From NCBI GenBank assembly GCA_964518305.1, contig CAZFDK010000004.1, positions 42,986 through 106,985 on the forward strand: a DNA stretch of 64,000 nucleotides, in the 5' to 3' direction. The notes beneath the pieces are model-generated. The model was given only the letters and a program-made list of their open reading frames with translations, made no database searches and was not told the DNA's origin. This document shows positions 1 through 64,000 of the stretch, piece by piece. Positions within the stretch are counted from its first letter, which is position 1. The number at the start of each line of letters is the position of its first letter. The position numbers were made by a program, and so were the translations under genes. Source of the DNA: an uncultured Gemmatimonadota bacterium (GTDB lineage: Bacteria; Gemmatimonadota; Gemmatimonadetes; Palauibacterales; Palauibacteraceae).

Positions 1-1
1 G

Positions 2-253
2 TTCGACGAGCGGAATTCCTCGGTCAAGAAGATGATCCGCATCCTGATCCGGGATGCCCACGCCGCGGGGCGGACGGTGGGGATCTGCGGTCAGGCGCCC
101 AGCGACCACCCGGAGTTCGCCGAGTTCCTCGTCCGCGCCGGCATCGACTCCATCTCGCTGAGCCCGGATTCCGTGGTGGAGGTCACGCGCCGGGTGTCCG
201 AGGTGGAGGCCGAGCTGGATGCGACGCTGCAGCCGGCTCCAGGGATTCCGTAG
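2..253 (+). CDS. ppsA: Phosphoenolpyruvate synthase, C-terminal end (5' part outside window)
   Basis: Frame 2 reads FDERNSSVKKMI...VGICGQAPSDHPEFAEFLVRAGIDSISLSPDSV, the typical PEP synthase C-terminus. Confidence 0.85.
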   Translation, partial: FDERNSSVKKMIRILIRDAHAAGRTVGICGQAPSDHPEFAEFLVRAGIDSISLSPDSVVEVTRRVSEVEAELDATLQPAPGIP

Positions 254-319
254 CCGCGCCCGGCAGGAGCACACCGCGTCGTCGACGAGACGAGACATCA
301 CGGGAACGGGAGGAGCATC

Positions 320-1816
320 ATGAGCGACCGGACCGCCGAGCAGACCGCCAGCGGATCCCGGGGAGACGGAGCGCCGGGAGTGGAGAAGATCGACGAGTAC
401 CGGTGGCGCGTGCCCCGGCACGGATCCATGAGGGTGGACGGCCTCGTCTACGCAGACGACATCCTCATGCAGGACATCCGGGAAGACGAGGCCCTCGAGC
501 AGGTCTCGAACGTGGCCTGTCTGCCCGGCATCGTGGGCCACTCCATCGCCATGCCCGACATCCACTGGGGATACGGATTCCCCATCGGCGGCGTGGCCGC
601 CTTCGATCCCGCGGAGGGCGGGGTCATCAGCCCGGGCGGGGTGGGCTACGACATCAACTGCGGCGTCCGGCTCCTGCGCTCCGACCTGAAGGAGGAGGAC
701 CTCCGGCCGCGGCTGAGCGACCTGATGGACCAGATCGATCGCGATGTGCCCTCCGGCGTCGGGTCGAGCCACGCCGGGGGCGGCGTGGACCACAGGGACC
801 TGGTGGGCGTGCTCGAGCGGGGTGCCCAGTGGGCCGTGGAGGAGCGCGGCTGGGGCGTTCCGGCCGACCTGGAGCACATCGAGAGCCGGGGTCGCCTGGA
901 CGGGGCCGATCCCGACCGGTTGAGCGCACGCGCCATGGAGCGCGGACGGGATCAGCTCGGAACCGTGGGCTCCGGCAACCACTTCGTCGAGGTCGGCTCC
1001 GTCGAGGAAATCTACGACGACGCGGCCGCCTCGGCGCTCGGCCTCGAGCCCGGCACCGTGACCGTGTTCGTCCACTCCGGCTCCCGGGGTCTCGGCCACC
1101 AGGTGTGCACCGACTACCTGGAGACGATGCTCGACGCCGTCGAGCGGTACGACATCGATCTCCCGGACCGACAGCTGGCCTGCGCGCCACTGGAGTCGCC
1201 GGAGGCGAAGGACTACCTGGGAGCCATGGCCGCGGCGGCCAACTACGCCTTCGTGAACCGGCAGCGGATGGCCCACCTGGTCCGGAAAGCCTTCTCCCAA
1301 GTCCTGGGGAGGTCCTGGGAGGAGCTCGGCCTGGACATGGTCTACGACGTGGCACACAACAACGCCAAGTGGGAGACCCACACCGTGGACGGAGAACAGC
1401 GCCGGCTGTGCGTCCACCGCAAGGGAGCCACCCGGGCGTTTCCGCCCGGCCATCCGGACCTCGGGGAGGCCTTCGAGGACGTGGGGCAGCCGGTGCTGAT
1501 CCCCGGCGACATGGGCCGGTACTCCTACGTGATGGTCGGCACCGACCGCGCGTTCGAAGAGACCTTCGGCTCCAGCTGTCACGGCGCAGGCCGTCGAATG
1601 AGCCGTCGCGAGGCGAAGAAGCGGGCCGGCGGACGGTCGCTCCGGAAGGAGTTCAGGGAGCAGGGCATCGAGGTCCGGGCCGCCTCCACGGGCACCATCG
1701 CCGAGGAGATCCCGGAGGCCTACAAGGACGTCACGAACGTCGTGGACGTGGTCGACGCCGCGGGGATCGGCCGCAAGGTGGCTCGCATGCGACCGATGGG
1801 AGTGCTGAAGGGCTGA
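320..1816 (+). CDS. rtcB: RtcB family RNA ligase
   Basis: Motifs MPDIHWGYGFPIG, GVGYDINCGVR, GSGNHFVE, HSGSRGLGH, YDVAHN, HRKGATRAF, SCHGAGR, EEIPEAYKDV; SD GGAGG upstream. Confidence 0.95.
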   Translation: MSDRTAEQTASGSRGDGAPGVEKIDEYRWRVPRHGSMRVDGLVYADDILMQDIREDEALEQVSNVACLPGIVGHSIAMPDIHWGYGFPIGGVAAFDPAEGGVISPGGVGYDINCGVRLLRSDLKEEDLRPRLSDLMDQIDRDVPSGVGSSHAGGGVDHRDLVGVLERGAQWAVEERGWGVPADLEHIESRGRLDGADPDRLSARAMERGRDQLGTVGSGNHFVEVGSVEEIYDDAAASALGLEPGTVTVFVHSGSRGLGHQVCTDYLETMLDAVERYDIDLPDRQLACAPLESPEAKDYLGAMAAAANYAFVNRQRMAHLVRKAFSQVLGRSWEELGLDMVYDVAHNNAKWETHTVDGEQRRLCVHRKGATRAFPPGHPDLGEAFEDVGQPVLIPGDMGRYSYVMVGTDRAFEETFGSSCHGAGRRMSRREAKKRAGGRSLRKEFREQGIEVRAASTGTIAEEIPEAYKDVTNVVDVVDAAGIGRKVARMRPMGVLKG

Positions 1817-1884
1817 GCACGCCGGACACTGCGACGGACCGATTCGCGCACGCAGCGGGAGAACGTGAAAGGGGAGGAGCCGTC

Positions 1885-2349
1885 ATGAGCCTGGAACTCA
1901 GGTCGGAGGCTTTCGCCGATGGGGACACGATTCCCGTCCGACACACCTGTGACGGCGAGGACATCTCGCCGCCGCTGTCCGTGGGGGGAGTCCCGTCCGA
2001 GGCGGAGAGCCTCGCGCTGATCGTGGACGACCCGGACGCGCCGGCCGGGACCTGGGTCCACTGGGTCCTCTACGGTCTGACGGCCGAGGTCGGAGAACTG
2101 CCGCAGGGCGTTCCGGCCGACGCCGAAGTGTTGGACGGGGCCCTCCAGGGGGAGAACGACTTCGGTGACCTCGGCTGGGGAGGCCCGTGTCCGCCGCCCG
2201 GCGAAGAGCACCGTTACGTGTTCAGGCTGTATGCTCTGGACGGGACGCCGGACATGGAATCCGGTGTCACGAAGGAGGAGCTTCTGGAGGCCGTCGAGCC
2301 GATGGTCGTCGGGGAGGCACGTCTCACCGGGCGGTATCAGCGGTCCTGA
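1885..2349 (+). CDS. YbhB/YbcL family (PEBP, Raf-kinase-inhibitor-like) protein
   Basis: HTCDGEDISPPL, LIVDDPDAP, WVHW, GGPCPP, HRYVFRLYALD; ATG at 1885 with GGAGG SD; last third of track ORF 403..2349. Confidence 0.9.
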   Translation: MSLELRSEAFADGDTIPVRHTCDGEDISPPLSVGGVPSEAESLALIVDDPDAPAGTWVHWVLYGLTAEVGELPQGVPADAEVLDGALQGENDFGDLGWGGPCPPPGEEHRYVFRLYALDGTPDMESGVTKEELLEAVEPMVVGEARLTGRYQRS

Positions 2350-2423
2350 GCGAGGAGTCCGCGGCGGGGGACGCCGGCGGTGAGCCCGCCCGGCCCGGAC
2401 GGGAGGTCGCGGCTCCGGTTCCG

Positions 2424-3521
2424 GTGGCGGACTTTCACGTCCACACGACCCTCAAGCCGTACCTGTTCGCCCGGAGCCTCTGGCGCGAGACGCGATCCCC
2501 GCGATGCTTCTCGCCCTTCTCCTTCCGGACCGGACTCCCGGCCCTCCTTCGCGGAGGCGTCCGAACGGCGGTGGTCGCCCATCACGTGCCCGAGGAGGCG
2601 CTCTTCCGGGACAGTCGCCTCGCCCGGGTGGTGGGGCGGCTCCTCTCGCCCATGTATCCTTGGCTCCGGGAGGGACGTCCCTTCGCCAGGCTCGAGGAGA
2701 TGCTGGCGCTGCTGGAGTGGGAGGCGGGTCGTTCGCCCGAGCGGGTGACGGTGGCCCGTTCTCCCCGGGAGCTGAGACAGGCACGGCGGAGCGGACGGCT
2801 GGCGCTGGTCCACGGCGTGGAGGGGGCGCACGTCCTGGAGGGCGATCCGGGGAGGATCGATCGCCTGGCGGAGGCCGGCGTCGCGACGATGGTCCTGGCA
2901 CACCTGTATCCCAACGCCGTCGCGGCCGGCGTCGACGCGGTTCCGGACTACCCCCTGGTCCGAGCGCTGTCGGCCTTTCGCTTCGATCGGGACCGCGGTC
3001 CGCCGCTGACGGAGCTCGGCCGGGAGGTGGTCCGACGGATGGTCCGGGCCGGTATCGTCGTGGATGTCGCCCACGCGGCGCCGGAGGCCCGGCGCGCGAT
3101 TCTGGAGGAGGTGGGCGGCAGTCGTCCCGTGGTCGCCAGCCACGTCGGCGTGCGCTCGCTGCACGACCGCCCGTACAATCTCTCCGACGGGGAAGTCCGT
3201 GCCATCGCCCGGACTGGTGGCGCGGTGGGCGTGATCCTGATGCCCTTCTGGCTCACCGGTCGGCGGGGCCACGGGCTCGATGCCGTGTGGCGGACGGTCC
3301 TCCGGATCCGGGACCTCACCGGCAGCTGGCGGCACGTGATGATCGGCAGCGACCTCGACGGGTTCACGCGGCCGCCGAGGGCGGTGCCGGACGCCGGGCG
3401 GATGGGACGGCTGACCCGGCTGCTGGCCGAGCGCGGCGTGCCTCGGAGCGGGGTCCGGCTCGTGATGGGCGGCAACGCTGCGCGGGTGCTGGAGGACGGA
3501 TGGGACGGAGCGGGGTCCTGA
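2424..3521 (+). CDS. Membrane dipeptidase (peptidase M19) family amidohydrolase; start uncertain (between 2346 and 2424)
   Basis: DFHVH, HGVEGAH, VDVAH, ASHVG, YNLSD, IGSDLDG metal-site motifs. Confidence 0.75.
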   Translation: MADFHVHTTLKPYLFARSLWRETRSPRCFSPFSFRTGLPALLRGGVRTAVVAHHVPEEALFRDSRLARVVGRLLSPMYPWLREGRPFARLEEMLALLEWEAGRSPERVTVARSPRELRQARRSGRLALVHGVEGAHVLEGDPGRIDRLAEAGVATMVLAHLYPNAVAAGVDAVPDYPLVRALSAFRFDRDRGPPLTELGREVVRRMVRAGIVVDVAHAAPEARRAILEEVGGSRPVVASHVGVRSLHDRPYNLSDGEVRAIARTGGAVGVILMPFWLTGRRGHGLDAVWRTVLRIRDLTGSWRHVMIGSDLDGFTRPPRAVPDAGRMGRLTRLLAERGVPRSGVRLVMGGNAARVLEDGWDGAGS

Positions 3522-3522
3522 G

Positions 3523-3590
3523 GCCGGGAATCTCACCACACGCCCGTCCGGGCGATCCCGACAGATACCATCCGCCACGCGCGGCATCTT
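3523..3590 (+). promoter_or_regulatory. Phased-box promoter of the baeRF gene
   Basis: Boxes GCCGGG-AATCTC-ACCACA (3523-40) and CGTCCG-GGCGAT-CCCGAC (3545-62); -10-like CATCTT at 3585-90; gaps 44 and 22 nt. Confidence 0.65.
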
Positions 3591-3636
3591 GTTCGTCTTC
3601 GCCGCAGAGAGCGTTACCGACAGCCCGGAGGAGAGA

Positions 3637-4842
3637 GTGATCAGCGCGGACGCGTTCACGACCCGCCACGTCTCGGGATCCGACGTGGAGGAGCTGCTGG
3701 AGGACCGGGAGTCGCCGTGCCTGACGATCTACCTGCCCACGCATCGGCCCAACGACCAGGCGGACGCCGACCGCATCCAGTTCCGGGCGTCGCTGGAGAG
3801 GGCCCGCGAGCTGCTGGCCGAGCGCGACGACGCCGATCGGCTCACCGCGCAGCTGGAGGAAGTGGAACCGCTGGCCCGGGACATCGGCTTCTGGCGGAAC
3901 CAGGCCGACGGTTTCGCTCTCTTCCTGGCGCCGGGCTTCCGGCGGGCCTTCCGCCTCCCCGGCGACGTGCCGGAGCTGACGACGGTGGGGGACGCCTTTC
4001 ACCTCCTTCCCCTGATCGGGAGGGTGCAGGATCCCGACCGGTACTGGGTGCTCGAGCTGGGACAGGAGCGGGTGCGTCTCTGGACGGGAGACGCCGAGGG
4101 TGCGCGCCGTCTCAACCCCGAGGCGCTGCCGGTCGATCTCCGGGACGCCCTGGAAGTGGAGTTCGAGCGCGACGTGATGATGGTGCTGACGCGGAAGGAG
4201 AGGGACGGCAGCCACGGCGACCACGGCCGCGGCGGCGTCATGCCGGTCTTCCACGGTCACGGCGAGCGCGGCCCCGGGCGAGAGGAGAGGCTGCTCAGGC
4301 AGTACTGCCGCCGGCTCGACGACGCGCTGAACGAGGTGCTCGGGGAGAGCCGGGCGCCGGTGATCCTGGCGGCCGTGGGGGAGAACCAGGCCGTGTACCG
4401 CGAGGCGTCCCGGACGGAGCTTCTGACGGAGGAGGGCATCGAGGCGAACGTGCAGCACTGGTCGCCCGAGGAGGTGCACGAGGCAGCGTGGCCCATCGCA
4501 CAGAGCCAGGCGCAGAACACCGTGGACCGGGCGCTGGAGATCTGGGAGCGCGCCGGAGGCGGCGGGAAGGCGGAGTCGGACCTGGCCAACCTGAGCCATC
4601 TGGCCGCCCGCGGACGGATCCGTCTCCTCATGGTGGAGAAAGGGCGACGGGCCTGGGGGCGACGTGATCCGGGGACCGGTGACGTGGAGTTCGCACGGGA
4701 GGGAGGTGAGGACCCGAGCGGGGAGTCCGTGGAGATCCTGGACGCCGTGGCCCGGAGCGTGCTCCGGCACGGGGGAACCGTCCTGCCGCTCTCTCCCGAC
4801 CGGATGCCCGTCGGGAGCGGCGCGGCCGGGGTCCTCTGGTGA
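3637..4842 (+). CDS. Bacterial archaeo-eukaryotic release factor-like (baeRF) protein, candidate Balon/Rv2629-type ribosome hibernation factor
   Basis: PCLTIYLPTH, FWRNQADGFALF, GDAFHLLPL, PVILAAV, C-terminal eL30-like block (ILDAVARSVLRHGGTV); GTG at 3637 with GGAGGAG SD. Confidence 0.8.
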   Translation: MISADAFTTRHVSGSDVEELLEDRESPCLTIYLPTHRPNDQADADRIQFRASLERARELLAERDDADRLTAQLEEVEPLARDIGFWRNQADGFALFLAPGFRRAFRLPGDVPELTTVGDAFHLLPLIGRVQDPDRYWVLELGQERVRLWTGDAEGARRLNPEALPVDLRDALEVEFERDVMMVLTRKERDGSHGDHGRGGVMPVFHGHGERGPGREERLLRQYCRRLDDALNEVLGESRAPVILAAVGENQAVYREASRTELLTEEGIEANVQHWSPEEVHEAAWPIAQSQAQNTVDRALEIWERAGGGGKAESDLANLSHLAARGRIRLLMVEKGRRAWGRRDPGTGDVEFAREGGEDPSGESVEILDAVARSVLRHGGTVLPLSPDRMPVGSGAAGVLW

Positions 4843-4896
4843 GCGATCGCCGCCGCCGCGCGTGTCAGAGGGGTGGACGCGACCCCGGACCTCGCG

Positions 4897-5451
4897 CTAC
4901 CGTTGCTTTCCGTCCAGGACCGTGAGCACCGAGGCCACGTCCGAGCGGGGTGACTCCAGGACCAGCGTGATCGACACCGCTTCCAGGTTCGTCAGGGCCG
5001 CAGCGGCGGCGGCCACCCGAACCGGCCATACCAGGTCCAGGGCCAGGAGCCCGACCGTGGCCCCGATGACCAGGAAATAGGACGCCTTGGCGGTGAGGGT
5101 GTGGTAGGAGGGCATCTGCCCGAACTTCGTCAGGCTCAGGAGCCACGATGCGGCGTAGGTGGCGGGCACGAGAGCGATCCACGGCCACTCCCCGAGCAGC
5201 ACCTCCCACTCCAGCACGGCCAGACCGCCCAGCAGGAGGCCGTACATCACCATGTCGGCGATGCTGTCCAGCCGGGCCCCGAGCTCGCTTCGCTGATCCA
5301 GGAGCACCGCGAGCTTCCCGTCGAGCCAGTCGGTGGCCTCCAGGGCCAGGAACAGGTACAGGAACAGGTCCGACCGCCCGGCGAGGGCCAGGACGGCCAG
5401 GGCCGGCGCGATCGCCAGGCGGACGCTGGTGATGGCGTTCGGGAGGTTCAC
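4897..5451 (-). CDS. CDP-alcohol phosphatidyltransferase family protein
   Basis: NLPNAITSVR start and signature DWLDGKLA...GARLDSIAD; hydrophobic. Confidence 0.9.
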   Translation of the reverse strand: MNLPNAITSVRLAIAPALAVLALAGRSDLFLYLFLALEATDWLDGKLAVLLDQRSELGARLDSIADMVMYGLLLGGLAVLEWEVLLGEWPWIALVPATYAASWLLSLTKFGQMPSYHTLTAKASYFLVIGATVGLLALDLVWPVRVAAAAAALTNLEAVSITLVLESPRSDVASVLTVLDGKQR

Positions 5452-5668
5452 TCCGACCTCCGGGGGACGGCCAGCACCGGGCCGTGCGCGGAGCGGTCCG
5501 GATCGGCGCCCCGCACGTGCGACCGAACCGCCCGGTGCGACGGCTCCAGGGGGAGCCGGACGACGGCGCTTCGGAAGTCGGGCATCGGGCGGATCATCTC
5601 GTCGGGGCCGGGGGCCCTCCGGGCCGGCCGTTCGCAGTCGCAGGGTTCAAAGAATGTCTCCGTGACGG

Positions 5669-5686
5669 AGTGGGGCTCTTCCCGGC
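5669..5686. promoter_or_regulatory. Isolated palindromic box in the divergent CDP-alcohol transferase / cdsA region
   Basis: AGTGGG-GCTCTT-CCCGGC matches the 6-6-6 box, but no phased partner or -10 was found. Confidence 0.35.
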
Positions 5687-5752
5687 GCGAGCGGCGAACC
5701 GAAAGATGACCTGCCTCCGGGACTGCGACCATCCGCCGATCGGGCACCCGGC

Positions 5753-6760
5753 GTGAACCCCGTGCACGAGCTGTCCCAGCTCCTGGGTCTCGCGGAGGGC
5801 ACGACCCTGGTTCTGCTGGCGGTCGGGGGGGTGCTCCTCGCCGGACTCGTCAAGCGCGGGATCGCGGTCGTCCGGGACGAAGCTGCAACGGACGACATCC
5901 GTCGCTGGCGGAGCGTCTGTACCTGGACGGCCCTCTTCCTGGTGCTGGTCGCTGTGGTCAGCCTGGGCCGAGCCGCCGTCGTTCTCTGCGCGGGGGTCGT
6001 CTCGCTGCTCGCCCTGCATGAGGGACTGCGGCTCGCCGGGACGTCCGGACTGATCGGGATCGCTGCGCCCGGGAGCGCGACACTGTACCTGTGGGCGTGG
6101 GCCGACTGGACGGGTCTCTTCCTGCGGGCCGTCCCTTTCCTGGCCGTCGGGTGGCTCGTGGTGGAGCTGGCGGAGCACGTACGGACGGAGGACGGGATCA
6201 GTGACCTCGTGTCCACTGGGCGGGCGCTCCTCCTGACCGTCGTCGGCCCCTCCTTCGTGGTGGCCGTGGCTTCGCTCCCGGCGCCGAAGGAGCTTCCAGA
6301 CGCCGACATGGGGTGGCTGGTCCTCCTGGTGCTCCTCACCGCGGTGAATGATTCCGCCCAGGCCTGGTGGGGCCGCAGCTTCGGGCGACGCCAGTTGGCA
6401 CCACGGATTTCACCGGCGAAGACATGGCTCGGCCTGCTCGGCGGCGTCGCGACGACGACCGCGGCGTCCGTCGCGGTGGCCCCGATGCTGACGGCCTGGG
6501 GGCGTCAGCCGCCGCCCGCGGCGCCGGGACTGCTGCCGCCGCTGGCCTGGCCCGTGATGGTGGGCCTGCTGATCGGACTGGCCGGAACTGCCGGCGACCT
6601 CTCGGCCTCGGTCCTGAAACGCCGGGCGGGCGTTGACGACAGCGGGACGGCGCTCCCCGGCCACGGCGGGTGGATCGATCGGTTCGACAGCCTGGCCGTC
6701 TCGGCCCCCGTCTACTTCTGGTTCGCCTGGAGCCTCTGGTATGCTGGTCACTGGTACTGA
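5753..6760 (+). CDS. cdsA: Phosphatidate cytidylyltransferase family
   Basis: NDSAQAWWGR, ISPAKTW, GDLSASVLKR, DSGTALPGHGGWIDRFDSL. Confidence 0.9.
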   Translation: MNPVHELSQLLGLAEGTTLVLLAVGGVLLAGLVKRGIAVVRDEAATDDIRRWRSVCTWTALFLVLVAVVSLGRAAVVLCAGVVSLLALHEGLRLAGTSGLIGIAAPGSATLYLWAWADWTGLFLRAVPFLAVGWLVVELAEHVRTEDGISDLVSTGRALLLTVVGPSFVVAVASLPAPKELPDADMGWLVLLVLLTAVNDSAQAWWGRSFGRRQLAPRISPAKTWLGLLGGVATTTAASVAVAPMLTAWGRQPPPAAPGLLPPLAWPVMVGLLIGLAGTAGDLSASVLKRRAGVDDSGTALPGHGGWIDRFDSLAVSAPVYFWFAWSLWYAGHWY

Positions 6761-6868
6761 ACCTCGACGGCCGCGGCGCCTGCTGGTCGAGGATCCCACG
6801 GTCTTCCAGCCCGTGCGCCACGGCTGACAGGCGACGGGGCGTCCTGGCCCGACGCCGGTCCTCCGCAC

Positions 6869-7345
6869 TCAGACCAACCGGTAGCCCCAGCCCAGGATCA
6901 GCCCGTACAGAGAGTGCGCCGCGGCGGCGATGAGCGGCGTCCTGTATCCGTAGTTCAGGGCCAGGAACCCCGGCGGCTCCAGGGCCGCGGTGGGCTCAGG
7001 CCCGTGACGGTCGCTGGCCATGCGGGGATGCAGGCCGGGCAGCGCCGGGAGCGCGACGGCGAGAATCAGGAGCGCGTGGAAGAGCCCGAGACCGGCCCCG
7101 AGCCAGGCCGAGCTCTCGCCGACCCGGTGGAAGACGAGGACGTAGGGGATCGCGAAGATCCATCCCAGGAGCAGGTGCAAGCCGTATCCCACCAGTGGAG
7201 CCCGGTCGTGGTCGGGGGTGATCATCGTGCCCAGGAGGAGCGGCACGCTCATCCTGGACAGACCCAGGCCCTGGGCGAGGGACATCGCCGTCGTGAGGAC
7301 GAGGGTTGCGAGAAAGCCCCAGAGAAGCATCTCCGGAATGTTCAC
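6869..7345 (-). CDS. Conserved hypothetical membrane protein coupled to GH15
   Basis: About 4 TM segments, HPRMAS...EPPGFLALNYG motif; GTG overlaps the GH15 TGA (GTGA). Confidence 0.7.
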   Translation of the reverse strand: MNIPEMLLWGFLATLVLTTAMSLAQGLGLSRMSVPLLLGTMITPDHDRAPLVGYGLHLLLGWIFAIPYVLVFHRVGESSAWLGAGLGLFHALLILAVALPALPGLHPRMASDRHGPEPTAALEPPGFLALNYGYRTPLIAAAAHSLYGLILGWGYRLV

Positions 7346-9246
7346 GATGCCGCTTCCCCGAGTCCGGGTCGCGGAGGCCGGAGCTCCGGCTCCGCCTCGT
7401 CGGCCTCCGAGGCCCGGTTCATGGTCAGCGCCGTGTCGATGAGTCCCACGTGGGTGAAGGCCTGAGGGAAGTTCCCGAGGTGGGCGCCGGACTCCGGGTC
7501 GATCTGCTCGGCGAACAGTCCGACGTCGTTCGCGCGACGGCACAGGGCCTCGAACGTCCGCCGCGCGCCGTCGAGGTCGCCCTGCCGACAGCGACACTCC
7601 GCGGCCCAGAAGCTGCAAATCCCGAACGCGCCCTCGCCGCGCGGTAGACCGTCGTCGAGGTCGCGGTAGCGATAGAGGAGCTCCCCGGAGCCCAGCCTGT
7701 TCCGGATCGCGCGACAGGTGGACCTCATCCGGCTGGAATCCGGATCCGTGTATCCGTATCGGCTCAGCAGGAGGAGGCTGGCGTCCACGTGCTCTCCGCC
7801 GAGGGTGGCCGTGTACGACGACAGCGTCTCGCTGAATCCGCGGTCCTCGATCACGTCCCGGATCCGGCCGCGCTCCCGGAGGAACCGTCGGGTGGGAGCA
7901 TCGACGAGCCCTTCTCCGTCGAGCTCGAGAAGCCGGTCCAGAGCGACCCAGCACATCGCCTTGGAGAAGGTGTGGTGACGCCGCTCGCCCCGGATCTCCC
8001 AGATCCCCTCGTCGGGCTCCTGCCAGCGGTCACAGGCGACCTCGCCCAGGCCCACCAGCAGCCTCGCGGCGTCGCGGGAGATCTCACCCTCGCGGCAGGC
8101 GTACTGATAGGCGGCGTCGACGACCTCCCCGTAGGTGTCCAGCTGGAGTTGATCGGCGGCCCCGTTGCCGATCCGGACCGGTCGGGAGCCCCGATAGCCA
8201 TCGAGGTGATTCAGCTCTCGCTCGCGGGTCCTCCTGTTGCCGTACACGTCATAGAGCACCTGGAGCTCCGGCCGCGTCAGCCGCGTGCTGTGCAGCATCC
8301 AGTGCACGAAGGACCGGGCCTCCGGGGCGCGGTCCAGGTCCATGAGGACCTGGTAGATCAGGGACGCGTCCCGGAGCCAGCAGTATCGATAATCCCAGTT
8401 TCGGACTCCTCCGATCCGCTCCGGGAGCGATGTGGTGGGGGCCGCCACCACGGCTCCCGACGGAGCGAAGGTTAGGAGTTTGAGAACCAGGGCGCTGCGG
8501 ACCACCGCGTCCCGGTACCGGCCCCGGTAGTCGCACTCCCCGGCCCACTGGCGCCACCAGCGCGCCGTGCGACGGGCTTTGCGCCACGCTTCCGTCCCGA
8601 GGCCGGGGAGCACGGCCGGCTCGCCGCGGGCGTAGGTGAGCGCCAGGGCCCGGCTCTCGGACTCGTGCAGCACCTCCCGTCCCGCCAGCCCCGGCGAGGT
8701 TTCGCGCGGCTCCAGCGTGAGCTCCGAGCTCAGGACGAGGGCGGCTCCGCGTCCTCCCCCGCACCAGTACTCCCCACGCCGGCGCCTGCGGATTCGGGGC
8801 ACCTCCGTCCCGTAGTCGGGACGGGGATCGTAGACGACGTGGAGCTCGACCCGACCCTCGACGCACTCCGTCAGCCGGATCAGCTCGTGCTCGGGGAGGA
8901 GCTCTCGCCGCTTCACCGCCTCGGAGGTCACCGGCATGAAATCGAGGAGCCGCAGCCGGCCGGAGTCGGTCGTGAAGGTCGTCTCGAGCACGTTCGTGTC
9001 CGGCAGGTACCGGCGGTGGACGTCGCGCACCCCGGCCGGCCGGACGACGAAGCGGCCGCCTCGCTCGCGATCCAGGAGGGCGGCGAACTGCGACGGCGAG
9101 TCGAAGCTCGGCAGACAGAGCCAGTCCAGGGAACCGCCGCGGCTCACGAGGCCGGCAGATCGGGAGTCGCCGATCAGCGCATAGTCCTCGATCGGCGGGT
9201 ACTCCGCGCGCCCCACGGCCTTCTCTGTAGCTTGACGGCCTGTCAC
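7342..9246 (-). CDS. Glycoside hydrolase family 15 (trehalase-like)
   Basis: PIEDYALIGD, DWLCLPSFDS, RNWDYRYCWLRD, QLDTYGE, DEGIWEIRG, LFAEQ, GNFPQAFTH; GTG start at 9246 inferred. Confidence 0.92.
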   Translation of the reverse strand: MTGRQATEKAVGRAEYPPIEDYALIGDSRSAGLVSRGGSLDWLCLPSFDSPSQFAALLDRERGGRFVVRPAGVRDVHRRYLPDTNVLETTFTTDSGRLRLLDFMPVTSEAVKRRELLPEHELIRLTECVEGRVELHVVYDPRPDYGTEVPRIRRRRRGEYWCGGGRGAALVLSSELTLEPRETSPGLAGREVLHESESRALALTYARGEPAVLPGLGTEAWRKARRTARWWRQWAGECDYRGRYRDAVVRSALVLKLLTFAPSGAVVAAPTTSLPERIGGVRNWDYRYCWLRDASLIYQVLMDLDRAPEARSFVHWMLHSTRLTRPELQVLYDVYGNRRTRERELNHLDGYRGSRPVRIGNGAADQLQLDTYGEVVDAAYQYACREGEISRDAARLLVGLGEVACDRWQEPDEGIWEIRGERRHHTFSKAMCWVALDRLLELDGEGLVDAPTRRFLRERGRIRDVIEDRGFSETLSSYTATLGGEHVDASLLLLSRYGYTDPDSSRMRSTCRAIRNRLGSGELLYRYRDLDDGLPRGEGAFGICSFWAAECRCRQGDLDGARRTFEALCRRANDVGLFAEQIDPESGAHLGNFPQAFTHVGLIDTALTMNRASEADEAEPELRPPRPGLGEAAS

Positions 9247-9495
9247 CGGATGTCCACCGCCTTCAACTGCCGTCCACAGCAACCGACCGTGGGAGCGTGG
9301 CTCCCGACAGGACCGAACGCAACGAGCCGGCGTTTGAGGTCCATCGGAGCCGGGGGCACTCTGTCTGCCCGAACGATGCGGCTCGGCGCGCGGGCGCGCT
9401 GCGATGCTGCGATGCTCCGGTGCGTCGCCCGTCCCGGGCCGGCGCGATGAGGGCGGGAGACCGACGGCGTCCACGCTACGAGCAGGGAGAACGTA

Positions 9496-10470
9496 ATGAT
9501 GGTGCTGGTCGGGGACATCGGTGCCACGACGTGTCGCCTCGCACTGGCTCGGCCCGGGAGAGAGGAGCTTCACCGGCTCGAGTCGCGCGCGGACTATCGC
9601 AGCTCCGACTACGGCGGTCTGGGAGAGGTGGTGGCCCGATACCTGGAGGAGATCGAGGAGCGGCCCGGGCGGGCAGCCTTCGGCGTGGCCGCGCCCGTCC
9701 GTTCGGGGCGCGCCCGGTTCGCGAACCTCCCGTGGGAGGTGTCGGAGGAGCATCTCTCACGGCGGATCGGAATCGAAGACATCCGGCTGCTGAATGACTT
9801 CGAGGCGCTCTGCCACGCGGTTCCTCTGCTCGGCGACGACGACCTCGTCGAGCTGCTGTCCGGGACCCCGGAGGGGGGCACGGTGGCGGTCCTGGGCGCC
9901 GGCACCGGACTGGGCCACGGCTTCGTCACCCGTTCCGGCCAGCGGGAGGAGGTGCACTCCTCGGAGGCGGGACACGTGGATTTCGCCCCCCGTACCCCGG
10001 TCCAGGAAGCACTGCTCCGGTGGCTCCGTGACCGGTACGGCCGCGCGTCCTGTGAGCGCGTGGTCTCCGGGCCGGGCCTCGTCGATATCTACCGCTTCCT
10101 GGTGGCGACCGACCGGGCCGAGGAGGACCCGCACACGGCCGCACGCATGGAGGGAGAGGACCCGGCTGCGGTCATCTCGACGCTGGGCATGGACGGCAGT
10201 GATCCGGCCTGTCGCCGGGCCCTCGATATCTTCGTATCGGCCTACGGCGCTCAGGCCGGCAATTTCGCCCTCGCCGTCCAGGCCACGGGAGGCGTCTTCC
10301 TGGGAGGCGGCATCGCACCGAAGATCCTTCCCGCCCTCCGCCGGGAGCGGTTCAGTCGCGCCTTCCTCGAGAAGGGGAAGTTGGCCTCCATGATGGAATC
10401 CATTCCGGTTCGGGCGATCACGGAGACGGACGCAGCGCTCCTCGGGGCGGCGCGGGCGGCCGTCCGGTGA
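9496..10470 (+). CDS. glk: Glucokinase
   Basis: GDIGAT, LLNDFEA, GAGTGLG, SEAGH, ERVVSGPGL, GGVFLGGGI. Confidence 0.92.
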   Translation: MMVLVGDIGATTCRLALARPGREELHRLESRADYRSSDYGGLGEVVARYLEEIEERPGRAAFGVAAPVRSGRARFANLPWEVSEEHLSRRIGIEDIRLLNDFEALCHAVPLLGDDDLVELLSGTPEGGTVAVLGAGTGLGHGFVTRSGQREEVHSSEAGHVDFAPRTPVQEALLRWLRDRYGRASCERVVSGPGLVDIYRFLVATDRAEEDPHTAARMEGEDPAAVISTLGMDGSDPACRRALDIFVSAYGAQAGNFALAVQATGGVFLGGGIAPKILPALRRERFSRAFLEKGKLASMMESIPVRAITETDAALLGAARAAVR

Positions 10471-10511
10471 GATCCGGCCCGACCCGGTCCGGACCTGGCG
10501 ACGGCGGCCCG

Positions 10512-11282
10512 CTACAGCTCGCGCCGGACGACGAGGACGGGCCTGTCGGTGCCGTCGGCGAGGCGGCGTGAAAAGTCGCCGAAGATCGTCTGGCGCACCG
10601 ATGGCTCGGTCTCGCCTATGACGACCACGTCGTGCTCCCGTGCGGCCTCCTCCACGACGCCTTCCGGGTCGTCGTCGACGGCGAGGCGCATCTCGATCCG
10701 GTCGCCGTCGACCCCCTCCTCCCGCACCAGCTCTCGCCTGAGCAGCTCCATCTCCCTGCGCGGTTCTTCCCTGTCTGCCTCTTCTTCCTCCTCGGCGTCC
10801 TCTTTCTCCGACGCGACGTAGAGGAGAGTCGCCCGGTACGTCCCGTTCTGCATCAGGCCGGCAAGAACGTTGATCACCCGCGTGGCCATGGGTCCGGGGC
10901 GCACGGCCGCGAGGATTCGCTCCAGGCTGTAGACGGGCTTCGCGAGGAGGATGGCGTGGCACCCCTGCTCCACGGCCGTCCGCTCGACGGCCTCGAGCCT
11001 GTCGGGCACGAACACCAGCTCCGACCCGACCTCGACCCCGGCCTCGGCGAAGGCAGCTGCCACTTCGTCCAGCGACGTCGAGGTCTCGGACTCGACTTGC
11101 TCGCGAGCCTGCTCGGGTGCTGTCTGCTCCGGCACGAGGTACGTGCCGAGGAGACAGACCTTCATCGGACGGTGCAGCTCGATCAGGAGCGGCGAGATCT
11201 GCTCCGGGTCGGGCACCTCCACCGAGACGAGCACCCTGAGCTTCTCGTCGTTTCCGGCGCTCTCCTCGTCGCCGATAATCAC
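10512..11282 (-). CDS. Universal stress protein-like (two USP-like halves), coupled to the APC transporter
   Basis: C-terminal DVVVIGE...IFGDFSRRLADGTDRPVLVVR USP signature; GTGA overlap with transporter stop. Confidence 0.75.
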   Translation of the reverse strand: MIIGDEESAGNDEKLRVLVSVEVPDPEQISPLLIELHRPMKVCLLGTYLVPEQTAPEQAREQVESETSTSLDEVAAAFAEAGVEVGSELVFVPDRLEAVERTAVEQGCHAILLAKPVYSLERILAAVRPGPMATRVINVLAGLMQNGTYRATLLYVASEKEDAEEEEEADREEPRREMELLRRELVREEGVDGDRIEMRLAVDDDPEGVVEEAAREHDVVVIGETEPSVRQTIFGDFSRRLADGTDRPVLVVRREL

Positions 11283-12718
11283 GTCTGCTCGCCTCCTCTG
11301 TTCTCGGGTAGTGCGTCCTCGAGCCCCGGGAAGTCCGAGGCCGCGCGGGACGCGTATCCAAGATACCAGGCCAGGCTGGCGGCGATCACGCCGCCTCCGA
11401 TCCAGACGGAAAGCGGCTGCATGAAGGCGATCAGGCCGAAGCTCGCCGCCGCCCCCAGGGCGGGAACCACCGGGTGTCCGGGACACTCGAAGTCGGGCCG
11501 ATAGCCGGCAGGCGACGCCCGTCGGACCCTGATCAGCACCAGGCAGACGAGGCCGTACATCACCAGATGGAGGAGGGACGCCACCTCCGCCAGGAGCTCG
11601 ACCCGTCCCAGGAGCACCAGGGCGGTGATGGGCGCGCCCGTCAGGAGAAGGGCGACGTGGGGCGTTCGAAACCGCTCGCTGATCCGGTCCAGACCGGGGG
11701 GCAACAGGCGATCTCGGCTCAGTGCGTAGAGGGTTCTCGAGGAGCTGAGGATCGACGCGTTGGCGCTCGACAGGGTGGCGAAGACGCCGGCTGCCAGCAG
11801 GGCCACCGCTCCGGCGGGCCCGAGAAGCTCACGTGCCACGCCGACGACGGCGACCTCCCCCAGCTCGGCCAGGCGCTGGCTGCCGAGAAGGCTGGTGGCC
11901 ACGAAGATCGTCAGAACATAGAGCGTGCCCACCACCAGGACGCTGCCCACCAGCGCCCGCGGCAGGTTGCGGGAGGGCTCGCGGATCTCGCCGGCCACCG
12001 TGGCTATCTGGGCGAATCCGAGATACGAGGTGAACACGAGGGCCGCGGTGGTGAAGACGGGCAGCGTGCCGAAGGGAGCGAACGCCTCGGGGATCCGTTC
12101 GGCGCCGAAGAGGCCGGTGGCGTCCATGCCTCCGTAGACCAGGAACACTCCGAGGATGACGCCGAGCGCGCCGACGATCACGTTCTGGAGATTACCGCTC
12201 TTGCGGGTGCCGGCAATGCTGATGCCGGTGAGAAGCGCCGCCGTGGCAGCCCCGACGATGGCCGTCGGCTCGCCCACGCCGACTCCGATCCTGTCGAGGG
12301 TGTCGCTGAGGTAATAACCGAAGCCGACCAGGTAGAAGGCGGCGGCGAACATGAGTCCGCACCACTGTCCGAGCCCCATCAGCGTGCCCGCGAGCGGTCC
12401 GAGTCCCCTGGAGATGAAGTGGTAGACGCCGCCGCTCTCCGGCATGGCCGTGGCCAGCTCCGCCGTGGGCAGGGCGACCAGCAGCGCGATGCCGGCACCG
12501 ATGGCGAAGGAGAGCGTGGAGGCGGGACCGGCCCTTCCGGCCGCCAGCCCGGGAAAGACGAAGATGCCCGCCCCGACCATGGTCCCGACACCGATGGCCA
12601 GTGCCTCCCTGAGGCCCAGTGAACGCTCCAGCCGGCGCTCCCGGACGCTGCTCGGATCGGCGGCATCGGTTCCGTTCGTCTCGCCTCCCGGCCCGGGAGG
12701 GGGGTCCGGACCCGTCAC
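11279..12718 (-). CDS. APC family amino acid permease (start approximate)
   Basis: LGLREALAIGVGTMVGAGIF, AELATAMPESGG, IATVAGEIREPSRNLP, SRDRLLP; about 12 TM. Confidence 0.9.
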   Translation of the reverse strand: MTGPDPPPGPGGETNGTDAADPSSVRERRLERSLGLREALAIGVGTMVGAGIFVFPGLAAGRAGPASTLSFAIGAGIALLVALPTAELATAMPESGGVYHFISRGLGPLAGTLMGLGQWCGLMFAAAFYLVGFGYYLSDTLDRIGVGVGEPTAIVGAATAALLTGISIAGTRKSGNLQNVIVGALGVILGVFLVYGGMDATGLFGAERIPEAFAPFGTLPVFTTAALVFTSYLGFAQIATVAGEIREPSRNLPRALVGSVLVVGTLYVLTIFVATSLLGSQRLAELGEVAVVGVARELLGPAGAVALLAAGVFATLSSANASILSSSRTLYALSRDRLLPPGLDRISERFRTPHVALLLTGAPITALVLLGRVELLAEVASLLHLVMYGLVCLVLIRVRRASPAGYRPDFECPGHPVVPALGAAASFGLIAFMQPLSVWIGGGVIAASLAWYLGYASRAASDFPGLEDALPENRGGEQT

Positions 12719-12761
12719 GGCCGCAGGGGCGGTGAGGCCGCCGCCACGGCGCTGGCCGGGC

Positions 12762-12853
12762 GCGGTGACCTTCCCCACATATCCGGGGACGCCTCCCCCA
12801 CTCGCGGCGAGGAGACGTCCCCGACATCGCGACGTCCCGCGTTCGTCCACCCT
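12762..12853 (+). promoter_or_regulatory. Phased-box promoter of the dodecin-PRT(-otsA) unit
   Basis: Box ends CCCACA (12774-79), CCCACT (12797-802), CCCGAC (12820-25), each 23 bp apart; CACCCT at 12848-53; gaps 45 and 22 nt. Confidence 0.65.
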
Positions 12854-12934
12854 TCAGGCTGCACAGGTGAGCAGTGACGGCAGCCGATTGCGCCGGCACG
12901 CGCCGCAGTCTCTACCCGAACCGGGAGCAGCACC

Positions 12935-13147
12935 ATGACCAGCATCGCAAAGTGCATCGAGATCATAAGCGAATCGGAGGACAGCTTCGACGACGCCGTC
13001 GACAACGCCGTCGCGGAGGCGTCGAAGACGGTGAGCAACATCAAGTCGCTCTGGGTCGAGAATATGAGCGTGACGGTCGAGGACGAGGAGATCCAGAAGT
13101 ACCGGGTGAACGCCAAGGTCACGTTCCTGGTCGAGGGCCACGAGTGA
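12935..13147 (+). CDS. Dodecin family flavin-binding protein
   Basis: 70 aa; AKCIEIISESEDSFDDAVDNAVAEASKT...YRVNAKVTF. Confidence 0.9.
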   Translation: MTSIAKCIEIISESEDSFDDAVDNAVAEASKTVSNIKSLWVENMSVTVEDEEIQKYRVNAKVTFLVEGHE

Positions 13148-13857
13148 GGGCCGGTCCCGGATCGGACACCAGCGGGAGTTCCGGGGACGCAGAACCGTTC
13201 GGGGATCGCGTCGAAGCCGGGCGACAGCTCGGCCGCCGCCTGCGGGAGGAGTACGGAGAGCGCGGCGACCTGCTGGTACTGGGGCTACCCCGGGGGGGCG
13301 TGCCCGTGGCACGGGAGGTGGCCCGGGCCCTCGGCGCGCCCCTGGACGTGCTCGTGGTCCGCAAGCTCGGCGTGCCGAGCCAGCCGGAGCTGGCGTTCGG
13401 AGCCATCGCAACGGGCGGGGAGCGGTACCTGGATCGGGACATGGTCGGCAGGCTGGGGCTGTCCGGAGAACAGGTGGACGAAGTCGTCGCCCGGGAACGG
13501 GAGGAACTCCGCCGCAGGGAGGAGGAGTACCGTGGCGGCGCGGGTGATCTCCGAGTGGCGGGAAGGACGGTGCTCGTGGTCGACGACGGAGTGGCCACGG
13601 GGGCGACCCTGCAGGCCGCGCTCCGGGTCCTTCGAGAGGCCGACGCCGGGAGAGTCGTCGCCGCCGTGCCGGTGGCTCCCGCCGAATCCCTGGAGCAGCT
13701 GGAGGAGGACGCCGACGACGTGGTCTGTCTCCGCACGCCCGAGCCGTTCGTCGCCATCAGCCCGCACTACCGGAGCTTCCCGCAGACGACGGACGACGAG
13801 GTGCGCAGGCTCCTGGCGGAGACGCCGGGAACGGCGGATCCGGGAAGCGAGCACTGA
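13144..13857 (+). CDS. Phosphoribosyltransferase family protein (Rv0571c/Rv2030c N-domain type)
   Basis: DRVEAGRQL, LGLPRGGVPVA, VRKLGVP, PRPP loop VVDDGVATGAT; GTGA overlap with dodecin. Confidence 0.88.
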   Translation: MRAGPGSDTSGSSGDAEPFGDRVEAGRQLGRRLREEYGERGDLLVLGLPRGGVPVAREVARALGAPLDVLVVRKLGVPSQPELAFGAIATGGERYLDRDMVGRLGLSGEQVDEVVAREREELRRREEEYRGGAGDLRVAGRTVLVVDDGVATGATLQAALRVLREADAGRVVAAVPVAPAESLEQLEEDADDVVCLRTPEPFVAISPHYRSFPQTTDDEVRRLLAETPGTADPGSEH

Positions 13858-13964
13858 CAGCGGTGGGAGGCGTGATCCCGTGACCGTATCCCGACATGTT
13901 ATACGGTGGGCGGGACGTGACTGCTCGCCGACTCGCTGTTCCGCGATCGAACATCCCGCGTGAA

Positions 13965-15476
13965 ATGATGGTCGACGTTCCGGGCGATCGGCTGGTCGTG
14001 GCTTCGAACAGGTTGCCGATCGACCTCGAGCGCACGGCGGACGGCGAATGGACCGCCGAGCCCGGGTCCGGCGGACTGGTCACCGCTCTCAGCCCGGTGC
14101 TGGAGCAGACCGCCGGCCTGTGGGTCGGGTGGCCGGGTACCGTATCGGCCGATCCGATCCCCGCGGTACGGCGGGCCCTGCAGCGTCTCTCGGAGCAGAC
14201 CAGCTACGAGCTGGCTCCGGTCTGGATGAGCGAGCGGGAGCGGGACGCCTACTACTACGGGTTCTCGAACGAGGTCCTGTGGCCGCTGCTGCACGACCTC
14301 CAGGGCCGCTACCACTTCGACCCCGACTACTGGACGGCCTACCGGGACGTCAACAGACGGTTCGCGGAGACCCTGGCCGGCGTCCTGACGTCGGACGATT
14401 ACCTCTGGGTGCACGACTACCACCTGATGCGGGTCGCGGCCGAGCTCCGGGACATCGGCGTGTCGGCGCCGACGGGCTATTTCCTCCACACGTCGTTCCC
14501 CGCGCCGGACCTGTACGTCAAGCTACCGTGGCGATACGAGCTTCTCCAGTCTCTCCTCCAGTACGATCTCATCGGCTTCCAGACGCTCCGGGACCGCCAG
14601 AACTTCCTGGATTGTGTGCGGAAGTTCCTGCCCGGGACGGCCATAGAGGGCACCGGGTCGGTCGTGACGGGCCACCGGAACGAGCGGTCGGTGCGGGTCG
14701 GGGCGTTCCCCATAAGCATCGATGTCGACGAGTTCGTGGACGTCGCCGGAAGCCGGGAAGTCGAGGAGCACAGGCAGCGCATCCGCCGGAATCTTCCCGA
14801 TCGCGAGATCCTGCTGAGCGTCTCGCGACTCGACTACACCAAGGGAATACCGGAGCAGCTCGAGGCCTTCCGCGCCGCGCTGGAGCGCCACCCGGATCTC
14901 CGGGGCAGCGTGAGCCTGGTGGCGGTCGTCGTGCCGAGCCGGGAGGGAATTCCCGAGTACTCGGACCTGAAGTCGGACGTCGAGATCCTCGTCGGGGAGA
15001 TAAACGGCCGCTTCGCCGAGGGAGGATGGGTGCCGGTGCACTACATGTATCGTTCGCTCTCCCGGCCCGAGCTCGTCGCCTACTACCGGAGCGCCGCCGC
15101 CATGCTCGTCGCCCCGCTCAAGGACGGGATGAACCTCGTGGCCAAGGAGTACTGCGCCGTCCAGGAGGAGGGGGAGGGCGCGCTCCTGTTGAGCGAATTC
15201 GCCGGAGCCGCCGCCCAGCTCCAGGACGGCGCGATCCTGGTGAACCCGTACGACGTGGTCCGGACCGCCGACGCCATCCACACGGCGCTGACCATGGACG
15301 CAGGCGAGCGCCGTCGGCGGATGGGGCACCTGCGATCGGAGATCGAGGCGCAGGACATCTACTGGTGGGTCGAGAACTTCTTCCGGGCCGCAGGGGCCGA
15401 CACCCTGGCGGGATTTCCCAGTCTCCGTGAGTACCGGCCCTGGGGCCGGGGCCGCATGGAGCCGCGGGGCGGTTGA
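13965..15476 (+). CDS. otsA: Trehalose-6-phosphate synthase
   Basis: VASNRLP, GGLVTAL, WVGWPG, WVHDYHL, FLHTSFP, RLDYTKG, DGMNLVAKEY, LLSEFAGAA, VNPYD. Confidence 0.93.
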   Translation: MMVDVPGDRLVVASNRLPIDLERTADGEWTAEPGSGGLVTALSPVLEQTAGLWVGWPGTVSADPIPAVRRALQRLSEQTSYELAPVWMSERERDAYYYGFSNEVLWPLLHDLQGRYHFDPDYWTAYRDVNRRFAETLAGVLTSDDYLWVHDYHLMRVAAELRDIGVSAPTGYFLHTSFPAPDLYVKLPWRYELLQSLLQYDLIGFQTLRDRQNFLDCVRKFLPGTAIEGTGSVVTGHRNERSVRVGAFPISIDVDEFVDVAGSREVEEHRQRIRRNLPDREILLSVSRLDYTKGIPEQLEAFRAALERHPDLRGSVSLVAVVVPSREGIPEYSDLKSDVEILVGEINGRFAEGGWVPVHYMYRSLSRPELVAYYRSAAAMLVAPLKDGMNLVAKEYCAVQEEGEGALLLSEFAGAAAQLQDGAILVNPYDVVRTADAIHTALTMDAGERRRRMGHLRSEIEAQDIYWWVENFFRAAGADTLAGFPSLREYRPWGRGRMEPRGG

Positions 15477-15492
15477 CCCGTCGGAACGCGCC

Positions 15493-15561
15493 GTCCGAAG
15501 ATCTCCCACAGGCCACGGGGAGGGGTCCCCCACGGATCGTCAACGCCCGGAAGGGTATTCT
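15493..15561 (+). promoter_or_regulatory. Phased-box promoter of the small membrane-anchored protein
   Basis: GTCCGA-AGATCT-CCCACA (15493-510) and box ending CCCACG (15534); TATTCT at 15556-61; gaps 45 and 21 nt. Confidence 0.65.
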
Positions 15562-15613
15562 TGGACGAGATCGCCAGGCGAGGGCCTTCAGCCACGGACG
15601 GAGGTGAACGAAG

Positions 15614-15841
15614 ATGAACATGTCGGACAAATCCCTGCTCTTCCTGGCCGGAGCGGGCCTGGGCGGGCTCCTCGGGGGATACCTGGTGCTGCGGAGGAAT
15701 CGGGAGAAGATCGAGAGGGCGGCCCGCACGACGCGAGAGGTCGCGGATCAGGCGGAACGCGTGGCGGCGGCCCTGGAGCAGCTGAGCGCCGCCCTGGGCG
15801 TTCCGGAGGAAGCCGACGAGCTGGAGGAGGCGGAGGCCTGA
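15614..15841 (+). CDS. Small protein with N-terminal TM and coiled coil (YtxH-like)
   Basis: LLFLAGAGLGGLLGGYLVL followed by charged heptads; GGAGGTG SD. Confidence 0.7.
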   Translation: MNMSDKSLLFLAGAGLGGLLGGYLVLRRNREKIERAARTTREVADQAERVAAALEQLSAALGVPEEADELEEAEA

Positions 15842-15888
15842 CGGCTCCGGGCAGCCGCCGTCCGTCGGCGGCACCTCTCTCCAGCGGC

Positions 15889-16635
15889 TCAGGGCCTGTG
15901 GCCGAGGGGCATGAGCCCCAGGGGAGCGTGATCGTCGGGGAGGGCCAGAACGTCCCGGACTCGCCCGTCGCGAAAGGCCCCGACCAGCACGGTGGCCAGG
16001 CCGAGGGCCTCGGCCTGCAGGTAGACGTTCTCGGCGGCGGCGCCGACTTCCATGTGTACATAGCGGTCTGCGCGACCGCCGTATCGACGCTCCGTGCGCT
16101 CGTAGACCGCGGCGATGACCACGACCGCCGGTGCCGATCGAATCCAGCTCTGGTTCAGGGCCGCCCGCGCCAGCTCGCCCCGGTGGTCACCGTCCGTGGC
16201 ACGCACGAGTTCGTGCCCGGCGGGCCGATACCGGTAGACTCCGCTCGTCAGTTCGCTCACCTCGCCTGCAGCGACGTACACCTCCAGGGGATAGAGGGCC
16301 CCGGCGGAGGGAGCGGCCCGGAGATCCCGTCGGGGCTCGGTGATGCCCTGGGCGGCCCACAGGATCTGGCCGAGGTCGTCCAGCGAGAGGGGCCGGTCGC
16401 CGTAGTCCCGCCGGGAGCGGCGATCCTCGATCGCCGCTTCCGTGGACAGGTCTCCCGTCCGCTCCGGCTCGGGGAGCTCCACCACGTCACTTACCTCCTG
16501 AGCCGAGGCGGACCCGGGCACCGTCCAGGCGCACGCGAGCGCCGACGCCAAAGCCGCGCAGACAGCCGCGCCCCGCAGCGATCGATCAGCGAGCGGACGC
16601 GGTGCCGCTGCACGACGTTTGCCCTCCGCGGTCAT
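15889..16635 (-). CDS. SagB/ThcOx-family nitroreductase-like protein with N-terminal signal-like extension
   Basis: IEDRRSRRDY, LWAAQGIT, RAAPSAGALYPLEVY, ENVYLQAEALGL, GAFRD. Confidence 0.85.
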   Translation of the reverse strand: MTAEGKRRAAAPRPLADRSLRGAAVCAALASALACAWTVPGSASAQEVSDVVELPEPERTGDLSTEAAIEDRRSRRDYGDRPLSLDDLGQILWAAQGITEPRRDLRAAPSAGALYPLEVYVAAGEVSELTSGVYRYRPAGHELVRATDGDHRGELARAALNQSWIRSAPAVVVIAAVYERTERRYGGRADRYVHMEVGAAAENVYLQAEALGLATVLVGAFRDGRVRDVLALPDDHAPLGLMPLGHRP

Positions 16636-16889
16636 CGCGAATCATCCTCGTCTGCGGCTCGTGATGGACATCCCGGCTCCGCCCCGGACGGCATGCGAGC
16701 ACTCGGCCGGCGGTTTCCGACCATGGAAGAGGCAATAGAAGAGGCACCGGGCAGATACACCGCAACGGTGTGCGAGGGCGAGCCGGGTCTCCGGCCGACC
16801 GGAAGCCGCGGCTGCAGCGGCGACGGCGGGACCTCGAGATCCGAAGCGGACGCTGTGTCCGGGAGCCGATTCCGCAGGGAGGTCCAGTG

Positions 16890-17795
16890 ATGAGCTTTCT
16901 CTCCGAGTCAGGACCGATTCTCCATCCGACGGATTTCTCCGAGCCTGCGCTGGCCGCCCACCCGTACTCGGTCTACCTGGCGGGTCTGCTGGACGCCGAT
17001 CTGCATCTCGTGCACGTAGAAGAGGACGGCGATGGGAGCGGCGATTCCGGCTTTCCCGTCCCGACCGGCACGTGGTCCGAGGTACGCGAGTGGCTCGTCG
17101 GAAGCGCTGCCGCACGGGGACGGGAGCCCGGAGAAGTGGAGGCTCCGGAGGTCCGGCGAGAGACCCTTCGCGGTGACGAGCCGGCAAACGTCATCCTCTC
17201 CTACGCGGCGGACGTGGGGGCGGGAGCCATCTGCGTGGGCACGCACGGTCGCGGCGGACTCGGTCGACTCGTGCTCGGAAGCGTCACCGAGGAGGTGATC
17301 CGAAAGGCGGGCTCTCCGGTGATGACCGTCCGTCCGGAAATGCGCGGCTGGGGAGACAACGGTCCGCGCCGCTTCCTGGTCGGCGCCGACCTCTCCTCCA
17401 TGATGAAGCCGGCCCTGGCCTGGGCGGGCGTGCTGGCGGCCGCGACAGGAGCGGATCTCACCGCCGCGTACGTCGTCACCAGTCATGCAGGGGCTGCGCA
17501 GCACGATCAGCTGCAGCAGATCCACGCTGCCTTCCGGGACCTGGACATCGAGGGGGTGGAGCTGGACGCGCAGCTCCTGGTCGGCGACCCGGAGGTCCAG
17601 ATGCGAGACCTGGCGAAGGAGCAGCAGATGGACCTGGTCGTGACGGCGACCCACGGCCGGTCGGGGACGTCCCGGCTGGTGATCGGAAGCGTGACGGAGT
17701 CGCTCGTCCGGCGGGCGCCGTGTCCGGTGCTGAGCGTATCGGAGCCGCCGCCCGGTCTCCGTGGCCGTGCTCCGGAGGGGGACGTCGGCGCCTGA
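16890..17795 (+). CDS. Tandem universal stress protein
   Basis: PTDFS, GTHGRGGLGRLVLGSVTEEVIR, THGRSGTSRLVIGSVTESLVRRAPCPVL; GGAGG SD. Confidence 0.92.
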   Translation: MSFLSESGPILHPTDFSEPALAAHPYSVYLAGLLDADLHLVHVEEDGDGSGDSGFPVPTGTWSEVREWLVGSAAARGREPGEVEAPEVRRETLRGDEPANVILSYAADVGAGAICVGTHGRGGLGRLVLGSVTEEVIRKAGSPVMTVRPEMRGWGDNGPRRFLVGADLSSMMKPALAWAGVLAAATGADLTAAYVVTSHAGAAQHDQLQQIHAAFRDLDIEGVELDAQLLVGDPEVQMRDLAKEQQMDLVVTATHGRSGTSRLVIGSVTESLVRRAPCPVLSVSEPPPGLRGRAPEGDVGA

Positions 17796-17888
17796 GGTCC
17801 AGGGGCCGGCGGAGTCTATTCGGCGCCGACGCCCGCGATGCCGGTAAGGGCCGGTCAGGGGAGGTCGGTAGGAAGTATCACGACGGTC

Positions 17889-17958
17889 GGAGGGGAAGAT
17901 CCCGACCGATCCGGTGCACCAGGTCCGGACAGCCAGGCGGGGTGAAACGTGCTATCCT
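17889..17958 (+). promoter_or_regulatory. Phased-box promoter of hsp20
   Basis: GGAGGG-GAAGAT-CCCGAC (17889-906), GGTGCA-CCAGGT-CCGGAC (17913-30); extended -10 TGcTATCCT with hexamer at 17953-58; gaps 46 and 22 nt. Confidence 0.7.
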
Positions 17959-18038
17959 GAAATCGAACGATGCAGGGTAGCCCGACCGGCTCGCCCTTCC
18001 CTGCGAGACGACACGATCTCATCACGAGGAGGAAAACC

Positions 18039-18482
18039 ATGTCCCCCCTGCTGTCCCGACGACGAGGCTTCGCCCCCTGGCGCGAGCTCGAGGACCTCGA
18101 GAACCGGCTGATGCGTCTCACCGGCGATTTCGGTGAGGGCGAGGCCGTGACGGCCTGGAGGCCGGCGGTCGACCTCACCGAGTCGGACGACGAGTTCCGT
18201 CTCACCGCCGAGTTCCCCGGCATGTCGGCAGACGACATCGAGGTGGAGGTCCAGGAGGGCGACCTCATCATCCACGGCGAGAAGGAGATGGAGGAGGAGA
18301 AGGAAGAAGAGGACCTCCACGTCACGGAGCGATCCTACGGCGAGTTCTACCGCCGGTTCACGCTCCCCAGCTCCGTGGACGCCCGGAACATCAGCGCCGA
18401 GATGAAGGACGGCGTGCTCGACGTGCGGCTGCCCAAGACCGAAAAGGAAGCCGGGCGCAAGATCCAGATCAGCGGAAGCTGA
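18039..18482 (+). CDS. Hsp20/alpha-crystallin small heat shock protein
   Basis: [39 protein letters not shown]; GGAGG SD. Confidence 0.95.
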
Positions 18483-18989
18483 CTCCGGGCGGACGGCGAG
18501 GACCGCGTCCAGCAGTGGCTGCGCCTCCATTTCGGCATGACGGGGGCGCTCAGCTACTACCGGCTCGGAGGCGAGCCGGATCACACCCGGCTCCGGATCG
18601 ACTTCGAGGACGGCTTTCACCTGGCGTTCCAGAACACCCGCAAGCTGGGGATGATCGACCTGCTGGAGGATCCGGACCGCTGGATACGCGAGGCGGGGCT
18701 CGGCCCCGATGCGTTGAGGGTGGGGCGGGAGCGCTTCCGGAGCCTGTTCGCCGGGAGGCGGGGACTGATCAAGAGCCTCCTCATGAACCAGCGAATCCTG
18801 GCCGGGCTGGGCAACGTGTACGCGGACGAGGTCCTCTTCCAGGCCCGCCTCCACCCCCGCACGCCGGCCGCGGATCTCGGGCGGGGAGTCCTGGACGACC
18901 TGCACGAGCTCACGGTGTGCATTCTCGAGGCAGGCGTCCGGTCGCGGGCCGAGCCGGCCCGCCCGGAGCCCAACGACGAGGAGAGATGA
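18483..18989 (+). pseudogene. Fpg/Nei DNA glycosylase fragment (core and H2TH only)
   Basis: [50 protein letters not shown]; lacks the catalytic N-terminal PE motif and C-terminal zinc finger; frame begins right after the hsp20 stop. Confidence 0.75.
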
Positions 18990-20005
18990 TGGACCGGAAT
19001 CAGCAGGGCGGGCCGGCTCTGTTCTCGCTGGAGGCGAGCCGGGAGTTCGGCGAGTCCGTGGCCGAGCGCATCGGGATGGAGCTCGCAGAGCACGAGGAGC
19101 GATCCTTCGAGGACGGCGAGCACAAGACCAGGCCCCTGGTCCACGTCCGCGACCGGGACGTCTATGTGGTCCAGTCCCTGTACGGGGAGCCGGGGGAGAC
19201 GGTGAACGACAAGCTCTGCCGGCTCCTCTTCTTCCTCGGATCCCTGCGGGACGCGGGCGCCGGCCGTCTCACGGCGGTCCTCCCGTACCTCTGCTATGCG
19301 CGGAAGGACCGGAAGACCAAGCCCCGTGATCCGATCACGACCCGGTACGTGGCCGGCCTGCTCGAGTCCGTGGGCGTCGACCGGGTGGTCGCCCTGGACG
19401 TCCACAACATGGCGGCCTTCCAGAACGCGTACCGGAACCCCACGGTCCACCTGGAGGCCCGCCCCGTGCTGGCCGACCACTTCCTCGCCGAGGTCGGCCG
19501 GGACACCGACCTGACCGTGGTCTCCCCGGACGCCGGCGGTGCCAAGCGCGCCCAGGCCCTGCGGGAGACGCTGCAGGACCGCCTCGGCCGGGAGCTGCCG
19601 CTGGCCTTCCTCGAGAAGCGCAGGAGCTGGGGCCAGGTCTCCGGCGGGACCCTGGTCGGCGAGGTGGACGGAAGGGCGGCGCTGCTGCTGGACGACCTGG
19701 TGAGCACCGGCACCACCCTGGTCCGGGCGGCGCGGGCGTGCCGGGAGGCCGGCGCCCGTGAAGTCCGCGCGGCGGCCACGCACGGGCTCTTCGTCGGCGA
19801 CGCCGAGGAGAGGCTGTCGGACCCGGCCCTGGACAGCGTGGCCGTGACGGACTCCGTGCCGCCCTTTCGTCTCTCGGAGCGGTTCGTGGAACGCAGGCTC
19901 AGCGTGGTGAGCGTGGCGGGGCTGCTGGCCGAGACGGTGCGTCGGCTCCAGGCCGGGGAATCGGTCGTGGAGATCCAGGACCCCACGGACACGGCTCCGC
20001 GCTAG
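18986..20005 (+). CDS. prs: Ribose-phosphate pyrophosphokinase
   Basis: [47 protein letters not shown]. Confidence 0.9.
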
Positions 20006-20024
20006 GATCCGGGATCGACCTCCC

Positions 20025-21047
20025 TCAGAGCGGCATCTGGGCGGCGGCCAGATCCAGGTACTTCGTGGCGCGAGTGCGCCACGGCTCGAGGTCCGACACG
20101 CCGTCGTCCCGCACGTGCCAGATGCTGAGCTTCGCCCGCAGGTAGGCCCGGTGGCTGCGGTAGAAGTCCACGAGCTCGGAGGGCGGGTCGTCTCCCGTCG
20201 CCGACCGATACTCCTCGAAGAAGGGAGTCGCCACTCCCGGTGAACCGAGCCGCCGACACTCCATGTCCAGGAAGGCCAGCTCGTCCGCCGGATCGACGAT
20301 ACGGAAGGCGCGGTTGAACTCGATGCAGTCGATGAACACCGGATCGTCGCGGAGACACACGTGCTCGGGGCGCAGGTCGCCGTGTCCCTCCACGATGCGG
20401 GCGTCCCGGACCCGGGCCCGGAACTCCTCCTCCCGGTCGACCGCCAGGAATCGGGCCAGCAGCCGCCCGACCTGCTCGGCGCGCGGGCGGGGCATCTCGT
20501 ACTCCGGTCGGGTAAGCTCCCGCCGGTTCTCCTCCACCAGGGCCTGGAGCTGCTGGACGTATTCCTCGGGACCGACCGAAGCCGGAGGCTCGTCCCGGTA
20601 GAAGCGGGCCAGCCGGCGGGCGGCGGCCTGGAGATGATCCTCGTCCACCTCGCCGCGCTCAATCATCCGGTCCAGCATCCGCTCGCGGGGCAGCCGCTTC
20701 ATGCGCGTGAGCCAGTCCATCGGTCGGCCGTCGCCGTCCAGCTCGAGCTCGCCGTCCCGGAGGGTGAGGGCCGAGACGCCGAGGTAGACGTCCGGCGCCA
20801 GACGCCGGTTGAGCCGAACCTCGGCGCGGCAGTCCTCCCGTCTCTTCTCGGCGGTGGAGAAATCGAGGAACTCGTAGCGGACGGGCTTCTTGAGCTTGTA
20901 GACCCGGTCTCCGGCCAGGAAGACCCACGACATGTGGGTCTCGAGGCTCTCGACTCCGTCGACTTCACGCGGATAGCTCTCGGGTCGGTCCAGGAAGGCG
21001 ACTTTCTCCTCGAGAGTGGGGGATACCGTCGGCTCGGCCGGTGTCAT
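20025..21047 (-). CDS. APH/kinase-like protein (Rv2004c N-terminal domain type), without AAA domain
   Basis: ETHMSWVFL, YKLKKPV..FLDFST, EVRLNRRLAP, HGDLRPEHV, IDCIEFN. Confidence 0.85.
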   Translation of the reverse strand: MTPAEPTVSPTLEEKVAFLDRPESYPREVDGVESLETHMSWVFLAGDRVYKLKKPVRYEFLDFSTAEKRREDCRAEVRLNRRLAPDVYLGVSALTLRDGELELDGDGRPMDWLTRMKRLPRERMLDRMIERGEVDEDHLQAAARRLARFYRDEPPASVGPEEYVQQLQALVEENRRELTRPEYEMPRPRAEQVGRLLARFLAVDREEEFRARVRDARIVEGHGDLRPEHVCLRDDPVFIDCIEFNRAFRIVDPADELAFLDMECRRLGSPGVATPFFEEYRSATGDDPPSELVDFYRSHRAYLRAKLSIWHVRDDGVSDLEPWRTRATKYLDLAAAQMPL

Positions 21048-21052
21048 GGGGG

Positions 21053-21748
21053 CTATTCGTGGCTCCCCGGGCTGCCCAGGTGCCGGGCGAACCAGTCCCG
21101 GGCGAGCCCGGCCACCTGCTCCAGCTCTCCCTCCCCCCGGAAGAGGTGACCGGCCCCGGGCACCACCTCGAGCCCGGCCTCGCAGCTCATCCGCTCCAGC
21201 GCCTCGCGGTTCAGCTCCAGCACCGTGTGGTCCTCCCCTCCGACGATGAACAGGGAGGGGGCCTGCAACCGCTCCAGGTCCTCCTCCGCCAGGTCGACCC
21301 GGCCGCCGCGGGACACCACCGCCCCGGTGGCCTCCGGCCGCCGGGCCGCCGCCTTCAGCGCCGCGGCCGCGCCGGTGCTGGACCCGAAATAGCCGTAGTC
21401 CAGGTCCGAGGTGTCACTGTAGTCGCTGGCCCAGTCGATGGCGCCCACCAGGCGCCGGGTGAGCAGATCGATGTCGAAGCGGTACTCCCGAGTCCGCACG
21501 TCGACCCTTTCCTCCTCCTCGGTGAGCAGGTCGAAGAGCAGGGTCGCCAGGCCCCCGGTATGGAGCTGGCGGGCCACATAACGGTTCCGGGGGCTGAAGC
21601 GGCTGCTACCGCTGCCGTGAGCGAAGATGACCAGGCCCGCCGCCCCGTCGGGAACGGACAGGTCGCCCTCCAGCTCGACGTCGGCTGTCCGGACATCGAC
21701 GTGCTCGCCCAGCGGCTCCTCGCTCTCCGTCTGCCGATTCGGCGGCAT
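21053..21748 (-). CDS. Dienelactone hydrolase-like alpha/beta hydrolase (Rv0571c C-domain type)
   Basis: FAHGSGSSRFSPRN, GYFGSSTGAAAAL, VVSRGGRVDLA, VPGAGHLF. Confidence 0.88.
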   Translation of the reverse strand: MPPNRQTESEEPLGEHVDVRTADVELEGDLSVPDGAAGLVIFAHGSGSSRFSPRNRYVARQLHTGGLATLLFDLLTEEEERVDVRTREYRFDIDLLTRRLVGAIDWASDYSDTSDLDYGYFGSSTGAAAALKAAARRPEATGAVVSRGGRVDLAEEDLERLQAPSLFIVGGEDHTVLELNREALERMSCEAGLEVVPGAGHLFRGEGELEQVAGLARDWFARHLGSPGSHE

Positions 21749-21827
21749 GCCGCGTCCCTCCCGTCGGTCGGATGCTGCATCTGTTCTCAGTTGCTGCCCG
21801 CTCGACAACTTCCGGACTGCCGTCGCC

Positions 21828-22304
21828 TCAGTCGTCCGAGGGGCGCGAGAACGGGAGCGCTACGGGCTCGGCCAGCTCGAGGTAATCGTCGAGGCGCATC
21901 CGTACGGCCGTCTCGTGGTCACCGGCGTGGAAGGCGACATATTCGTCGTCCCGAAGGGTCTCGTCGAGAACGGTCTTCTGTCCGTACAGCACGCCGAAGG
22001 GCGGCATCGCCCCCACCTCACTGTCGGGATACAGGTTCTCGAACTCGTCCTCCTCCATCAGCTCCGCCGAAGAGGCTGCCGTCGCCTCGACCAGCGCGGC
22101 CAGGTCGACCTCGCGGTGAGCGGGCAACGCCAGCAAGACCGGCTCACCGTCGAGCAGAGCGGCCACGGTCTTCATCCAGTTCTTGCCCGGGACGTGCGTG
22201 GCGGCGGCCTCCTCCTGGGCCGTGTAGGCCGGCGTATGCTCCAGGATCTCGAAGTCGACGTCGGAATCCTCGAGCGCTCGCTCGAGGCGTTCTGCGATGG
22301 CCAT
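21828..22304 (-). CDS. YbaK/EbsC (aminoacyl-tRNA deacylase) family protein
   Basis: HTPAYTAQEEA, KTV, GAMPPFG, AFHAGDH. Confidence 0.85.
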   Translation of the reverse strand: MAIAERLERALEDSDVDFEILEHTPAYTAQEEAAATHVPGKNWMKTVAALLDGEPVLLALPAHREVDLAALVEATAASSAELMEEDEFENLYPDSEVGAMPPFGVLYGQKTVLDETLRDDEYVAFHAGDHETAVRMRLDDYLELAEPVALPFSRPSDD

Positions 22305-22347
22305 CTTTGTCTCCCGTGGTTCGACGTGTCGAAGGCGGGTGGGGCGG

Positions 22348-23394
22348 CTACTCCGGTCCGAGAAAGGGATATCGCTCACGTTCTTCGCGTTCCAGGACGG
22401 CGATGCCGGCCCGGGTGGAGATCGTCTCGACCACCACCATGAGGTCGGGGTCGTCGAAGTCCACGGTGGCGGACTCGCCCCTGCGCTCCAGCTCGTCCAG
22501 GATCTCCGCCCCCAGGAACTCCTCCTCTTCGTGGGACGAAATGCGACCCTCGAAGCCGTGTCGGTGGATCCGGACGTGAAAGGACCGGTCGGCAAGCACC
22601 TCGATCCGGTCGAAGATCAGGCGGAGGGCGCCGGCCTCGAACTCCTCGGCCGAGTGGAACACGAACCGCTCCTCCACCGGGATCACGTGCGAGATCACGT
22701 CCTCGCCGAGAGACGGCTCCTCGGCCATCAGCTCCGAGAGGCGCTCCAGGAATTCGGAGGGCGAGGCGGCTCGGACCAGCACGACGTTCTCGTACGGACT
22801 GTGGCCGATCCGGACGTCGTCGATCTCGGTCAGGACCTCTGTGGCACGCCCGTAGCCGTCCGGGTGGACGGTGACCACGGCATTCCAGTCACGGGCCACG
22901 CTGATCTCTGTTTCCCCGCCGGCCTCGGCCGCTGTATGGCCGCCGGCACGAGTGGCAGCGACCGGTGTGGTCCACAGATCACGCATCTCCCGGGGAAGGA
23001 GGGCCACCACGTCCTGTAGCTCGCCGGCGGACACGTGACGGGCCAGGACGTCGAACACGGACCGGGCCGCGTGCTCCACGTCGGCCCCCGGTACCGAGAC
23101 GTGGAGCTCCTCGGCGATGCGCTCCAGGAAGGCCTCCCGGTCCCGGAGACGAAGCGGAGTAGTGGCGGACCGCCAGCCCGAGTAGTACGCCCCGGCGAGG
23201 ATCATGGGGAGCTGCTCTCCGAGATGGACGGCTTCCTGGTTCGGAAGCCGGTCCCGCAGTGCGTGCAGCACCGCCCGGAACGCCGCGTAGGCATGCCTCC
23301 GGTCTTCCCAGCCCAGCGTGTCCTGGAGGTCCTTCAGCCAGGTGTTGGCGGCGTGTACCGCGCGGTCGAAGACGGCGAAGCCGGTGAACGCCAA
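22348..23394 (-). CDS. DUF2267 domain fused to a C-terminal THUMP-like domain
   Basis: N-half NTWLKDL...AFRAVLHALRDRL...QLPMIL; C-half WNAVVT...SFHVRIHRHG...VDFDDPDLMVVVET...YPFL; single uninterrupted frame. Confidence 0.75.
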   Translation of the reverse strand: MAFTGFAVFDRAVHAANTWLKDLQDTLGWEDRRHAYAAFRAVLHALRDRLPNQEAVHLGEQLPMILAGAYYSGWRSATTPLRLRDREAFLERIAEELHVSVPGADVEHAARSVFDVLARHVSAGELQDVVALLPREMRDLWTTPVAATRAGGHTAAEAGGETEISVARDWNAVVTVHPDGYGRATEVLTEIDDVRIGHSPYENVVLVRAASPSEFLERLSELMAEEPSLGEDVISHVIPVEERFVFHSAEEFEAGALRLIFDRIEVLADRSFHVRIHRHGFEGRISSHEEEEFLGAEILDELERRGESATVDFDDPDLMVVVETISTRAGIAVLEREERERYPFLGPE

Positions 23395-23455
23395 TGGACT
23401 CAGACCTCCTCCGCGGAAGTGAAAGTCGTGGCCTGCACGTGGTTCTTCTCCGGAA

Positions 23456-23483
23456 GCTCACTGGAGTGAGCCAGAAGCTCACT
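23456..23483. repeat. Three alternating copies of GCTCACT (inverted/direct repeat)
   Basis: GCTCACT-gg-AGTGAGC-cagaa-GCTCACT at 23456-62, 23465-71, 23477-83. Confidence 0.7.
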
Positions 23484-23487
23484 CGAC

Positions 23488-23556
23488 AACGTGAACTGGT
23501 AGTGCCCCGCGTGCTGTCGGGAGGATTGCGGTCGGGGAAGTGGGGAAAAGGGAGGG
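23488..23556 (-). promoter_or_regulatory. Phased-box promoter of DUF2267-THUMP / ybaK
   Basis: Minus-strand box ends CCCACT (23544>39) and CCCGAC (23521>16); CACGTT at 23493>88; gaps 45 and 22 nt. Confidence 0.65.
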
Positions 23557-23708
23557 TGGGCGCGCCGTGCGGTCGCCGCCCGTGGGACGGGTGGGCCCGC
23601 GCCGGGAGCCCCCTTGCGGAAGCCCCGCAGGCGGCGGTGCGGTGGCGCGCACGGCCGCGGCGCCGACGGCCTACGGCTCCTGTCGCTCCGTCCGTGACGG
23701 GCCGTCGG

Positions 23709-25703
23709 TCAGACGCCCCACAGCGCCGCTATTCCGACGGTGGTGGCGACGGCCAGCAACAGCTGAAGGGGAGCACCTGCGACGACGTAGTCCCGGAAGC
23801 GGTATCCCCCGGGCGTGTAGACCAGGAGGTTGGTCTGGTACCCGATGGGCGTCATGAAGGCCGTGCTCGCGCCGAACGTGACGGCCAGCAGGAAGGAGAA
23901 GGGCTCACCGCCGACCCGGGCGGCCGCGTCGAGGGCCACCGGAATCATGAGCACCACCGCGGCGTTGTTGCTGATGACGTTGGTCAGAGCCGCCGTCAAC
24001 AGATAGAAGATTCCCAGGATGACAATCGGCGAGAGGCCCGCCGTCGCCGCCAGGACGAGGTCCGCCAGGTAGCCCGCGGCTCCCGTGCGCTCCATGGCCA
24101 GACCGAGCGGAAGGATACCCGCCAGCAGGAAGACGATGTCCCAGCTCACGGATCGATACGCTCGGGCGGTCGTCAGGCTTCCGGTGAGCACGAGGGCGAC
24201 CACCCCCGCCAGGGCCGCGATGTAGATGGGCCATACGCCCGCGGCTGCACTGACGACGACGGCGGCGAGTATCGCGATGGGTAGGGCGGGAGGTCGTTCT
24301 CCCCGCCGGGGGCGAGCCTCCCAGGACCGGGGCGTGCGGGCTCCGCCGCCGATGGTCGCACCCGGCGTGCCGGGCCGGGCGGCTTCCGCAGGATCGGCCG
24401 GCGTCACCTGCGTGACGGCGAGTCCCGGCTCGGCCTCGAGAACCGGTGCCTTCTCACGGGTGACCAGGACGAGGAGGGAATCGCCCTCCCGCAGCTCAGC
24501 CGTCTCGATCCGATCCCGAATCACCGTGTCACCACGCTGCAGCCCGAGGACGGTCCCGGTATATCGATCCCGGAACTGCGCCGACACGAGGGTCTGTCCG
24601 TCGAGCTCAGACTCGGGCGCCAGCGTCACCTCGAGGAGCGTGTGTCCCGGGTCCACGAAGCTGCGATCGGTGACCTTCTGGAGGCGACGGGGCTCGAGGC
24701 GATTCTCGCGGCAGAACGCCTCCAGGTCGCGCGGCCCGGCACGGAGGACGAGAGTGTCTCCCGCGCGCATCGCCTGGTCCGTGCCCGGAGCCTGAAAGGT
24801 CTCGCCGTCTCGCACGATCTGCAGGACGTCCAGGTCGTACTCCTCGCCCGGCTCGAGGTCGTGGAGACGGAGGCCGACGAGGGGAGAGTCCTCCGGGATG
24901 GAGGCACGGCCGAGGTAGTCCCTCATCCGGAACTTCTCCGTGAGATCCTCCTCCGGCCGAACCCGCTCCGGGACCAGCCGCCAGCCGACGAGCATCAGGT
25001 AGGAGCCGCCGACGAGCAGGACGAAGGCGCCGAGGGCGGTGAACTCGAACAACCCGATGGGGTGCCCGAGCAGGCGTCCGGACAGGTCGGAGGCGAGGAG
25101 GCTCGTCGACGTGCCGATCACCGTGAGCATGCCCCCCATCATGGACACGAACGAAAGGGGTATGAGGAGGCGGGACGGAGAGCTCCGGGCCCGCCGGCTC
25201 ATCGCGGTGATCGCCGGAATGAGCACGCTCACGAGCGGCGTGTTGTTCACGAATCCGGCGGGCAACCCTCCCATCAGGAGGGTTGCCCCGAGACGGCGGG
25301 CTGGACTGGTCCGCGTGGCTCGGGCCAGTCGCCGCCCCAGCTTCTCCATGACTCCGGTGGCCCGGACTCCCTCGCTCAGGATGAACATGGCGAGAACGGT
25401 GATGGTGGCCGGGCTCGCGAAGCCGGAGATCGCCTCCTGCGGAGTGACCGTCGTCCAGCGACCGAGGGCGGCCAGGAGCACGGCGACCGCGAGCGCGACG
25501 ATCTCGTTCGGCACCCGGTCCGTGGCGAAGAGGATCCCGGCCAGCAGAACCAGGCCGAAGACGACCGCGATGGACGGGGTCAACGGAGAATTCGGCTCGG
25601 GCGTCGGTCTGGGCTCATCGCGTGAACGGCCTGCATCCAGGGCGACCGGCGTCGCCGGATGCCGACCGCATCCGCTTCCGGGGCCGGCCTGAGGACGGGG
25701 CAC
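23709..25703 (-). CDS. SLC13 family permease with TrkA-C domains (start may be TTG at 25583)
   Basis: SGFASPA, GFVNNTP, LIPLSF..MMGG.LT.IGTS, two RCK_C-like repeats, ISNNA, FMTPIGYQTN, PGGYRFRDY. Confidence 0.9.
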   Translation of the reverse strand: MPRPQAGPGSGCGRHPATPVALDAGRSRDEPRPTPEPNSPLTPSIAVVFGLVLLAGILFATDRVPNEIVALAVAVLLAALGRWTTVTPQEAISGFASPATITVLAMFILSEGVRATGVMEKLGRRLARATRTSPARRLGATLLMGGLPAGFVNNTPLVSVLIPAITAMSRRARSSPSRLLIPLSFVSMMGGMLTVIGTSTSLLASDLSGRLLGHPIGLFEFTALGAFVLLVGGSYLMLVGWRLVPERVRPEEDLTEKFRMRDYLGRASIPEDSPLVGLRLHDLEPGEEYDLDVLQIVRDGETFQAPGTDQAMRAGDTLVLRAGPRDLEAFCRENRLEPRRLQKVTDRSFVDPGHTLLEVTLAPESELDGQTLVSAQFRDRYTGTVLGLQRGDTVIRDRIETAELREGDSLLVLVTREKAPVLEAEPGLAVTQVTPADPAEAARPGTPGATIGGGARTPRSWEARPRRGERPPALPIAILAAVVVSAAAGVWPIYIAALAGVVALVLTGSLTTARAYRSVSWDIVFLLAGILPLGLAMERTGAAGYLADLVLAATAGLSPIVILGIFYLLTAALTNVISNNAAVVLMIPVALDAAARVGGEPFSFLLAVTFGASTAFMTPIGYQTNLLVYTPGGYRFRDYVVAGAPLQLLLAVATTVGIAALWGV

Positions 25704-25919
25704 CCGGAAGACTCATCGGCAGTCGCCCGATCGGGTGAGCCCATTTCCGAGCTGGAACCGCTCCGGGAGGGCCCGGGGGACCGTATCGACGGCCGCGAGC
25801 AGGGGCCTGGTTCGGCTGCTTGCATTCGGACAGGACTCTCCTCGCTCGCAGGATGGCCTCCCGTTCGTGTCCCGGCAGGACCGGTCTCGTCGCACCGAGT
25901 GCACACGACGCACCCGTCA

Positions 25920-25988
25920 AAGCTGTCGAGGCGGGACGCGGGCTGCTGTGGGGAGCAGCACGTAGAGCCGGGTGGGGAAACGGCGGAG
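25920..25988 (-). promoter_or_regulatory. Phased-box promoter of the SLC13 permease
   Basis: Minus-strand CCCACC (25976>71) and CCCACA (25952>47); CAGCTT at 25925>20; gaps 45 and 21 nt. Confidence 0.55.
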
Positions 25989-26022
25989 GCCCGGACACGG
26001 ACCCGGTTGCAGCACGTGTCGA

Positions 26023-26090
26023 GGCGAACTCTTCCCCACGCGGCCGTGGTCCAGCTCACCACAGACCCGACCGGCGCGCGGCCGTAGTAT
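26023..26090 (+). promoter_or_regulatory. Phased-box promoter of the DUF72 to SAM-synthetase run
   Basis: Box ends CCCACG (26035-40) and ACCACA (26058-63); TAGTAT at 26085-90 (overlapping TATGAT); gaps 44 and 21 nt. Confidence 0.65.
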
Positions 26091-26203
26091 GATTCCGAGC
26101 TCGGATCCGAAGGCGATCCGCGCTGCAGCCGGTTCGATCGATCCAGCGGTTCGGGCGCTTTCCGTGACGAGCCGGCTCAGCGCAGCGAACACGGGAGACG
26201 CCG

Positions 26204-26935
26204 ATGGCCAGGTTCAGAGTCGGGACCTCGGGGTACGACTATCCGCACTGGGAGGACGGCTTCTACCCGGACGAGCTGTCCGCCGAAGACCGCTTCGGCT
26301 ACTACGCCGAGCGGTTCGACACCGTGGAGATCAACAACACGTTCTACGGGTTGCCGGAGCCGTCGACCTTCCGCGACTGGCGGGACCGGGCACCCGAGGA
26401 CTTTCTCTACGTGCTCAAGTTCAGCCGATACGGCTCCCACCTGAAGCACCTGAAGGACCCGGAGTCCACCATCGGCAACTTCCTGGAAGCGGCCGGTGAG
26501 CTCGGCGACACGCTGGGGCCCATCCTGGTGCAGCTGCCGCCGTTCTGGAACGCCGATCCGGAGCGTCTCGACCAGTTCCTGGCGGCCGCTCCGGCGGACC
26601 GGAGGTGGGCCGTGGAGTTTCGCGACGAGAGCTGGCTCCGGGACGACGTCTTCGGCATCCTCCGCGATCGCGGAGCCGCCCTCTGCGTCCACGACATGCT
26701 GGAGGACCATCCCCGCCTAGCCACGACCGGCTGGGTGTACCTCCGCTTCCACGGCGTGCTGGCGGCGGAGCCCTACTCCCGCCAGTACCTGACGGCCCGT
26801 GCCGGGGAGGTGGCCCGACACCTGGACGCCGGCCGGGACGTCTTCGCTTTCTTCAACAACGATCCCGGGGGGCGTGCCGTGCGCGACGCCCTGGATCTCG
26901 GTCGATACGTGCGCAATCGCCGCGACGGCGAATGA
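26204..26935 (+). CDS. DUF72 (TIM-barrel) domain protein
   Basis: GTSGYDY..W...FYP, FDTVEINNTFY, LVQLPP, AVEFRD.SW, YLRFHG, FFNND. Confidence 0.92.
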   Translation: MARFRVGTSGYDYPHWEDGFYPDELSAEDRFGYYAERFDTVEINNTFYGLPEPSTFRDWRDRAPEDFLYVLKFSRYGSHLKHLKDPESTIGNFLEAAGELGDTLGPILVQLPPFWNADPERLDQFLAAAPADRRWAVEFRDESWLRDDVFGILRDRGAALCVHDMLEDHPRLATTGWVYLRFHGVLAAEPYSRQYLTARAGEVARHLDAGRDVFAFFNNDPGGRAVRDALDLGRYVRNRRDGE

Positions 26936-27585
26936 GCCGCGCCGTGGCAGCGGGCGAGGTCTTCGAGCAGCAGACGGAGCGCTACGAGGCATGGTTCGAG
27001 CGCCACCCGGCGGCCTACCGCTCCGAGCTCGCGGCCCTCCGCCGGGCCCTGCCGGCCACCGTGACCGCCGGACTCGAGGTGGGGGTGGGCACCGGGCGCT
27101 TCGCCGCACCGCTGGGCCTCCGGTTCGGGATCGACCCGTCGCCTTCCATGCTGAAGAGAGCGAGGGCGCGCGGAGTCTCGGTGGCGGGCGGCGTCGGCGA
27201 GGCGCTGCCGATCGGGGCAGGGACACACGACCTGGTGCTCATGGTCACCACGATCTGCTTTCTGGACGACCGGGAGAGGGCAGCCGAAGAGATGCGGCGC
27301 GTGTTGAGGCCCGGGGGAAGGGCGGTCGTCGGATTCGTCGACGGAGAGAGCCGCCTGGGCCGGCGCTACCGCGAGGAGCGGAGCGAGAACCCGTTCTATC
27401 GCGGCGCCCGCTTCGTCACGCCGGCGGAGGTTCGGCGCCTGCTCCGCTCCCACGGCTTCGGCGCTCTCGAGTCGTATCGGACGCTGCGGTCGGGGCCGGA
27501 AGAGCTCGTGGAGCCGGAGCCCGTGAGGGCCGGTTCCGGGGACGGGAGCTTCGTCGTCGCTACGGGCGTGCTGGGCGCGTCCTGA
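26932..27585 (+). CDS. Class I SAM-dependent methyltransferase (Rv2003c-like)
   Basis: LEVGVGTGRFA, GIDPS, GVGEALP, RRVLRPGG; ATGA overlap. Confidence 0.9.
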   Translation: MSRAVAAGEVFEQQTERYEAWFERHPAAYRSELAALRRALPATVTAGLEVGVGTGRFAAPLGLRFGIDPSPSMLKRARARGVSVAGGVGEALPIGAGTHDLVLMVTTICFLDDRERAAEEMRRVLRPGGRAVVGFVDGESRLGRRYREERSENPFYRGARFVTPAEVRRLLRSHGFGALESYRTLRSGPEELVEPEPVRAGSGDGSFVVATGVLGAS

Positions 27586-27742
27586 GCGGGTCCGGCGACC
27601 GCGTCGGACAGGCGCACTTGTCCCGCGTGCGCTCCATCGTCACGCTCTTCTCCCGGGGTTTGGAAGCAATCGGACCGACTGGAGATCAGCAGGGGGCACC
27701 CGGGACCTCGGACCAACGAACCACCGCCTCGAGGAGCCAGGC

Positions 27743-28903
27743 ATGCGCGGATTTCGGCTGGGACGGATCTTCGGGCTCGAGATCTCGGTCGATTTCTCGT
27801 GGCTCATCATCGTGGCCCTGGTGGTGTGGAGCTTCAGCACCGCCGTCTTCCCGCAGGCCGTGCCGGAGCTCTCCGGCCGCGCCTACCTGGTCATGGGCGT
27901 GGTGGCCGGCGTCCTGTTCTTCAGCTCTCTGCTCCTGCACGAGATCGCACACTCGCTGATGGCGCGGGCCAAGGGGGTGGAGGTGGAGGGCATCACGCTC
28001 TTCATCTTCGGCGGCGTCTCACGGATGAGGGACGAGGCGGGCAGCGCGCGCGACGAGTTTCTCATCGCCGGCGTCGGGCCCCTGGCGAGCCTGGTCATCG
28101 GCGCCGTCTTCTGGGTCCTGTTTCTCCTGGGAGACGCCCTCGGCTGGGGCGCGCCGGCCGTGGAAGTAGCGCGCTACCTGTCGTTCCTCAACGTGGCTCT
28201 GGCCGTGTTCAACCTGCTGCCGGGCTTCCCGCTGGACGGCGGTCGGCTGTTCAGAGCGGTGCTCTGGTGGTGGCGGGACGACCTGAAGGAGGCGACCCGA
28301 ATCGCCTCCCTGGGCGGACAGGCCCTCGGCGTGCTCATCGCCACCTTCGGCCTCCTGCAGCTCTTCGGCGGGAACCTGATCGGCGGTCTCTGGATGGGGG
28401 TTATCGGGTGGTTCCTGATGAACGCCGCGAAGATGAGCTACCGTCAGCACGTCCTCCGGGCGGGCCTGGAGGGCGCGACGGCCCGGGATGCCATGACCGC
28501 CGAACCCGAGGTCGTCTCCCCGTCCATCAGCGTCGGCAAGCTGGTGGAGGACCACTTCCTCCGCCAGAAGCACGGCTCCTATCCGGTGGTGGAGGACGGG
28601 AAGCCGGTGGGGCTGGTGACGCTGGAGGAGACGGGACAGGTGCCGCAGGACCGGTGGGACGCCACACGGGTGCGAGAGGTGATGATCCCGGCCGAGGAGG
28701 ACGTCATCGTCGGGCCGGACGAGGAGCTGTTCGAGGTGATCCGTAAGCTCGGCGATTCGCCGGCACGGCGGGTGCTGGTCGTGGGCGAGGGCGGGGACCT
28801 GGCGGGCATCGTGACCGCCCGCGACGTGACGACGTGGCTCGCCCTGAGAAGCGGAGGTCAGGCGCCGGCGCCCGAATCCCTCGCCGGCGGCGTGGGACGG
28901 TGA
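27743..28903 (+). CDS. Site-2 protease (M50) with C-terminal CBS pair (Rv2625c-like)
   Basis: LLHEIAH, FNLLPGFPLDGG, two CBS repeats. Confidence 0.93.
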   Translation: MRGFRLGRIFGLEISVDFSWLIIVALVVWSFSTAVFPQAVPELSGRAYLVMGVVAGVLFFSSLLLHEIAHSLMARAKGVEVEGITLFIFGGVSRMRDEAGSARDEFLIAGVGPLASLVIGAVFWVLFLLGDALGWGAPAVEVARYLSFLNVALAVFNLLPGFPLDGGRLFRAVLWWWRDDLKEATRIASLGGQALGVLIATFGLLQLFGGNLIGGLWMGVIGWFLMNAAKMSYRQHVLRAGLEGATARDAMTAEPEVVSPSISVGKLVEDHFLRQKHGSYPVVEDGKPVGLVTLEETGQVPQDRWDATRVREVMIPAEEDVIVGPDEELFEVIRKLGDSPARRVLVVGEGGDLAGIVTARDVTTWLALRSGGQAPAPESLAGGVGR

Positions 28904-30966
28904 GCCCGGACACGGATCGCTTCCCGGGCCCGAACGAGGCCGAGGAGCTGTCGCGGCCCGAGGCCGAAGAGCTGGTGGAGGACCTCCGGGAGGAGGTGCG
29001 GCGCCACGACCACCTGTACTACGTGGAGAACGACCCGGAGATCTCGGACGCGGAGTACGATCGGCTCTTCGGGGCGCTGGAGATCATCGAGGACCGGTTC
29101 CCGGGGCTGGCCACCGACGACTCCCCCACCCGCCGGGTCGGGGCTCCTCCTCGGGACGAGTTTCCGACCGTGGAGCACGTGGCCCCGATGCTCAGCCTGG
29201 AGGCGACGCGCGAGCGCTCGGACGTGGAGCGTTATGTGGAGCGGGTCCGCCGAGCGGCAGGCGAGGAGGCGCGCTTCGTCCTCGAGCCCAAGCTGGACGG
29301 CGCTTCCGTGGAGGTCGTGTACGAGGACGGTCGCCTGAGCCGGGCCGCCACCCGTGGCGATGGGGAGGAGGGCGAGGAGATCACCGACAACGTTCGCACC
29401 ATCGGCTCCGTGCCCCTCCGCATGCGGGAGGAGGACCGGGAGCTCCCCTCCGTGCTGGCCGTCCGGGGCGAGGCGATTTTCTACCTCCCGGATTTCCAGG
29501 ATCTGAATCGGACGCTCATGGAGCGGGACGAGAAGCCCTTCGCGAATCCGCGGAACGCGGCAGCGGGATCCCTCCGCCAGCTCGACTCCCGCGTCACCGC
29601 CGAGCGGCCGCTGCATCTTCTGGCCTACGAGGTGCTCGCCGTGGAGGAGGGGCCGGAGCTCGAGACGGATACGGAAGCACTGGAGGCGCTGGACGAGTGG
29701 GGGTTCCGGCTGCCCGAGGGGCTCGACACGGCCGACGACGCGGCGGGGATCGCCGAGTACCACGAGCGCTGGGCCGAACGGCGAGACGACCTGGACTTCG
29801 AGATCGACGGAGTCGTGGTGAAGCTGGACCAGCACGCTCCCAGGGAGGAGCTCGGAAGTACCGCGCGTCACCCCCGCTGGGCGCTGGCGTTCAAGTTCGA
29901 GCCCCGGCGGGAGGAGACGCGCGTGGAGGACATCGCGGTCAGCGTGGGACGAACCGGAAAGCTGACACCGGTGGCGCTGCTCCGTCCCGTCGAGGTGGGC
30001 GGCGTCACGGTGGCCCGTGCCTCGCTGCACAATCGGGAGGAGGTGGAGCGCAAGGACGTGCGGATCGGCGACACGGTGCGGATCCAGCGCGCCGGGGACG
30101 TGATTCCCGAAGTCGTGGAGCGTGTGAAAGAGCCGGGTCGTGAGCGCGAGCGTCCCTTCGAGATGCCCTCCGAGTGCCCGGCCTGCGGAGCCGAGGTGGA
30201 GCAGGACGGGCCGCTGGACTTCTGCCCGAACCGCTTCGAGTGCCCGGCACAGCTCAAGGGGCGGATCCAGCACTTCGCCTCGCGCGGTGCCATGGACATC
30301 GAGGGGGTCGGCGAGGAGACGGCGGACCTGCTGGTGGAGCGGGGGTTCGTGGAGTCCATGGCCGACCTGTATCGGCTCGAGGCCGACGACATCCGGGACC
30401 TGGAGGGCTTCGCCGAGAAGTCGGCCGAGAAGCTGGTGGCCGAGATCGAGGACAGCCGGGAGCCGGAGCTCCGCCGCTTCCTCTACGGCCTCGGCATTCC
30501 CGAGGTTGGAGAGACGGTGGCCCGGAACCTGGCGGATCACTTCGGCACGCTGGAAGCCGTGCGCCAGGCGGATGAGGACGAGCTCCTGGAGGTGCCGGGG
30601 GTAGGCCCGAAGATGGCCGAAAAAATAGGGGACTTCTTCCGGGACCCGCGCGACCGCGAGGCCATCGACGGGCTCTTGGAAGCGGGTGTGGAGGTCCGGA
30701 AGGCCGCCGGGACCGGCACCGAACGGCTCGAGGGGCTGAGGTTCGTGTTCACCGGCGCCCTGGAGCGGTGGACACGGGCCGAGGCCGAGGGGCTGGTGGA
30801 GTCGAACGGGGGGCGTGCCACCTCCTCCGTGAGCTCGGAGACGGACTACGTGGTGGTGGGCGAGGATCCGGGCCAGAAGGCGGACGAGGCCGAGCAGGAG
30901 GACGTCGACACACTGGACGAGGGGGAGTTCGTGGAGCTTCTCGGCGAGAAGGGGGTCGAGGCGTGA
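28900..30966 (+). CDS. ligA: NAD-dependent DNA ligase
   Basis: HDHLYY, ISDAEYD, EPKLDG (adenylated Lys), TRGDG, NPRNAAAGSLRQ, DGVVVK, C4 zinc finger, HhH and BRCT. Confidence 0.96.
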   Translation: MSPDTDRFPGPNEAEELSRPEAEELVEDLREEVRRHDHLYYVENDPEISDAEYDRLFGALEIIEDRFPGLATDDSPTRRVGAPPRDEFPTVEHVAPMLSLEATRERSDVERYVERVRRAAGEEARFVLEPKLDGASVEVVYEDGRLSRAATRGDGEEGEEITDNVRTIGSVPLRMREEDRELPSVLAVRGEAIFYLPDFQDLNRTLMERDEKPFANPRNAAAGSLRQLDSRVTAERPLHLLAYEVLAVEEGPELETDTEALEALDEWGFRLPEGLDTADDAAGIAEYHERWAERRDDLDFEIDGVVVKLDQHAPREELGSTARHPRWALAFKFEPRREETRVEDIAVSVGRTGKLTPVALLRPVEVGGVTVARASLHNREEVERKDVRIGDTVRIQRAGDVIPEVVERVKEPGRERERPFEMPSECPACGAEVEQDGPLDFCPNRFECPAQLKGRIQHFASRGAMDIEGVGEETADLLVERGFVESMADLYRLEADDIRDLEGFAEKSAEKLVAEIEDSREPELRRFLYGLGIPEVGETVARNLADHFGTLEAVRQADEDELLEVPGVGPKMAEKIGDFFRDPRDREAIDGLLEAGVEVRKAAGTGTERLEGLRFVFTGALERWTRAEAEGLVESNGGRATSSVSSETDYVVVGEDPGQKADEAEQEDVDTLDEGEFVELLGEKGVEA

Positions 30967-31820
30967 CACCCGGCGGAGGGTCGAGGACCGTCAGCCGGAA
31001 CATCGAGGCCGCCGGGGTCCCGGGCGTGCTGGCGGCGCCGGCAGGGATCGACCACGAGGCGCCCCTGCTGGTGCTGTGGCACGGATTCGGCCCGCCGCCG
31101 GAGGCCGAGGGGCTGGCTGAGCGGCTCCCGCTCCAGGGCCTCGATGCATACCGGGTCTACCTGGATCTGCCGCTCTTCGGCGGCCGTCAGCCCGAGGACG
31201 CCCCCCGGGAGCTGGGCGAGCGGCAGGCCGAGGACTACCTCAATCGGCTCCTCTGGCCGGTGGTGGAGCAGGCCACAGGGGAGCTCACGGACGTGGTCGA
31301 GTCCCTGAGGGAGCAGCTGGACGCCGGCTTCGGGCGCGGAGTCGGCCTCTTCGGACACTCCGCCGGCGGGCTGGTGGCGCTCCACGCGGTGGCCGAGGGG
31401 GTCGTCCCGGTCCGGGCGGCAGCGACCTTCGGCGCGCCGGCCAGCGCGGAGGCGCCGCTGGCAGAGATCGAGGAGCTGATCGGCGAGCCGTACGAGTGGA
31501 CGCCCGAGTCCCGCGAGAAGGCCCGTCGCCTCGACATCCCGGGGCGTGCGGACGAGATCGCCGGACGGGAGCCGCGACCGGATCTCCTCTTCGTCCACGG
31601 CGAGGACGACGATCGAGTCCCTCCGTCCGAGGCGAGGGAGATGGGACGGTCCCTCCGCCGCGCCTACGGTGACGGACCCGGGGCCGAGATCCGGGTCGAG
31701 CTGCTGGCCGGACACGGCCACTCCATCGGACCGCATCGCAGCAGCGGCGGCGGCCCGGACTCAGAACTGGAGACGCGTCTCCTCGACTGGTTCCGAGAGC
31801 GGCTGGTGGATGGCGGGTGA
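30963..31820 (+). CDS. Alpha/beta hydrolase (esterase-like)
   Basis: LWHG, GHSAGG nucleophile elbow, HGEDDDRV, GHGH; GTGA overlap. Confidence 0.8.
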   Translation: MTPGGGSRTVSRNIEAAGVPGVLAAPAGIDHEAPLLVLWHGFGPPPEAEGLAERLPLQGLDAYRVYLDLPLFGGRQPEDAPRELGERQAEDYLNRLLWPVVEQATGELTDVVESLREQLDAGFGRGVGLFGHSAGGLVALHAVAEGVVPVRAAATFGAPASAEAPLAEIEELIGEPYEWTPESREKARRLDIPGRADEIAGREPRPDLLFVHGEDDDRVPPSEAREMGRSLRRAYGDGPGAEIRVELLAGHGHSIGPHRSSGGGPDSELETRLLDWFRERLVDGG

Positions 31821-32749
31821 GGAGGCTCGTCATCCTCAACCCGACGGCACGGCGGGTCCCCCGCTACCGGGGTCTGCTGGACGAGATGGCCGCCGAGCGC
31901 GGGACGGAGCTTTGCGAGACCGAGGGTCCGGGGGACGCCTCCGACCTGGCGTGTCGGGCCCGGGAGCAGGGGGTGCCGGAGATCGTCTCCGCCGGCGGCG
32001 ACGGCACGCTGAACGAGGTGGTGAACGGTCTGGCTCCGTTCCCGGGGGACGACGCGCCGGAGGAGCGGCCTCCCGCGCTGGGTGTGCTGCCTCTCGGGAC
32101 GGGCAACGACGCGGCGCGATCGATGGGCGTTCCGCTCGATCCGGAGCGGGCCCGTACGGTCCTGGAGGAGGGCACGCTCCGGACCCTGGACGTGGGGCGA
32201 GTGCGCGGTGACCGGGAGCGCTATTTCGTCAACTCGGCCATAGGCGGAATCGGCGGACTGATCGAGCGGAGGCTGCCGCAGCGGTTGAAGCGGTGGCTCG
32301 GTGGCTACTCCTACCGGGTGGCCGCCGTTTCGGCCCTCCGCCACCTGCCCCGATATCGCGTCACCGCCGAATGGGAGGGCGGCGACGAGTCGCTCCGGGC
32401 GGTCGTGTACAGCGTGGTCGTCGCCAACGGTCGCCTCGCGGGGGGAGGGATACCGGTAGCGCCCGATGCCCGACCCGACGACGGCCTGCTGGACCTGGTC
32501 GTGATCGAGTGCGGTCCACTGAGGCGCATCCCCGGACTCGTCTGGTCGTTGCTTCGTGGCCGGCACCTGGAGCGGGAGGACGTGCGTCGGGTTCGCGCGG
32601 AATCGTTCGTCCTCCGCTCCGCGCCGCCGGTCTGGGTGAGCCTGGACGGGGAGGTGTTCGGCGACGAAGCGCTGGAGGCAGAGGTCGTACCGGGGGCGCT
32701 CCGCATGTTGATCCCGGGAGGCGACCACGAGCCCGACGGAGAGGTCTGA
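31817..32749 (+). CDS. Diacylglycerol/lipid kinase family (YegS/DgkB-like)
   Basis: ILNP, SAGGDGTLNEVVNG, LPLGTGND, ANGR..GGG, DDGLLD, LDGE. Confidence 0.92.
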   Translation: MRRLVILNPTARRVPRYRGLLDEMAAERGTELCETEGPGDASDLACRAREQGVPEIVSAGGDGTLNEVVNGLAPFPGDDAPEERPPALGVLPLGTGNDAARSMGVPLDPERARTVLEEGTLRTLDVGRVRGDRERYFVNSAIGGIGGLIERRLPQRLKRWLGGYSYRVAAVSALRHLPRYRVTAEWEGGDESLRAVVYSVVVANGRLAGGGIPVAPDARPDDGLLDLVVIECGPLRRIPGLVWSLLRGRHLEREDVRRVRAESFVLRSAPPVWVSLDGEVFGDEALEAEVVPGALRMLIPGGDHEPDGEV

Positions 32750-32753
32750 ACCC

Positions 32754-33962
32754 ATGGACATCACGATCGGAGAGGCGCTCGCGCCGCCGCCCGGAGAACG
32801 GGACGCGGAACTGGTGGAGAGGAAGGGGCGCGGCCACCCCGACACGATGTGCGACGGCATGGCCGAGCGGCTGAGCACCGAGCTGTGCCGGTTCTACGTG
32901 AAGGAGTTCGGACGTCCGCTCCACCACAACGTGGACAAGGCGCTGCTCCGCGCCGGCGTCGGCCGGCCGGAGCCGGGCGGCGGCGAGCTGAAGGAGCCCG
33001 TCGAGGTCTACCTGAGCGGGCGCGCCGCGCACGAGTTCCGTGGCCACGATGTCCCGGTGGAGCAGATCGTCCGGGAGGCCTGCCGGGACTGGGTCGACGA
33101 GAACCTGCACGCCGCCGATCCAGAGGAGCACTTCCGCTTCCACAACCTGCTCCGCCCGGGGTCCTCGGATCTCGTTCAGCTCTTCGACCGTCAGTTCCGC
33201 GAAGGGAGCCGATTGGCGAACGATACCTCCGTGGGCGTCGGGTACGCGCCCGCCGGCGTCCTGGAACAGCTGGTCCTCGACGTGGAGCGTCGCCTGTCGT
33301 CGGACCACGTCACGAGCCGGTATCCGGCGCTGGGAGAGGACGTGAAGGTGAGCGGGGTGCGGCGGGGAGACACGATCGAGCTCACGGTCGCGTGCGCGAT
33401 GATCGGCCGCTTCACGCCGACTCTGGAGCGGTACGAGCGCGCGACGCGGCGCGCGGCCGAGATCGCGCGGGAGACCGCACGGGAGCACACCGGCGGCGAC
33501 CTGGACGTCCGGGTCAACACCGCGGACCGTATCCAGGAGGGAGAGGTCTACCTCACCGTCATCGGAACGTCGGCCGACGGCGGGGACGACGGTCAGACGG
33601 GACGGGGCAACCGGGTCGGGGGGCTCATCACACCGTACCGTCCCATGGTGATGGAGGCGCCGGCCGGCAAGAACCCCGTGAGTCACCCGGGCAAGCTGTA
33701 CCCGGTGGCGGCGAACCGCATCGCGCGGCGGATCACGGGATGCTGCCCGGGAGTCGAGGGGGCGCAGTGCTACCTCCAGAGCCGCATCGGGCAGCCGCTA
33801 GAGGAGCCCCGGCTCCTGGAGGTCCGGCTGCACACGGCGGCCGGAAGCTCGGCCGAGGACCACCGCACGCGCGTGGAGGAGGTGGCCGACGAGGAGCTCG
33901 GCCGGCTGGAGGACCTGTGGCGCGAGGTCCTCGAGGGAGAGCTCGGGGTCGCCCTCTTCTGA
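32754..33962 (+). CDS. mat: Archaeal-type S-adenosylmethionine synthetase
   Basis: VERKGRGHPDT, HHNVDK, ANDTS.GVGYAP, GEDVKV, GTSADGGDDG.TGRGNR..GLITP.RPM..EA.AGKNPVSHPGKLY. Confidence 0.9.
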   Translation: MDITIGEALAPPPGERDAELVERKGRGHPDTMCDGMAERLSTELCRFYVKEFGRPLHHNVDKALLRAGVGRPEPGGGELKEPVEVYLSGRAAHEFRGHDVPVEQIVREACRDWVDENLHAADPEEHFRFHNLLRPGSSDLVQLFDRQFREGSRLANDTSVGVGYAPAGVLEQLVLDVERRLSSDHVTSRYPALGEDVKVSGVRRGDTIELTVACAMIGRFTPTLERYERATRRAAEIARETAREHTGGDLDVRVNTADRIQEGEVYLTVIGTSADGGDDGQTGRGNRVGGLITPYRPMVMEAPAGKNPVSHPGKLYPVAANRIARRITGCCPGVEGAQCYLQSRIGQPLEEPRLLEVRLHTAAGSSAEDHRTRVEEVADEELGRLEDLWREVLEGELGVALF

Positions 33963-33983
33963 GGATGCCCCGGTGAGACTCTG

Positions 33984-35141
33984 CTACGGACGGACCAGGA
34001 GCCGGCCGTCGTCGGCGAGCTCGAGGTCGGCTCCGTCCAGCCTCCGGCTCTCACGCTGGAGCGTGTCCCGCATCCAGCGTCCGGCCTCGAGTCCCGCGCG
34101 CTCCAGCCGGAATCGGTGGATGCGCATCGGGACCATCTCGAGGCGCTCGAGACGACCGGTGCCGGCGTTCAGCACCGGGAGGTAGATCAGCACGAGCTCG
34201 GGCCGGTACTCCTCGTGGCCAGCGATACCCTCGTAGTCGTTGAGGAAGTCACCGCATCCGTACAGGACGAGGTGCCCTCCGTGGATCTCGAGGCCTTTCG
34301 GGTGATGGGAGGAGTGGCCGTGGACGACGTCGACGCCGGCGTCCTCCACGAGGTGACGGGCGAATCGGCGCTGTTCCCCGGGGATCCCGTAGCCCCAGTT
34401 CGGACCCCAGTGCAGTGAGACGACGACGAGGTCGTTCTCCCGACGAACACGCCGCAGCCACCGACCGGCGTCCCGGGCGGCCGCCCGAGACGGCTCCGGC
34501 AGGTAGCTGATCCCGGGGCGATCCGCATCCGCCGCCCACTCTCCGGGCACGCCGGCGCTCGGAAAGCCCAGGGCGAGGACCAGGACGCGCCCGTCCGTGC
34601 CGTCGATGTCGACGGTGGCCGGGGTTCGGGCCCCCTCTCGATCGGATCCGGCCCCGGCCGTGCGCACGCCGCCGGCCTCCAGCGAGTCCAGCGTCTCACG
34701 CAGGCCGGATCGTCCCCAGTCCAGCACGTGGTTGTTGGCCAGCACGGCCACGTCGACGTCCCCGGCCACGAGGCACCCCACGTTGGCCGGGTGGGTCCGG
34801 TAGTGGATCCCCTTCCCCGGCCAGGCGTCCTCGCTGGTGGTCGCCGCGGTCTCCAGGTTCACGACCCGGGCGTCCGTGTCGGCCCGGTCGAGCGCGTCCA
34901 GCGCGTCGCCCCACGGGTAGTCCAGACTCACCGGAGCGGGGATCGGGCCGCTCTCCCGCTCCGCCAGCTCGACGTACCGGCGGGCGTCCTTCACGTGTGG
35001 CTCGTGCAGCGACGGCGGCACGGACTGGGAGAAGACCTGGTCGAGCCCGCGGCCGATCATCACGTCGCCGGCGAGGAAGAGGGTGACGGTCCCGTCCGGG
35101 CCCGCTCCGCCGCCGCTCCGTACCGTCTCCGATGGCGCCAT
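33984..35141 (-). CDS. CapA family metallophosphoesterase (Rv0574c-like)
   Basis: GDVMIGRG, VNLET, LANNHVLDWG, SLHWG, HGHSSHH, YGCGDFLNDYEG. Confidence 0.9.
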   Translation of the reverse strand: MAPSETVRSGGGAGPDGTVTLFLAGDVMIGRGLDQVFSQSVPPSLHEPHVKDARRYVELAERESGPIPAPVSLDYPWGDALDALDRADTDARVVNLETAATTSEDAWPGKGIHYRTHPANVGCLVAGDVDVAVLANNHVLDWGRSGLRETLDSLEAGGVRTAGAGSDREGARTPATVDIDGTDGRVLVLALGFPSAGVPGEWAADADRPGISYLPEPSRAAARDAGRWLRRVRRENDLVVVSLHWGPNWGYGIPGEQRRFARHLVEDAGVDVVHGHSSHHPKGLEIHGGHLVLYGCGDFLNDYEGIAGHEEYRPELVLIYLPVLNAGTGRLERLEMVPMRIHRFRLERAGLEAGRWMRDTLQRESRRLDGADLELADDGRLLVRP

Positions 35142-35232
35142 GGGAGTTCTCCCGACGGATGCCGACGGCCTCCTCCCACGTCGTCCGCCGGGGCCTTCCC
35201 GACGGAGTCGGCGTGCCGCACGACGGTAAGGT
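35139..35232 (+). promoter_or_regulatory. Phased-box promoter of polX-esterase-nrdJ (probably leaderless)
   Basis: CATGGG-AGTTCT-CCCGAC (35139-56), box ends CCCACG (35180) and CCCGAC (35203); TAAGGT at 35227-32; gaps 46 and 23 nt; ATG 7 nt downstream. Confidence 0.65.
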
Positions 35233-35239
35233 ACAGTCC

Positions 35240-36997
35240 ATGGAGAACGTAGAGATCGCGGAACGGCTGGGCGAGGTGGCGGACCTCCTGGAGATCCAGG
35301 GCGCGAACCCGTTTCGGGTCCGCGCCTACCGGAACGCCGTGCGGACCATCCAGGGGCTGACGCGTTCCCTGGACGAGATGGTGGAGGAGGGCGAGGACCT
35401 CACCGAGCTCTCCGGCATCGGCGAGGACATCTCCGGGTACATCGAGGAGATGGTGCAGACGGGCGAGCTCGGGCTGCTGCAGGAGCTCCACGAGGAGGTC
35501 CCGCCCACCGTGGCCGACCTGCTGGACCTGGAAGGGATAGGGCCCAAGAAGGCGAAGAAGCTCTGGCAGGAGCTCGACATCGAGACCGTGAACGACCTCG
35601 AGGACGCCCTGGACCGGGGTGAGGTCGTCGAGCTGGAGGGGTTCGGCGAGAAGACGGCCGAGAAGATGCGGCAGGCCATCGAGGACTTCCGGAAGCACCG
35701 GGAGCGGTTCCGCCTCGGGGACGCCGACCGCTGGGTGGAGCCCCTGCTGGAGTACATGGAGGAGGCGCCGGGGGTCGAGGAGCTGGACGTGGCCGGCAGC
35801 TACCGCCGCCGGAAGGAGACCGTGGGCGACATCGACCTCCTGGCGGTCTGCGACGACGCCGGCCCCGTCATGGAGCACTTCACCTCCTACGATCTGGTGG
35901 AGCGAGTCGTCGAGGCCGGAGAAACCCGGGGTAGCGTCGTGCTCAGGCCCGGGCTGCAGGTGGACCTCCGGATCGTGCCGAAGGAGTCTTACGGGGCGGC
36001 GCTCCAGTACTTCACCGGGTCGCTGGAGCACAACGTGACGCTGCGGAAGCGGGCCCTGGAGGACGACCTCCGGGTGAGCGAGTACGGCGTCTTCGAGATC
36101 CCCGAGGGCACCGACCCGGACGAGATGGAGCCCGGCGAGGGTGAACGGGTGACCGGCGAGACCGAGGAGGGGGTGTACGAGGCACTGGGGCTCGTGTGGA
36201 TCCCGCCCGAGATGCGGGAGGACCGGGGCGAGATCCAGGCCGCCGAGGAGGACGACCTCCCGGAGCTGGTGGAGCTGTCGGACATCCGGGGCGACCTCCA
36301 GATGCACTCCACCTGGTCCGACGGCAAGAACACGATCGAGGCCATGGCCCGGGCGTGCCGGGAACGAGGGTACGAGTACATGGCGATCACCGACCACTCC
36401 CAGAGGGTCAGCGTGGCCGGCGGGCTGGACGAGGACGAGCTGGAGGAGCAGTGGGGGGAGATCGACGGCATCGAGGAGGACCTGAATATCGAGATCCTCC
36501 GGTCGCTGGAGGTGGACATCCTGAAGGACGGGTCGCTGGACCTGGACGACGGGCACCTGGAACAGCTGGACCTGGTTTTGGTGTCCGTTCACTCCTACAT
36601 GGACCTGGACGAGGAGGAGCAGACCGAGCGCATCGTCGCCGCCGTCTCCCATCCCGCGGTCCACGTCCTCGGCCATCCCACCGGACGGCGGATCAACGAG
36701 CGCGAGCCCTACGACCTGAACGTGGAGGCGGTCCTGGAGGCGGCGCGTGAGCACGGCGTGGCGGTGGAGCTGAACGCGAACCCCGAACGGCTGGACCTGA
36801 ACGACCGTCACGTCTTCCGGGCGCGGGAGCTCGGCGTCCCCGTGGTGATCTCCACGGACGCCCACGGCACCGACAATCTCCGCTACATGGAGCACGGCGT
36901 GGCGCAGGCCCGCAGGGGATGGCTCGAGCCGGAGGACGTGCTGAACACGCGCTCCATATCGGAGCTGAAGAGCTGGCTGTCAGAGGAGGACACATGA
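35240..36997 (+). CDS. polX: DNA polymerase X with PHP domain
   Basis: NPFRVRAY, GIGPKK, AGSYRR.KETVGDID, QVDLR, YFTGS; PHP motifs DLQMHSTWSDG, ITDHS, HPTGR, STDAH. Confidence 0.95.
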   Translation: MENVEIAERLGEVADLLEIQGANPFRVRAYRNAVRTIQGLTRSLDEMVEEGEDLTELSGIGEDISGYIEEMVQTGELGLLQELHEEVPPTVADLLDLEGIGPKKAKKLWQELDIETVNDLEDALDRGEVVELEGFGEKTAEKMRQAIEDFRKHRERFRLGDADRWVEPLLEYMEEAPGVEELDVAGSYRRRKETVGDIDLLAVCDDAGPVMEHFTSYDLVERVVEAGETRGSVVLRPGLQVDLRIVPKESYGAALQYFTGSLEHNVTLRKRALEDDLRVSEYGVFEIPEGTDPDEMEPGEGERVTGETEEGVYEALGLVWIPPEMREDRGEIQAAEEDDLPELVELSDIRGDLQMHSTWSDGKNTIEAMARACRERGYEYMAITDHSQRVSVAGGLDEDELEEQWGEIDGIEEDLNIEILRSLEVDILKDGSLDLDDGHLEQLDLVLVSVHSYMDLDEEEQTERIVAAVSHPAVHVLGHPTGRRINEREPYDLNVEAVLEAAREHGVAVELNANPERLDLNDRHVFRARELGVPVVISTDAHGTDNLRYMEHGVAQARRGWLEPEDVLNTRSISELKSWLSEEDT

Positions 36998-38442
36998 ACG
37001 CACCGAACGAAGATCCGACGCCGGAGGAAGAGGGCGAGGCGACCGCCACGGACGATTACGGGGAGGACGAGCCGCCGCAGACAGAGCCGTCGGCGGCCAG
37101 CCCGGGACCCGACGCCGTGGCGGTGATGCCCGACGAGGTCTCGGACGAGGAGCTGGCCACGGAGGCCCTGGATTTCGCCGAGCCGTTCGAGAGCATCGGT
37201 CGGGCCGGCCTGGACGGATTCCTCCGCCGGGCGTCCGGGGCGCGGGTCGTGGTCCTGGGCGCTTCCACGCACGGTACGTCGGAGTTCTACCGCATGCGGT
37301 CGCGACTCACCCGGGAGCTGGTGGCGGTACACGACTTCGACTTCGTGGCGCTGGAGGCGGACTGGGGCGACGTCGCCCGCATCGATCGGTACGTGCGGGA
37401 CGGGGACGTGCCGGAGACCGAGTGGACGGCGTTCGCCCGCTTTCCGGAGTGGATGTGGCGCAACCGCGAGACCCGCGAGTTCGTGGAGAGCCTCCGTGAC
37501 TTCAACTCCGGGGTCGGAGAGCGGGACCAGCGGGTGGCGCTGCACGGGCTCGACCTGTTCGGAATGAACGACTCCCTGCGGGAGATCGTCGACTACCTGG
37601 AGCGGGTGGATCCGGACGCGGCCGACGAGGCGCGCGACCGCTACTCGTGCCTCGCGCCCTGGCGGGACGAGCCCGCCCGCTACGCCAGCGAGGCCACCCG
37701 CGAGACCTTCGCGGAGTGCGAGGACGCCGTGATGGAAGAGCTCCGGGACCTCCTGGAGGAGCGCCTCGAGCTACCGGGCGTCAGCGAGGACTTCGTGGAG
37801 GCCGTGCAGAATGCCCGGCTGGTTGCCGATGCGGAGCGCTACTACCGCCTGCTCTACCAGGGCGGCGCGAAGGCCTGGAACGTTCGGGAGGAGCACATGC
37901 TGGACACGCTCCGGATGCTCCTGGCCCATCACGGACCCGACGCCCGCGGCGTGGTCTGGGCACACAACGCCCACGCCGGCGACGCCTCGGCCACGAGCAT
38001 GGGGCGGAGGGGACGGACCAGCCTGGGGCAGCTCTGCCGGCAGGAGCTGGGCCCCGAGGCCTACCTCGTGGGCATGGCCACCGATCGCGGAAGCGTGACC
38101 GCGGCGCCCCGCTGGGAGGGGCCGCCGGAGGCCCGGGAGCTGACGCCGTCCCGGGACGACAGCTGGGAGCACCTGCTCACGCGCATGGAGGAGCCCCGCG
38201 CTCTCCTCCCGATTCATCACCAGGCCCCACCGGCCGTTCGGGAGAGGCTGGCCGACGCCCGACCGGAGCGCACGGTGGGAGTGGTTCGAGGCTACGAGGA
38301 CGACGGGGCCGACGAGTACGTCCAGGCCTCCCTGTCCCGCCAGTTCGACGAGCTGATATGGTTCGAGGAGACGGAGGCCGTCACGCCCCTCGACGCCGAG
38401 CAGCTCGAGGGCGAGCCGGAGACCTATCCCTTCGGTGTCTGA
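36994..38442 (+). CDS. Erythromycin esterase family protein (Rv2030c C-domain type)
   Basis: LGASTHGTSEFY, VALEADW, WMWRN, GLDLF, WNVRE.HM, VWAHNAH, QFDELI. Confidence 0.88.
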   Translation: MNAPNEDPTPEEEGEATATDDYGEDEPPQTEPSAASPGPDAVAVMPDEVSDEELATEALDFAEPFESIGRAGLDGFLRRASGARVVVLGASTHGTSEFYRMRSRLTRELVAVHDFDFVALEADWGDVARIDRYVRDGDVPETEWTAFARFPEWMWRNRETREFVESLRDFNSGVGERDQRVALHGLDLFGMNDSLREIVDYLERVDPDAADEARDRYSCLAPWRDEPARYASEATRETFAECEDAVMEELRDLLEERLELPGVSEDFVEAVQNARLVADAERYYRLLYQGGAKAWNVREEHMLDTLRMLLAHHGPDARGVVWAHNAHAGDASATSMGRRGRTSLGQLCRQELGPEAYLVGMATDRGSVTAAPRWEGPPEARELTPSRDDSWEHLLTRMEEPRALLPIHHQAPPAVRERLADARPERTVGVVRGYEDDGADEYVQASLSRQFDELIWFEETEAVTPLDAEQLEGEPETYPFGV

Positions 38443-38457
38443 CGGGACTCCGGGCCC

Positions 38458-40266
38458 ATGACCTACCTGGACCTGTCTGAGAACGCGCGGCGCGTCCTCC
38501 GGGCCCGGTACCTGCTCCGCGACGACGAGGGCGAGATCTGCGAGACGCCGGAGGAGCTGCTCCGGCGGGTCGCCCGGGGCGTGGCCCACGCCGAGCTCCT
38601 CCTGGGCGACGCCGCGGCGGCCGAGAAATGGGAGCGGCGCTTCCGGGAGCTTCTGGCGAGCCGGGACTTCCTGCCCAACAGCCCCACGCTCATGAACGCG
38701 GGCACGGAGCTCGGTCAGCTCAGCGCCTGCTTCGTCCTGTCGGTGCCCGACTCCATGGAGGGCATCTTCGGCGCCCTACGGGAGATGGCCCTCATCCAGC
38801 GGAGCGGGGGAGGGACGGGCTTCTCGTTCTCCCGGCTCCGTCCCCGGGGCGACGTCATCCAGTCCACCGGGGGCACGACCCCGGGTCCGCTCTCCTTCAT
38901 CCGCATCTTCAACGCGGCGACCGAGAACATCCGCCAGGGGGGGAAGCGGCGGGGCGCCAACATGGGCGTGCTCCGCGTCGACCACCCCGACGTGATCGAG
39001 TTCGTCGAAGCCAAGCGGGAGGAAGGGGCGATCCGCAACTTCAACCTCTCGGTCGGGGTCACGGACGAGTTCATGGAGTCCGCGGCCAGCGGCGACGGCC
39101 ACGATCTCCGGAATCCCCGCACCGGCGAGGTGCAGGAGGAGGTGAACGCCGCCGCCCTCTTCCGGCGGATCGCCGACGCAGCGTGGGAGACCGGTGACCC
39201 CGGCCTTCTCTTCCTCGACACGGTGAACCGCGCTCAGCCCACGCCTCACGTGGGCCACATCGAGGCCACCAATCCCTGCGGGGAGGTCCCTCTACTCCCT
39301 TATGAATCCTGCAACCTGGGGTCGATCAACCTGGCGCACATGGTCCGGGGGCGGGGAGCTGGCGCGACGGTGGATCGGGACCGGCTGGCGAAGACCGTTC
39401 GGGTGGCCGTACGCTTCCTGGACGACGTGGTCACGGTGAACAGCTATCCCACGGAGGAGCTGGCCCGCGCCGCCCGGCGGAACCGCAAGATCGGCCTCGG
39501 GGTGATGGGGTTCGCCGAGATGCTCATCCAGCTCGGGATCTCGTACGACTCGGATCGCGCGGTCGACACGGCGGAGGACGTGATGGAACTCATCGACCGG
39601 GAGGCGCTGGAGGCGTCGAAGGAGTTGGCCCGGGAGCGCGGGGTCTACCCGGCCTGGGAGGGAAGCCGGCACCAGGAGCAGGGGCTGCGTGTCCGCAACG
39701 CGACCCGGATATCGATAGCTCCCACCGGCACGATCAGCATCCTCGCGGAGACCAGCCCCAGCATCGAGCCCCTCTTCGCCGTGGCGTATCGCCGGAAGCA
39801 CGTGCTCGAGGAGGAGGCGGAGCAGGAAGAGGGCGCTTCGGAGCCCATCGGCGAGCTCAACCCGCTCTTCCTCCGGGAGCTGGAGCGCCGCGATCTGGAT
39901 CGGGACCGCATCGTCGCCCGGGTGCTGGAGACGGGAACCCTGCAGGAGGTGGAGGGAGTGCCCGACGAGCTGCGACGGCTCTTCGTGACGGCGCTCGAGG
40001 TGCCGCCCGACCGGCACCTGGGGGTTCAGGCCGCGTTTCAGAAGCACACGGACAACTCGGTCTCGAAGACGGTCAACCTGCCGGCGGAGGTGGAGCCCGG
40101 GGACGTGGCGTCGATCTACCGCCGTGCCTGGGAGCAGGGCCTCAAGGGGATCACGATCTACCGCTTCGGGAGCAAGGAGAGCCAGGTCGTGGAGATGGGC
40201 TCCGGGGAGGAGGCCCACGAGGTGGAGCACCGGGCGGAGTGCGACCCGGACGAATGCAGGCTCTGA
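38458..40266 (+). CDS. nrdJ: Adenosylcobalamin-dependent class II ribonucleotide reductase
   Basis: FLPNSPTLMNAG, QLSAC, RRGANM, NFNLSV, TNPCGE, ESCNLGSINL, IAPTGTIS, DNSVSKTVN; no beta subunit nearby. Confidence 0.92.
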   Translation: MTYLDLSENARRVLRARYLLRDDEGEICETPEELLRRVARGVAHAELLLGDAAAAEKWERRFRELLASRDFLPNSPTLMNAGTELGQLSACFVLSVPDSMEGIFGALREMALIQRSGGGTGFSFSRLRPRGDVIQSTGGTTPGPLSFIRIFNAATENIRQGGKRRGANMGVLRVDHPDVIEFVEAKREEGAIRNFNLSVGVTDEFMESAASGDGHDLRNPRTGEVQEEVNAAALFRRIADAAWETGDPGLLFLDTVNRAQPTPHVGHIEATNPCGEVPLLPYESCNLGSINLAHMVRGRGAGATVDRDRLAKTVRVAVRFLDDVVTVNSYPTEELARAARRNRKIGLGVMGFAEMLIQLGISYDSDRAVDTAEDVMELIDREALEASKELARERGVYPAWEGSRHQEQGLRVRNATRISIAPTGTISILAETSPSIEPLFAVAYRRKHVLEEEAEQEEGASEPIGELNPLFLRELERRDLDRDRIVARVLETGTLQEVEGVPDELRRLFVTALEVPPDRHLGVQAAFQKHTDNSVSKTVNLPAEVEPGDVASIYRRAWEQGLKGITIYRFGSKESQVVEMGSGEEAHEVEHRAECDPDECRL

Positions 40267-40344
40267 GAGCGGCGCCGGGCTCCATCCGGGCCGCGCCCCG
40301 ATCCGGTGAGTCCGCCCGATCCGGCACCGATCGGAGGTTCCCGA

Positions 40345-41442
40345 TCAGCCGAGGAGGAGCAGCACGGCCGGAGCCAGAGCCAGGCCCACCGCGGCCCACG
40401 CGAAGGTGCGCCGGTCGCCCGTGACCCACTCGAGCACGCCCTCCACGAGCGCGCGGTACGGGCCGTAGGCCAACAGGGCCGCGGCCGTGATGACGGCCAC
40501 GACCCCCGCCATCAGGACCACCGTGCCCGTTCCCAGCGTCGTGGCCAGCACCAGGGCCACGAGGAGCGTGTCGGCCAGCGTGCCCAGGCTCGCTCCCATG
40601 ACGTAGGGGATGAGACGGGTGGGGCCGATCCAGCGACGGTTGTACAGGGGCACCACCACGCCGATGGAGAAGGACACGCTGGCCGTCACGGTGGTCACAC
40701 CGGCGCCCAGCAGGTACGAGATCCACCGGTTGTCCAGGTGTCCGAACCACCGGTCGCGGAGCCCGTCGGTGTCCACCGCCTCCAGCAGCCGGTCGAAGAG
40801 CTGGAGGCTCACGATCAGCAGGAGCAGGGCCAGGCCGAAGGTGGGGCCCGGGCCCAGCAGATCGGCGATCCCGGACGTGAAGGCGCTCAGAATCTCCAGG
40901 GTGGGGAGCCCCAGCGTGTCCGCTCCCAGAGCCGCGACGACCGGCCCGGGGAGCTCGCGCAGAAGCACGTAGCCCGCCGCGGTGGCCGGCAGATACAGGG
41001 TATGGGTCACGATGAGCGTCAGGAGGCCGAGTCCCAGCGACTCACGCAGGCTCTGCCGTCGGTGCTTCAGATGGTCCAGCGCCCCCATGAGAATCACGAA
41101 GGCGGAGGCGCCGAGCCTGGAGCCCGCCAGCACCAGGAACGCATGCTCCAGCGGGAGGACGCCCGACGCGTACAGGGAGAGGCCCAGGGCGGCGACCACG
41201 GATCCGTTGAGGAGCACGTAGGTGGCGAGCCAACCCAGTCCCAGGGCCGCCACCGGGCCGCCCACCAGGGAGGGGAGATGGTCGGTGAGGAAGGGAGAGA
41301 GGGCCCGGGTGGCCGCCCCGAGCAGCCGGACGGCGAAGAGGAACAGGGCCACGACCAGCAGCGCGCGCAGCCACCGCACGAACACTCCCGGCCGCTCGTA
41401 GCGCCCCCCTCTGTACTCCCGCTCTGTCTCGTCCCGGTCCAT
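40345..41442 (-). CDS. Na/Pi-cotransporter-like membrane protein
   Basis: Multi-TM with two repeats, LGWLATYVLLNGSVVAAL / GSRLGAS and LGAGVT..TASVSFSI / GASLGT; family call tentative. Confidence 0.65.
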   Translation of the reverse strand: MDRDETEREYRGGRYERPGVFVRWLRALLVVALFLFAVRLLGAATRALSPFLTDHLPSLVGGPVAALGLGWLATYVLLNGSVVAALGLSLYASGVLPLEHAFLVLAGSRLGASAFVILMGALDHLKHRRQSLRESLGLGLLTLIVTHTLYLPATAAGYVLLRELPGPVVAALGADTLGLPTLEILSAFTSGIADLLGPGPTFGLALLLLIVSLQLFDRLLEAVDTDGLRDRWFGHLDNRWISYLLGAGVTTVTASVSFSIGVVVPLYNRRWIGPTRLIPYVMGASLGTLADTLLVALVLATTLGTGTVVLMAGVVAVITAAALLAYGPYRALVEGVLEWVTGDRRTFAWAAVGLALAPAVLLLLG

Positions 41443-41510
41443 GCCGCTCCTCGCCGCGCCACGGTGTAACCGCCCGTCCGTCCATGAGCGGGCAGGGGCC
41501 TCCCGACTCC

Positions 41511-41537
41511 TCTTGATCGGCCAGGACCCGGTCAAGA
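41511..41537. repeat. Inverted repeat TCTTGATCGG-N7-CCGGTCAAGA
   Basis: 9/10 match arms; overlaps the -10 and predicted start site of the minus-strand promoter. Confidence 0.55.
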
Positions 41538-41602
41538 TAGGGCGTCACCGCCGGCCTCCCCATCGGGAATCGCCCCCGATCCCGGGTGGGGGATCTCCCC
41601 CG
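41534..41602 (-). promoter_or_regulatory. Phased-box promoter of the Na/Pi-like gene
   Basis: Boxes GGTGGG-GGATCT-CCCCCG (41585-602) and ATCGGG-AATCGC-CCCCGA (41562-79); TATCTT at 41539>34; gaps 45 and 22 nt. Confidence 0.7.
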
Positions 41603-41620
41603 TAGGCGGAGATCCCCCAC
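41586..41620. repeat. Perfect 13-bp inverted repeat GTGGGGGATCTCC-N9-GGAGATCCCCCAC
   Basis: Exact reverse-complement arms, formed by two back-to-back boxes. Confidence 0.85.
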
Positions 41621-41694
41621 ATCGCTGTGCTTGCTCCTCCCACGAGCACTTCGACGTCCTCCCGACAGACGTCCTCGCTTCCGCGAGGCACGTT
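41604..41694 (+). promoter_or_regulatory. Phased-box promoter of the N-ATPase operon
   Basis: Box ends CCCACA (41621), CCCACG (41644), CCCGAC (41666); CACGTT at 41689-94; gaps 44 and 22 nt. Confidence 0.6.
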
Positions 41695-41802
41695 TGAAGG
41701 TGCCGTACCGAGAGCCGGGACGGGGGGAGCGATCATCCGTTCCCGGCGCAGCGCGGTCCACTGCCCTCCTCCGACCGGCCGTCCGCTATCCGAGGTGACA
41801 CC

Positions 41803-42030
41803 ATGTACACGCTGGTCCGAGACGAAGACGGAGCAACGGAAGTTCACATCCACGGCTCCACGTCCGGCCTGTCGCCGGAGGAGGCCCGCCGCCTCCTCGT
41901 CGGTCTCAGCCCCGTGCTCGCGAAGTTGCGCCGGCGCGCCTACGACCTTCCCCCGGCTGGGCCCGATCCCTTCCCGAGATCCCGCGCGGAGCGCGACGCG
42001 GGGCGGAAACCGCTGGGCATCGAGTCGTAG
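41803..42030 (+). CDS. Hypothetical 75-aa protein heading the N-ATPase operon
   Basis: GAGGTG SD 5 nt upstream of ATG, GC-typical codons, stop 15 nt before atpD. Confidence 0.6.
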   Translation: MYTLVRDEDGATEVHIHGSTSGLSPEEARRLLVGLSPVLAKLRRRAYDLPPAGPDPFPRSRAERDAGRKPLGIES

Positions 42031-43839
<1,809 letters not shown>

Positions 43840-43853
<14 letters not shown>

Positions 43854-44163
43854 GAACAACCGACGGGAGCCGCTGGACGAGACCGTGGGCGACAAGGCCC
43901 GCCGCAAGATGGACGCGCGCAGGCAAGGGGACCGGGGGGTGTGGTTCGGACTGGGCATGTTCGGACTCGTCGGGTGGTCCGTGGCGGTTCCGACCCTGCT
44001 CGGGATCGGGATCGGGATGTTCCTGGATGCCCGCCTCACCGGCGGACCCGGCACCGTCTCCTGGACCCTGACGGGGCTCGTGGTGGGCATCCTGGTGGGC
44101 TGCGCCAATGCCTGGTACTGGGTGCGGCGCGAGAGTGACGGCCAGGGGGGGCGGGACCGGTGA
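43840..44163 (+). CDS. atpQ: N-ATPase AtpQ (AtpZ/AtpI-like)
   Basis: GLGMFGLVGWSVAVPTL, two TM, gene order. Confidence 0.85.
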
Positions 44164-44492
44164 TCGCTGCGGCGACGGGCGGCGTGGCCGGAGTGGTTCT
44201 CGGCGGCCTCTACTTCGGTGGACTGTGGATCACCCTGAACCGGGCCCCGTCGGCGCGCCGTCCGGGGCTGCTGCTGGTGGGGAGCTACGCGCTCCGGCTC
44301 GCGGTCGCAGCGGTCGGTTTCGGGCTGCTCGCCTCCCTCGGGATCCTCCCCGCGGCGGCCGGGCTCGCGGGCTTTCTCGTGGTCCGGGGCGTGATGATCG
44401 GTCGATTGCGCCCGGATCCGGAAGGCGCCCCGGCTCCCCCGCCGCTCGCGAGGAAGGGCGAAGGAGCCCCGGACACCGAGAGGGAGGGCTGA
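44160..44492 (+). CDS. atpR: N-ATPase AtpR membrane subunit
   Basis: GGLYFGGLW.T, SYALR; three TM; gene order. Confidence 0.8.
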   Translation: MIAAATGGVAGVVLGGLYFGGLWITLNRAPSARRPGLLLVGSYALRLAVAAVGFGLLASLGILPAAAGLAGFLVVRGVMIGRLRPDPEGAPAPPPLARKGEGAPDTEREG

Positions 44493-44496
44493 CGCC

Positions 44497-45198
44497 GTGC
44501 TCCCCGACCCCGATGCGGCGGTCCTGTGGGCCTGGGGTCCGCTCCAGGTGAACGTGACCCTCGCCATGACCTGGGCGCTGATGGCCGTCCTGGCGGCCGG
44601 GTCCTGGCTCGTGACCCGGCGGATCAGGGCGCGCGAGGAGCCGTCGCGCTGGCAGCTCCTGCTGGAGATGGTGGTCGCCCAGATGCGGTCCCAGGTACGG
44701 GAGGCCGGCGCCGAGGACCCGGACCCGTACCTGGCCTTCGTCGGAACGCTGTTCCTCTTCATCGCGGGAGCCTCCGTCCTGGGGATCGTCCCCGGCTACA
44801 CGCCGCCCACGGTCTCCCTGTCCACCACCGGAGCGCTGGCGGCCACCGTCTTCGTGGCCATTCCGGCGTTCGCCATCGCGGCGCGTGGAGGGAAGGAGTA
44901 CCTGCGGGATTACGTCCGACCGACGCCCCTCATGCTCCCGTTCCACGTGGTGGGGGAGTTCTCGCGCACCCTGGCCCTGGCCGTACGCCTGTTCGGCAAC
45001 ATCATGAGCGGACAGCTGATCGTCGGCATCGTCCTCTCCATCGTCCCCTTCCTGTTCCCGGCCGTCTTGCACGGATTCGGGCTGCTGATCGGGCTGATCC
45101 AGGCCTACGTGTTCGGGATGCTGGCCCTGGTCTACGTCCTCTCCGCCGTGCGGAGCCACAGGGCCCGGCGGCCGTCGGAGCAGGACGGTATCTTCTGA
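44497..45198 (+). CDS. atpB: N-ATPase a subunit
   Basis: GEFSRTLALAVRLFGNIMSG (essential Arg), IQAYVF. Confidence 0.93.
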   Translation: MLPDPDAAVLWAWGPLQVNVTLAMTWALMAVLAAGSWLVTRRIRAREEPSRWQLLLEMVVAQMRSQVREAGAEDPDPYLAFVGTLFLFIAGASVLGIVPGYTPPTVSLSTTGALAATVFVAIPAFAIAARGGKEYLRDYVRPTPLMLPFHVVGEFSRTLALAVRLFGNIMSGQLIVGIVLSIVPFLFPAVLHGFGLLIGLIQAYVFGMLALVYVLSAVRSHRARRPSEQDGIF

Positions 45199-45227
45199 AA
45201 GAACATTAGATAAAACTGGTGAAATAC

Positions 45228-45503
45228 ATGGGTAGCATTGAGTTGATAGGAATAGTATCGATCGCCGTGGCAGGCCTCACGATCGCCGTCGGCACCATCG
45301 CTCCGGCCCTCGGCGAAGCCCGGGCCCTGGACCGGGCGCTGAATTCCATGGCCCAGCAGCCCGATCTGTCGAACAACATCACGCGCACGCTGTTCGTGGG
45401 GCTGGCGATGATCGAGTCGACGGCCATCTACTGCCTGGTGGTCGCGCTCATCCTCGTCTTCGCCAACCCCTTCTGGAACCACGTCGTGGCCGCCGCGGGC
45501 TGA
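45228..45503 (+). CDS. atpE: N-ATPase c subunit with Na+-type ligand set
   Basis: PALGE in helix 1 and ESTAIY in helix 2. Confidence 0.95.
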   Translation: MGSIELIGIVSIAVAGLTIAVGTIAPALGEARALDRALNSMAQQPDLSNNITRTLFVGLAMIESTAIYCLVVALILVFANPFWNHVVAAAG

Positions 45504-45506
45504 TCC

Positions 45507-46286
45507 GTGGAGATCGACTGGTTCACGTTCGGGGCGCAGGTCCTGAACTTCGTGATCCTCGTCTTCCTCCTGCGCCGGTTCCTGTACGAGCCCGTGACGG
45601 AGGCCATCGATCGCCGGGAGGAGCGGATCCGCCGCCGGCAGGAGGAGGCCGAGCGTCGGCGCCGCGAGGCCCGGCGGGAGGCCGAGTCGTACCGGGAGGA
45701 GCGGCGCGAGCTGGAGGCGGCTCGCGAGGAGAAGCTCCGCGAGGCCGAGCGGGAGGCCGAGCGCCTCCGTGAGAGGCTGGAGGAGGAGGCCCGGGAGGAG
45801 GCCGACGAATCCCGGGACCGGTGGCGGCGCGCCGTGGAGCGGGAGCGCGAGAGCCTCCTGGAGGAGCTGCAGGAGCGGATCGCGGACCACGCCCTGGCCA
45901 CCACCCGGAGTCTCCTGCAGCAGCTGGCCGGGCGCGACCTGGAGAGGGAGGCCGTGCGGACGTTCGCCCGCCGGCTGTCCGGGCTGGACGAGGAGGAGGC
46001 GACGAGCTTCGTCGAGGCCGTTCGGGAGTCGGACGGCGAAGCGGGAGTGTACACCCGTTTCGAGCTGGACGCCGACTCCCGGGAAGTGCTCGGGGAGGCG
46101 GTGCAGGAGCGACTGGGGCCGGGACTCGACCTGGACTTCGACACCTCGGACGGGATCGTGCTGGGGGTGGAGCTTCGGGCGGGGGACCGAAAGATCGCGT
46201 GGAGCGCCGGCGATCGTCTCGACCTTGCCGAGCGGGAGGTCTCCGACCTCATCGAAGCCGACAGCCGGAGCCAGGAAGACACGTGA
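45507..46286 (+). CDS. atpF: N-ATPase b subunit (long, delta-like C-terminus)
   Basis: [20 protein letters not shown], coiled coil, C-terminal [14 protein letters not shown]. Confidence 0.9.
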
Positions 46287-47794
46287 CCTCGCTCGGCGAG
46301 GCCGTTCGGCGTCCGCTGGCGGCGATGGAGCGGGTCGTCACGGAGGCGGGACGCCGGCCGCGAGTACGCGAGTACGGAGTGGTCCGCTCCGTCGACTCGG
46401 ACGTCGTTCGCGTATCGGGACTCTCCGGGGCCGGCCGCGACGAGCTGCTCCGTTTTCCGGGCGGTGAGGTGGGCCTGGCCTTCGACCTCGACCCGGGCGG
46501 GATCGGGGTCGTGCTCCTGGATTCGGCCCGGGGGGTCGAGGCCGGACAGGAAGTCCGCCGCACCGGGAGGCAGTTCGACGTGCCGGTGGGGGAGGAGCTC
46601 CTGGGACGAGTGGTGGACGGGGGCGGGCGTCCCCTGGACGACCGGGGCCCGGTGGGTGCCGCGCACCGACTCCCCGTGCATCGGGAAGCGCCTCCGATCA
46701 TGAGCCGTGCCCCGGTGTCGGAGCCGCTGCAAACCGGCGTGAAGGCCGTGGACGCCCTGGTACCCGTGGGGCGCGGGCAGCGGGAGCTCGTGGTGGGTGA
46801 CCGACAGACCGGCAAGACCACGCTGGCGGTGGACACGATCGTGAACCAGGCGACGTCCGGCGTGCCGTGCGTCTACTGCGCCCTGGGACAGCGGACTGCC
46901 GCGGTGGCTCGGGTCCTGGAGCACCTGCGGCAGTCGGGGGCCATGGAGAACAGCGTCGTCGTGGTGGCCGGCGGAGACGACCCCCCGGCGCTCCAGTACG
47001 TGGCCCCCTATGCGGCGACCTCCATGGCCGAGCACTTCACCGAGAACGGCCGTGACGTCCTCGTCGTCTACGACGACCTGACCCGTCACGCACGCGCTTA
47101 CCGCGAGCTGTCCCTCCTGCTTCGGCGACCGCCGGCCCGTGAGGCGTTTCCGGGCGACGTGTTCCACGTCCAAGCCCGACTCCTGGAACGCGCCACCCGG
47201 CTCAGGGAGGAGGAGGGCGGCGGGTCCCTGACCGCGCTGCCCGTGGTGGAGACGGAAGCGCAGAACCTGTCGGCGTACATCCCCACGAACCTGATCTCCA
47301 TCACCGACGGCCAGATCTACCTGTCCCCGGAGCTCTTCCGCCGGGGCATGCTGCCGGCGGTGGACGTGGAGCGCTCGGTCTCGCGGGTGGGGGGACGGGC
47401 GCAGCTCCCGGCCTATCGCGAGGTCGTGGCCGACCTGAAGCTGGCGTACTCGCAGTTCCTGGAGCTGGAAGTCTTCTCGCGCTTCTCAACCCAGCTGGAC
47501 GAGGAGACGCGGGCGAAGCTGGAGAGGGGCAGGCGGGTGCGGGAGGTGCTCAAGCAGCGCGAGGGCGAGCCGGTCCCGCCCGCCGAGCAGGTGGCGGTCC
47601 TGCTGGCGGCCACGGCCGGCGCGCTGGACGAGGTCCCGCTGGAGGAGATCGGGGCCGCCGAGCGTCGCGTGCGCTCGGCGGTCCGCGACAAACTGCCCGA
47701 TCTGTGCGAGCGCATCGAGGAGGGGGTGGAGCTGGCCGAGAACGACGTCGATCGCCTGCTGGAGGCCGTCCGGACGGCGGCGGCCCGGGGCTGA
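46283..47794 (+). CDS. atpA: N-ATPase F1 alpha subunit
   Basis: [46 protein letters not shown]. Confidence 0.95.
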
Positions 47795-47804
47795 AGGGAC
47801 CGCC

Positions 47805-48737
47805 ATGGAGAGGAAGGAGCGGCTTCGGAAGCGGGTGGACGCGGCGGAGAGTCTGCATTCGATCGCCGGAGCCATGAAGGCCCTGGCCTCGGTCCGGATC
47901 CGGGGGTTCCGGGACGCCGTCGCCTCCCTGGAGGAGTATCGCGCCAGCCTGGAGCTCGGGTTCCAGGTGGCGCTACGGGACGTCCCCGGCGGGCGGCGGG
48001 CGGGACGCGCCGCGGCGGGCGCGCTCGTCGAGGAGCAGGAGGGGAGGCCGGCAGGCGTCGTGATCTTCGGGTCGGACCTGGGGCTCGTCGGTCAGTTCAA
48101 CGAGCGGATCGCCTCGTTCGCCGCCGCCCGCCTCCGGGAACGGGACGATCCGGTGCGGGTGGCAGCGGTGGGCAGGCGGCTGGTGCCCCATCTGCGGAGC
48201 CACGGCGTGGAGCCGGCGACCGTCCTGCCGGTGGCCGCCGGCTCCTCCCGCCTTACGGGGCTCGCCCGTGAGCTCCTGCTCACCGTCGAGCGGTGGCGAG
48301 GCGAGGGAGCGGAGCGGGTGGCGGTCACGCACCACGCCTACCGCCGTGGAACCTCCTACGGGCCCCGCTGGCAGCTTCTCCTCCCCCTGGACCCGGCCTG
48401 GCTGGCCGAGCTCGTGGACCGGCCGTGGCCCACGCGGGTGATTCCCACGTACCGGGCTCCCTGGGAAACGCTGTTCGGCTTCCTCGTCCGCGAGCATCTC
48501 AACGTCTCCATGGTCCGGGCGGCGGCGGAGTCCCAGGCCTCCGAGCATGCGGGCCGGCTGGCCGCCATGGAGCGGGCCGAGAGCCGGATCGAGGAGCACG
48601 TGGGGCAGCTGCGGCAGGAGCTCAGGGACCGGCGACAGGAGGCGATCACCGAGGAGTTGATGGACCTGATGACCGGATACCGGGCGGCCGAGGAGGGAGA
48701 GGAGCGGCGCAGGGGCCGTCGCGAAGGCGAGCCGTGA
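47805..48737 (+). CDS. atpG: N-ATPase gamma subunit
   Basis: AMKALA, GSDLGLVGQFN, SEHAGRLAAM, RQEAITEEL. Confidence 0.92.
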   Translation: MERKERLRKRVDAAESLHSIAGAMKALASVRIRGFRDAVASLEEYRASLELGFQVALRDVPGGRRAGRAAAGALVEEQEGRPAGVVIFGSDLGLVGQFNERIASFAAARLRERDDPVRVAAVGRRLVPHLRSHGVEPATVLPVAAGSSRLTGLARELLLTVERWRGEGAERVAVTHHAYRRGTSYGPRWQLLLPLDPAWLAELVDRPWPTRVIPTYRAPWETLFGFLVREHLNVSMVRAAAESQASEHAGRLAAMERAESRIEEHVGQLRQELRDRRQEAITEELMDLMTGYRAAEEGEERRRGRREGEP

Positions 48738-48745
48738 CCGGAGGC

Positions 48746-50119
48746 TCAGCCGCCGGTCTCGGCGATCACCCGCTCCCGCACGTCGTGCTCGTACTCGGCC
48801 AGCTCCCGCGATACCTCCACGGGGTAGGGCCGCTCGGCGGGCTCGACGCGTCCAATCCTCTCCGGCAGGCGCTCCAGCTCCAGGCGGCAGCGCTCGCGCG
48901 CCTCGTCCAGGTCGGTGCGCCCGGCCGACGTCCGCTCTCCGTCGTCCATGACGGTGCGGAGGAGCGGTCGGCCCTGCGGCGGTTCCTCGCCCTGCCGGGC
49001 GATCACGTCGCCCGCGTACTCGCCGTCCTCCTCGCGCCGGTAGACCTGCTTGGGCCCGGGGAGGATCTTCTTGCCGGTCGACAGCTTGAGGCGTCCCCGG
49101 CCGGCGTAGGCGGTGAGCTTGTAGGCCATGTCCAGGGAGGGCGCGTCCCGGGCGGTGCCCATCCGCGTCCCGACGCCGAAGCCGGTGATGGGAGCGTCCC
49201 TCTCCACGATCTCGGCGATCTCGTGCTCGTCCAGCCCCCCGGAGGCGAAGATCTCGATTTCCTCCAGGCCCGCCCGATCCAGGATCTCCCGTGCTTCGAA
49301 GGCCAGCTGGGCCAGGTCGCCGGAATCCAGGCGCACGGCCCGCACGCGGAAGTCGTCCCCGAGCTCCTGCCCCAGCTCCACGACCTTTCGGACGCCGTCC
49401 AGCGTGTCATAGGTGTCCACCAGGAGAACGGTGTCCGGGTACTCCTCCGCGAACGCCCGAAAGGCCTCCAGCTCGTCGTCGTGAGACTGCACGTAGCTGT
49501 GGGCCATGGTTCCGGTGATCGGTACGCCGTAGGCCTGTCCCGCCAGCACGTTGCTGGTGGCCGCGACCCCGGCGATGTGGTAGGCCCGGGCCCCCTTCAT
49601 CCCTGCGTCGGTTCCGTGCATCCGCCGGAGGCCGAAGTCGACCACGGCCCGCTCGCCGGCCGCCTCCACGATCCGGGCGGCCTTGGACGCCAGGACGCTC
49701 TGGAAGTGCACCTGGTTCATGACGAACGTCTCCGCCAGCTGGGCCTCCGGCATCGGACCGGTGACCTCGAGCAGCGGCTCGTACGGGAAGACCGCCGTGC
49801 CCTCGGGCATGGCGCGGACGCGGCCCGTGAACTCGAAGTCGGCGAGCCAGTCCACGAACCCGCGGCTGAATTCCTCGCGACCGGCCAGGTACTCGAGCCC
49901 CTCCTCCGGGAAGCTCACCCTCTCGAGGTACCGGAGGGCGTCGTCGAGCCCGGCGGCCACGATGTAGTCGCGGGACTCGGGGAGGCGGCGGTAGTAGAGG
50001 CTGAACACCGCGTCCCGATCCATACCCTCGCGCCAGTAGGCCTGGAGCATCGTGAGCTCGTACAGATCCGTCAGGAGGGCGGCGTTCCGGTCGTCCACCC
50101 ATGGGGTCGGCTCGTCCAT
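48746..50119 (-). CDS. pncB: Nicotinate phosphoribosyltransferase (Rv0573c-like)
   Basis: LLTDLYELTM, DFGLRRMHG, GTMAHS, LLVDTYD, VRLDSGD, FASGGLDE, GFGVGT. Confidence 0.93.
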   Translation of the reverse strand: MDEPTPWVDDRNAALLTDLYELTMLQAYWREGMDRDAVFSLYYRRLPESRDYIVAAGLDDALRYLERVSFPEEGLEYLAGREEFSRGFVDWLADFEFTGRVRAMPEGTAVFPYEPLLEVTGPMPEAQLAETFVMNQVHFQSVLASKAARIVEAAGERAVVDFGLRRMHGTDAGMKGARAYHIAGVAATSNVLAGQAYGVPITGTMAHSYVQSHDDELEAFRAFAEEYPDTVLLVDTYDTLDGVRKVVELGQELGDDFRVRAVRLDSGDLAQLAFEAREILDRAGLEEIEIFASGGLDEHEIAEIVERDAPITGFGVGTRMGTARDAPSLDMAYKLTAYAGRGRLKLSTGKKILPGPKQVYRREEDGEYAGDVIARQGEEPPQGRPLLRTVMDDGERTSAGRTDLDEARERCRLELERLPERIGRVEPAERPYPVEVSRELAEYEHDVRERVIAETGG

Positions 50120-50366
50120 GCTCACCTCGTATCGATGGCTCTCTCGGCCCGGCGTCGGAGATTCGGCCCGGGAGCGGGCGCGCACCTGGCGTCCGGGACG
50201 GCGATGGCGCTCGGGGCCATCCCGTGCAAACACGCTGCCGGGGTCCCGGGTAGATTGAGCCGGAGACGTGGGCGAGCAGCGAGAGTCGGTTCGGCCGGCC
50301 GGGAGTCCCCCGCCGGCGATTCGTCCCGACCGGGGACGGCGCAACAGACAACGGCTGGAGATCACC

Positions 50367-51230
50367 ATGACGAGCGACGCGAGCACGAGGCGGACGGAAT
50401 CCGAGTCGGAGACGGTGCTACGTCCCGGGGAGCTGGACGCCGTGATCTTCGACCTGGACGGCGTCCTGACCGATACGGCGGAGGCGCACTTCCGCGCCTG
50501 GAAGGAGACCTTCGACCGGTTCCTGGAGGAGCGTGCCGAGGAGCGCGGTACACCCGTCGAGCCCTTCACCCGCAACGACTACCGTCGTCACGTCGACGGG
50601 AAGCCCCGGTACGAGGGTGCGCGGGACTTTCTCCGGGCGCGGGGCATCGAGCTGCCGTTCGGGGACCCCGGGGACTCGCCCGGCGAGGAATCGGTGTGCG
50701 CCCTGGGGAACCGGAAGAACGAGCGCTATCGGAGCCGGCTCGAGGAGGGGGAGCTCGAGCCGTTCGCGAGCTCCGTGGATCTCGTCCGTCGGATTCGATC
50801 GGCGGGGGCGCCCACGGCGGTGGTGACGTCGAGCCGCAACGGGCGGCAGGTGCTGGACGCCTCCGGGATCGCGGAGCTGTTCGACGCGGTGGTGGACGGC
50901 ACGGACCTGGCCGACGATCCGTCGCTGACGGGAAAGCCGGCTCCGGACCTCTTCCTCGAGGCCGCCCGCCGGGTCGACGCGGAGCCCGGACGGTCCGTCG
51001 TCGTCGAGGACTCCTCGGCGGGAGTCGAGGCCGGCCGGCGCGGCGACTTCGGGCTCGTCATCGGAGTCGCTCGCGACCGGGGGGGCGAGGACCTGGAGCG
51101 GGCGGGCGCGGATCTCGTGGTCAGGGACCTCGGCGGTGTTCCCGTGTCCTCGGGTCACGGCCGGCAGGCGAGCCGCGACCGGAGGGACGAGGAGCAAGAA
51201 GCTCCCGACGGGGCCGGCAGGGACCGGTGA
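50367..51230 (+). CDS. HAD family hydrolase, beta-phosphoglucomutase-like
   Basis: FDLDGVLTDT, DGKPRYEG, TSSRN, GKPAPD, VVEDS..GV.AG. Confidence 0.88.
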   Translation: MTSDASTRRTESESETVLRPGELDAVIFDLDGVLTDTAEAHFRAWKETFDRFLEERAEERGTPVEPFTRNDYRRHVDGKPRYEGARDFLRARGIELPFGDPGDSPGEESVCALGNRKNERYRSRLEEGELEPFASSVDLVRRIRSAGAPTAVVTSSRNGRQVLDASGIAELFDAVVDGTDLADDPSLTGKPAPDLFLEAARRVDAEPGRSVVVEDSSAGVEAGRRGDFGLVIGVARDRGGEDLERAGADLVVRDLGGVPVSSGHGRQASRDRRDEEQEAPDGAGRDR

Positions 51231-52060
51231 CGTCTCCGGGGAAGACCGGGGCCGCCATTCGGCGCCTGCCGTCGGCCCTGGAGAGGCGGGACGAGATAGC
51301 GGAGCGGATCGGAGATCGGACGCCGGCGCTCTTCCTGGACTACGACGGCACGCTCACGCCCATCGTCGAGGATCCCGCCGAGGCGGCGATTCCCGCGGAG
51401 ACGCGCGACGTCCTCCGCACCATGGCAGAGGGGACGCCGGTTGCCGTGATCAGCGGCCGCGACCTGGACGAGGTGCGTCGGATGGTCGGGGTCGGGGGTC
51501 TCTGGTACGCCGGGAGCCACGGCTTCGACCTGGCGGGCCCGCAGGGCGACCGTGAGCAGAGAGCCACCGACGCAGTGCCGGCGCTGGACGAGGCCGAAGA
51601 GGAGCTCCGCCGAACCGTCGAGGCGGAATTCCCGGGCGCCCGGGTGGAGCGAAAGCGCTTCGCCCTGGCCGTCCACTACCGGACCATGGATCCGCAGCCG
51701 GTGCCGGACCTGCGCCGTCGGGTCGAACAGGTCGCCGCCGACCATCCGGAGCTGCGGGTCTCCGGCGGAAAGAAGATCTTCGAGGTTCGACCCGACGAGG
51801 ACTGGGACAAGGGGCGCGCCGTCCTGTGGCTCTGGGACGTCCTGGATCTCCGCCCTGCCTCCCATCATGCGATCTACATCGGAGACGACGTCACGGACGA
51901 GGACGTGTTTCGGGTGCTGGGCGACCGGCTGCCGGGAACCGGGATCGTCGTCCGGGGCGAGGACGACGGCCGCGAGTCTCGCGCGGACTATTCACTGGCC
52001 GACCCGGGGGAAGTTCGCGCGTTCCTCGATCTCATCTCGACGGGGGGAGCAGAACGATGA
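51227..52060 (+). CDS. otsB: Trehalose-6-phosphate phosphatase
   Basis: FLDYDGTLTPI, VISGR, YAGSHG, GKKIFEVRP, WDKG, YIGDDVTDED; last part of track ORF 48293..52060. Confidence 0.92.
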   Translation: MTSPGKTGAAIRRLPSALERRDEIAERIGDRTPALFLDYDGTLTPIVEDPAEAAIPAETRDVLRTMAEGTPVAVISGRDLDEVRRMVGVGGLWYAGSHGFDLAGPQGDREQRATDAVPALDEAEEELRRTVEAEFPGARVERKRFALAVHYRTMDPQPVPDLRRRVEQVAADHPELRVSGGKKIFEVRPDEDWDKGRAVLWLWDVLDLRPASHHAIYIGDDVTDEDVFRVLGDRLPGTGIVVRGEDDGRESRADYSLADPGEVRAFLDLISTGGAER

Positions 52061-54567
52061 CGGGTGTCGGGGCGTCCGGCTCCACCCGGGCCGAGAGCCT
52101 GGTGGCCGACGACCTCTTCGCGTCCCGGAAGGTGCGGGAGAACCTGCGCGCGGCCACGGACGGCTGGTGCCTGGTCTACACGGGCTTCGATCCGGCGGCC
52201 GAGGGACTGCGGGAGGCCCTCTGCACCCTGGGCAACGGCCACTACTGCACGCGGGGCGCCGCTCCCGAGGCGCAGGCGGACGGGGTCCATTACCCGGGCA
52301 CCTACCGGGCCGGCTGCTACGACCGCCTGGCCACGACGATCGCAGGCGAGACGGTCACCAACGAGAGCCTGGTGAATCTCCCGAACTGGCTGCCCCTGGA
52401 CCTCAGGGTCCAGGACGGCCCGTGGCTCGACCTGGAGCGGCTGGAGATCCTCGACTACCGCCAGGAGCTGGATCTCAGGACGGGCGTCCTGACCCGGCGC
52501 CTTCGGTACCGGGACGACAGGGGACGCGAGACGGCAGTTCGCCAGCGACGCTTCGTCAGCATGGACAGGAGCCATCGGGCCGGGCTGGAGACCGAGGTCA
52601 CCGCCGAGAACTGGTCCGGCGAGCTGGAGGTCCGGACCGGCCTGGACGCCCGGGTGGAGAACGCCGGCGTCGCGCGGTACCGGGAGCTGGAGGGCAGGCA
52701 CCTCGTGCCGGCGGGCACGGACCTGCCGGACGAGGAGAGCATGCTCCTCCGGGCCCGAACCGTCCAGTCCCGGATCGGCGTGGCCGAGAGTGCCCGCTTC
52801 CGGATCCGGCGGGACGGCGAGCGCCTGGCGCCGGACCGTGACCGGGAGCGCCAGCCGGGCTACGTGGCCGACCGCCTCTCGATTCCGATCTCGGAGGGAC
52901 AGTCGGCCACGCTCGAGAAGATGGTGACGCTGTTCACGGGCCGGGACCCCACGGTCGCCGAGGCCGGCGAGGCCGCGCGCCGGGAGCTGGAGCGCACCGC
53001 GAGCTTCGGCGAGGAGCTGGAGCGCCACCGACTGGCCTGGCGGCACCTCTGGCGACGCTTCGAGATCGGGACGGAGCTCGAGGGGCGGGGCGAGGACTGG
53101 ACCAACTCGGTCCTCCGTCTTCACCTCTTCCATCTGCTCCAGACCGCATCGGAGCACACCAGGGACCTGGACACCGGCGTGCCTGCCCGGGGATGGCACG
53201 GCGAGGCGTACCGGGGACACATCTTCTGGGACGAGCTCTTCATCCTTCCGTTGCTCGACTTCCGGGCGCCGCAGGTGAGCCGGGAGCTCCTCCGCTACCG
53301 ATACCGCCGGCTTCCCGAAGCGCGCCGATCGGCCCGGGAGGCCGGCTACGCCGGGGCGATGTTCCCGTGGCAGAGCGGCAGCGACGGACGCGAGGAGAGC
53401 CAGGAGTTCCACCTGAACCCGGAGTCCGGCCGGTGGATCCCGGACGAGACCCACCTGCAGCGGCACATCAACACCGCCATCCCGTTCAACGTCTGGCGGC
53501 ACTACCGGGTCAGCGGTGACCTGGACTTTCTCGACGCCTTCGGTGCCGAGATCATGGCGGAGACGGCCCGCTTCTGGGCCAGCATCGCGGAGTACAGCGA
53601 GAAGCGGGGCCGCTACGAGATCCGCGGCGTGGTCGGTCCCGACGAGTACCACACCTCCTACCCGGACGCCGACGAGCCCGGGCTGGACAACAACGCCTAC
53701 ACGAACGTCATGGCCGCCTGGACGCTCTCACGGGCGGCAGAGGCCCTCGAGGAGCTTCCGGACTACCGTGCGGAGGAGCTGCGGGAGCGGCTGGAGATCG
53801 ACGATGCCGAGCTGGAGCTGTGGGACGAGGTTAGCCGCAGGATGTTCGTGCCGTTCCACGGCGAGGGGAACAGGATCATCAGCCAGTTCGAGCGCTACGA
53901 GGAGCTCGAGGAGTTCGACTGGGAGGAATACCGCGAGCGCTACGACGACATCCAGAGGCTGGACCGCATCCTGGAGGCGGAGGGCGATACCCCGAATCGA
54001 TACAGGGCATCGAAGCAGGCCGACGTCCTGATGCTCTTCTACCTCTTCTCGGCCGAGCAGCTGACGGAGCTCTTCGCACGGCTCGGCTACGACTTCGATC
54101 CGGAGTGGATCCCGCGGAACGTCGAGTACTACATGGAGCGAACCTCCCACGGCTCCACGCTCAGCGGGGTCGTCCACTCGTGGGTCCTCTCCCGGACGGA
54201 CCGGGAGCGCTCCTGGCGCTTCTTCTGCGAGAGTCTGGTCAGCGACGTGGGCGACATCCAGGGTGGGACGACGCCGGAGGGGATCCACCTGGGGGCCATG
54301 GCCGGGACCGTGGACCTGCTGCAGCGGTGCTACTCCGGGCTGGAGCTCCGCGGCGAGCGGCTGTACTTCGATCCTCAGCTGCCGAAGGAGCTGGAAGAGA
54401 TCTCCTTCCGGATTCGGTTCCGGGGACACTGGCTCGACGTCACGGCCACCTCCGGACGCCTTCGGGTCGAGGCCGGGCCGGGAACGGCACCGCCTGTGAC
54501 CGTGGGGGTGGCGGACGGCAGCGAGACCGAGATCGGACCGGACGGGTGGCACGAGTTCGAGCTGTGA
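52057..54567 (+). CDS. Glycoside hydrolase family 65 (trehalose/maltose phosphorylase-like)
   Basis: LCTLGNG, GWHGEAYRGHIFWDE, MFPWQSG, GPDEYH, DNNAYTN, KQADVLML, HGSTLS, GIHLGAMAG. Confidence 0.93.
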   Translation: MTGVGASGSTRAESLVADDLFASRKVRENLRAATDGWCLVYTGFDPAAEGLREALCTLGNGHYCTRGAAPEAQADGVHYPGTYRAGCYDRLATTIAGETVTNESLVNLPNWLPLDLRVQDGPWLDLERLEILDYRQELDLRTGVLTRRLRYRDDRGRETAVRQRRFVSMDRSHRAGLETEVTAENWSGELEVRTGLDARVENAGVARYRELEGRHLVPAGTDLPDEESMLLRARTVQSRIGVAESARFRIRRDGERLAPDRDRERQPGYVADRLSIPISEGQSATLEKMVTLFTGRDPTVAEAGEAARRELERTASFGEELERHRLAWRHLWRRFEIGTELEGRGEDWTNSVLRLHLFHLLQTASEHTRDLDTGVPARGWHGEAYRGHIFWDELFILPLLDFRAPQVSRELLRYRYRRLPEARRSAREAGYAGAMFPWQSGSDGREESQEFHLNPESGRWIPDETHLQRHINTAIPFNVWRHYRVSGDLDFLDAFGAEIMAETARFWASIAEYSEKRGRYEIRGVVGPDEYHTSYPDADEPGLDNNAYTNVMAAWTLSRAAEALEELPDYRAEELRERLEIDDAELELWDEVSRRMFVPFHGEGNRIISQFERYEELEEFDWEEYRERYDDIQRLDRILEAEGDTPNRYRASKQADVLMLFYLFSAEQLTELFARLGYDFDPEWIPRNVEYYMERTSHGSTLSGVVHSWVLSRTDRERSWRFFCESLVSDVGDIQGGTTPEGIHLGAMAGTVDLLQRCYSGLELRGERLYFDPQLPKELEEISFRIRFRGHWLDVTATSGRLRVEAGPGTAPPVTVGVADGSETEIGPDGWHEFEL

Positions 54568-54580
54568 CGGTCCGGTCAGC

Positions 54581-57355
54581 GTGACAGGGGCGGCGGCCGG
54601 CCGCGGCGGAGCGGACGATCGGGCCACATGGCACGCTCTGACGGCGGCGGAGGTCGCCGATCGCCTGGACACCGACCCGGACGCGGGACTCCGGGCCGAC
54701 GAAGCGAGCCGACGGAGGCGGGAGCAGGGGCCCAACCGGATACGAAGCGGCGAGGAGATCTCGCCGCTGGCGATCTTCGCCGATCAGTTTCGTGACTTCC
54801 TGATCTACCTCCTGGTCCTGGCGGCCGTCCTCTCCGTGGCGGTGGGCTTCATGCCCGACGCCGACCCGAACTGGATCGACGCCGGCCTCATCCTGGCCAT
54901 CCTCCTGGCCAACGGCGTGTTCGGGTTCGTACAGGACTACCGGGCCGAGCGGGCCATCCGCGCCCTCCAGGAGCTGGCCACCCCCGACGCGGACGTGGTC
55001 CGCGGCGGCCAGCGCCGGACGGTGGACGCCGAGGCCCTGGTGGTGGGCGACGTCGTGGTTGTGGAGCAGGGCGATGTCGTGCCGGCCGACGTGCGTCTGG
55101 TGGAGGCGGCCAGCATGGAGACGCAGGAGGCCGCGCTCACCGGCGAGAGCAGCTCCGTGGCCAAGGGGCTCGAGGCGGTGGACGAGGGGACGCCCCTGGC
55201 CGAGCGGCGCGGCATGGCCTTCATGAACACGAGCGTCGTGCGCGGAAAGGGTCGGGGCGTGGTGGTGGCCACGGGCATGGACACGGAGATGGGAAGCATC
55301 GCCGCCCGAATCCAGGAGGCGGACCAGGATCAGACCCCGTTCCAGCAGGAGGTGGACGTTCTGGGCCGGCGCATCGGATATGGCGTCCTCGGCCTGATCG
55401 TGCTCGTGGCGGGACTCCAGCTCACCTTCACCGAGGCGGACGCCATCGCGGTGCTCCTCGTGGCCGTGACGCTCGCCGTGGCGGCGGTTCCGGAGGGATT
55501 GCCGGCGGTGGTGACGCTGACCCTGGCACTGGGGTCCCGCCGGATGCTCGACCGCAACGCCCTCGTCCGGCGGCTGCCGGTGGTCGAGAGCCTGGGATCG
55601 GTGGACGTGATCGTCACCGACAAGACGGGGACGATCACCGAGAATCAGATGACGGTGCGGCGGGTCCGGGCCGGCGGTGAGACGTGGGAGGTCACGGGAT
55701 CCGGCACGGATCCGGAGGGGCAGTTCCGCCCGGTCGACGGTGACGACGGCTCGCCGGACCCTGCCGTGCTCGAGCCCATTCTCCGCTGCGGGGCCGAGTG
55801 CAACGACTCGATGCCGGCCCCGGACGATCAGGAGGAGGACTACCTCGGGGATCCGACGGAAGTGGCGCTCCGGGTGTCGGCGGCGAAGGCGGGGATCGAG
55901 GGAGGATCGGACCGGCTGCGCGAGGTCCCGTTCTCCTCGGAGCGGAAGCGGATGACCGTGGTCACCGACGGAGAGCCGCCGGTGGCGTGGATGAAGGGAG
56001 CGCCCGAGGTGGTCCTCGAGCGCTGCGACCGGATCCTGGAAGACGGTGAGGAGACGGATCTCTCCGAGGACCGGCGGGCGGAGATACTGGAGCGGAACCG
56101 TGAGCTCGCCGGGGAGGCCTACCGGGTGCTCGGCTTCGCGCGCCGCGAGCTGGAGGGGGACTCCCAGGGGCCGTCCGACGACGAGCTCGAATCCGGCCTC
56201 ACGTTTCTCGGCCTGCAGGCCATGATCGATCCTCCGCGGCCGGAAGTCGCCGAGGCGGTAAAGGATTGCCGGAAGGCCGGGATCCGGGTGGTCATGGCCA
56301 CCGGCGATAATCTGGAGACCGGGAAGGCGGTGGGAGAGGAGGTAGGCTTCGACCCCGAGGGGGCGCTCACCGGCGCCGACGTGGAGGCGATGGAGGACGA
56401 GGAGCTGCGGGCGAAGGCCGAGTCGGTCGAGGTGTTCGCCCGGGTCTCGCCCGAGCACAAGGTGCGGCTGCTGGAGGCCCTGCAGAACAGGGGACACCGG
56501 GTGGCCATGACTGGAGACGGCGTCAACGACGCCCCCGCCGTCCGGAACGCCGACGTGGGAATCTCAATGGGGATCAGGGGCACCGATGTGACCAGGGAGG
56601 CGTCGGACATGGTGCTCCGGGATGACAACTTCGCCACGATCAGGGACGCCGTGGCCGAAGGGCGGACGATCTTCGACAACATCCGGAAGTTCGTCAACTT
56701 CCTGCTCTCGGCGAACGCCGGCGAGGTCCTGGCCGTCTTCTTTGGCGTCCTGGTCGGCGGCGCGCTCTTCCCGGAGCGCTTCGCCGCCCGCTCCGAGGCG
56801 CTGGTCCTGACGCCGGTCATGCTGCTGTGGATCAACCTGGTCACGGACGGGCTCCCCGCGCTGGCGCTCGGCGTGGATCCACGGACCCCGGGGATCATGG
56901 ATCGTCCTCCACGTCCGTCGGAGGAGGGCGTCATCGGAGGCCGTGTCCTGGCCTCCGTGCTCGCGCTGGGCGCCGCGATCACGGTCGTGGGACTCGTCCT
57001 CTTCTTCCGGGGGCTCGAGGCCACCGGGGACCTGGTCCTGGCTCAGACTCTCCTCTTCACCTTCCTGGTGACGATCGAGATGGTGATCATACAGGTCATT
57101 CGGGGGCGCTACGGCCTCGGACCGCTCTCCAACCGGTGGCTGGTGGCAGCGGTGACATCGTCGATTGGGCTCCAGCTGCTGGTGCTCTACTCTCCGCTGC
57201 AGGAGTTCTTCCGCGTGCGAGCGCTCTCGATCGGACAGTGGGGATGGATCGGGCTGGCCGCGGCGGCGTTCACGCTCCTCGCCGTGGCAGCCTCGCGCAC
57301 GCTGTCCCGCTTCCTTCCGGAACGGACCGCGGCTCGGCAGCGGAGGGGCGGCTGA
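54581..57355 (+). CDS. P-type ATPase, type IIA (Ca2+-like)
   Basis: TGES, VPEGLP, DKTGT, KGAPE, TGD, TGDGVNDAPA, NAGE, WINLVTDGLPALAL. Confidence 0.95.
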   Translation: MTGAAAGRGGADDRATWHALTAAEVADRLDTDPDAGLRADEASRRRREQGPNRIRSGEEISPLAIFADQFRDFLIYLLVLAAVLSVAVGFMPDADPNWIDAGLILAILLANGVFGFVQDYRAERAIRALQELATPDADVVRGGQRRTVDAEALVVGDVVVVEQGDVVPADVRLVEAASMETQEAALTGESSSVAKGLEAVDEGTPLAERRGMAFMNTSVVRGKGRGVVVATGMDTEMGSIAARIQEADQDQTPFQQEVDVLGRRIGYGVLGLIVLVAGLQLTFTEADAIAVLLVAVTLAVAAVPEGLPAVVTLTLALGSRRMLDRNALVRRLPVVESLGSVDVIVTDKTGTITENQMTVRRVRAGGETWEVTGSGTDPEGQFRPVDGDDGSPDPAVLEPILRCGAECNDSMPAPDDQEEDYLGDPTEVALRVSAAKAGIEGGSDRLREVPFSSERKRMTVVTDGEPPVAWMKGAPEVVLERCDRILEDGEETDLSEDRRAEILERNRELAGEAYRVLGFARRELEGDSQGPSDDELESGLTFLGLQAMIDPPRPEVAEAVKDCRKAGIRVVMATGDNLETGKAVGEEVGFDPEGALTGADVEAMEDEELRAKAESVEVFARVSPEHKVRLLEALQNRGHRVAMTGDGVNDAPAVRNADVGISMGIRGTDVTREASDMVLRDDNFATIRDAVAEGRTIFDNIRKFVNFLLSANAGEVLAVFFGVLVGGALFPERFAARSEALVLTPVMLLWINLVTDGLPALALGVDPRTPGIMDRPPRPSEEGVIGGRVLASVLALGAAITVVGLVLFFRGLEATGDLVLAQTLLFTFLVTIEMVIIQVIRGRYGLGPLSNRWLVAAVTSSIGLQLLVLYSPLQEFFRVRALSIGQWGWIGLAAAAFTLLAVAASRTLSRFLPERTAARQRRGG

Positions 57356-57487
57356 GCGGGACGACGACCGAAATGCGGTCGCCGGCCGTTCTGTACGGGT
57401 CGTTCCTTCGTCCGCCGCCGCCTCCCTCGCCCGGGTGGTGGGCGGGCGTCCAGCAGATGGCGGCGAGGTCCGCGGGAGACGTCCCCC

Positions 57488-57751
57488 TCAGCCTCCGGAG
57501 CCCGCGGCCAGGTTGTACAGCCACGCCAGGAGCCAGCCGCCGACGGCGCCGTCCACGAGGCCGTACAGGGTCGCCGTCAGGACCGCGCCGAAGCCGCCGG
57601 GGCCCTCGTAACCCGGATAGACGGAGGCGACCACCTCCAGGGCCGAGGCGGCGTAGCCGGGAAACGCCTGGTTCAGCAGTCCGAAGAAGAACAGCGCGCC
57701 GCCCGTGAGGAGCGCGCCCGCAACGGCCAGTGCCCGGGAATCGAGTCGCAT
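57488..57751 (-). CDS. Small hypothetical membrane protein
   Basis: 87 aa, two hydrophobic helices, YPGY and GLVDGAVGGWLLAWLYN. Confidence 0.7.
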   Translation of the reverse strand: MRLDSRALAVAGALLTGGALFFFGLLNQAFPGYAASALEVVASVYPGYEGPGGFGAVLTATLYGLVDGAVGGWLLAWLYNLAAGSGG

Positions 57752-57779
57752 CGTGTTCTCCCTGTGGGATTCGAGGATA

Positions 57780-58997
57780 TCACGGCTCGTCGTCCGCGCG
57801 CCGGTCTGCGTCCCGCAGCGTCGGATCGCCCTGAGACGAGGCGCTGGCCCGGAAGGTCCCGAGCGATACCCGGTCGAGGAGGCGCTCTCCCTCGGAGACC
57901 TCGCCTCCCGGGACGCCGGGCTCCAGGACCAGCCGCGCGGTCTCGATCAGGGAAAGGCATACCACGAACAGGATCGGGCCGATCAGGATCCCGACGGCCC
58001 CGAAGACGAAAATCGCTCCCAGCACGCTGAAGAGCACGATGAGCGGGTGGAGCTGCGCCCGGCCGCTGACCAGGATGGCGCGGAGGACGTTGTCGATGGT
58101 GCTCACGACCAGGGTTCCGACGGCCAGCAGGGCGAGCCCCTCGCCGATCCGTCCCCGGTAGAGGAGGATCAGGCCCGCGGGGACCCAGATGAAGGGAGCG
58201 CCCACGATGGGCAGGAGGGCGAAGACCGCTACCACCGTGCCCCACAGCACCGGGGCCGGGACGCCGACGATCCAGAACGCCAGGCCGACCAGCAGCCCCT
58301 GGACCAGGGCCACGACCACGTTTCCGTACATCGTCGCGTAGGTGACTTCCAGGGAGCGCTGGAGCAGGCGCTCGGTGTACCCCGGATCCAGGGGGATGAG
58401 CCAGCGGCCCATCTTGACGATACCGCGCCCGTCGCGCAGGAGGTAGAAGATGGTGAACAGTGCGATTCCGCCCTGCAGGAACCAGCCCCCGAGCCCGGAC
58501 AGGAAGCTCAGGGTGCGGTCCGCCAGAAGGCTCGGCACCTGCTCCATCTGCTGTCCGAGCTGAGCGGAGACTTCCTCCGGCTCCAGGCCCAGGTAACCGC
58601 CGGCGCTCTCGAGCCAGCGCCGCAGAGCGCTGTCCGGGGCGAGCAGCCCCGACATCTGCAGGCTGACCTGCTGGATGCCCGACCGCAGCTCGTCCACCAG
58701 GACCAGAGAGAGAGCGACCAGGGGGATGAGGATCGCGAAGAAGAGCACCGTGGTGCCCACCAGCGCCGCCACGTCCCGATGGCCGATCCACTCCTCCAGC
58801 CGCTCGTACGCGGGATACACCAGCGCGGCGAGGGTGGCGCTGGTGAGCAGCGCCGGCGCGAACGGCCAGAGCAGCAAGACGAGCAGATAGGCGGCGCCGA
58901 GGCCGAGGGCCAGGATCACGATCTGCCGTGCTCCGACGACGCCCGCTCGGGCACCGTCAGCCGTGTCGGGCCCCGGCCGATCGGGGGCGTCCCTCAA
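57780..58997 (-). CDS. AI-2E (PerM) family transporter (start approximate)
   Basis: FYLLRDG, LVQG, LLPIVGA, DNVLR, HPLIVLFSVLG, GILIGP. Confidence 0.88.
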   Translation of the reverse strand: MRDAPDRPGPDTADGARAGVVGARQIVILALGLGAAYLLVLLLWPFAPALLTSATLAALVYPAYERLEEWIGHRDVAALVGTTVLFFAILIPLVALSLVLVDELRSGIQQVSLQMSGLLAPDSALRRWLESAGGYLGLEPEEVSAQLGQQMEQVPSLLADRTLSFLSGLGGWFLQGGIALFTIFYLLRDGRGIVKMGRWLIPLDPGYTERLLQRSLEVTYATMYGNVVVALVQGLLVGLAFWIVGVPAPVLWGTVVAVFALLPIVGAPFIWVPAGLILLYRGRIGEGLALLAVGTLVVSTIDNVLRAILVSGRAQLHPLIVLFSVLGAIFVFGAVGILIGPILFVVCLSLIETARLVLEPGVPGGEVSEGERLLDRVSLGTFRASASSQGDPTLRDADRRADDEP

Positions 58998-59001
58998 CGC
59001 G

Positions 59002-59796
59002 CTAACCCAGCGCCACGTCGAGGTAGAGCATGACCATGATCCCCAGCATGGTGCCGAAGGTCGCCACGCGGGCATGTCCCTTCCGGTGCGTCTCGGGGAT
59101 GATCTCGTTGCTGATCACGTACAGCATGGCCCCCGCTGCGAACCCCATGGCATACGGGAGGACAGGCTCCGCGAACTCCACGGCCCACGCCCCGCCCACG
59201 GCCAGGGGAATCTCCACGAGTCCGGCCCGGATTCCCACGAACGCCGCGTAGAAGGCGGCGCCGAAGCCCACGGTCAGGGCGGAGGCCGCGACGGCCAGCC
59301 CCTCGGGGATGTTCTGGATGCCGATGGCCAGCATGAGTGGAAGGGCGTTTGACAGGTCTCCCGAACCGAAGCCCACGCCCACGGCCAGGCCCTCCGGGGC
59401 GTTGTGGAGGGTGATGGCGAAGATGAAGAGCCACACGGCCCGGAGACGCTCGGTGTCCGCACCCTCGCGGCCCTTCACCATGTGCAGGTGGGGGACGTAA
59501 CGGTCGCCCAGGTAGAGGAAGAGGGCCCCCAGCGACATGCCGACCAGGACGCTCACGATGCCGCCCTCCTCGACGCCGGGAATGATGAGGCTCGTGTAGG
59601 AGGCAGTGAGCATGACGCCGGCGCCGAACCCGAGCGCCGTGTCCAGGAACCGCTCCGAGGGTTCGCGCCAGACCACGATGGCCAGGGCGCCGATCGTGTT
59701 CAACAGGGTGATCACCAGTCCGCCCACCAGGCCCTGGACCACCGGGTTCGAGCCCGATAGACGGAGGAACAGCTCCTGGAACCAGCCGGGGTCCAT
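59002..59796 (-). CDS. ZIP family metal transporter (GufA type)
   Basis: GFGAGVML, ITLHNAPEG, IQNIPEG, FAAGAMLYV...EIIPE. Confidence 0.92.
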   Translation of the reverse strand: MDPGWFQELFLRLSGSNPVVQGLVGGLVITLLNTIGALAIVVWREPSERFLDTALGFGAGVMLTASYTSLIIPGVEEGGIVSVLVGMSLGALFLYLGDRYVPHLHMVKGREGADTERLRAVWLFIFAITLHNAPEGLAVGVGFGSGDLSNALPLMLAIGIQNIPEGLAVAASALTVGFGAAFYAAFVGIRAGLVEIPLAVGGAWAVEFAEPVLPYAMGFAAGAMLYVISNEIIPETHRKGHARVATFGTMLGIMVMLYLDVALG

Positions 59797-59867
59797 CGCT
59801 CACGGCTCCCGTTCCACGGGGGATCCCGGCGGGCGGAGCCCCCGTCCCGCCGGTCCCGGTGGACACG

Positions 59868-60434
59868 TCATCCCGCCAGTCCGTACTGCGACACCGACTT
59901 CATCAGGTCCGTGGTCGTCGCCACGCCGACGAGGCGGTCGTCGTCGATTACCAGCAGACGATGGATGCCGGCGCGCAGCATGTACTCGGCCGCGTCCCGA
60001 ACGGGGGTATCGGGCGACATGGCGCAGAGGGTTCGTGTCATGACGTCGGATGCCGTGTAGCGATCCATGGGCCCGCCGGTCCGGTCGGCCTCGGCCTCGC
60101 CCCCGATGCTTTCGCCCCGGAGCCTGTCCTGCTCCTCCCACAGGCGGACGAAGTACGCCGCCGGTGGCTCCTCGCCCTCCTCCCACAGCCCGGTTCCGGG
60201 CTGGTCCTCGAATCCGAGCTGACTCCCGGGCTCCAGCGGCGGACCGCCGCCCTCGGTGGAGGAGTCGAACTGGAGGAGGTCCGTGGCGGAGACCACTCCC
60301 ACCACCTCCTCGCCGGACACCACGGGTACCCCCGATATGTGCTCCGAGCTCAACAGCTCGGCGACCTCCCGCAGGGTGGCGTCCGGCGACACCGTGATCA
60401 CGTTCACGGTCATGATGTCGTGCAGGGTGACCAT
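59868..60434 (-). CDS. CBS domain pair protein (Rv2626c-like)
   Basis: IMT..VITV.PD, ISGVPVV, VGVVS.TD, IHRLLVID, VGV.T.TD; AGGAG SD. Confidence 0.88.
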   Translation of the reverse strand: MVTLHDIMTVNVITVSPDATLREVAELLSSEHISGVPVVSGEEVVGVVSATDLLQFDSSTEGGGPPLEPGSQLGFEDQPGTGLWEEGEEPPAAYFVRLWEEQDRLRGESIGGEAEADRTGGPMDRYTASDVMTRTLCAMSPDTPVRDAAEYMLRAGIHRLLVIDDDRLVGVATTTDLMKSVSQYGLAG

Positions 60435-60525
60435 CCTCTGCCTCTCTCCTTGAGGTGCAAGCGTCGAACGATGGGCGCCGCCAGTGGCACGATACGACCG
60501 CCGCCGGGCTCCCTTCAACGCCGCC

Positions 60526-60594
60526 AAGATAGAGACTCACCGCCCCCGTGGCCGTCCTCGACCTGTTGCTCGGCGGTGTGGGGAGATTCCCGAC
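60526..60594 (-). promoter_or_regulatory. Box plus -10 for the CBS-ZIP-AI-2E unit
   Basis: TGTGGG-GAGATT-CCCGAC (60577-94); TATCTT at 60531>26; gap 45 nt; proximal box not recognisable. Confidence 0.55.
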
Positions 60595-60668
60595 GTTGCG
60601 AGCTACGGCCTCCCGACGTGCCTCTCCGCGACAACCGGACAGACGGCCCGGCACCCCGGGTCTAGCTT
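60577..60668 (+). promoter_or_regulatory. Phased-box promoter of the SDR-ZIP unit
   Basis: Box ends CCCGAC (60594), CCCGAC (60617), CCGGAC (60640); TAGCTT at 60663-68; gaps 45 and 22 nt. Confidence 0.7.
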
Positions 60669-60748
60669 TCCGGTCTCGAATCCCGGCCCGAGGAGTCGGG
60701 CCGAACAGACATCCCGATCGACAACCGACAGGACCTGGAAGGAAGATC

Positions 60749-61516
60749 ATGGGACGCGCGGAAGGCAAGGTCGCCCTGGTGACGGGCGCAGCACACGGCA
60801 TCGGCAGATCGACGGCGATCCTCCTGGCACGGGAGGGGGCGAAGGTGGCCGTCACCGACGTGGACACGGAGGCGTCGCGCGACGTGGTGCGGGAGATCGA
60901 GGGAGTCGTGGGCACCGCCCACGCGTGGGAGCTCGACGTTTCCGACGAGGAGCAGGTACGCCGGGTCACCGACGAGGTGGTGGACCACTTCGGCGGCCTC
61001 GACGTCCTGGTCAACAACGCCGGCATCTCCGGTGCCGACCGGCCGACCCACGAGCTGAGCCTGGAGGAATGGGAGGAGGTACAGGCCGTGAACACCCGCG
61101 GTGTATTCCTGTGCACCAGGGAAGCGATCCCCCACATGAAGGATGCGGGCGGCGGCAGCATCGTGAACCTGTCCTCCATATACGGCATCGTCAGCGCCCC
61201 GGACATTCCGTCCTATCACGCCTCCAAGGGCGCCGTCCGGATGATGACCAAGACCGACGCGCTGTTCTACGCGGAGGACGGGATCCGGGTGAACTCCGTA
61301 CACCCCGGCTTCATCTGGACACCGCTCGTGGAGGACTACTTGGAGAGCCAGGGCGACGTGGAGGAGGGTCGGCGGCAGCTCGCCGAGCTCCACCCGCTCG
61401 GCCGGGTCGGCGAGCCCGAGGAGATCGCCCAGGGCATCCTCTTCCTGGCCTCCGACGAGTCGAGCTTCATGACCGGCTCGGAGCTGGTGATCGACGGGGG
61501 CTATACGGCCCGATAG
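60749..61516 (+). CDS. Short-chain dehydrogenase/reductase
   Basis: TGAAHGIG, NNAGI, NLSS, YHASK, VNSVHPG, VIDGG. Confidence 0.93.
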   Translation: MGRAEGKVALVTGAAHGIGRSTAILLAREGAKVAVTDVDTEASRDVVREIEGVVGTAHAWELDVSDEEQVRRVTDEVVDHFGGLDVLVNNAGISGADRPTHELSLEEWEEVQAVNTRGVFLCTREAIPHMKDAGGGSIVNLSSIYGIVSAPDIPSYHASKGAVRMMTKTDALFYAEDGIRVNSVHPGFIWTPLVEDYLESQGDVEEGRRQLAELHPLGRVGEPEEIAQGILFLASDESSFMTGSELVIDGGYTAR

Positions 61517-61525
61517 AGCGAGCGC

Positions 61526-62266
61526 GTGACGACATTCCTCTGGATCCTGTCCGGCGGCGTGCTGATGAGCGTGATCGCGCTGGTGGGCAGCACGACGCTC
61601 CTCCTGCGCGAGGACACGCTCCGTCGCCTCCTCCTGCCCCTGGTGGCCTTCGCCGCCGGCTCACTCCTGGGGGGAGCCTTCTTCCACATGCTCCCGTCGG
61701 CCCTGGGGGAGATGGGTGACCCGACGCTGGTCTTCGCCTGGCTCCTGGCCGGCTTCCTGATCTTCTTCATGATCGAGCAGTTCCTGCACTGGCACCACTG
61801 CCATCGGGACGTGGCCGAGTGCCGGGAGCCGCTCACCTACCTGATCCTGCTGGGCGACGGCCTCCATAACTTCATGGGGGGACTGGCGGTGGCCAGCGCC
61901 TTCCTCGTCGACGTGCGGCTCGGCGTCACAACCTGGGTGGCGGCCGCGGCCCACGAGGTTCCCCAGGAGCTCGGTGACTTCGCGGTGCTCGTTCACGGTG
62001 GCTGGACGGCGCGTCGGGCTCTCTTCTTCAACCTTCTCTCCGGGCTCACCTTCCTGGTCGGGGCCCTGGCGGCCTACGTTGCCTCGCACCAGCTCGAGGT
62101 CGACTTCCTGCTGCCCCTGGCGGCGGGCAACTTCGTCTACATAGCCGCCTCCGACCTGGTGCCCGAGGTGAACAGGAACGAGACGATCCGTCACAACCTG
62201 CTCCACCTCGCCGCCTTCTCCGCGGGACTCGGTCTTCTCCTCGCGCTCCGGGTGGGACTGCACTGA
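61526..62266 (+). CDS. ZIP family metal transporter (second, His-rich loop type)
   Basis: FAAGSLLG, HWHHCH, DGLHNF, HEVPQELGDF, AAGNFVYIA.SDL.PE. Confidence 0.92.
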   Translation: MTTFLWILSGGVLMSVIALVGSTTLLLREDTLRRLLLPLVAFAAGSLLGGAFFHMLPSALGEMGDPTLVFAWLLAGFLIFFMIEQFLHWHHCHRDVAECREPLTYLILLGDGLHNFMGGLAVASAFLVDVRLGVTTWVAAAAHEVPQELGDFAVLVHGGWTARRALFFNLLSGLTFLVGALAAYVASHQLEVDFLLPLAAGNFVYIAASDLVPEVNRNETIRHNLLHLAAFSAGLGLLLALRVGLH

Positions 62267-62333
62267 TTCCGTTTTCCCCACACGCCGGATGGGGGATTCT
62301 CCGACTTCCCTCGATCGAGCGCGCAGGTAACAT
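62265..62333 (+). promoter_or_regulatory. Phased-box promoter of the coiled-coil / cytochrome unit
   Basis: Box ending CCCACA (62282) and GATGGG-GGATTC-TCCGAC (62288-305); TAACAT at 62328-33; gaps 45 and 22 nt. Confidence 0.7.
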
Positions 62334-62431
62334 ATTGGGGAAGCCGTAACAGCAGCTTCACGGGCGACGCCGGGCCGGACGATTTTCGGACGGAGACCGC
62401 ACTCCCCCCCACAGCCGCGGAGACGCGGACC

Positions 62432-62758
62432 ATGAAGAAGACCGTGAGAGGAATGGCGCTGGGCAACAGCAAGAAGAGGGCGGCCTACCGCGAGCGCCGT
62501 CGGGCGCAGCTTCGGGAGTGGTCGGCCAGGCTCGATGTGTGGCAGGCCCGGTCGCGGAAGGCGAAGGCCGGCGTCAAGATTCGCTACTACGAGGGACTGG
62601 ACGAGCTCCAAAACGCTCTCGACAGGATGCGGCATCGGGTCGACGAGCTGGAGCGGGCGGGCGAGGACGCCTGGAACGAGCTCAGGGACGGCGTGGATGA
62701 GGCGGCCGCCGAGGCGAAGGAAATCGTGGGCCGCGTCTCGGGCCGATTGGACCGGTGA
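62432..62758 (+). CDS. Small coiled-coil stress-type protein
   Basis: AY..R..AQL.EW.A.LD...AWNELRDGVDEA pattern; all-helical. Confidence 0.7.
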   Translation: MKKTVRGMALGNSKKRAAYRERRRAQLREWSARLDVWQARSRKAKAGVKIRYYEGLDELQNALDRMRHRVDELERAGEDAWNELRDGVDEAAAEAKEIVGRVSGRLDR

Positions 62759-63381
62759 CGGCAGCGGGCCGAGTGGCGGCGGTCGCGGCGGCCGGAGTGA
62801 TCGTGCTCGCGGTGTCGGGCAGCCCGGGCGCAACGGCCCAGGAGGCCGCCCCGCGGGAGCCGCCGCCCGAGGAACTGGGCGACGTGGTGCGGGAGGTCGA
62901 GCGCCTGGATGCGCTCCGCTCCGGGTTGGCCCGGAGTTTTTCGGGGAGCGGGGGCGACGTGGACCGCGGGACCTTTCGAAACGTCTGTCAGCCCGTGGGC
63001 AAGGAGCTGAAGAGCGTGGCGGCGGAGAACGGGTGGATGGTGTCGCAGATGGCGGTACGGTACCGGAACCCGGCGCACCGGGCCGACTCCATGGCCCGCG
63101 CGGTCATGGAGAAGATGGATACGCACCGGGAGCTCATGGGCACCTGGCGAAGGACGCGGATGAACGGCCGTGAGGGTGTGCGCTATTTCCGTCGCATCAC
63201 CGTGGAGCGGGCCTGCCTGGCGTGCCACGGGGCGAAGGAGGACCGACCCGCCTTCGTGAAGGAGGACTACCCGGAGGATCGAGCCCACGGCTTCGAGGTC
63301 GGCGACCTGCGGGGCGTGTACTCCGTCTTCGTTCCGGAGAAGAACGGCGCGAACACATCGGAGGATACCGGGAGGAAGTGA
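62755..63381 (+). CDS. DUF3365 / Tll0287-like c-type heme protein with signal peptide
   Basis: Signal peptide, NVCQP, YRNP, RYFRRI, CLACHG heme motif, YPEDRA.GF..GDLRG.YSV. Confidence 0.85.
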   Translation: MTAAGRVAAVAAAGVIVLAVSGSPGATAQEAAPREPPPEELGDVVREVERLDALRSGLARSFSGSGGDVDRGTFRNVCQPVGKELKSVAAENGWMVSQMAVRYRNPAHRADSMARAVMEKMDTHRELMGTWRRTRMNGREGVRYFRRITVERACLACHGAKEDRPAFVKEDYPEDRAHGFEVGDLRGVYSVFVPEKNGANTSEDTGRK

Positions 63382-63388
63382 GACCGGA

Positions 63389-63922
63389 ATGGCGGCGCAC
63401 GCGAGCGGCGCATCATCGGCCGAGGAGCACTCCGGCGGCCTGGCGTGGGAGGGCTTCGTGGCGGGGCTCGTCGGCTACGTCACCATCGTCGTGCTCTACG
63501 CGGCAGGGAATCTCATCGGCGGCGAGTGGATCCTGCACACTCCAGCTCTGCTGGGGAGCGCGCTCCTGGGCCGTCCGGTCCAGGACGCCGGTCCGTGGCT
63601 CGGGCCCGCGCCGATCTTCGTCTACAACGGGCTCCATCTGCTCGCGTTTCTGGCGATCGGCTACGCCGCGGCGTGGGTGACGCGGGAGATCGAGTTGCAT
63701 CCGGCGGCGTGGTACGTGTTCTTCTTTCTCTTCATAATGATGTTCGTGTTGAGCCTGGTGGTCGTGTTCGCGGTGGCGGTACCGGTGCTCGACGCTTTCC
63801 CGACGGCCTCCGTGGTGTGGGCCAATCTGGCGGCGGCCGTGGCGATGGGCACGTACCTGGCCCGCCGGCACCGGGGACTGCTGGAGAAGGTGGAGCGCAA
63901 GGGGGATCCGGAGGCGCGCTGA
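63389..63922 (+). CDS. Hypothetical membrane protein (4 TM)
   Basis: Four hydrophobic helices, TPALLG and YNGLH motifs; 7 nt after the cytochrome gene. Confidence 0.75.
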   Translation: MAAHASGASSAEEHSGGLAWEGFVAGLVGYVTIVVLYAAGNLIGGEWILHTPALLGSALLGRPVQDAGPWLGPAPIFVYNGLHLLAFLAIGYAAAWVTREIELHPAAWYVFFFLFIMMFVLSLVVVFAVAVPVLDAFPTASVVWANLAAAVAMGTYLARRHRGLLEKVERKGDPEAR

Positions 63923-64000
63923 GGCGCGATCGCCGGGTGCCGAACGGCACGCGGCCGGGGACGGCCGGGAAGAGTTCCCCGGCGTGTCTCGGCGAGGCAA

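Follow-up and report, generated by a model that had tools for sequence, protein, structure and literature searches.

A ~100-kb stress/dormancy gene cluster in a Gemmatimonadota bacterium, apparently activated via a repeated promoter box of its own and a kinase resembling oxygen sensors

In the DosR/DevR regulon of Mycobacterium tuberculosis, the promoters controlled by DevR carry phased arrays of sites, with the proximal site lying over the −35 region. A contiguous DosR-like programme outside mycobacteria already has a published precedent in the OsdK/OsdR system of Streptomyces coelicolor, a DevR-like stress regulon rich in universal stress proteins (USPs) that is located largely in a single stretch of chromosome surrounding the regulator (PMC5069765). 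In many phyla, homologues of the ribosome hibernation factor Balon are reported to adjoin Hsp20, RaiA, RtcB, OsmC and hypoxia factors (PMC10901736). We compared with these systems a stretch of 64,000 nucleotides (the window), whose positions are given below without a contig label.

Extent, gene content and relatives of the cluster

The DNA comes from a MAG of the Gemmatimonadota that lies near Ca. Palauibacterales (Ca. Palauibacterales-like best matches at 91%), in line with an earlier note on this DNA, which had supposed a non-mycobacterial host. Genes were called by a GC3-based procedure, and families were then assigned by Pfam scans and NCBIfam models. The window makes up the greater part of a ~100-kb stress/dormancy gene cluster, roughly C4:9,400–110,000, which runs ~33 kb further upstream on the same contig (C4, 102 genes). 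In a set of 80 mycobacterial hspX neighbourhoods, 83 proteins of the MAG have homologues; 17 of these 83 are encoded on C4 (Fisher odds ratio 7.6, p = 5e-9), and nearly every family that the earlier note had named was confirmed by Pfam and NCBIfam within 320–60434, which upholds its proposal of a DosR-regulon-like toolkit gathered in a single cluster.

The ribosome hibernation and repair set consists of the RNA ligase RtcB (320..1816, + strand; PF01139, E = 3.9e-176; 52–53% identity to M. ostraviense RtcB), which is preceded by ackA-ppsA, a Balon-like baeRF factor (baeRF_family3; 3589..4842, +; PF18845; full-length match to PDB 8rd8_B, E = 4e-12), in which neither a GGQ nor a NIKS motif is present, and an S30AE-CSD factor. 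The cluster also contains chaperones and USPs, including Hsp20/alpha-crystallin (17970..18482, +; PF00011), a Usp protein identified by Pfam (10512..11282, −), encoded downstream of an amino-acid permease (11279–12850), and a tandem-domain USP (16770..17795, +; start probably near 16891). Trehalose synthesis and turnover are represented by OtsA of family GT20 (13896..15476, +; PF00982, E = 9e-141), GH65, GH15 and beta-PGM, with cardiolipin synthase present too, and ion homeostasis by an N-ATPase, P-type ATPases, Kup and ZIP. The run at 50694..57355 (+) encodes a HAD protein (50694–51230), a GH65 phosphorylase (51826–54567) and a P-type cation ATPase (54581–57355); the HAD protein, previously labelled OtsB, belongs to the beta-phosphoglucomutase family. 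The N-ATPase operon proper has nine genes (42046–48737; beta, epsilon, gene1, AtpR, a, c, b, alpha, gamma) behind a 75-aa ORF (together 41803..48737, +). Further transporters are a Na/Pi-cotransporter-like protein (40345..41535, −), a CitMHS/TrkA_C protein (23709..25703, −) and the ZIP protein, encoded with a short-chain dehydrogenase (SDR; 60749..62266, +). It should be noted that the trehalose, K+/Na+ handling, cardiolipin synthase and DNA repair content is as compatible with osmotic or desiccation stress as it is with hypoxia.

A second module comprises poorly understood enzymes with close mycobacterial counterparts. The phosphoribosyltransferase (PRT; 13144..13857, +; PF00156) matches the PRT domain of Rv2030c/Rv0571c-type proteins and is 48% identical to a gene found in 55 of the 80 mycobacterial hspX loci, the dienelactone-hydrolase-like protein (DLH; 21053..21808, −; PF01738) is of the Rv0571c C-terminal type (51–56% identity to mycobacterial genes), and the EreA-like protein of the erythromycin-esterase family (36994..38442, +; PF05139, E = 3e-108) is of the Rv2030c type (38–39% identity to genes in 57 hspX loci). 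These three are separate genes here, whereas mycobacteria fuse PRT with EreA (53/56 loci) and PRT with DLH. The APH-like kinase-fold protein (20025..21047, −) matches the N-terminal part of Rv2004c-type proteins and shares 37–40% identity with genes of 15 hspX loci; some of these mycobacterial homologues have a Dev-core box 32–42 nt upstream. This protein, labelled an APH-like kinase earlier, is matched by no Pfam or NCBIfam model; JGI annotates its numerous homologues as "aminoglycoside phosphotransferase family enzyme". The module also includes a CapA/PGA_cap protein (33984..35141, −; PF09587; Rv0574c-type, 46–47% identity to mycobacterial genes) and an M50 protease with a CBS pair (27743..28903, +; Rv2625c-type, 37–39% identity to genes in 33 hspX loci; paralogue on C1). 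A separate CBS-pair protein (59868..60527, −) is of the Rv2626c type at the family level. The nitroreductase-family protein (15889..16635, −), identified with Pfam/NCBIfam, is SagB-type by model match, and an Acg-type identity was rejected.

Many proteins of the island are second copies, namely LigA, PolX, RNR, ATP synthase, SAM synthetase, PRPP synthase, NAPRTase and the Balon-like factor (paralogue on C37). LigA is encoded with an alpha/beta hydrolase, a DAGK/YegS-like kinase and an archaeal-type SAM synthetase (PF01941) at 28834..33962 (+), in the same strand run as M50-CBS, and PolX with its PHP domain at 35241..36997 (+; start revised to 35241); the other LigA+PolX pair lies on C1 (59% identity). 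The class II (B12-dependent), NrdZ-like RNR (38458..40266, +; TIGR02504 NrdJ_Z, 678 bits, with the cut-off at 400) is 52% identical to hspX-linked mycobacterial RNRs and 45% to its own paralogue on C8. The PRPP synthase gene (18986..20005, +; TIGR01251, 261 bits) follows an H2TH fragment gene (18537–18989) and has a counterpart on C50 (37% identity), the NAPRTase (PncB; 48746..50575, −; NF006696; true start probably further downstream) is 59% identical to an M. ostraviense protein, and the housekeeping F-ATPase and bacterial MetK are encoded on C68 and C60, respectively.

Overall, the window proteins share 35–59% identity with those encoded around hspX or RtcB in mycobacteria (GH65 51% and the P-type ATPase 36% to hspX-linked genes), which bears out the kinship with mycobacterial hypoxia/dormancy loci that had been claimed. 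A single Mycobacterium ostraviense locus holds CapA, PncB, PolX, DUF2267, PRT-DLH, RtcB and RNR within ~15 kb. Judged by these identities and this microsynteny, the island genes are specific homologues of mycobacterial hspX/RtcB-locus genes, beyond shared broad families. PolX, 40% identical to the PolX that is also present in this RtcB cluster, is not the added part it had been thought to be, while the N-ATPase, LigA and archaeal-type SAM synthetase (MAT) remain additional to the DosR regulon.

Phased direct-repeat boxes

De novo k-mer enrichment revealed a direct-repeat box, tYTCCCSACR, phased every 23–24 bp (spacing peaks at 23–24 and 47 bp) and shared by at least 13 transcription units of the window and ~7 more upstream. 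Of the top tandem sites, 15/19 are intergenic in a genome that is 12% intergenic, and ~10 of the 19 lie on C4. The proximal box has a fixed spacing, ~23 nt upstream of a −10-like A..TT (A in 20/26 and T in 17/26 promoters). It therefore covers about −41 to −35, where class II activator sites lie. In footprinting against a same-genus genome, 121/126 box columns are identical (96%), compared with 748/1151 other intergenic columns (65%; p = 6e-16), indicating that the boxes are under purifying selection.

Two phased boxes each precede the Balon-like gene (3532..3563, +; at 3532 and 3555), a 75-aa ORF at 15614–15841 (15502..15534, +), Hsp20 (17877..17907, +) and the DUF2267-YbaK-DLH-APH operon (23515..23547, −), whose first genes encode a YbaK-type deacylase and a DUF2267-THUMP protein (21828..23394, −). 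Three precede the genes for dodecin (12935..13147, +; PF07311), PRT and OtsA (12771..12826, +; at 12771, 12794 and 12818), and three of 12.6, 7.5 and 12.0 bits precede PolX (35148..35204, +), followed by TAAGGT (35227–35232) and the ATG at 35241. Divergent boxes at 25947..26041 belong to the CitMHS/TrkA_C transporter (25948 and 25972, −) and to the DUF72 and class I methyltransferase genes (26033, +; genes at 26204..27585, +, with the methyltransferase at 26932–27585). Five boxes lie at 41561..41667 (41561 and 41585, −; 41613, 41636 and 41659, +), three between the CBS-pair gene and SDR-ZIP (60577..60618; 60577, −; 60587 and 60610, +), and a single strong box (62274..62282, +) upstream of a 108-aa ORF and a Tll0287-like gene. 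Boxed targets beyond the window include the ackA-ppsA promoter upstream of it and multihaem cytochromes.

The common cis-element makes the single programme proposed earlier plausible, but only for part of the genes: about half of the window transcription units have no detectable box, including M50-CBS-LigA-MAT, PncB, HAD-GH65-ATPase, the nitroreductase and both USP genes (no clear box for the tandem-domain one). In other genera of the family, the exact tandem pattern is partly an unrelated interspersed repeat (G015), and a related island in another family (G172) has a different repeated promoter motif.

Candidate controller and competing explanations

A kinase gene (C4:19685–20743) and a NarL-type regulator gene are located upstream of the window on C4, and a boxed regulator gene lies on C6. 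In the PDB, the kinase is matched best by haem-PAS domains of FixL (E ~1e-14), the proximal His and the Arg-Arg motif being aligned, while the catalytic core of the kinase is HisKA_3 of the DesK/DevS type. Two regulator paralogues have an identical recognition helix; one is encoded in the cluster beside a boxed USP gene, and the other lies behind its own boxed promoter. Regulator orthologues adjoin FixL-like PAS/HisKA_3 kinases in at least five other Gemmatimonadota genomes and lie 10–17 kb from the PRT-DLH-EreA core in four genera. We infer that the likely controller is this FixL-like, putative haem-PAS/HisKA_3 kinase with the NarL-type regulators and, from sequence comparison, that the island is probably a dormancy/stress regulon working like DosRST but wired with different parts. 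Upon a fall in O2, or the appearance of NO or CO, the kinase would phosphorylate the NarL/FixJ-family regulator, which would bind the phased boxes and activate transcription; ribosomes would be parked and protected, ion gradients and nucleotide and NAD pools kept up, DNA and RNA repaired, and trehalose built up for non-growing survival.

It is possible, though in our view doubtful, that the boxes are real but bound by another transcription factor, for example a direct-repeat binder encoded elsewhere. The boxes repeat directly at intervals of about two helical turns, no second half-site or palindromic half is detectable in their logo, and no box was found upstream of the regulator orthologues in other genomes, most of which lie inside kinase-regulator operons. 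On the other hand, 3/7 GerE-type genes of the genome adjoin box arrays, one with a textbook tandem array 107–131 nt upstream, and no other regulator gene was seen beside several arrays. For NarL-family dimers, a direct repeat lacking a second half would be an unusual site.

It is unlikely that the cluster is a general regulon for survival in stationary phase, osmotic stress or desiccation with a non-oxygen trigger, the FixL-like kinase serving another circuit such as respiration or denitrification. This reading would be consistent with OtsA, GH65, GH15, beta-PGM, N-ATPase, Kup, P-type ATPases, cardiolipin synthase and LigA/PolX, with the occurrence of Balon-type genes generally in mixed stress operons (PMC10901736), and with the kinase gene itself, for which no strong box was found. 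However, this gene is part of the cluster and is transcribed divergently from a boxed receiver gene, adjacency of kinase and regulator genes is conserved in relatives, multihaem cytochromes are boxed, and the boxed C6 regulator gene is in a nos-gene neighbourhood.

That this is a genuine orthologue of DosR/DosS/DosT whose binding site has diverged is highly improbable. The regulator is of the NarL family with DevR among its PDB matches (E = 1.6e-30), the ATP-binding domain of the kinase matches DevS and DosT, and in their phasing, with a proximal site over −35, the arrays are like those of DevR promoters; yet VraR and NarL outscore DevR, the sensor domain is PAS and not GAF, and the genome contains no tandem-GAF HisKA_3 kinase, neither of its only two HisKA_3 kinases having room for tandem GAF domains. 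The regulatory parts are not of the DosR type, and the Dev box occurs at chance level (12 matches vs 11.8 expected). Co-location by chance or through ordinary housekeeping gene order is strongly disfavoured: GC content is uniform (0.68–0.72) and neither a tRNA nor an integrase was found, but the enrichment on C4, the conserved cis-element common to the units, the second-copy nature of most "housekeeping" genes here and the related clusters in other Gemmatimonadota, Proteobacteria and Mycobacterium all speak against it.

Comparison with known systems

As in Balon stress operons, Balon, S30AE factor, RtcB, Hsp20 and OsmC occur here on one contig; the published account covers small Balon operons and describes neither a 100-kb co-regulated cluster nor a cis-element (PMC10901736). 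Unlike the island regulator, OsdR is orthologous to DevR and has a Dev-like palindrome, AGGGCCGATCGGCCCT (PMC5069765), and its regulon, in Actinomycetota, is centred on USPs and nitrate reductase; the island differs in phylum, motif and sensor.

The island shares with rhizobial FixL/FixJ a PAS domain aligning to the FixL haem-PAS with a conserved proximal His, for which haem binding is predicted, and a regulator with a LuxR/GerE-type HTH that has FixJ among its PDB matches. The HisKA_3 core distinguishes its kinase from FixL, and its targets are a dormancy/stress toolkit instead of fixK/nif/fix.

With the M. tuberculosis DosR/DevR regulon, the island has in common RtcB, Balon (Rv2629-type), USPs, Hsp20, the S30AE factor, PRT/DLH/EreA-like and APH-like proteins, methyltransferase, M50-CBS, the CBS pair, class II RNR, PncB, CapA, HAD+GH65 and a P-type ATPase, as well as phased activator sites, of which the proximal one covers the −35 region, and, putatively, two-component control by a haem-type sensor and a NarL-family regulator. 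It differs in having no Acg-type nitroreductase, tgs1, narK2/narX or fdxA, in its added N-ATPase, LigA and archaeal-type MAT, in a regulator that is not closest to DevR, in a FixL-like PAS sensor in place of the tandem GAF of DosS/DosT, and in boxes that are 9–10-bp direct repeats at 23–24 bp and not 20-bp palindromes; its genes are gathered in one cluster, whereas those of the DosR regulon are distributed over about nine loci.

Gene content of the cluster

The cluster on contig C4, which carries the window (C4:42986–106985), is real and conserved, and it combines a shared promoter element with specific relatives of mycobacterial dormancy genes in a distant phylum. To this extent the DosR-regulon-like dormancy island claimed in the earlier note stands; the likeness does not extend to the Dev box (the DosR/DevR palindrome), which is at chance level, or to a tandem-GAF HisKA_3 kinase, which was not found in the approximately 90%-complete genome.

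The genome, a MAG (3.09 Mb, 177 contigs, approximately 90% complete), had been thought to come from a non-mycobacterial host, and RtcB bears this out, its closest named relatives being in Ca. Palauibacterales and Gemmatimonadota MAGs (91% and 77% identity). The GC content of the window is 70% throughout (0.68–0.72), like that of the rest of the genome; the window contains no tRNA and no Rfam match, and no integrase or transposase was found among the Pfam matches of its products. The marks of a mobile island, that is, an integrase, a tRNA target and deviant composition, are not seen in the window. Synteny with a genome of the same genus is kept over C4:400–46,000.

Genes were called from third-position GC, and about 60 products were scanned against Pfam and also NCBIfam. 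All families named in the earlier note were recovered in their places, several with a refined identity. The RNR belongs to class II, scoring 678 bits with TIGR02504 (cut-off 400), and PncB is an equivalog-level NAPRTase by NCBIfam. One "PRT" is a plain phosphoribosyltransferase (13144–13857), while the second (18986–20005) turned out to be a PRPP-synthase paralogue; the protein read as HAD/OtsB is indeed a HAD protein, but of the beta-phosphoglucomutase family. The APH-like protein (20025–21047) matches no Pfam or NCBIfam model and has thousands of homologues, with the JGI name "aminoglycoside phosphotransferase family enzyme". The nitroreductase in the window is SagB-type, not Acg-type, and the tandem USP matches only 3loq in the PDB at a cut-off of E = 1e-8. 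The order of Pfam domains in the ATPase operon (ATP-synt_ab, DE_N, ATPase_gene1, AtpR, A, C, B, ab, gamma) agrees with the atpD-C-gene1(Q)-R-B-E-F-A-G arrangement with AtpR and no delta subunit, which assigns the operon to the N-ATPases. The Balon-like protein belongs to baeRF_family3 (E = 4e-32), its residues 34–400 match 8rd8_B in the PDB, and GGQ and NIKS motifs are absent from its translation; it thus has the features of Balon, an aeRF1-derived factor without NIKS and GGQ (PMC10901736).

It should be noted that several predicted starts of the divergent genes at 5448–5753 and 33984–35241 abut or overlap, and that PncB has a 160-residue N-terminal extension without a domain. Longest-ORF starts in this high-GC DNA are probably too far upstream.

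The cluster continues upstream of the window on C4 with two tandem-USP genes, a NarL-type response regulator (C4:10630–11286), a ribosome hibernation factor that joins S30AE to a cold-shock domain in one protein (C4:14528–15088, near a boxed promoter), Kup, an orphan receiver, a PAS-HisKA_3 kinase (C4:19685–20743), OsmC, another PRT, a 2885-aa protein (C4:22250–30907) whose gene immediately follows a boxed tandem-USP gene, cardiolipin synthase, a second P-type ATPase, and ackA and ppsA leading into RtcB. By eye, the 2885-aa protein resembles large glucan synthase/phosphorylase-type proteins. The ppsA gene for PEP synthase (C4:40864–43238) extends into the window (2–253) and is read as two frames because a run of N, an assembly gap, splits it. 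Downstream of the window, C4 carries another CBS pair, ArsR, ZIP, Rrf2 and the first part of a NosZ-like gene. A second mini-cluster of the same genome (C31:7390–11619) groups a CBS protein with Hsp20 and with a protein of 535 aa in which an APH-like domain is joined to a P-loop (GGLPATGKST); this is the full Rv2004c-type architecture, which the 340-aa version in the window lacks.

Many island enzymes have a counterpart elsewhere in the genome. LigA and PolX recur as an adjacent, 59%-identical pair at C1:105182–109035; paralogues of RNR, PRPP synthase, NAPRTase, Balon and M50-CBS lie on C8, C50, C15, C37 and C1, respectively; and C68 carries a separate housekeeping F-type ATP synthase set. A normal bacterial MetK is encoded on C60, so the archaeal-type SAM synthetase of the island is an extra. 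This second-copy status argues against the outcome that the earlier note had named as fatal to its claim, namely that these are just housekeeping genes. The extra ATP synthase, RNR, ligase and PolX, SAM synthetase and PRPP synthase suggest, in testable form, which functions a cell requires when it does not grow.

Relatives of mycobacterial dormancy genes

The types of gene that make up the DosR regulon are present in the cluster according to Pfam, NCBIfam and homology: USPs, Hsp20, and genes of the Rv2629–2631, Rv0570–0574c, Rv2003c–2006, Rv2625c/2626c and ctpF types, Rv-number equivalences that we presume from established knowledge. As a yardstick, an hspX query gave 80 loci in mycobacteria other than M. 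tuberculosis (identity ≤81%), and window proteins were searched by tblastn against the ±10-kb neighbourhoods of these loci, environmental mycobacteria and M. ostraviense standing in for M. tuberculosis. For PRT, 55 of the loci hold a gene of 48% identity, for EreA-like 57 (39%), for M50-CBS 33 (39%) and for APH-like 15 (37–40%); relatives of DLH (51%), class II RNR (52%), GH65 (51%), CapA (46%) and the P-type ATPase (36%) were also found at hspX loci. In the reverse search, 83 of 2666 proteins of the genome had a homologue in the hspX neighbourhoods, and 17 of these lie on C4 with its 102 genes (odds ratio 7.6, p = 5e-9). The island RNR is 52% identical to the hspX-linked mycobacterial RNRs versus 45% to its own paralogue on C8.

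Within approximately 15 kb around RtcB in M. ostraviense, window proteins find relatives in PncB (59% identity), DLH (54%), RtcB (52%), PRT (51%), CapA (47%), RNR (46%), PolX (40%) and DUF2267 (35%). The earlier note had counted PolX among the added parts; since this mycobacterial region holds it too, PolX is no addition peculiar to the Gemmatimonadota host.

In 53 of 56 mycobacterial loci a single open frame encodes both PRT and the EreA-like domain, as one does for PRT and DLH in M. ostraviense. A 735-aa RtcB homologue from the database (P0216) carries RtcB (PF01139) and a phosphoribosyltransferase domain (PF00156) in one protein, so that RtcB is tied to the module's PRT by a further fusion. 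In the present genome, PRT, DLH and EreA-like are split over three different boxed operons; other Gemmatimonadota have the three genes side by side in that order, the EreA-like gene being patchy in the phylum (34 of 151 genomes). Rearranged versions of the cluster occur in two genomes of another Gemmatimonadota family, G172 and G155, where the best homologue in our genome lies on C4 for 16 of 24 and 9 of 15 genes, respectively. Among Proteobacteria, Thiohalomonas denitrificans keeps APH-like, PRPP synthase, DLH, PRT and USP genes together, and a betaproteobacterial MAG does so with AAA_33, S30AE, APH-like, PRPP synthase, isochorismatase, NAPRTase and USP genes.

Direct-repeat boxes and candidate regulators

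De novo k-mer analysis of C4 intergenic DNA yielded TTTCCCCA and CTCCCSACA, which are 12- to 90-fold enriched and correspond to YTCCCSACR in direct repeat. Genome-wide, the spacing of exact TCCCSAC cores on the same strand peaks at 23–24 bp (12 pairs) and 47 bp. High-scoring tandem sites are intergenic in 15 of 19 cases, against 12% of the genome, and about 10 of the 19 lie on C4. The logo from 40 sites reads tYTCCCSACR, with no conserved second half. On the 3' side of the proximal box, A is found at +30 in 20 of 26 promoters and T at +34 in 17 of 26; this fixed-distance −10-like element puts the core of the box near −41 to −35. In seven promoters aligned with the same-genus genome, which is 81–88% identical in coding DNA, 121 of 126 box columns were identical compared with 748 of 1151 other intergenic columns (p = 6e-16), and the −10-like elements were likewise conserved.

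Boxes precede the following units in the window: Balon, dodecin-PRT-otsA, a 75-aa ORF, Hsp20-H2TH-PRPP synthase, DUF2267-YbaK-DLH-APH, the CitMHS transporter, DUF72-methyltransferase, PolX-EreA-RNR (three boxes, start corrected to the ATG at 35241), the Na/Pi transporter, the N-ATPase operon, the CBS pair, SDR-ZIP, and a 108-aa ORF with a Tll0287-like gene. Seven further boxed units lie upstream of the window, ackA-ppsA(-RtcB) among them. Other parts of the genome have boxed targets too, such as multihaem cytochromes, an outer-membrane channel, an acyl-CoA dehydrogenase and one regulator of NarL type. M50-CBS-LigA-...-MAT, PncB, HAD-GH65-ATPase, the two USP genes of the window, the nitroreductase, GH15, glucokinase and the lipid genes have no box; a search at M50-CBS, the two USP genes, PncB/HAD, GH15 and glucokinase gave nothing above background.

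At 35148–35243, a mere 8 nt separate the −10-like TAAGGT (35227–35232) from the corrected ATG (35241), and the PolX operon seems to have no leader; CapA, read divergently, has its start within the same boxed region. At C4:108812–108830 (window-equivalent 65827–65845), upstream of the Rrf2 regulator and the NosZ-like gene, and at window 60577–60596, boxes of the two strands overlap, offset by 10 nt; one of the two sites is a 17-bp perfect palindrome, GTGGGGAGCCTCCCCAC, a geometry unlike that of the phased direct repeats.

A tally of tandem boxes across relatives was discarded as proof of a conserved regulon: the tandem pattern is enriched in the family, but in G015, from a related genus, the matches come from a near-identical 30-nt sequence, TCCCCACACGCGTGTAGGGTTTTTCCCGAC, present 11 times on different contigs (loci L081–L089) with flanks mostly lacking homologues in our genome. 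It looks like an interspersed repeat containing the box, not a promoter set. In G021, the matches are only partly at orthologous genes. The G172 region (L140–L141) has another recurring promoter motif (ATGAAGAT and GTGAA repeats) in place of TCCCSAC, upstream of PRT, USP, DUF2267 and ackA genes, so the wiring seems lineage-dependent.

The Dev box (20-bp palindrome, core GGGACN4GTCCC) was rejected as the cis-element, as 12 matches with ≤1 mismatch were found against 11.8 expected from shuffles. Near mycobacterial homologues, one-mismatch cores occur at 0.14 per kb versus 0.10 per kb in our genome; at this stringency the core is too unspecific, and the mycobacterial cases at 32–42 nt alone count, as suggestive ones.

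Three of the seven GerE-type genes in the genome adjoin box arrays: the C4 regulator (C4:10630–11286), immediately upstream of a USP promoter with three boxes; its 73%-identical paralogue in a nos-gene neighbourhood (C6:4980–5681), with a tandem array 107–131 nt upstream; and a membrane-anchored LuxR-type protein on C8. The C4 and C6 regulators have a common recognition helix, ISPKTVDTYRSR. The REC+GerE regulator ranks VraR (4e-42) before NarL (2e-33) and DevR (1.6e-30) by PDB scores, and from this ranking both would be generic NarL-family proteins. In at least five other Gemmatimonadota genomes, orthologues of the regulator lie directly beside PAS/HisKA_3 kinases, and in four genera they are 10–17 kb away from the PRT-DLH-EreA core; in 30 genomes no boxes were found upstream of the orthologues, most of which stand directly behind a kinase gene.

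Only two HisKA_3 proteins were found in the genome, the PAS-HisKA_3 protein of 352 aa and a membrane kinase of 358 aa without room for two GAF domains. A tandem-GAF kinase of the DosS/DosT type is absent, though not absolutely so because the genome is only about 90% complete. The kinase gene at C4:19685–20743 is divergent from the boxed receiver gene, and its product has a catalytic core of DesK/DevS type. The best PDB matches of its PAS domain are the FixL haem-PAS structures 2cmn, 1y28 and 1dp6 (E = 8e-15 to 1e-14); "ertHrahresy" aligns with FixL "rsrHdsyisry", conserving the proximal haem-ligand His, and "geRRdgstfp" with "gkRRdgttfp", conserving the Arg-Arg motif. With a FixL-homologous PAS and this His, the protein would qualify as a FixL-type sensor. 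Overall, the kinase and regulator data support, without proving, an O2- or NO-responsive two-component switch, and we infer control by the FixL-like kinase and NarL-type regulators with an oxygen-related trigger.

A possibly portable gene set and known systems

Proteins of unknown function, which are hard to study in the pathogen, make up about one third of the DosR regulon in M. tuberculosis. These proteins have 35–59% identical relatives in a distant phylum, with the same neighbours there, in Proteobacteria and in environmental mycobacteria. The conserved neighbours, together with the PRT-EreA-like, PRT-DLH and RtcB-PRT fusions, link them to nucleotide/NAD salvage and ribosome/RNA maintenance. 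The dormancy gene set seems to predate DosR and to be the more portable of the two.

We tentatively consider an explanation that is possible, if somewhat short of probable: an old inter-phylum module of dormancy proteins that moves as a unit, is independently wired to sensors and forms a second set for non-growing cells. Its parts would be PRT, DLH, EreA-like, APH-like, PRPP synthase, NAPRTase, RtcB, Balon/HPF and class II RNR, with or without PolX, and the uncharacterised Rv0571c, Rv2030c, Rv2004c, Rv0574c, Rv2625c and related genes of M. tuberculosis would be members. It would be wired to DosRST in Actinomycetota, to a FixL-like PAS kinase and phased direct-repeat boxes here, and to another motif in the sister family. 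Its job would be that of a minimal, separately regulated set for nucleotide, NAD, DNA-repair, ATP and ribosome maintenance in cells that do not grow.

For the Gemmatimonadota, an abundant, little-studied soil and marine phylum, the result is a predicted regulon in which the box is defined, the promoter geometry is fixed and an oxygen sensor is proposed, each of them testable in cultured relatives or in vitro.

Our literature search found no paper joining the DosR regulon and Gemmatimonadetes. Association of Balon with Hsp20, RaiA and RtcB operons is described across phyla (PMC10901736), and a contiguous DevR-like regulon has already been published for Streptomyces (PMC5069765). Although defining regulatory features of DosR, such as the Dev box and tandem-GAF kinases, were not found here, the DosR regulon is the closest match to the C4 cluster in both content and logic.

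Follow-up and report, generated by a model that had tools for sequence, protein, structure and literature searches.

Phased tandem palindromes before thirteen promoters of a Gemmatimonadota genome: predicted operators of a NarL/FixJ-family response regulator

Introduction

What regulatory system, if any, is served by the short phased repeats that stand before 13 promoters in a 64,000-nucleotide stretch of DNA (hereafter the window)? The source organism is a Gemmatimonadota MAG; the phylum is abundant and genetically unstudied. The original prediction, made from the letters alone, held that a single, possibly undescribed activator of the NarL/FixJ type controls the whole island through these boxes. 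We examined the motif and its spacing, its distribution within the genome and the phylum, and the candidate regulators located beside it.

Methods

Genes were called with a simple in-house caller, and Pfam was used for family annotation. The main box matrix was trained on this genome's own intergenic sites. A separate half-site matrix, with training sites from other genomes only, was used to scan for composites, defined as two boxes 22-24 bp apart with YAnnnT at 22-23 nt. The phylum comparison comprised 78 orthologous regulator loci from other Gemmatimonadota (70-76% identity).

Results

Promoter architecture

All 13 intervals contain tandem boxes as originally described, with 17-mers bearing CCCSAC-like ends located 22-23 and 45-47 nt before a YAnnnT hexamer (21-23 and 44-46 nt in the original description); the CBS promoter has the distal box only. 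Five of the 13 carry a third box ending 68-70 nt before the hexamer. The promoters are as follows, with box scores in bits and spacers measured from box end to hexamer.

3523..3590, + strand: baeRF promoter (Pfam baeRF_family3); distal box 3523-3539 (GCCGGGAATCTCACCAC, 15.6 bits), proximal box 3546-3562 (6.7); hexamer CATCTT 3585-3590; spacers 45 and 22 nt
12762..12853, + strand: dodecin/trehalose-synthesis (GT20) promoter; boxes 12762-12778 (16.6 bits), 12785-12801 (5.9), 12809-12825 (11.4); hexamer CACCCT 12848-12853; spacers 69, 46 and 22 nt
15493..15561, + strand: promoter of a 75-aa membrane protein gene; boxes 15493-15509 (13.6 bits), 15517-15533 (8.5); hexamer TATTCT 15556-15561; spacers 46 and 22 nt
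17868..17958, + strand: hsp20 promoter (HSP20); boxes 17868-17884 (9.7 bits), 17890-17906 (6.2), 17914-17930 (CCGGAC variant, 2.1); hexamer TATCCT 17953-17958; spacers 68, 46 and 22 nt
23488..23556, - strand: DUF2267-THUMP promoter (Pfam annotation); boxes 23540-23556 (5.4 bits), 23516-23532 (11.0); hexamer CACGTT 23488-23493; spacers 46 and 22 nt
25920..25988, - strand: CitMHS/SLC13 transporter promoter (Pfam annotation); boxes 25972-25988 (12.2 bits), 25948-25964 (12.9); hexamer CAGCTT 25920-25925; spacers 46 and 22 nt
26023..26090, + strand: DUF72 promoter (Pfam annotation); boxes 26023-26039 (13.6 bits), 26046-26062 (14.3); hexamer TAGTAT 26085-26090; spacers 45 and 22 nt
35140..35232, + strand: PolX promoter; boxes 35140-35156 (19.2 bits), 35163-35179 (3.0), 35187-35203 (13.8); hexamer TAAGGT 35227-35232; spacers 70, 47 and 23 nt
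41534..41602, - strand: promoter of a Na/Pi-cotransporter-like gene (Pfam annotation); boxes 41586-41602 (7.0 bits), 41562-41578 (4.3); hexamer TATCTT 41534-41539; spacers 46 and 22 nt
41604..41694, + strand: N-ATPase operon promoter; boxes 41604-41620 (10.3 bits), 41627-41643 (4.2), 41650-41666 (16.5); hexamer CACGTT 41689-41694; spacers 68, 45 and 22 nt
60526..60594, - strand: CBS-pair protein promoter (Pfam annotation); distal box 60578-60594 (GTCGGGAATCTCCCCAC, 23.1 bits), proximal box absent; hexamer TATCTT 60526-60531; spacer 46 nt
60578..60668, + strand: SDR promoter; boxes 60578-60594 (21.1 bits), 60601-60617 (5.4), and a weak CCGGACAG proximal variant; hexamer TAGCTT 60663-60668; spacers 68 and 45 nt
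62265..62333, + strand: promoter of a 108-aa gene followed by a Tll0287-like gene; boxes 62265-62281 (3.0 bits), 62289-62305 (12.0); hexamer TAACAT 62328-62333; spacers 46 and 22 nt

The proximal spacer is 22 nt throughout, except at polX (23 nt). Box strength is uneven: hsp20, SDR and Na/Pi have weak proximal boxes and polX and N-ATPase weak middle ones (all <7 bits), and the Na/Pi-cotransporter-like promoter has the weakest pair among the 13. The window's best palindrome, 60578-60594, is common to the divergent CBS and SDR promoters and is kept in the relative L001, as is the proximal box before the 108-aa and Tll0287-like genes. At hsp20, the same-genus relative L181 keeps the boxes and a TA..CT hexamer while the intervening sequence varies. 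The dodecin promoter is followed by Dodecin and a GT20 trehalose-6-phosphate synthase (13965-15476), the N-ATPase operon begins with the ATP synthase beta subunit and has the N-ATPase gene order, and no Pfam family matched the 75-aa membrane protein. Because the baeRF hexamer overlaps the called TTG start, the true start is probably further downstream, e.g., GTG 3717; a polX start codon downstream of its hexamer is likewise plausible, since in the called gene the match to the Pfam PolX domains starts at residue 28.

Read symmetrically, the box consensus is GTSGGGA-N3-TCCCSAC, a 17-bp palindrome in which GGG and CCC stand 5 bp apart; the 6 bp counted previously arose because the variable S base was included in the left triplet. 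The boxes recur every 23-24 bp (2.2-2.3 helical turns). When 16 tandem sites from seven contigs were aligned on the proximal box end, 13 of them had A at +24 and 12 had T at +28, and therefore a tAnntT hexamer is fixed after a 22-nt spacer. Promoters in the rest of the genome follow TTG[AC][CA]-N17/18-TANNNT (38 cases at spacer 17, 28 at spacer 18). The canonical TTGACA-type -35 is absent from the box promoters, though used elsewhere in the genome, and the proximal box would centre near -43, in its place. This agrees with the predicted DosR-like occupation of -35 by the proximal site, in what would be a class II position.

Enrichment and regulon size

Comparison of upstream regions in the window with the genome's other upstream regions returned CCCCAC as the top oriented 6-mer (11 seen, 2.5 expected) and TCCCGAC as the top oriented 7-mer (9 seen, 1.3 expected). 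Across the genome, same-strand CCC[CG]AC pairs in intergenic DNA peaked at separations of 23 bp (7 pairs) and 24 bp (13 pairs), with 1-5 pairs at each neighbouring distance and an echo at 47 bp (7 pairs); coding DNA genome-wide had no 23-24 bp peak. With the foreign-trained half-site matrix, the window's intergenic DNA contained eight full composites, compared with 0.1 predicted from coding density and none in 300 dinucleotide shuffles. An unbiased regex search also picked up the SLC13 pair and the SDR site.

With the main matrix the box was present in ~71 intergenic regions of the genome, 19 of them on this contig, counts that are partly circular because that matrix was trained on this genome's intergenic matches. 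Thus the idea of an island-wide regulon stood as regards boxes across the island and failed as regards confinement to it: the sites suggest a regulon of roughly 50-70 operons, genome-wide and phylum-wide, which in this genus is concentrated in a region of >100 kb. Box-associated targets include hsp20, USPs, CBS proteins, HPF, trehalose synthesis, hydrogenase, cytochromes and nosZ, and the full architecture is present at the nosZ and Rrf2 promoters. The predicted output would span dormancy, protection against stress, osmoadaptation and energy metabolism at low oxygen, clade II nosZ being part of the last.

Candidate regulator and kinases

The genome's two best GerE-HTH matches are paralogous REC-GerE response regulators, each directly behind boxes. 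One (C4:10630-11286) lies 32 kb to the left of the window; the other (C6:5004-5681) is probably ~11 kb to its right, across a contig gap inside nosZ. Both have the recognition helix KTVDTYR, and the C6 gene is preceded by a perfect palindrome, a second box 24 bp on, 22 nt and then CAAACT. The expectation of a single activator therefore holds for the type of regulator and not for the protein, there being two paralogues with identical recognition helices. Only two HisKA_3 kinases occur in the genome, one FixL-like with a PAS domain and the other with a HAMP domain, and both are behind boxes. FixL haem PAS structures match the PAS domain of the former (E ~1e-14), and the proximal His lines up; its haem binding and O2 sensing are putative only, because Leu replaces the O2-binding Arg220 of FixL.

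Conservation across Gemmatimonadota

Among the 78 loci, box matches were concentrated ~46-fold beside the kinase-regulator operon (115 in 50 kb, 2.3 per kb) relative to the rest of the loci (17 in 347 kb, 0.05 per kb). A site of at least 13 bits lay between the HAMP kinase gene and the divergently oriented PAS kinase-regulator operon in 47 of 69 loci, and one lay just after the regulator gene, before cytochrome c or haem-copper oxidase genes, in 24 of 76. Twenty-six non-redundant loci share a single architecture (palindrome, 22-24 bp, cTCCCGACAGA, 22 nt, YAAnTT), and the recognition helix is invariant in all 78. In most other Gemmatimonadota the canonical composite faces the HAMP kinase and not the PAS kinase-regulator genes, so autoregulation of the regulator is clear only in this genus. 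We found no description of this regulon in Gemmatimonadota.

Alternative readings

The boxes are most likely operators of a NarL/FixJ-family REC-GerE response regulator conserved throughout Gemmatimonadota, the family originally proposed, as judged in silico from the box-fronted paralogues, the HisKA_3 kinases and the clustering across the 78 loci. It is unlikely, though it is the strongest competitor, that a different transcription factor binds the palindrome and that the two-component genes are merely conserved targets. Linkage of motif and regulator gene shows that the locus is regulated, not which protein binds; the TGTG...CACA flanks of the cross-phylum consensus recall CRP-type sites, and an Rrf2 regulator is also within the regulon. 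However, the genome's only credible Crp/Fnr-type HTH (C101) is near no site, and the palindrome exceeds a CRP site by 3 bp and has an odd centre. The T-S-G-G-G-A half-site instead resembles that of DosR, a sequence recognised by a GerE HTH. The genome's four NarL-type signalling genes all have boxes associated with them, and the recognition helix does not vary wherever the motif is conserved.

A good deal less probable is mainly repressive or dual action by this regulator at the boxes, with something else driving the promoters. NarL-family regulators can repress, and some sites are 0-40 nt from called gene starts, yet a fixed 22 nt to the -10 together with an absent -35 is the signature of activator-dependent promoters, and the boxes sit upstream of the core promoter, clear of the -10 hexamer and the predicted start. 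We give still less weight to the proximal box as the -35 of an alternative (e.g., ECF) sigma factor with UP-like or accessory upstream copies: CCGACA within the box resembles TTGACA and some hexamers (CACGTT) resemble ECF -10 motifs, but the distance from any hexamer containing GACA to the -10 would be 19-21 nt versus 16-18 nt in this genome, the -10 consensus TAnnnT matches the housekeeping sigma, and the boxes are dyad-symmetric, repeated two or three times and, in the best copies, perfect palindromes common to divergent promoters. A chance pattern, an artefact of base composition (70% G+C) or a dispersed repeat without regulatory role is effectively refuted by the intergenic-only distance peak, the fixed position relative to the -10 hexamer, the composite-free shuffles, the retention of the motif at orthologous loci in dozens of genomes and the footprint at hsp20, even though the genome-wide enrichment of single heptamers in intergenic DNA is only 1.1-2.3-fold and the motif escaped a first EM search.

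Discussion

We put the probability of the operator reading, taken as a whole with a two-kinase, class II activation mechanism of a dormancy, stress and low-oxygen regulon, at about 0.75. Under this mechanism, the phosphorylated regulator would bind the 17-bp palindrome as dimers, two or three of which would assemble cooperatively on successive boxes. The proximal dimer, ending 22 nt before the TAnnnT -10, would substitute for the missing -35 element and, because it replaces that element, is inferred to recruit RNA polymerase as a class II activator in the manner of DosR. Phosphoryl groups would come from the two HisKA_3 kinases, one soluble with a FixL-like, probably haem-binding PAS domain and the other membrane-bound with a HAMP domain. 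Oxygen or redox limitation is the likely signal, although it could be other than oxygen because the island also holds many osmotic-stress genes. Such a regulon would bring operons for stress, dormancy and respiration at low oxygen, nitrous-oxide reductase among them, under one system.

Comparison with known systems

At NarL 7-2-7 sites and GacA/UvrY boxes (TGTAAG-N6-CTTACA), dimers of GerE-type response regulators bind inverted repeats of heptamers or hexamers, and the TGT...ACA flanks of the Gemmatimonadota box resemble the GacA box. The Gemmatimonadota box differs from both in half-site sequence and spacing (7-3-7 with a G-rich core), and phased tandem boxes abutting -35 are not typical of GacA sites.

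The resemblance to FixL-FixJ of rhizobia and Caulobacter lies in the sensor PAS, which is most similar to the FixL haem PAS, in FixJ being among the closest solved structures of the regulator's DNA-binding domain, and in the box-preceded haem-copper oxidase or cytochrome c gene behind the regulator in many Gemmatimonadota, which recalls FixLJ-fixNOQP. In contrast, the kinase core is HisKA_3 (DesK/NarX type) rather than the HisKA of FixL, Arg220 is not conserved, and a FixK-type intermediate is absent, the regulator appearing to act directly on dozens of promoters.

With DosR/DevR-DosS/DosT of Mycobacterium tuberculosis the system shares a NarL-family REC-GerE regulator with two kinases, a palindromic operator with a T-S-G-G-G-A half-site core and apparent autoregulation. 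The DosR regulon likewise contains hsp20/alpha-crystallin, several USPs, CBS proteins, a ribosome hibernation factor, a P-type ATPase and hydrogenase or anaerobic respiration genes. Both systems have at least two tandem boxes with the proximal one near -43 replacing -35: DosR sites lie at -42.5 and -63.5, with tandem arrangement and phasing essential (PMC3177182), and the hspX box is centred at -43.5, with DosR contacting sigma region 4 and alpha (PMC13486717). The operator, however, measures 17 bp here, its GGG and CCC 5 bp apart, and 20 bp in DosR, where they are 8 bp apart, and the period is 23-24 rather than 21 bp. The base-reading residues K179, K182 and N183 of DosR correspond to K, D and T, only the first being kept, and the sensors are PAS and HAMP kinases instead of GAF-haem kinases. 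In its DNA-binding domain the regulator is nearer to EsrB/SsrB/FixJ than to DosR, and the phylum differs. The Gemmatimonadota system would work like DosR, with a regulator that is not a DosR orthologue.

Box motif and its enrichment

All 13 promoter intervals of the original prediction were re-read from the sequence and contained what had been described there, and its gene names were matched by Pfam (baeRF, dodecin, HSP20, DUF2267-THUMP, CitMHS/SLC13, DUF72, PolX, Na/Pi, and CBS). The gap between GGG and CCC, which had been put at 6 bp, is 5 bp when the palindrome is read symmetrically. The best boxes are perfect 17-bp palindromes of the form GTSGGGA-N3-TCCCSAC; CCCCAC is preferred in boxes distal to the predicted -10 hexamer (YAnnnT) and cTCCCGACAG in proximal ones, and several window boxes are weak (<7 bits in our own matrix).

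Enrichment was assessed independently of the earlier list of boxes. When oriented k-mers in window upstream regions were compared with those in all other upstream regions of the genome under study (G000), the top 6-mer was CCCCAC (11 seen, 2.5 expected) and the top 7-mer TCCCGAC (9 seen, 1.3 expected). Genome-wide intergenic/coding ratios of single heptamers were weak (1.1- to 2.3-fold), and the signal therefore lies in the arrangement of the word rather than in the word itself. Same-strand CCC[CG]AC pairs in intergenic DNA across the genome showed a sharp maximum at 23 bp (7 pairs) and 24 bp (13 pairs), with 1-5 pairs at neighbouring distances and an echo at 47 bp; no comparable peak was seen among genome-wide pair distances in coding DNA. 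The 23/24-bp pairs were found on contigs C4, C5, C6, C7, C8, and C82. An EM motif finder applied to window intergenic DNA returned only low-information GC-rich patterns, and the k-mer and distance tests were used in its place.

A matrix refined from the CCC[CG]AC pairs (consensus GT.GGaAaTTTCCCcACA) matched 85 intergenic vs 90 coding positions of the genome at >=13 bits, a 7-fold difference in density, and gave 80 intergenic matches vs 14 in dinucleotide shuffles of intergenic DNA, counts that are partly circular because the matrix was trained on intergenic matches. This circularity was removed by training a half-site matrix solely on sites of other genomes, the half-site form being needed because a full-palindrome matrix from other genomes misses half-symmetric proximal boxes. 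With a full composite defined as two boxes 22-24 bp apart followed by YAnnnT after 22-23 nt, the half-site matrix located 8 composites in the 6.2 kb of intergenic DNA in the window, whereas coding density predicts 0.1 and 300 shuffles yielded 0; the recurrent spacing originally reported thus stood against both shuffled and coding sequence.

Promoter architecture

The distance from box to hexamer is fixed, as had been proposed: CCCSAC-like 17-mers end 22 nt (23 nt at polX) and 45-47 nt from the hexamer, CBS having the distal box only, and five promoters carry an additional box at 68-70 nt. When 16 tandem sites, drawn from seven contigs, were aligned by the final C of the proximal box, 13 had A at +24 and 12 had T at +28, which defines a tAnntT hexamer at +23 to +28. 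If the hexamer is taken as -12 to -7, the proximal box occupies -51 to -35 (centre near -43), and the next boxes have their centres near -66/-67 and -90 relative to the predicted start.

Box-bearing promoters are without the TTG[AC][CA] -35 element. Upstream regions of ordinary G000 genes combine this element with TANNNT at a spacer of 17 nt (38 cases) or 18 nt (28 cases), a co-occurrence almost absent from coding DNA; such promoters, which sharply favour spacers of 17-18 nt, resemble classical sigma-70 promoters, and no sign of the Bacteroidota-type -33/-7 promoter was detected in G000 upstream regions. An alternative-sigma reading of the proximal box was rejected on spacing.

A variant of the proximal box, with CCGGACAG in place of CCCGACAG, recurs at three promoters:

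Promoters with the variant proximal box
window 17914-17930, hsp20
window 60640-60650, SDR
C4:108875-108890, Rrf2

This variant scores low in our own matrix and is kept at hsp20 in L181, a relative of the same genus; it is probably functional. In gene calls made with our own codon-usage caller, the predicted -10 hexamer falls at or inside the 5' end of the longest ORF for baeRF (window 3589-4842) and PolX (window 35159-36997). The true start codons of both genes probably lie further downstream (e.g., GTG 3717 for baeRF), and the Pfam domains of PolX begin at residue 28.

Distribution in the genome

Matches of >=12 bits were present in 71 intergenic regions of G000. Contig C4, which contains the window and represents 3.6% of the genome, accounted for 19 of the 71 (binomial p = 5e-12), and 8 were located inside the window (p = 1e-4). 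The regulon had been described as island-wide: its concentration there is genuine (19/71 on C4), but it is not confined to the island, as boxes occur genome-wide.

A Sec-type (clade II) NosZ is divided between two contigs, with its first ~300 residues at the end of C4 and its last ~230 at the start of C6; C6:1-5700 comprises the 3' part of nosZ, then nosD/F/Y, then a paralogue of the candidate regulator. On a single contig of the nearest relative, ~12 kb separates the SDR gene from the C6-type regulator. C4 and C6 are probably adjacent, and the split nosZ together with the contig of the relative argues that C6 probably continues the island. Two promoters beyond the right end of the window have the order box, box, 22 nt, hexamer:

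Composite promoters beyond the right end of the window
C4:108813-108905, Rrf2-family regulator promoter
C4:~109565-109650, nosZ promoter

Candidate regulator and kinases

The best two GerE-HTH matches in a whole-genome scan were paralogous REC-GerE proteins, and the genome encodes only two HisKA_3 kinases, both of which are box-associated:

Candidate signalling genes
C4:10630-11286, REC-GerE protein (Pfam Response_reg + GerE)
C6:5004-5681, REC-GerE paralogue
C4:~19685-20743, PAS-HisKA_3 kinase; divergent box-bearing region common to a receiver-only gene
C3:30441-31394, HAMP-HisKA_3 kinase; 22-bit box pair upstream

The C6 paralogue aligned over its full length with the NarL, VraR, and DevR structures (E = 1e-36 to 1e-32), and the phospho-acceptor Asp is conserved (vvvmDlsmp aligning with NarL lilLDlnmp and DevR vavlDvrlp). 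Upstream of the C6 gene, a perfect palindrome and a second box at 24 bp are followed, after 22 nt, by CAAACT. The C4 regulator is flanked by boxes on both sides, those downstream serving a tandem-USP gene. Comparative genomics points to the REC-GerE protein as the candidate box-binding regulator, and its predicted binding to the inverted repeat as a dimer has indirect support from the dyad-symmetric form of the box and from the conserved linkage of motif and regulator. A Crp/Fnr-type regulator was rejected as the box binder; the single such gene of G000 is not box-associated.

The soluble kinase has a PAS domain that most resembles the haem domains of FixL (E about 1e-14) and DosP, with the proximal His aligned with that of FixL and Leu at the position of FixL Arg220; haem binding is plausible and O2 sensing hypothetical. 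The receiver-only protein (C4:19085-19483, minus strand) lies behind a canonical box pair and, by eye, has an apparent Glu at the expected phospho-acceptor Asp (..DVILLEKRLEDSDG..); it might act as a pseudo-receiver and modulate the adjacent PAS kinase.

Conservation across Gemmatimonadota

The closest records to G000 are MAGs of Gemmatimonadota. A motif scan of the genome and its relatives placed boxes in the 71 intergenic regions of G000 and beside kinase-regulator loci phylum-wide. Across 78 loci of other Gemmatimonadota, Longimicrobiales and Gemmatimonadales included, regulator identity is 70-76% and the recognition helix KTVDTYR is invariant. The typical locus consists of a HAMP-HisKA_3 kinase leftward, boxes, a PAS-HisKA_3 kinase and the regulator rightward, and more boxes, after which come DsbD_2 and haem-copper oxidase subunit I, or cytochrome c; the PAS-HisKA_3-HATPase gene is directly upstream of the regulator, and the HAMP-HisKA_3 gene is divergent. 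Of 69 loci, 47 had a site of >=13 bits upstream of the PAS kinase, and 24 of 76 had one just past the regulator; box matches at those positions numbered 115 in about 50 kb, compared with 17 over the other 347 kb of these loci, a difference of roughly 46-fold. Boxes stood immediately upstream of regulator orthologues in only 4 of 80 loci, the sites lying instead before the preceding kinase gene and after the regulator.

Promoters facing the HAMP kinase in 26 non-redundant loci contain the palindrome, 22-24 bp, cTCCCGACAGA, 22 nt, and CAATTT/TAGCTT/CATCTT, with A at +24 and T at +27 and +28 (17/26 each). In the orthologous loci, no clear -10 for the PAS kinase-regulator operon was found to the right of the conserved palindrome, and beyond this genus the operon has no clearly canonical promoter of its own.

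Perfect palindromes occurred in 13 of 37 same-family genomes and 2 of 24 sister-family genomes, with almost none for the reversed control. By hand count in a 121-genome sample of the phylum, palindromes with <=2 mismatches gave about 93 matches vs about 36 for the control, and G000 had the most palindrome matches (8). At the hsp20 promoter of L181, the one usable relative from an hsp20 orthologue search, the boxes and a TA..CT hexamer are kept and the intervening sequence has diverged.

Regulon content and possible inducing signal

Box-bearing genes for protection and dormancy include hsp20, at least four USP genes, two CBS-pair proteins, an HPF-cold-shock fusion, dodecin with trehalose-6-phosphate synthase, PolX, and baeRF. 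Those for ion and osmotic balance are N-ATPase, P-type ATPase, Kup, SLC13, and Na/Pi, and those for low-oxygen energy metabolism are nosZ, the Rrf2 regulator, the NiFe-hydrogenase small subunit, multihaem cytochromes, 2-oxoacid:ferredoxin oxidoreductase, acetate kinase, formate-THF ligase, and aconitase. The signalling genes of the kinase-regulator system are themselves box-bearing. A broader stress signal is the alternative explanation for this gene set; we favour a persistence programme triggered by hypoxia or redox state, to which we assign a probability of about 55%.

Several neighbouring features were recorded. The ATPase operon (window 41803-48737) has N-ATPase order: beta, epsilon, two small membrane proteins, a, c, b, alpha, gamma. 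A multihaem cytochrome gene is divergent from the NiFe-hydrogenase small-subunit gene at C5:53496-56808. At C4:22250-31994, a 2868-aa ORF follows a tandem-USP gene with a canonical box pair (C4:31994/31971). This ORF looks by eye like a cyclic beta-1,2-glucan synthase/phosphorylase, in which case an osmoprotectant glucan would be part of the regulon.

Transporters near the ATPase operon and the divergent C5 promoter region
window 57780-58919, AI-2E family transporter
window 59002-59796, ZIP transporter
window 61526-62266, ZIP transporter
C5:55359-55453, cytochrome/hydrogenase divergent promoter region; three to four strong boxes, up to 20.8 bits

Gemmatimonadota are among the most abundant phyla of soil and sediment and are important clade II nosZ N2O reducers. 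The analysis provides this phylum with an operator sequence and its promoter architecture, together with a list of targets and a candidate sensor-regulator pair, so that the control of N2O reduction, hydrogen oxidation, and dormancy becomes directly testable and regulon membership becomes predictable from sequence in hundreds of MAGs. More tentatively, the putative haem-PAS kinase, the HAMP kinase, and the NarL-type regulator might constitute a phylum-wide master switch into low-oxygen dormancy, in which one operator code would directly control clade II N2O reductase, high-affinity oxidases, uptake hydrogenase, and extracellular electron-transfer cytochromes, and which would have been expanded in this halophilic genus to a dormancy/osmoprotection island of >100 kb.

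Comparison with known systems

Literature searches yielded no published description of the present system or of transcriptional regulation in Gemmatimonadota. The DNA-binding domain of the regulator is closest to EsrB/SsrB/FixJ, and the sensor PAS resembles that of FixL. The kinase core, however, is HisKA_3 rather than the HisKA (PF00512) of FixL, and there is no FixK-type intermediate, the lone Crp/Fnr-type gene being without boxes.

DosR targets include hsp20, USP, and CBS genes. DosR binds tandem phased boxes, of which the proximal lies at -42.5/-43.5; it makes contact with sigma region 4 and alpha and is served by two kinases (PMC3177182; PMC13486717). The present boxes are likewise tandem and phased, with a proximal centre near -43 relative to the predicted start. 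In the 20-bp Dev box, built of GGGACT half-sites, GGG and CCC are 8 bp apart (PMC3177182), whereas in the operator here, GTSGGGA-N3-TCCCSAC, the gap between the triplets is 5 bp, and the box period is 23-24 bp vs 21 bp in DosR. The base-reading residues of the DevR recognition helix are K179, K182, and N183 (PMC13486717); alignment to 3c3w sets KTVDTY against DevR KTVKNY, so that only K179 is kept and two of the three differ. The PAS-HisKA_3 and HAMP-HisKA_3 kinases are without GAF, in contrast to the GAF-haem sensors DosS/DosT. A DosR orthologue was therefore rejected on operator gap, box period, base-reading residues, and sensor type. If the master-switch reading is true, the system would match the mycobacterial DosR regulon by convergence, having been assembled from FixL-like and NarL-like components. 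The box-bearing promoters are predicted to provide a second, independent example of the DosR-type design, in which phased dimers take the place of the -35 element.
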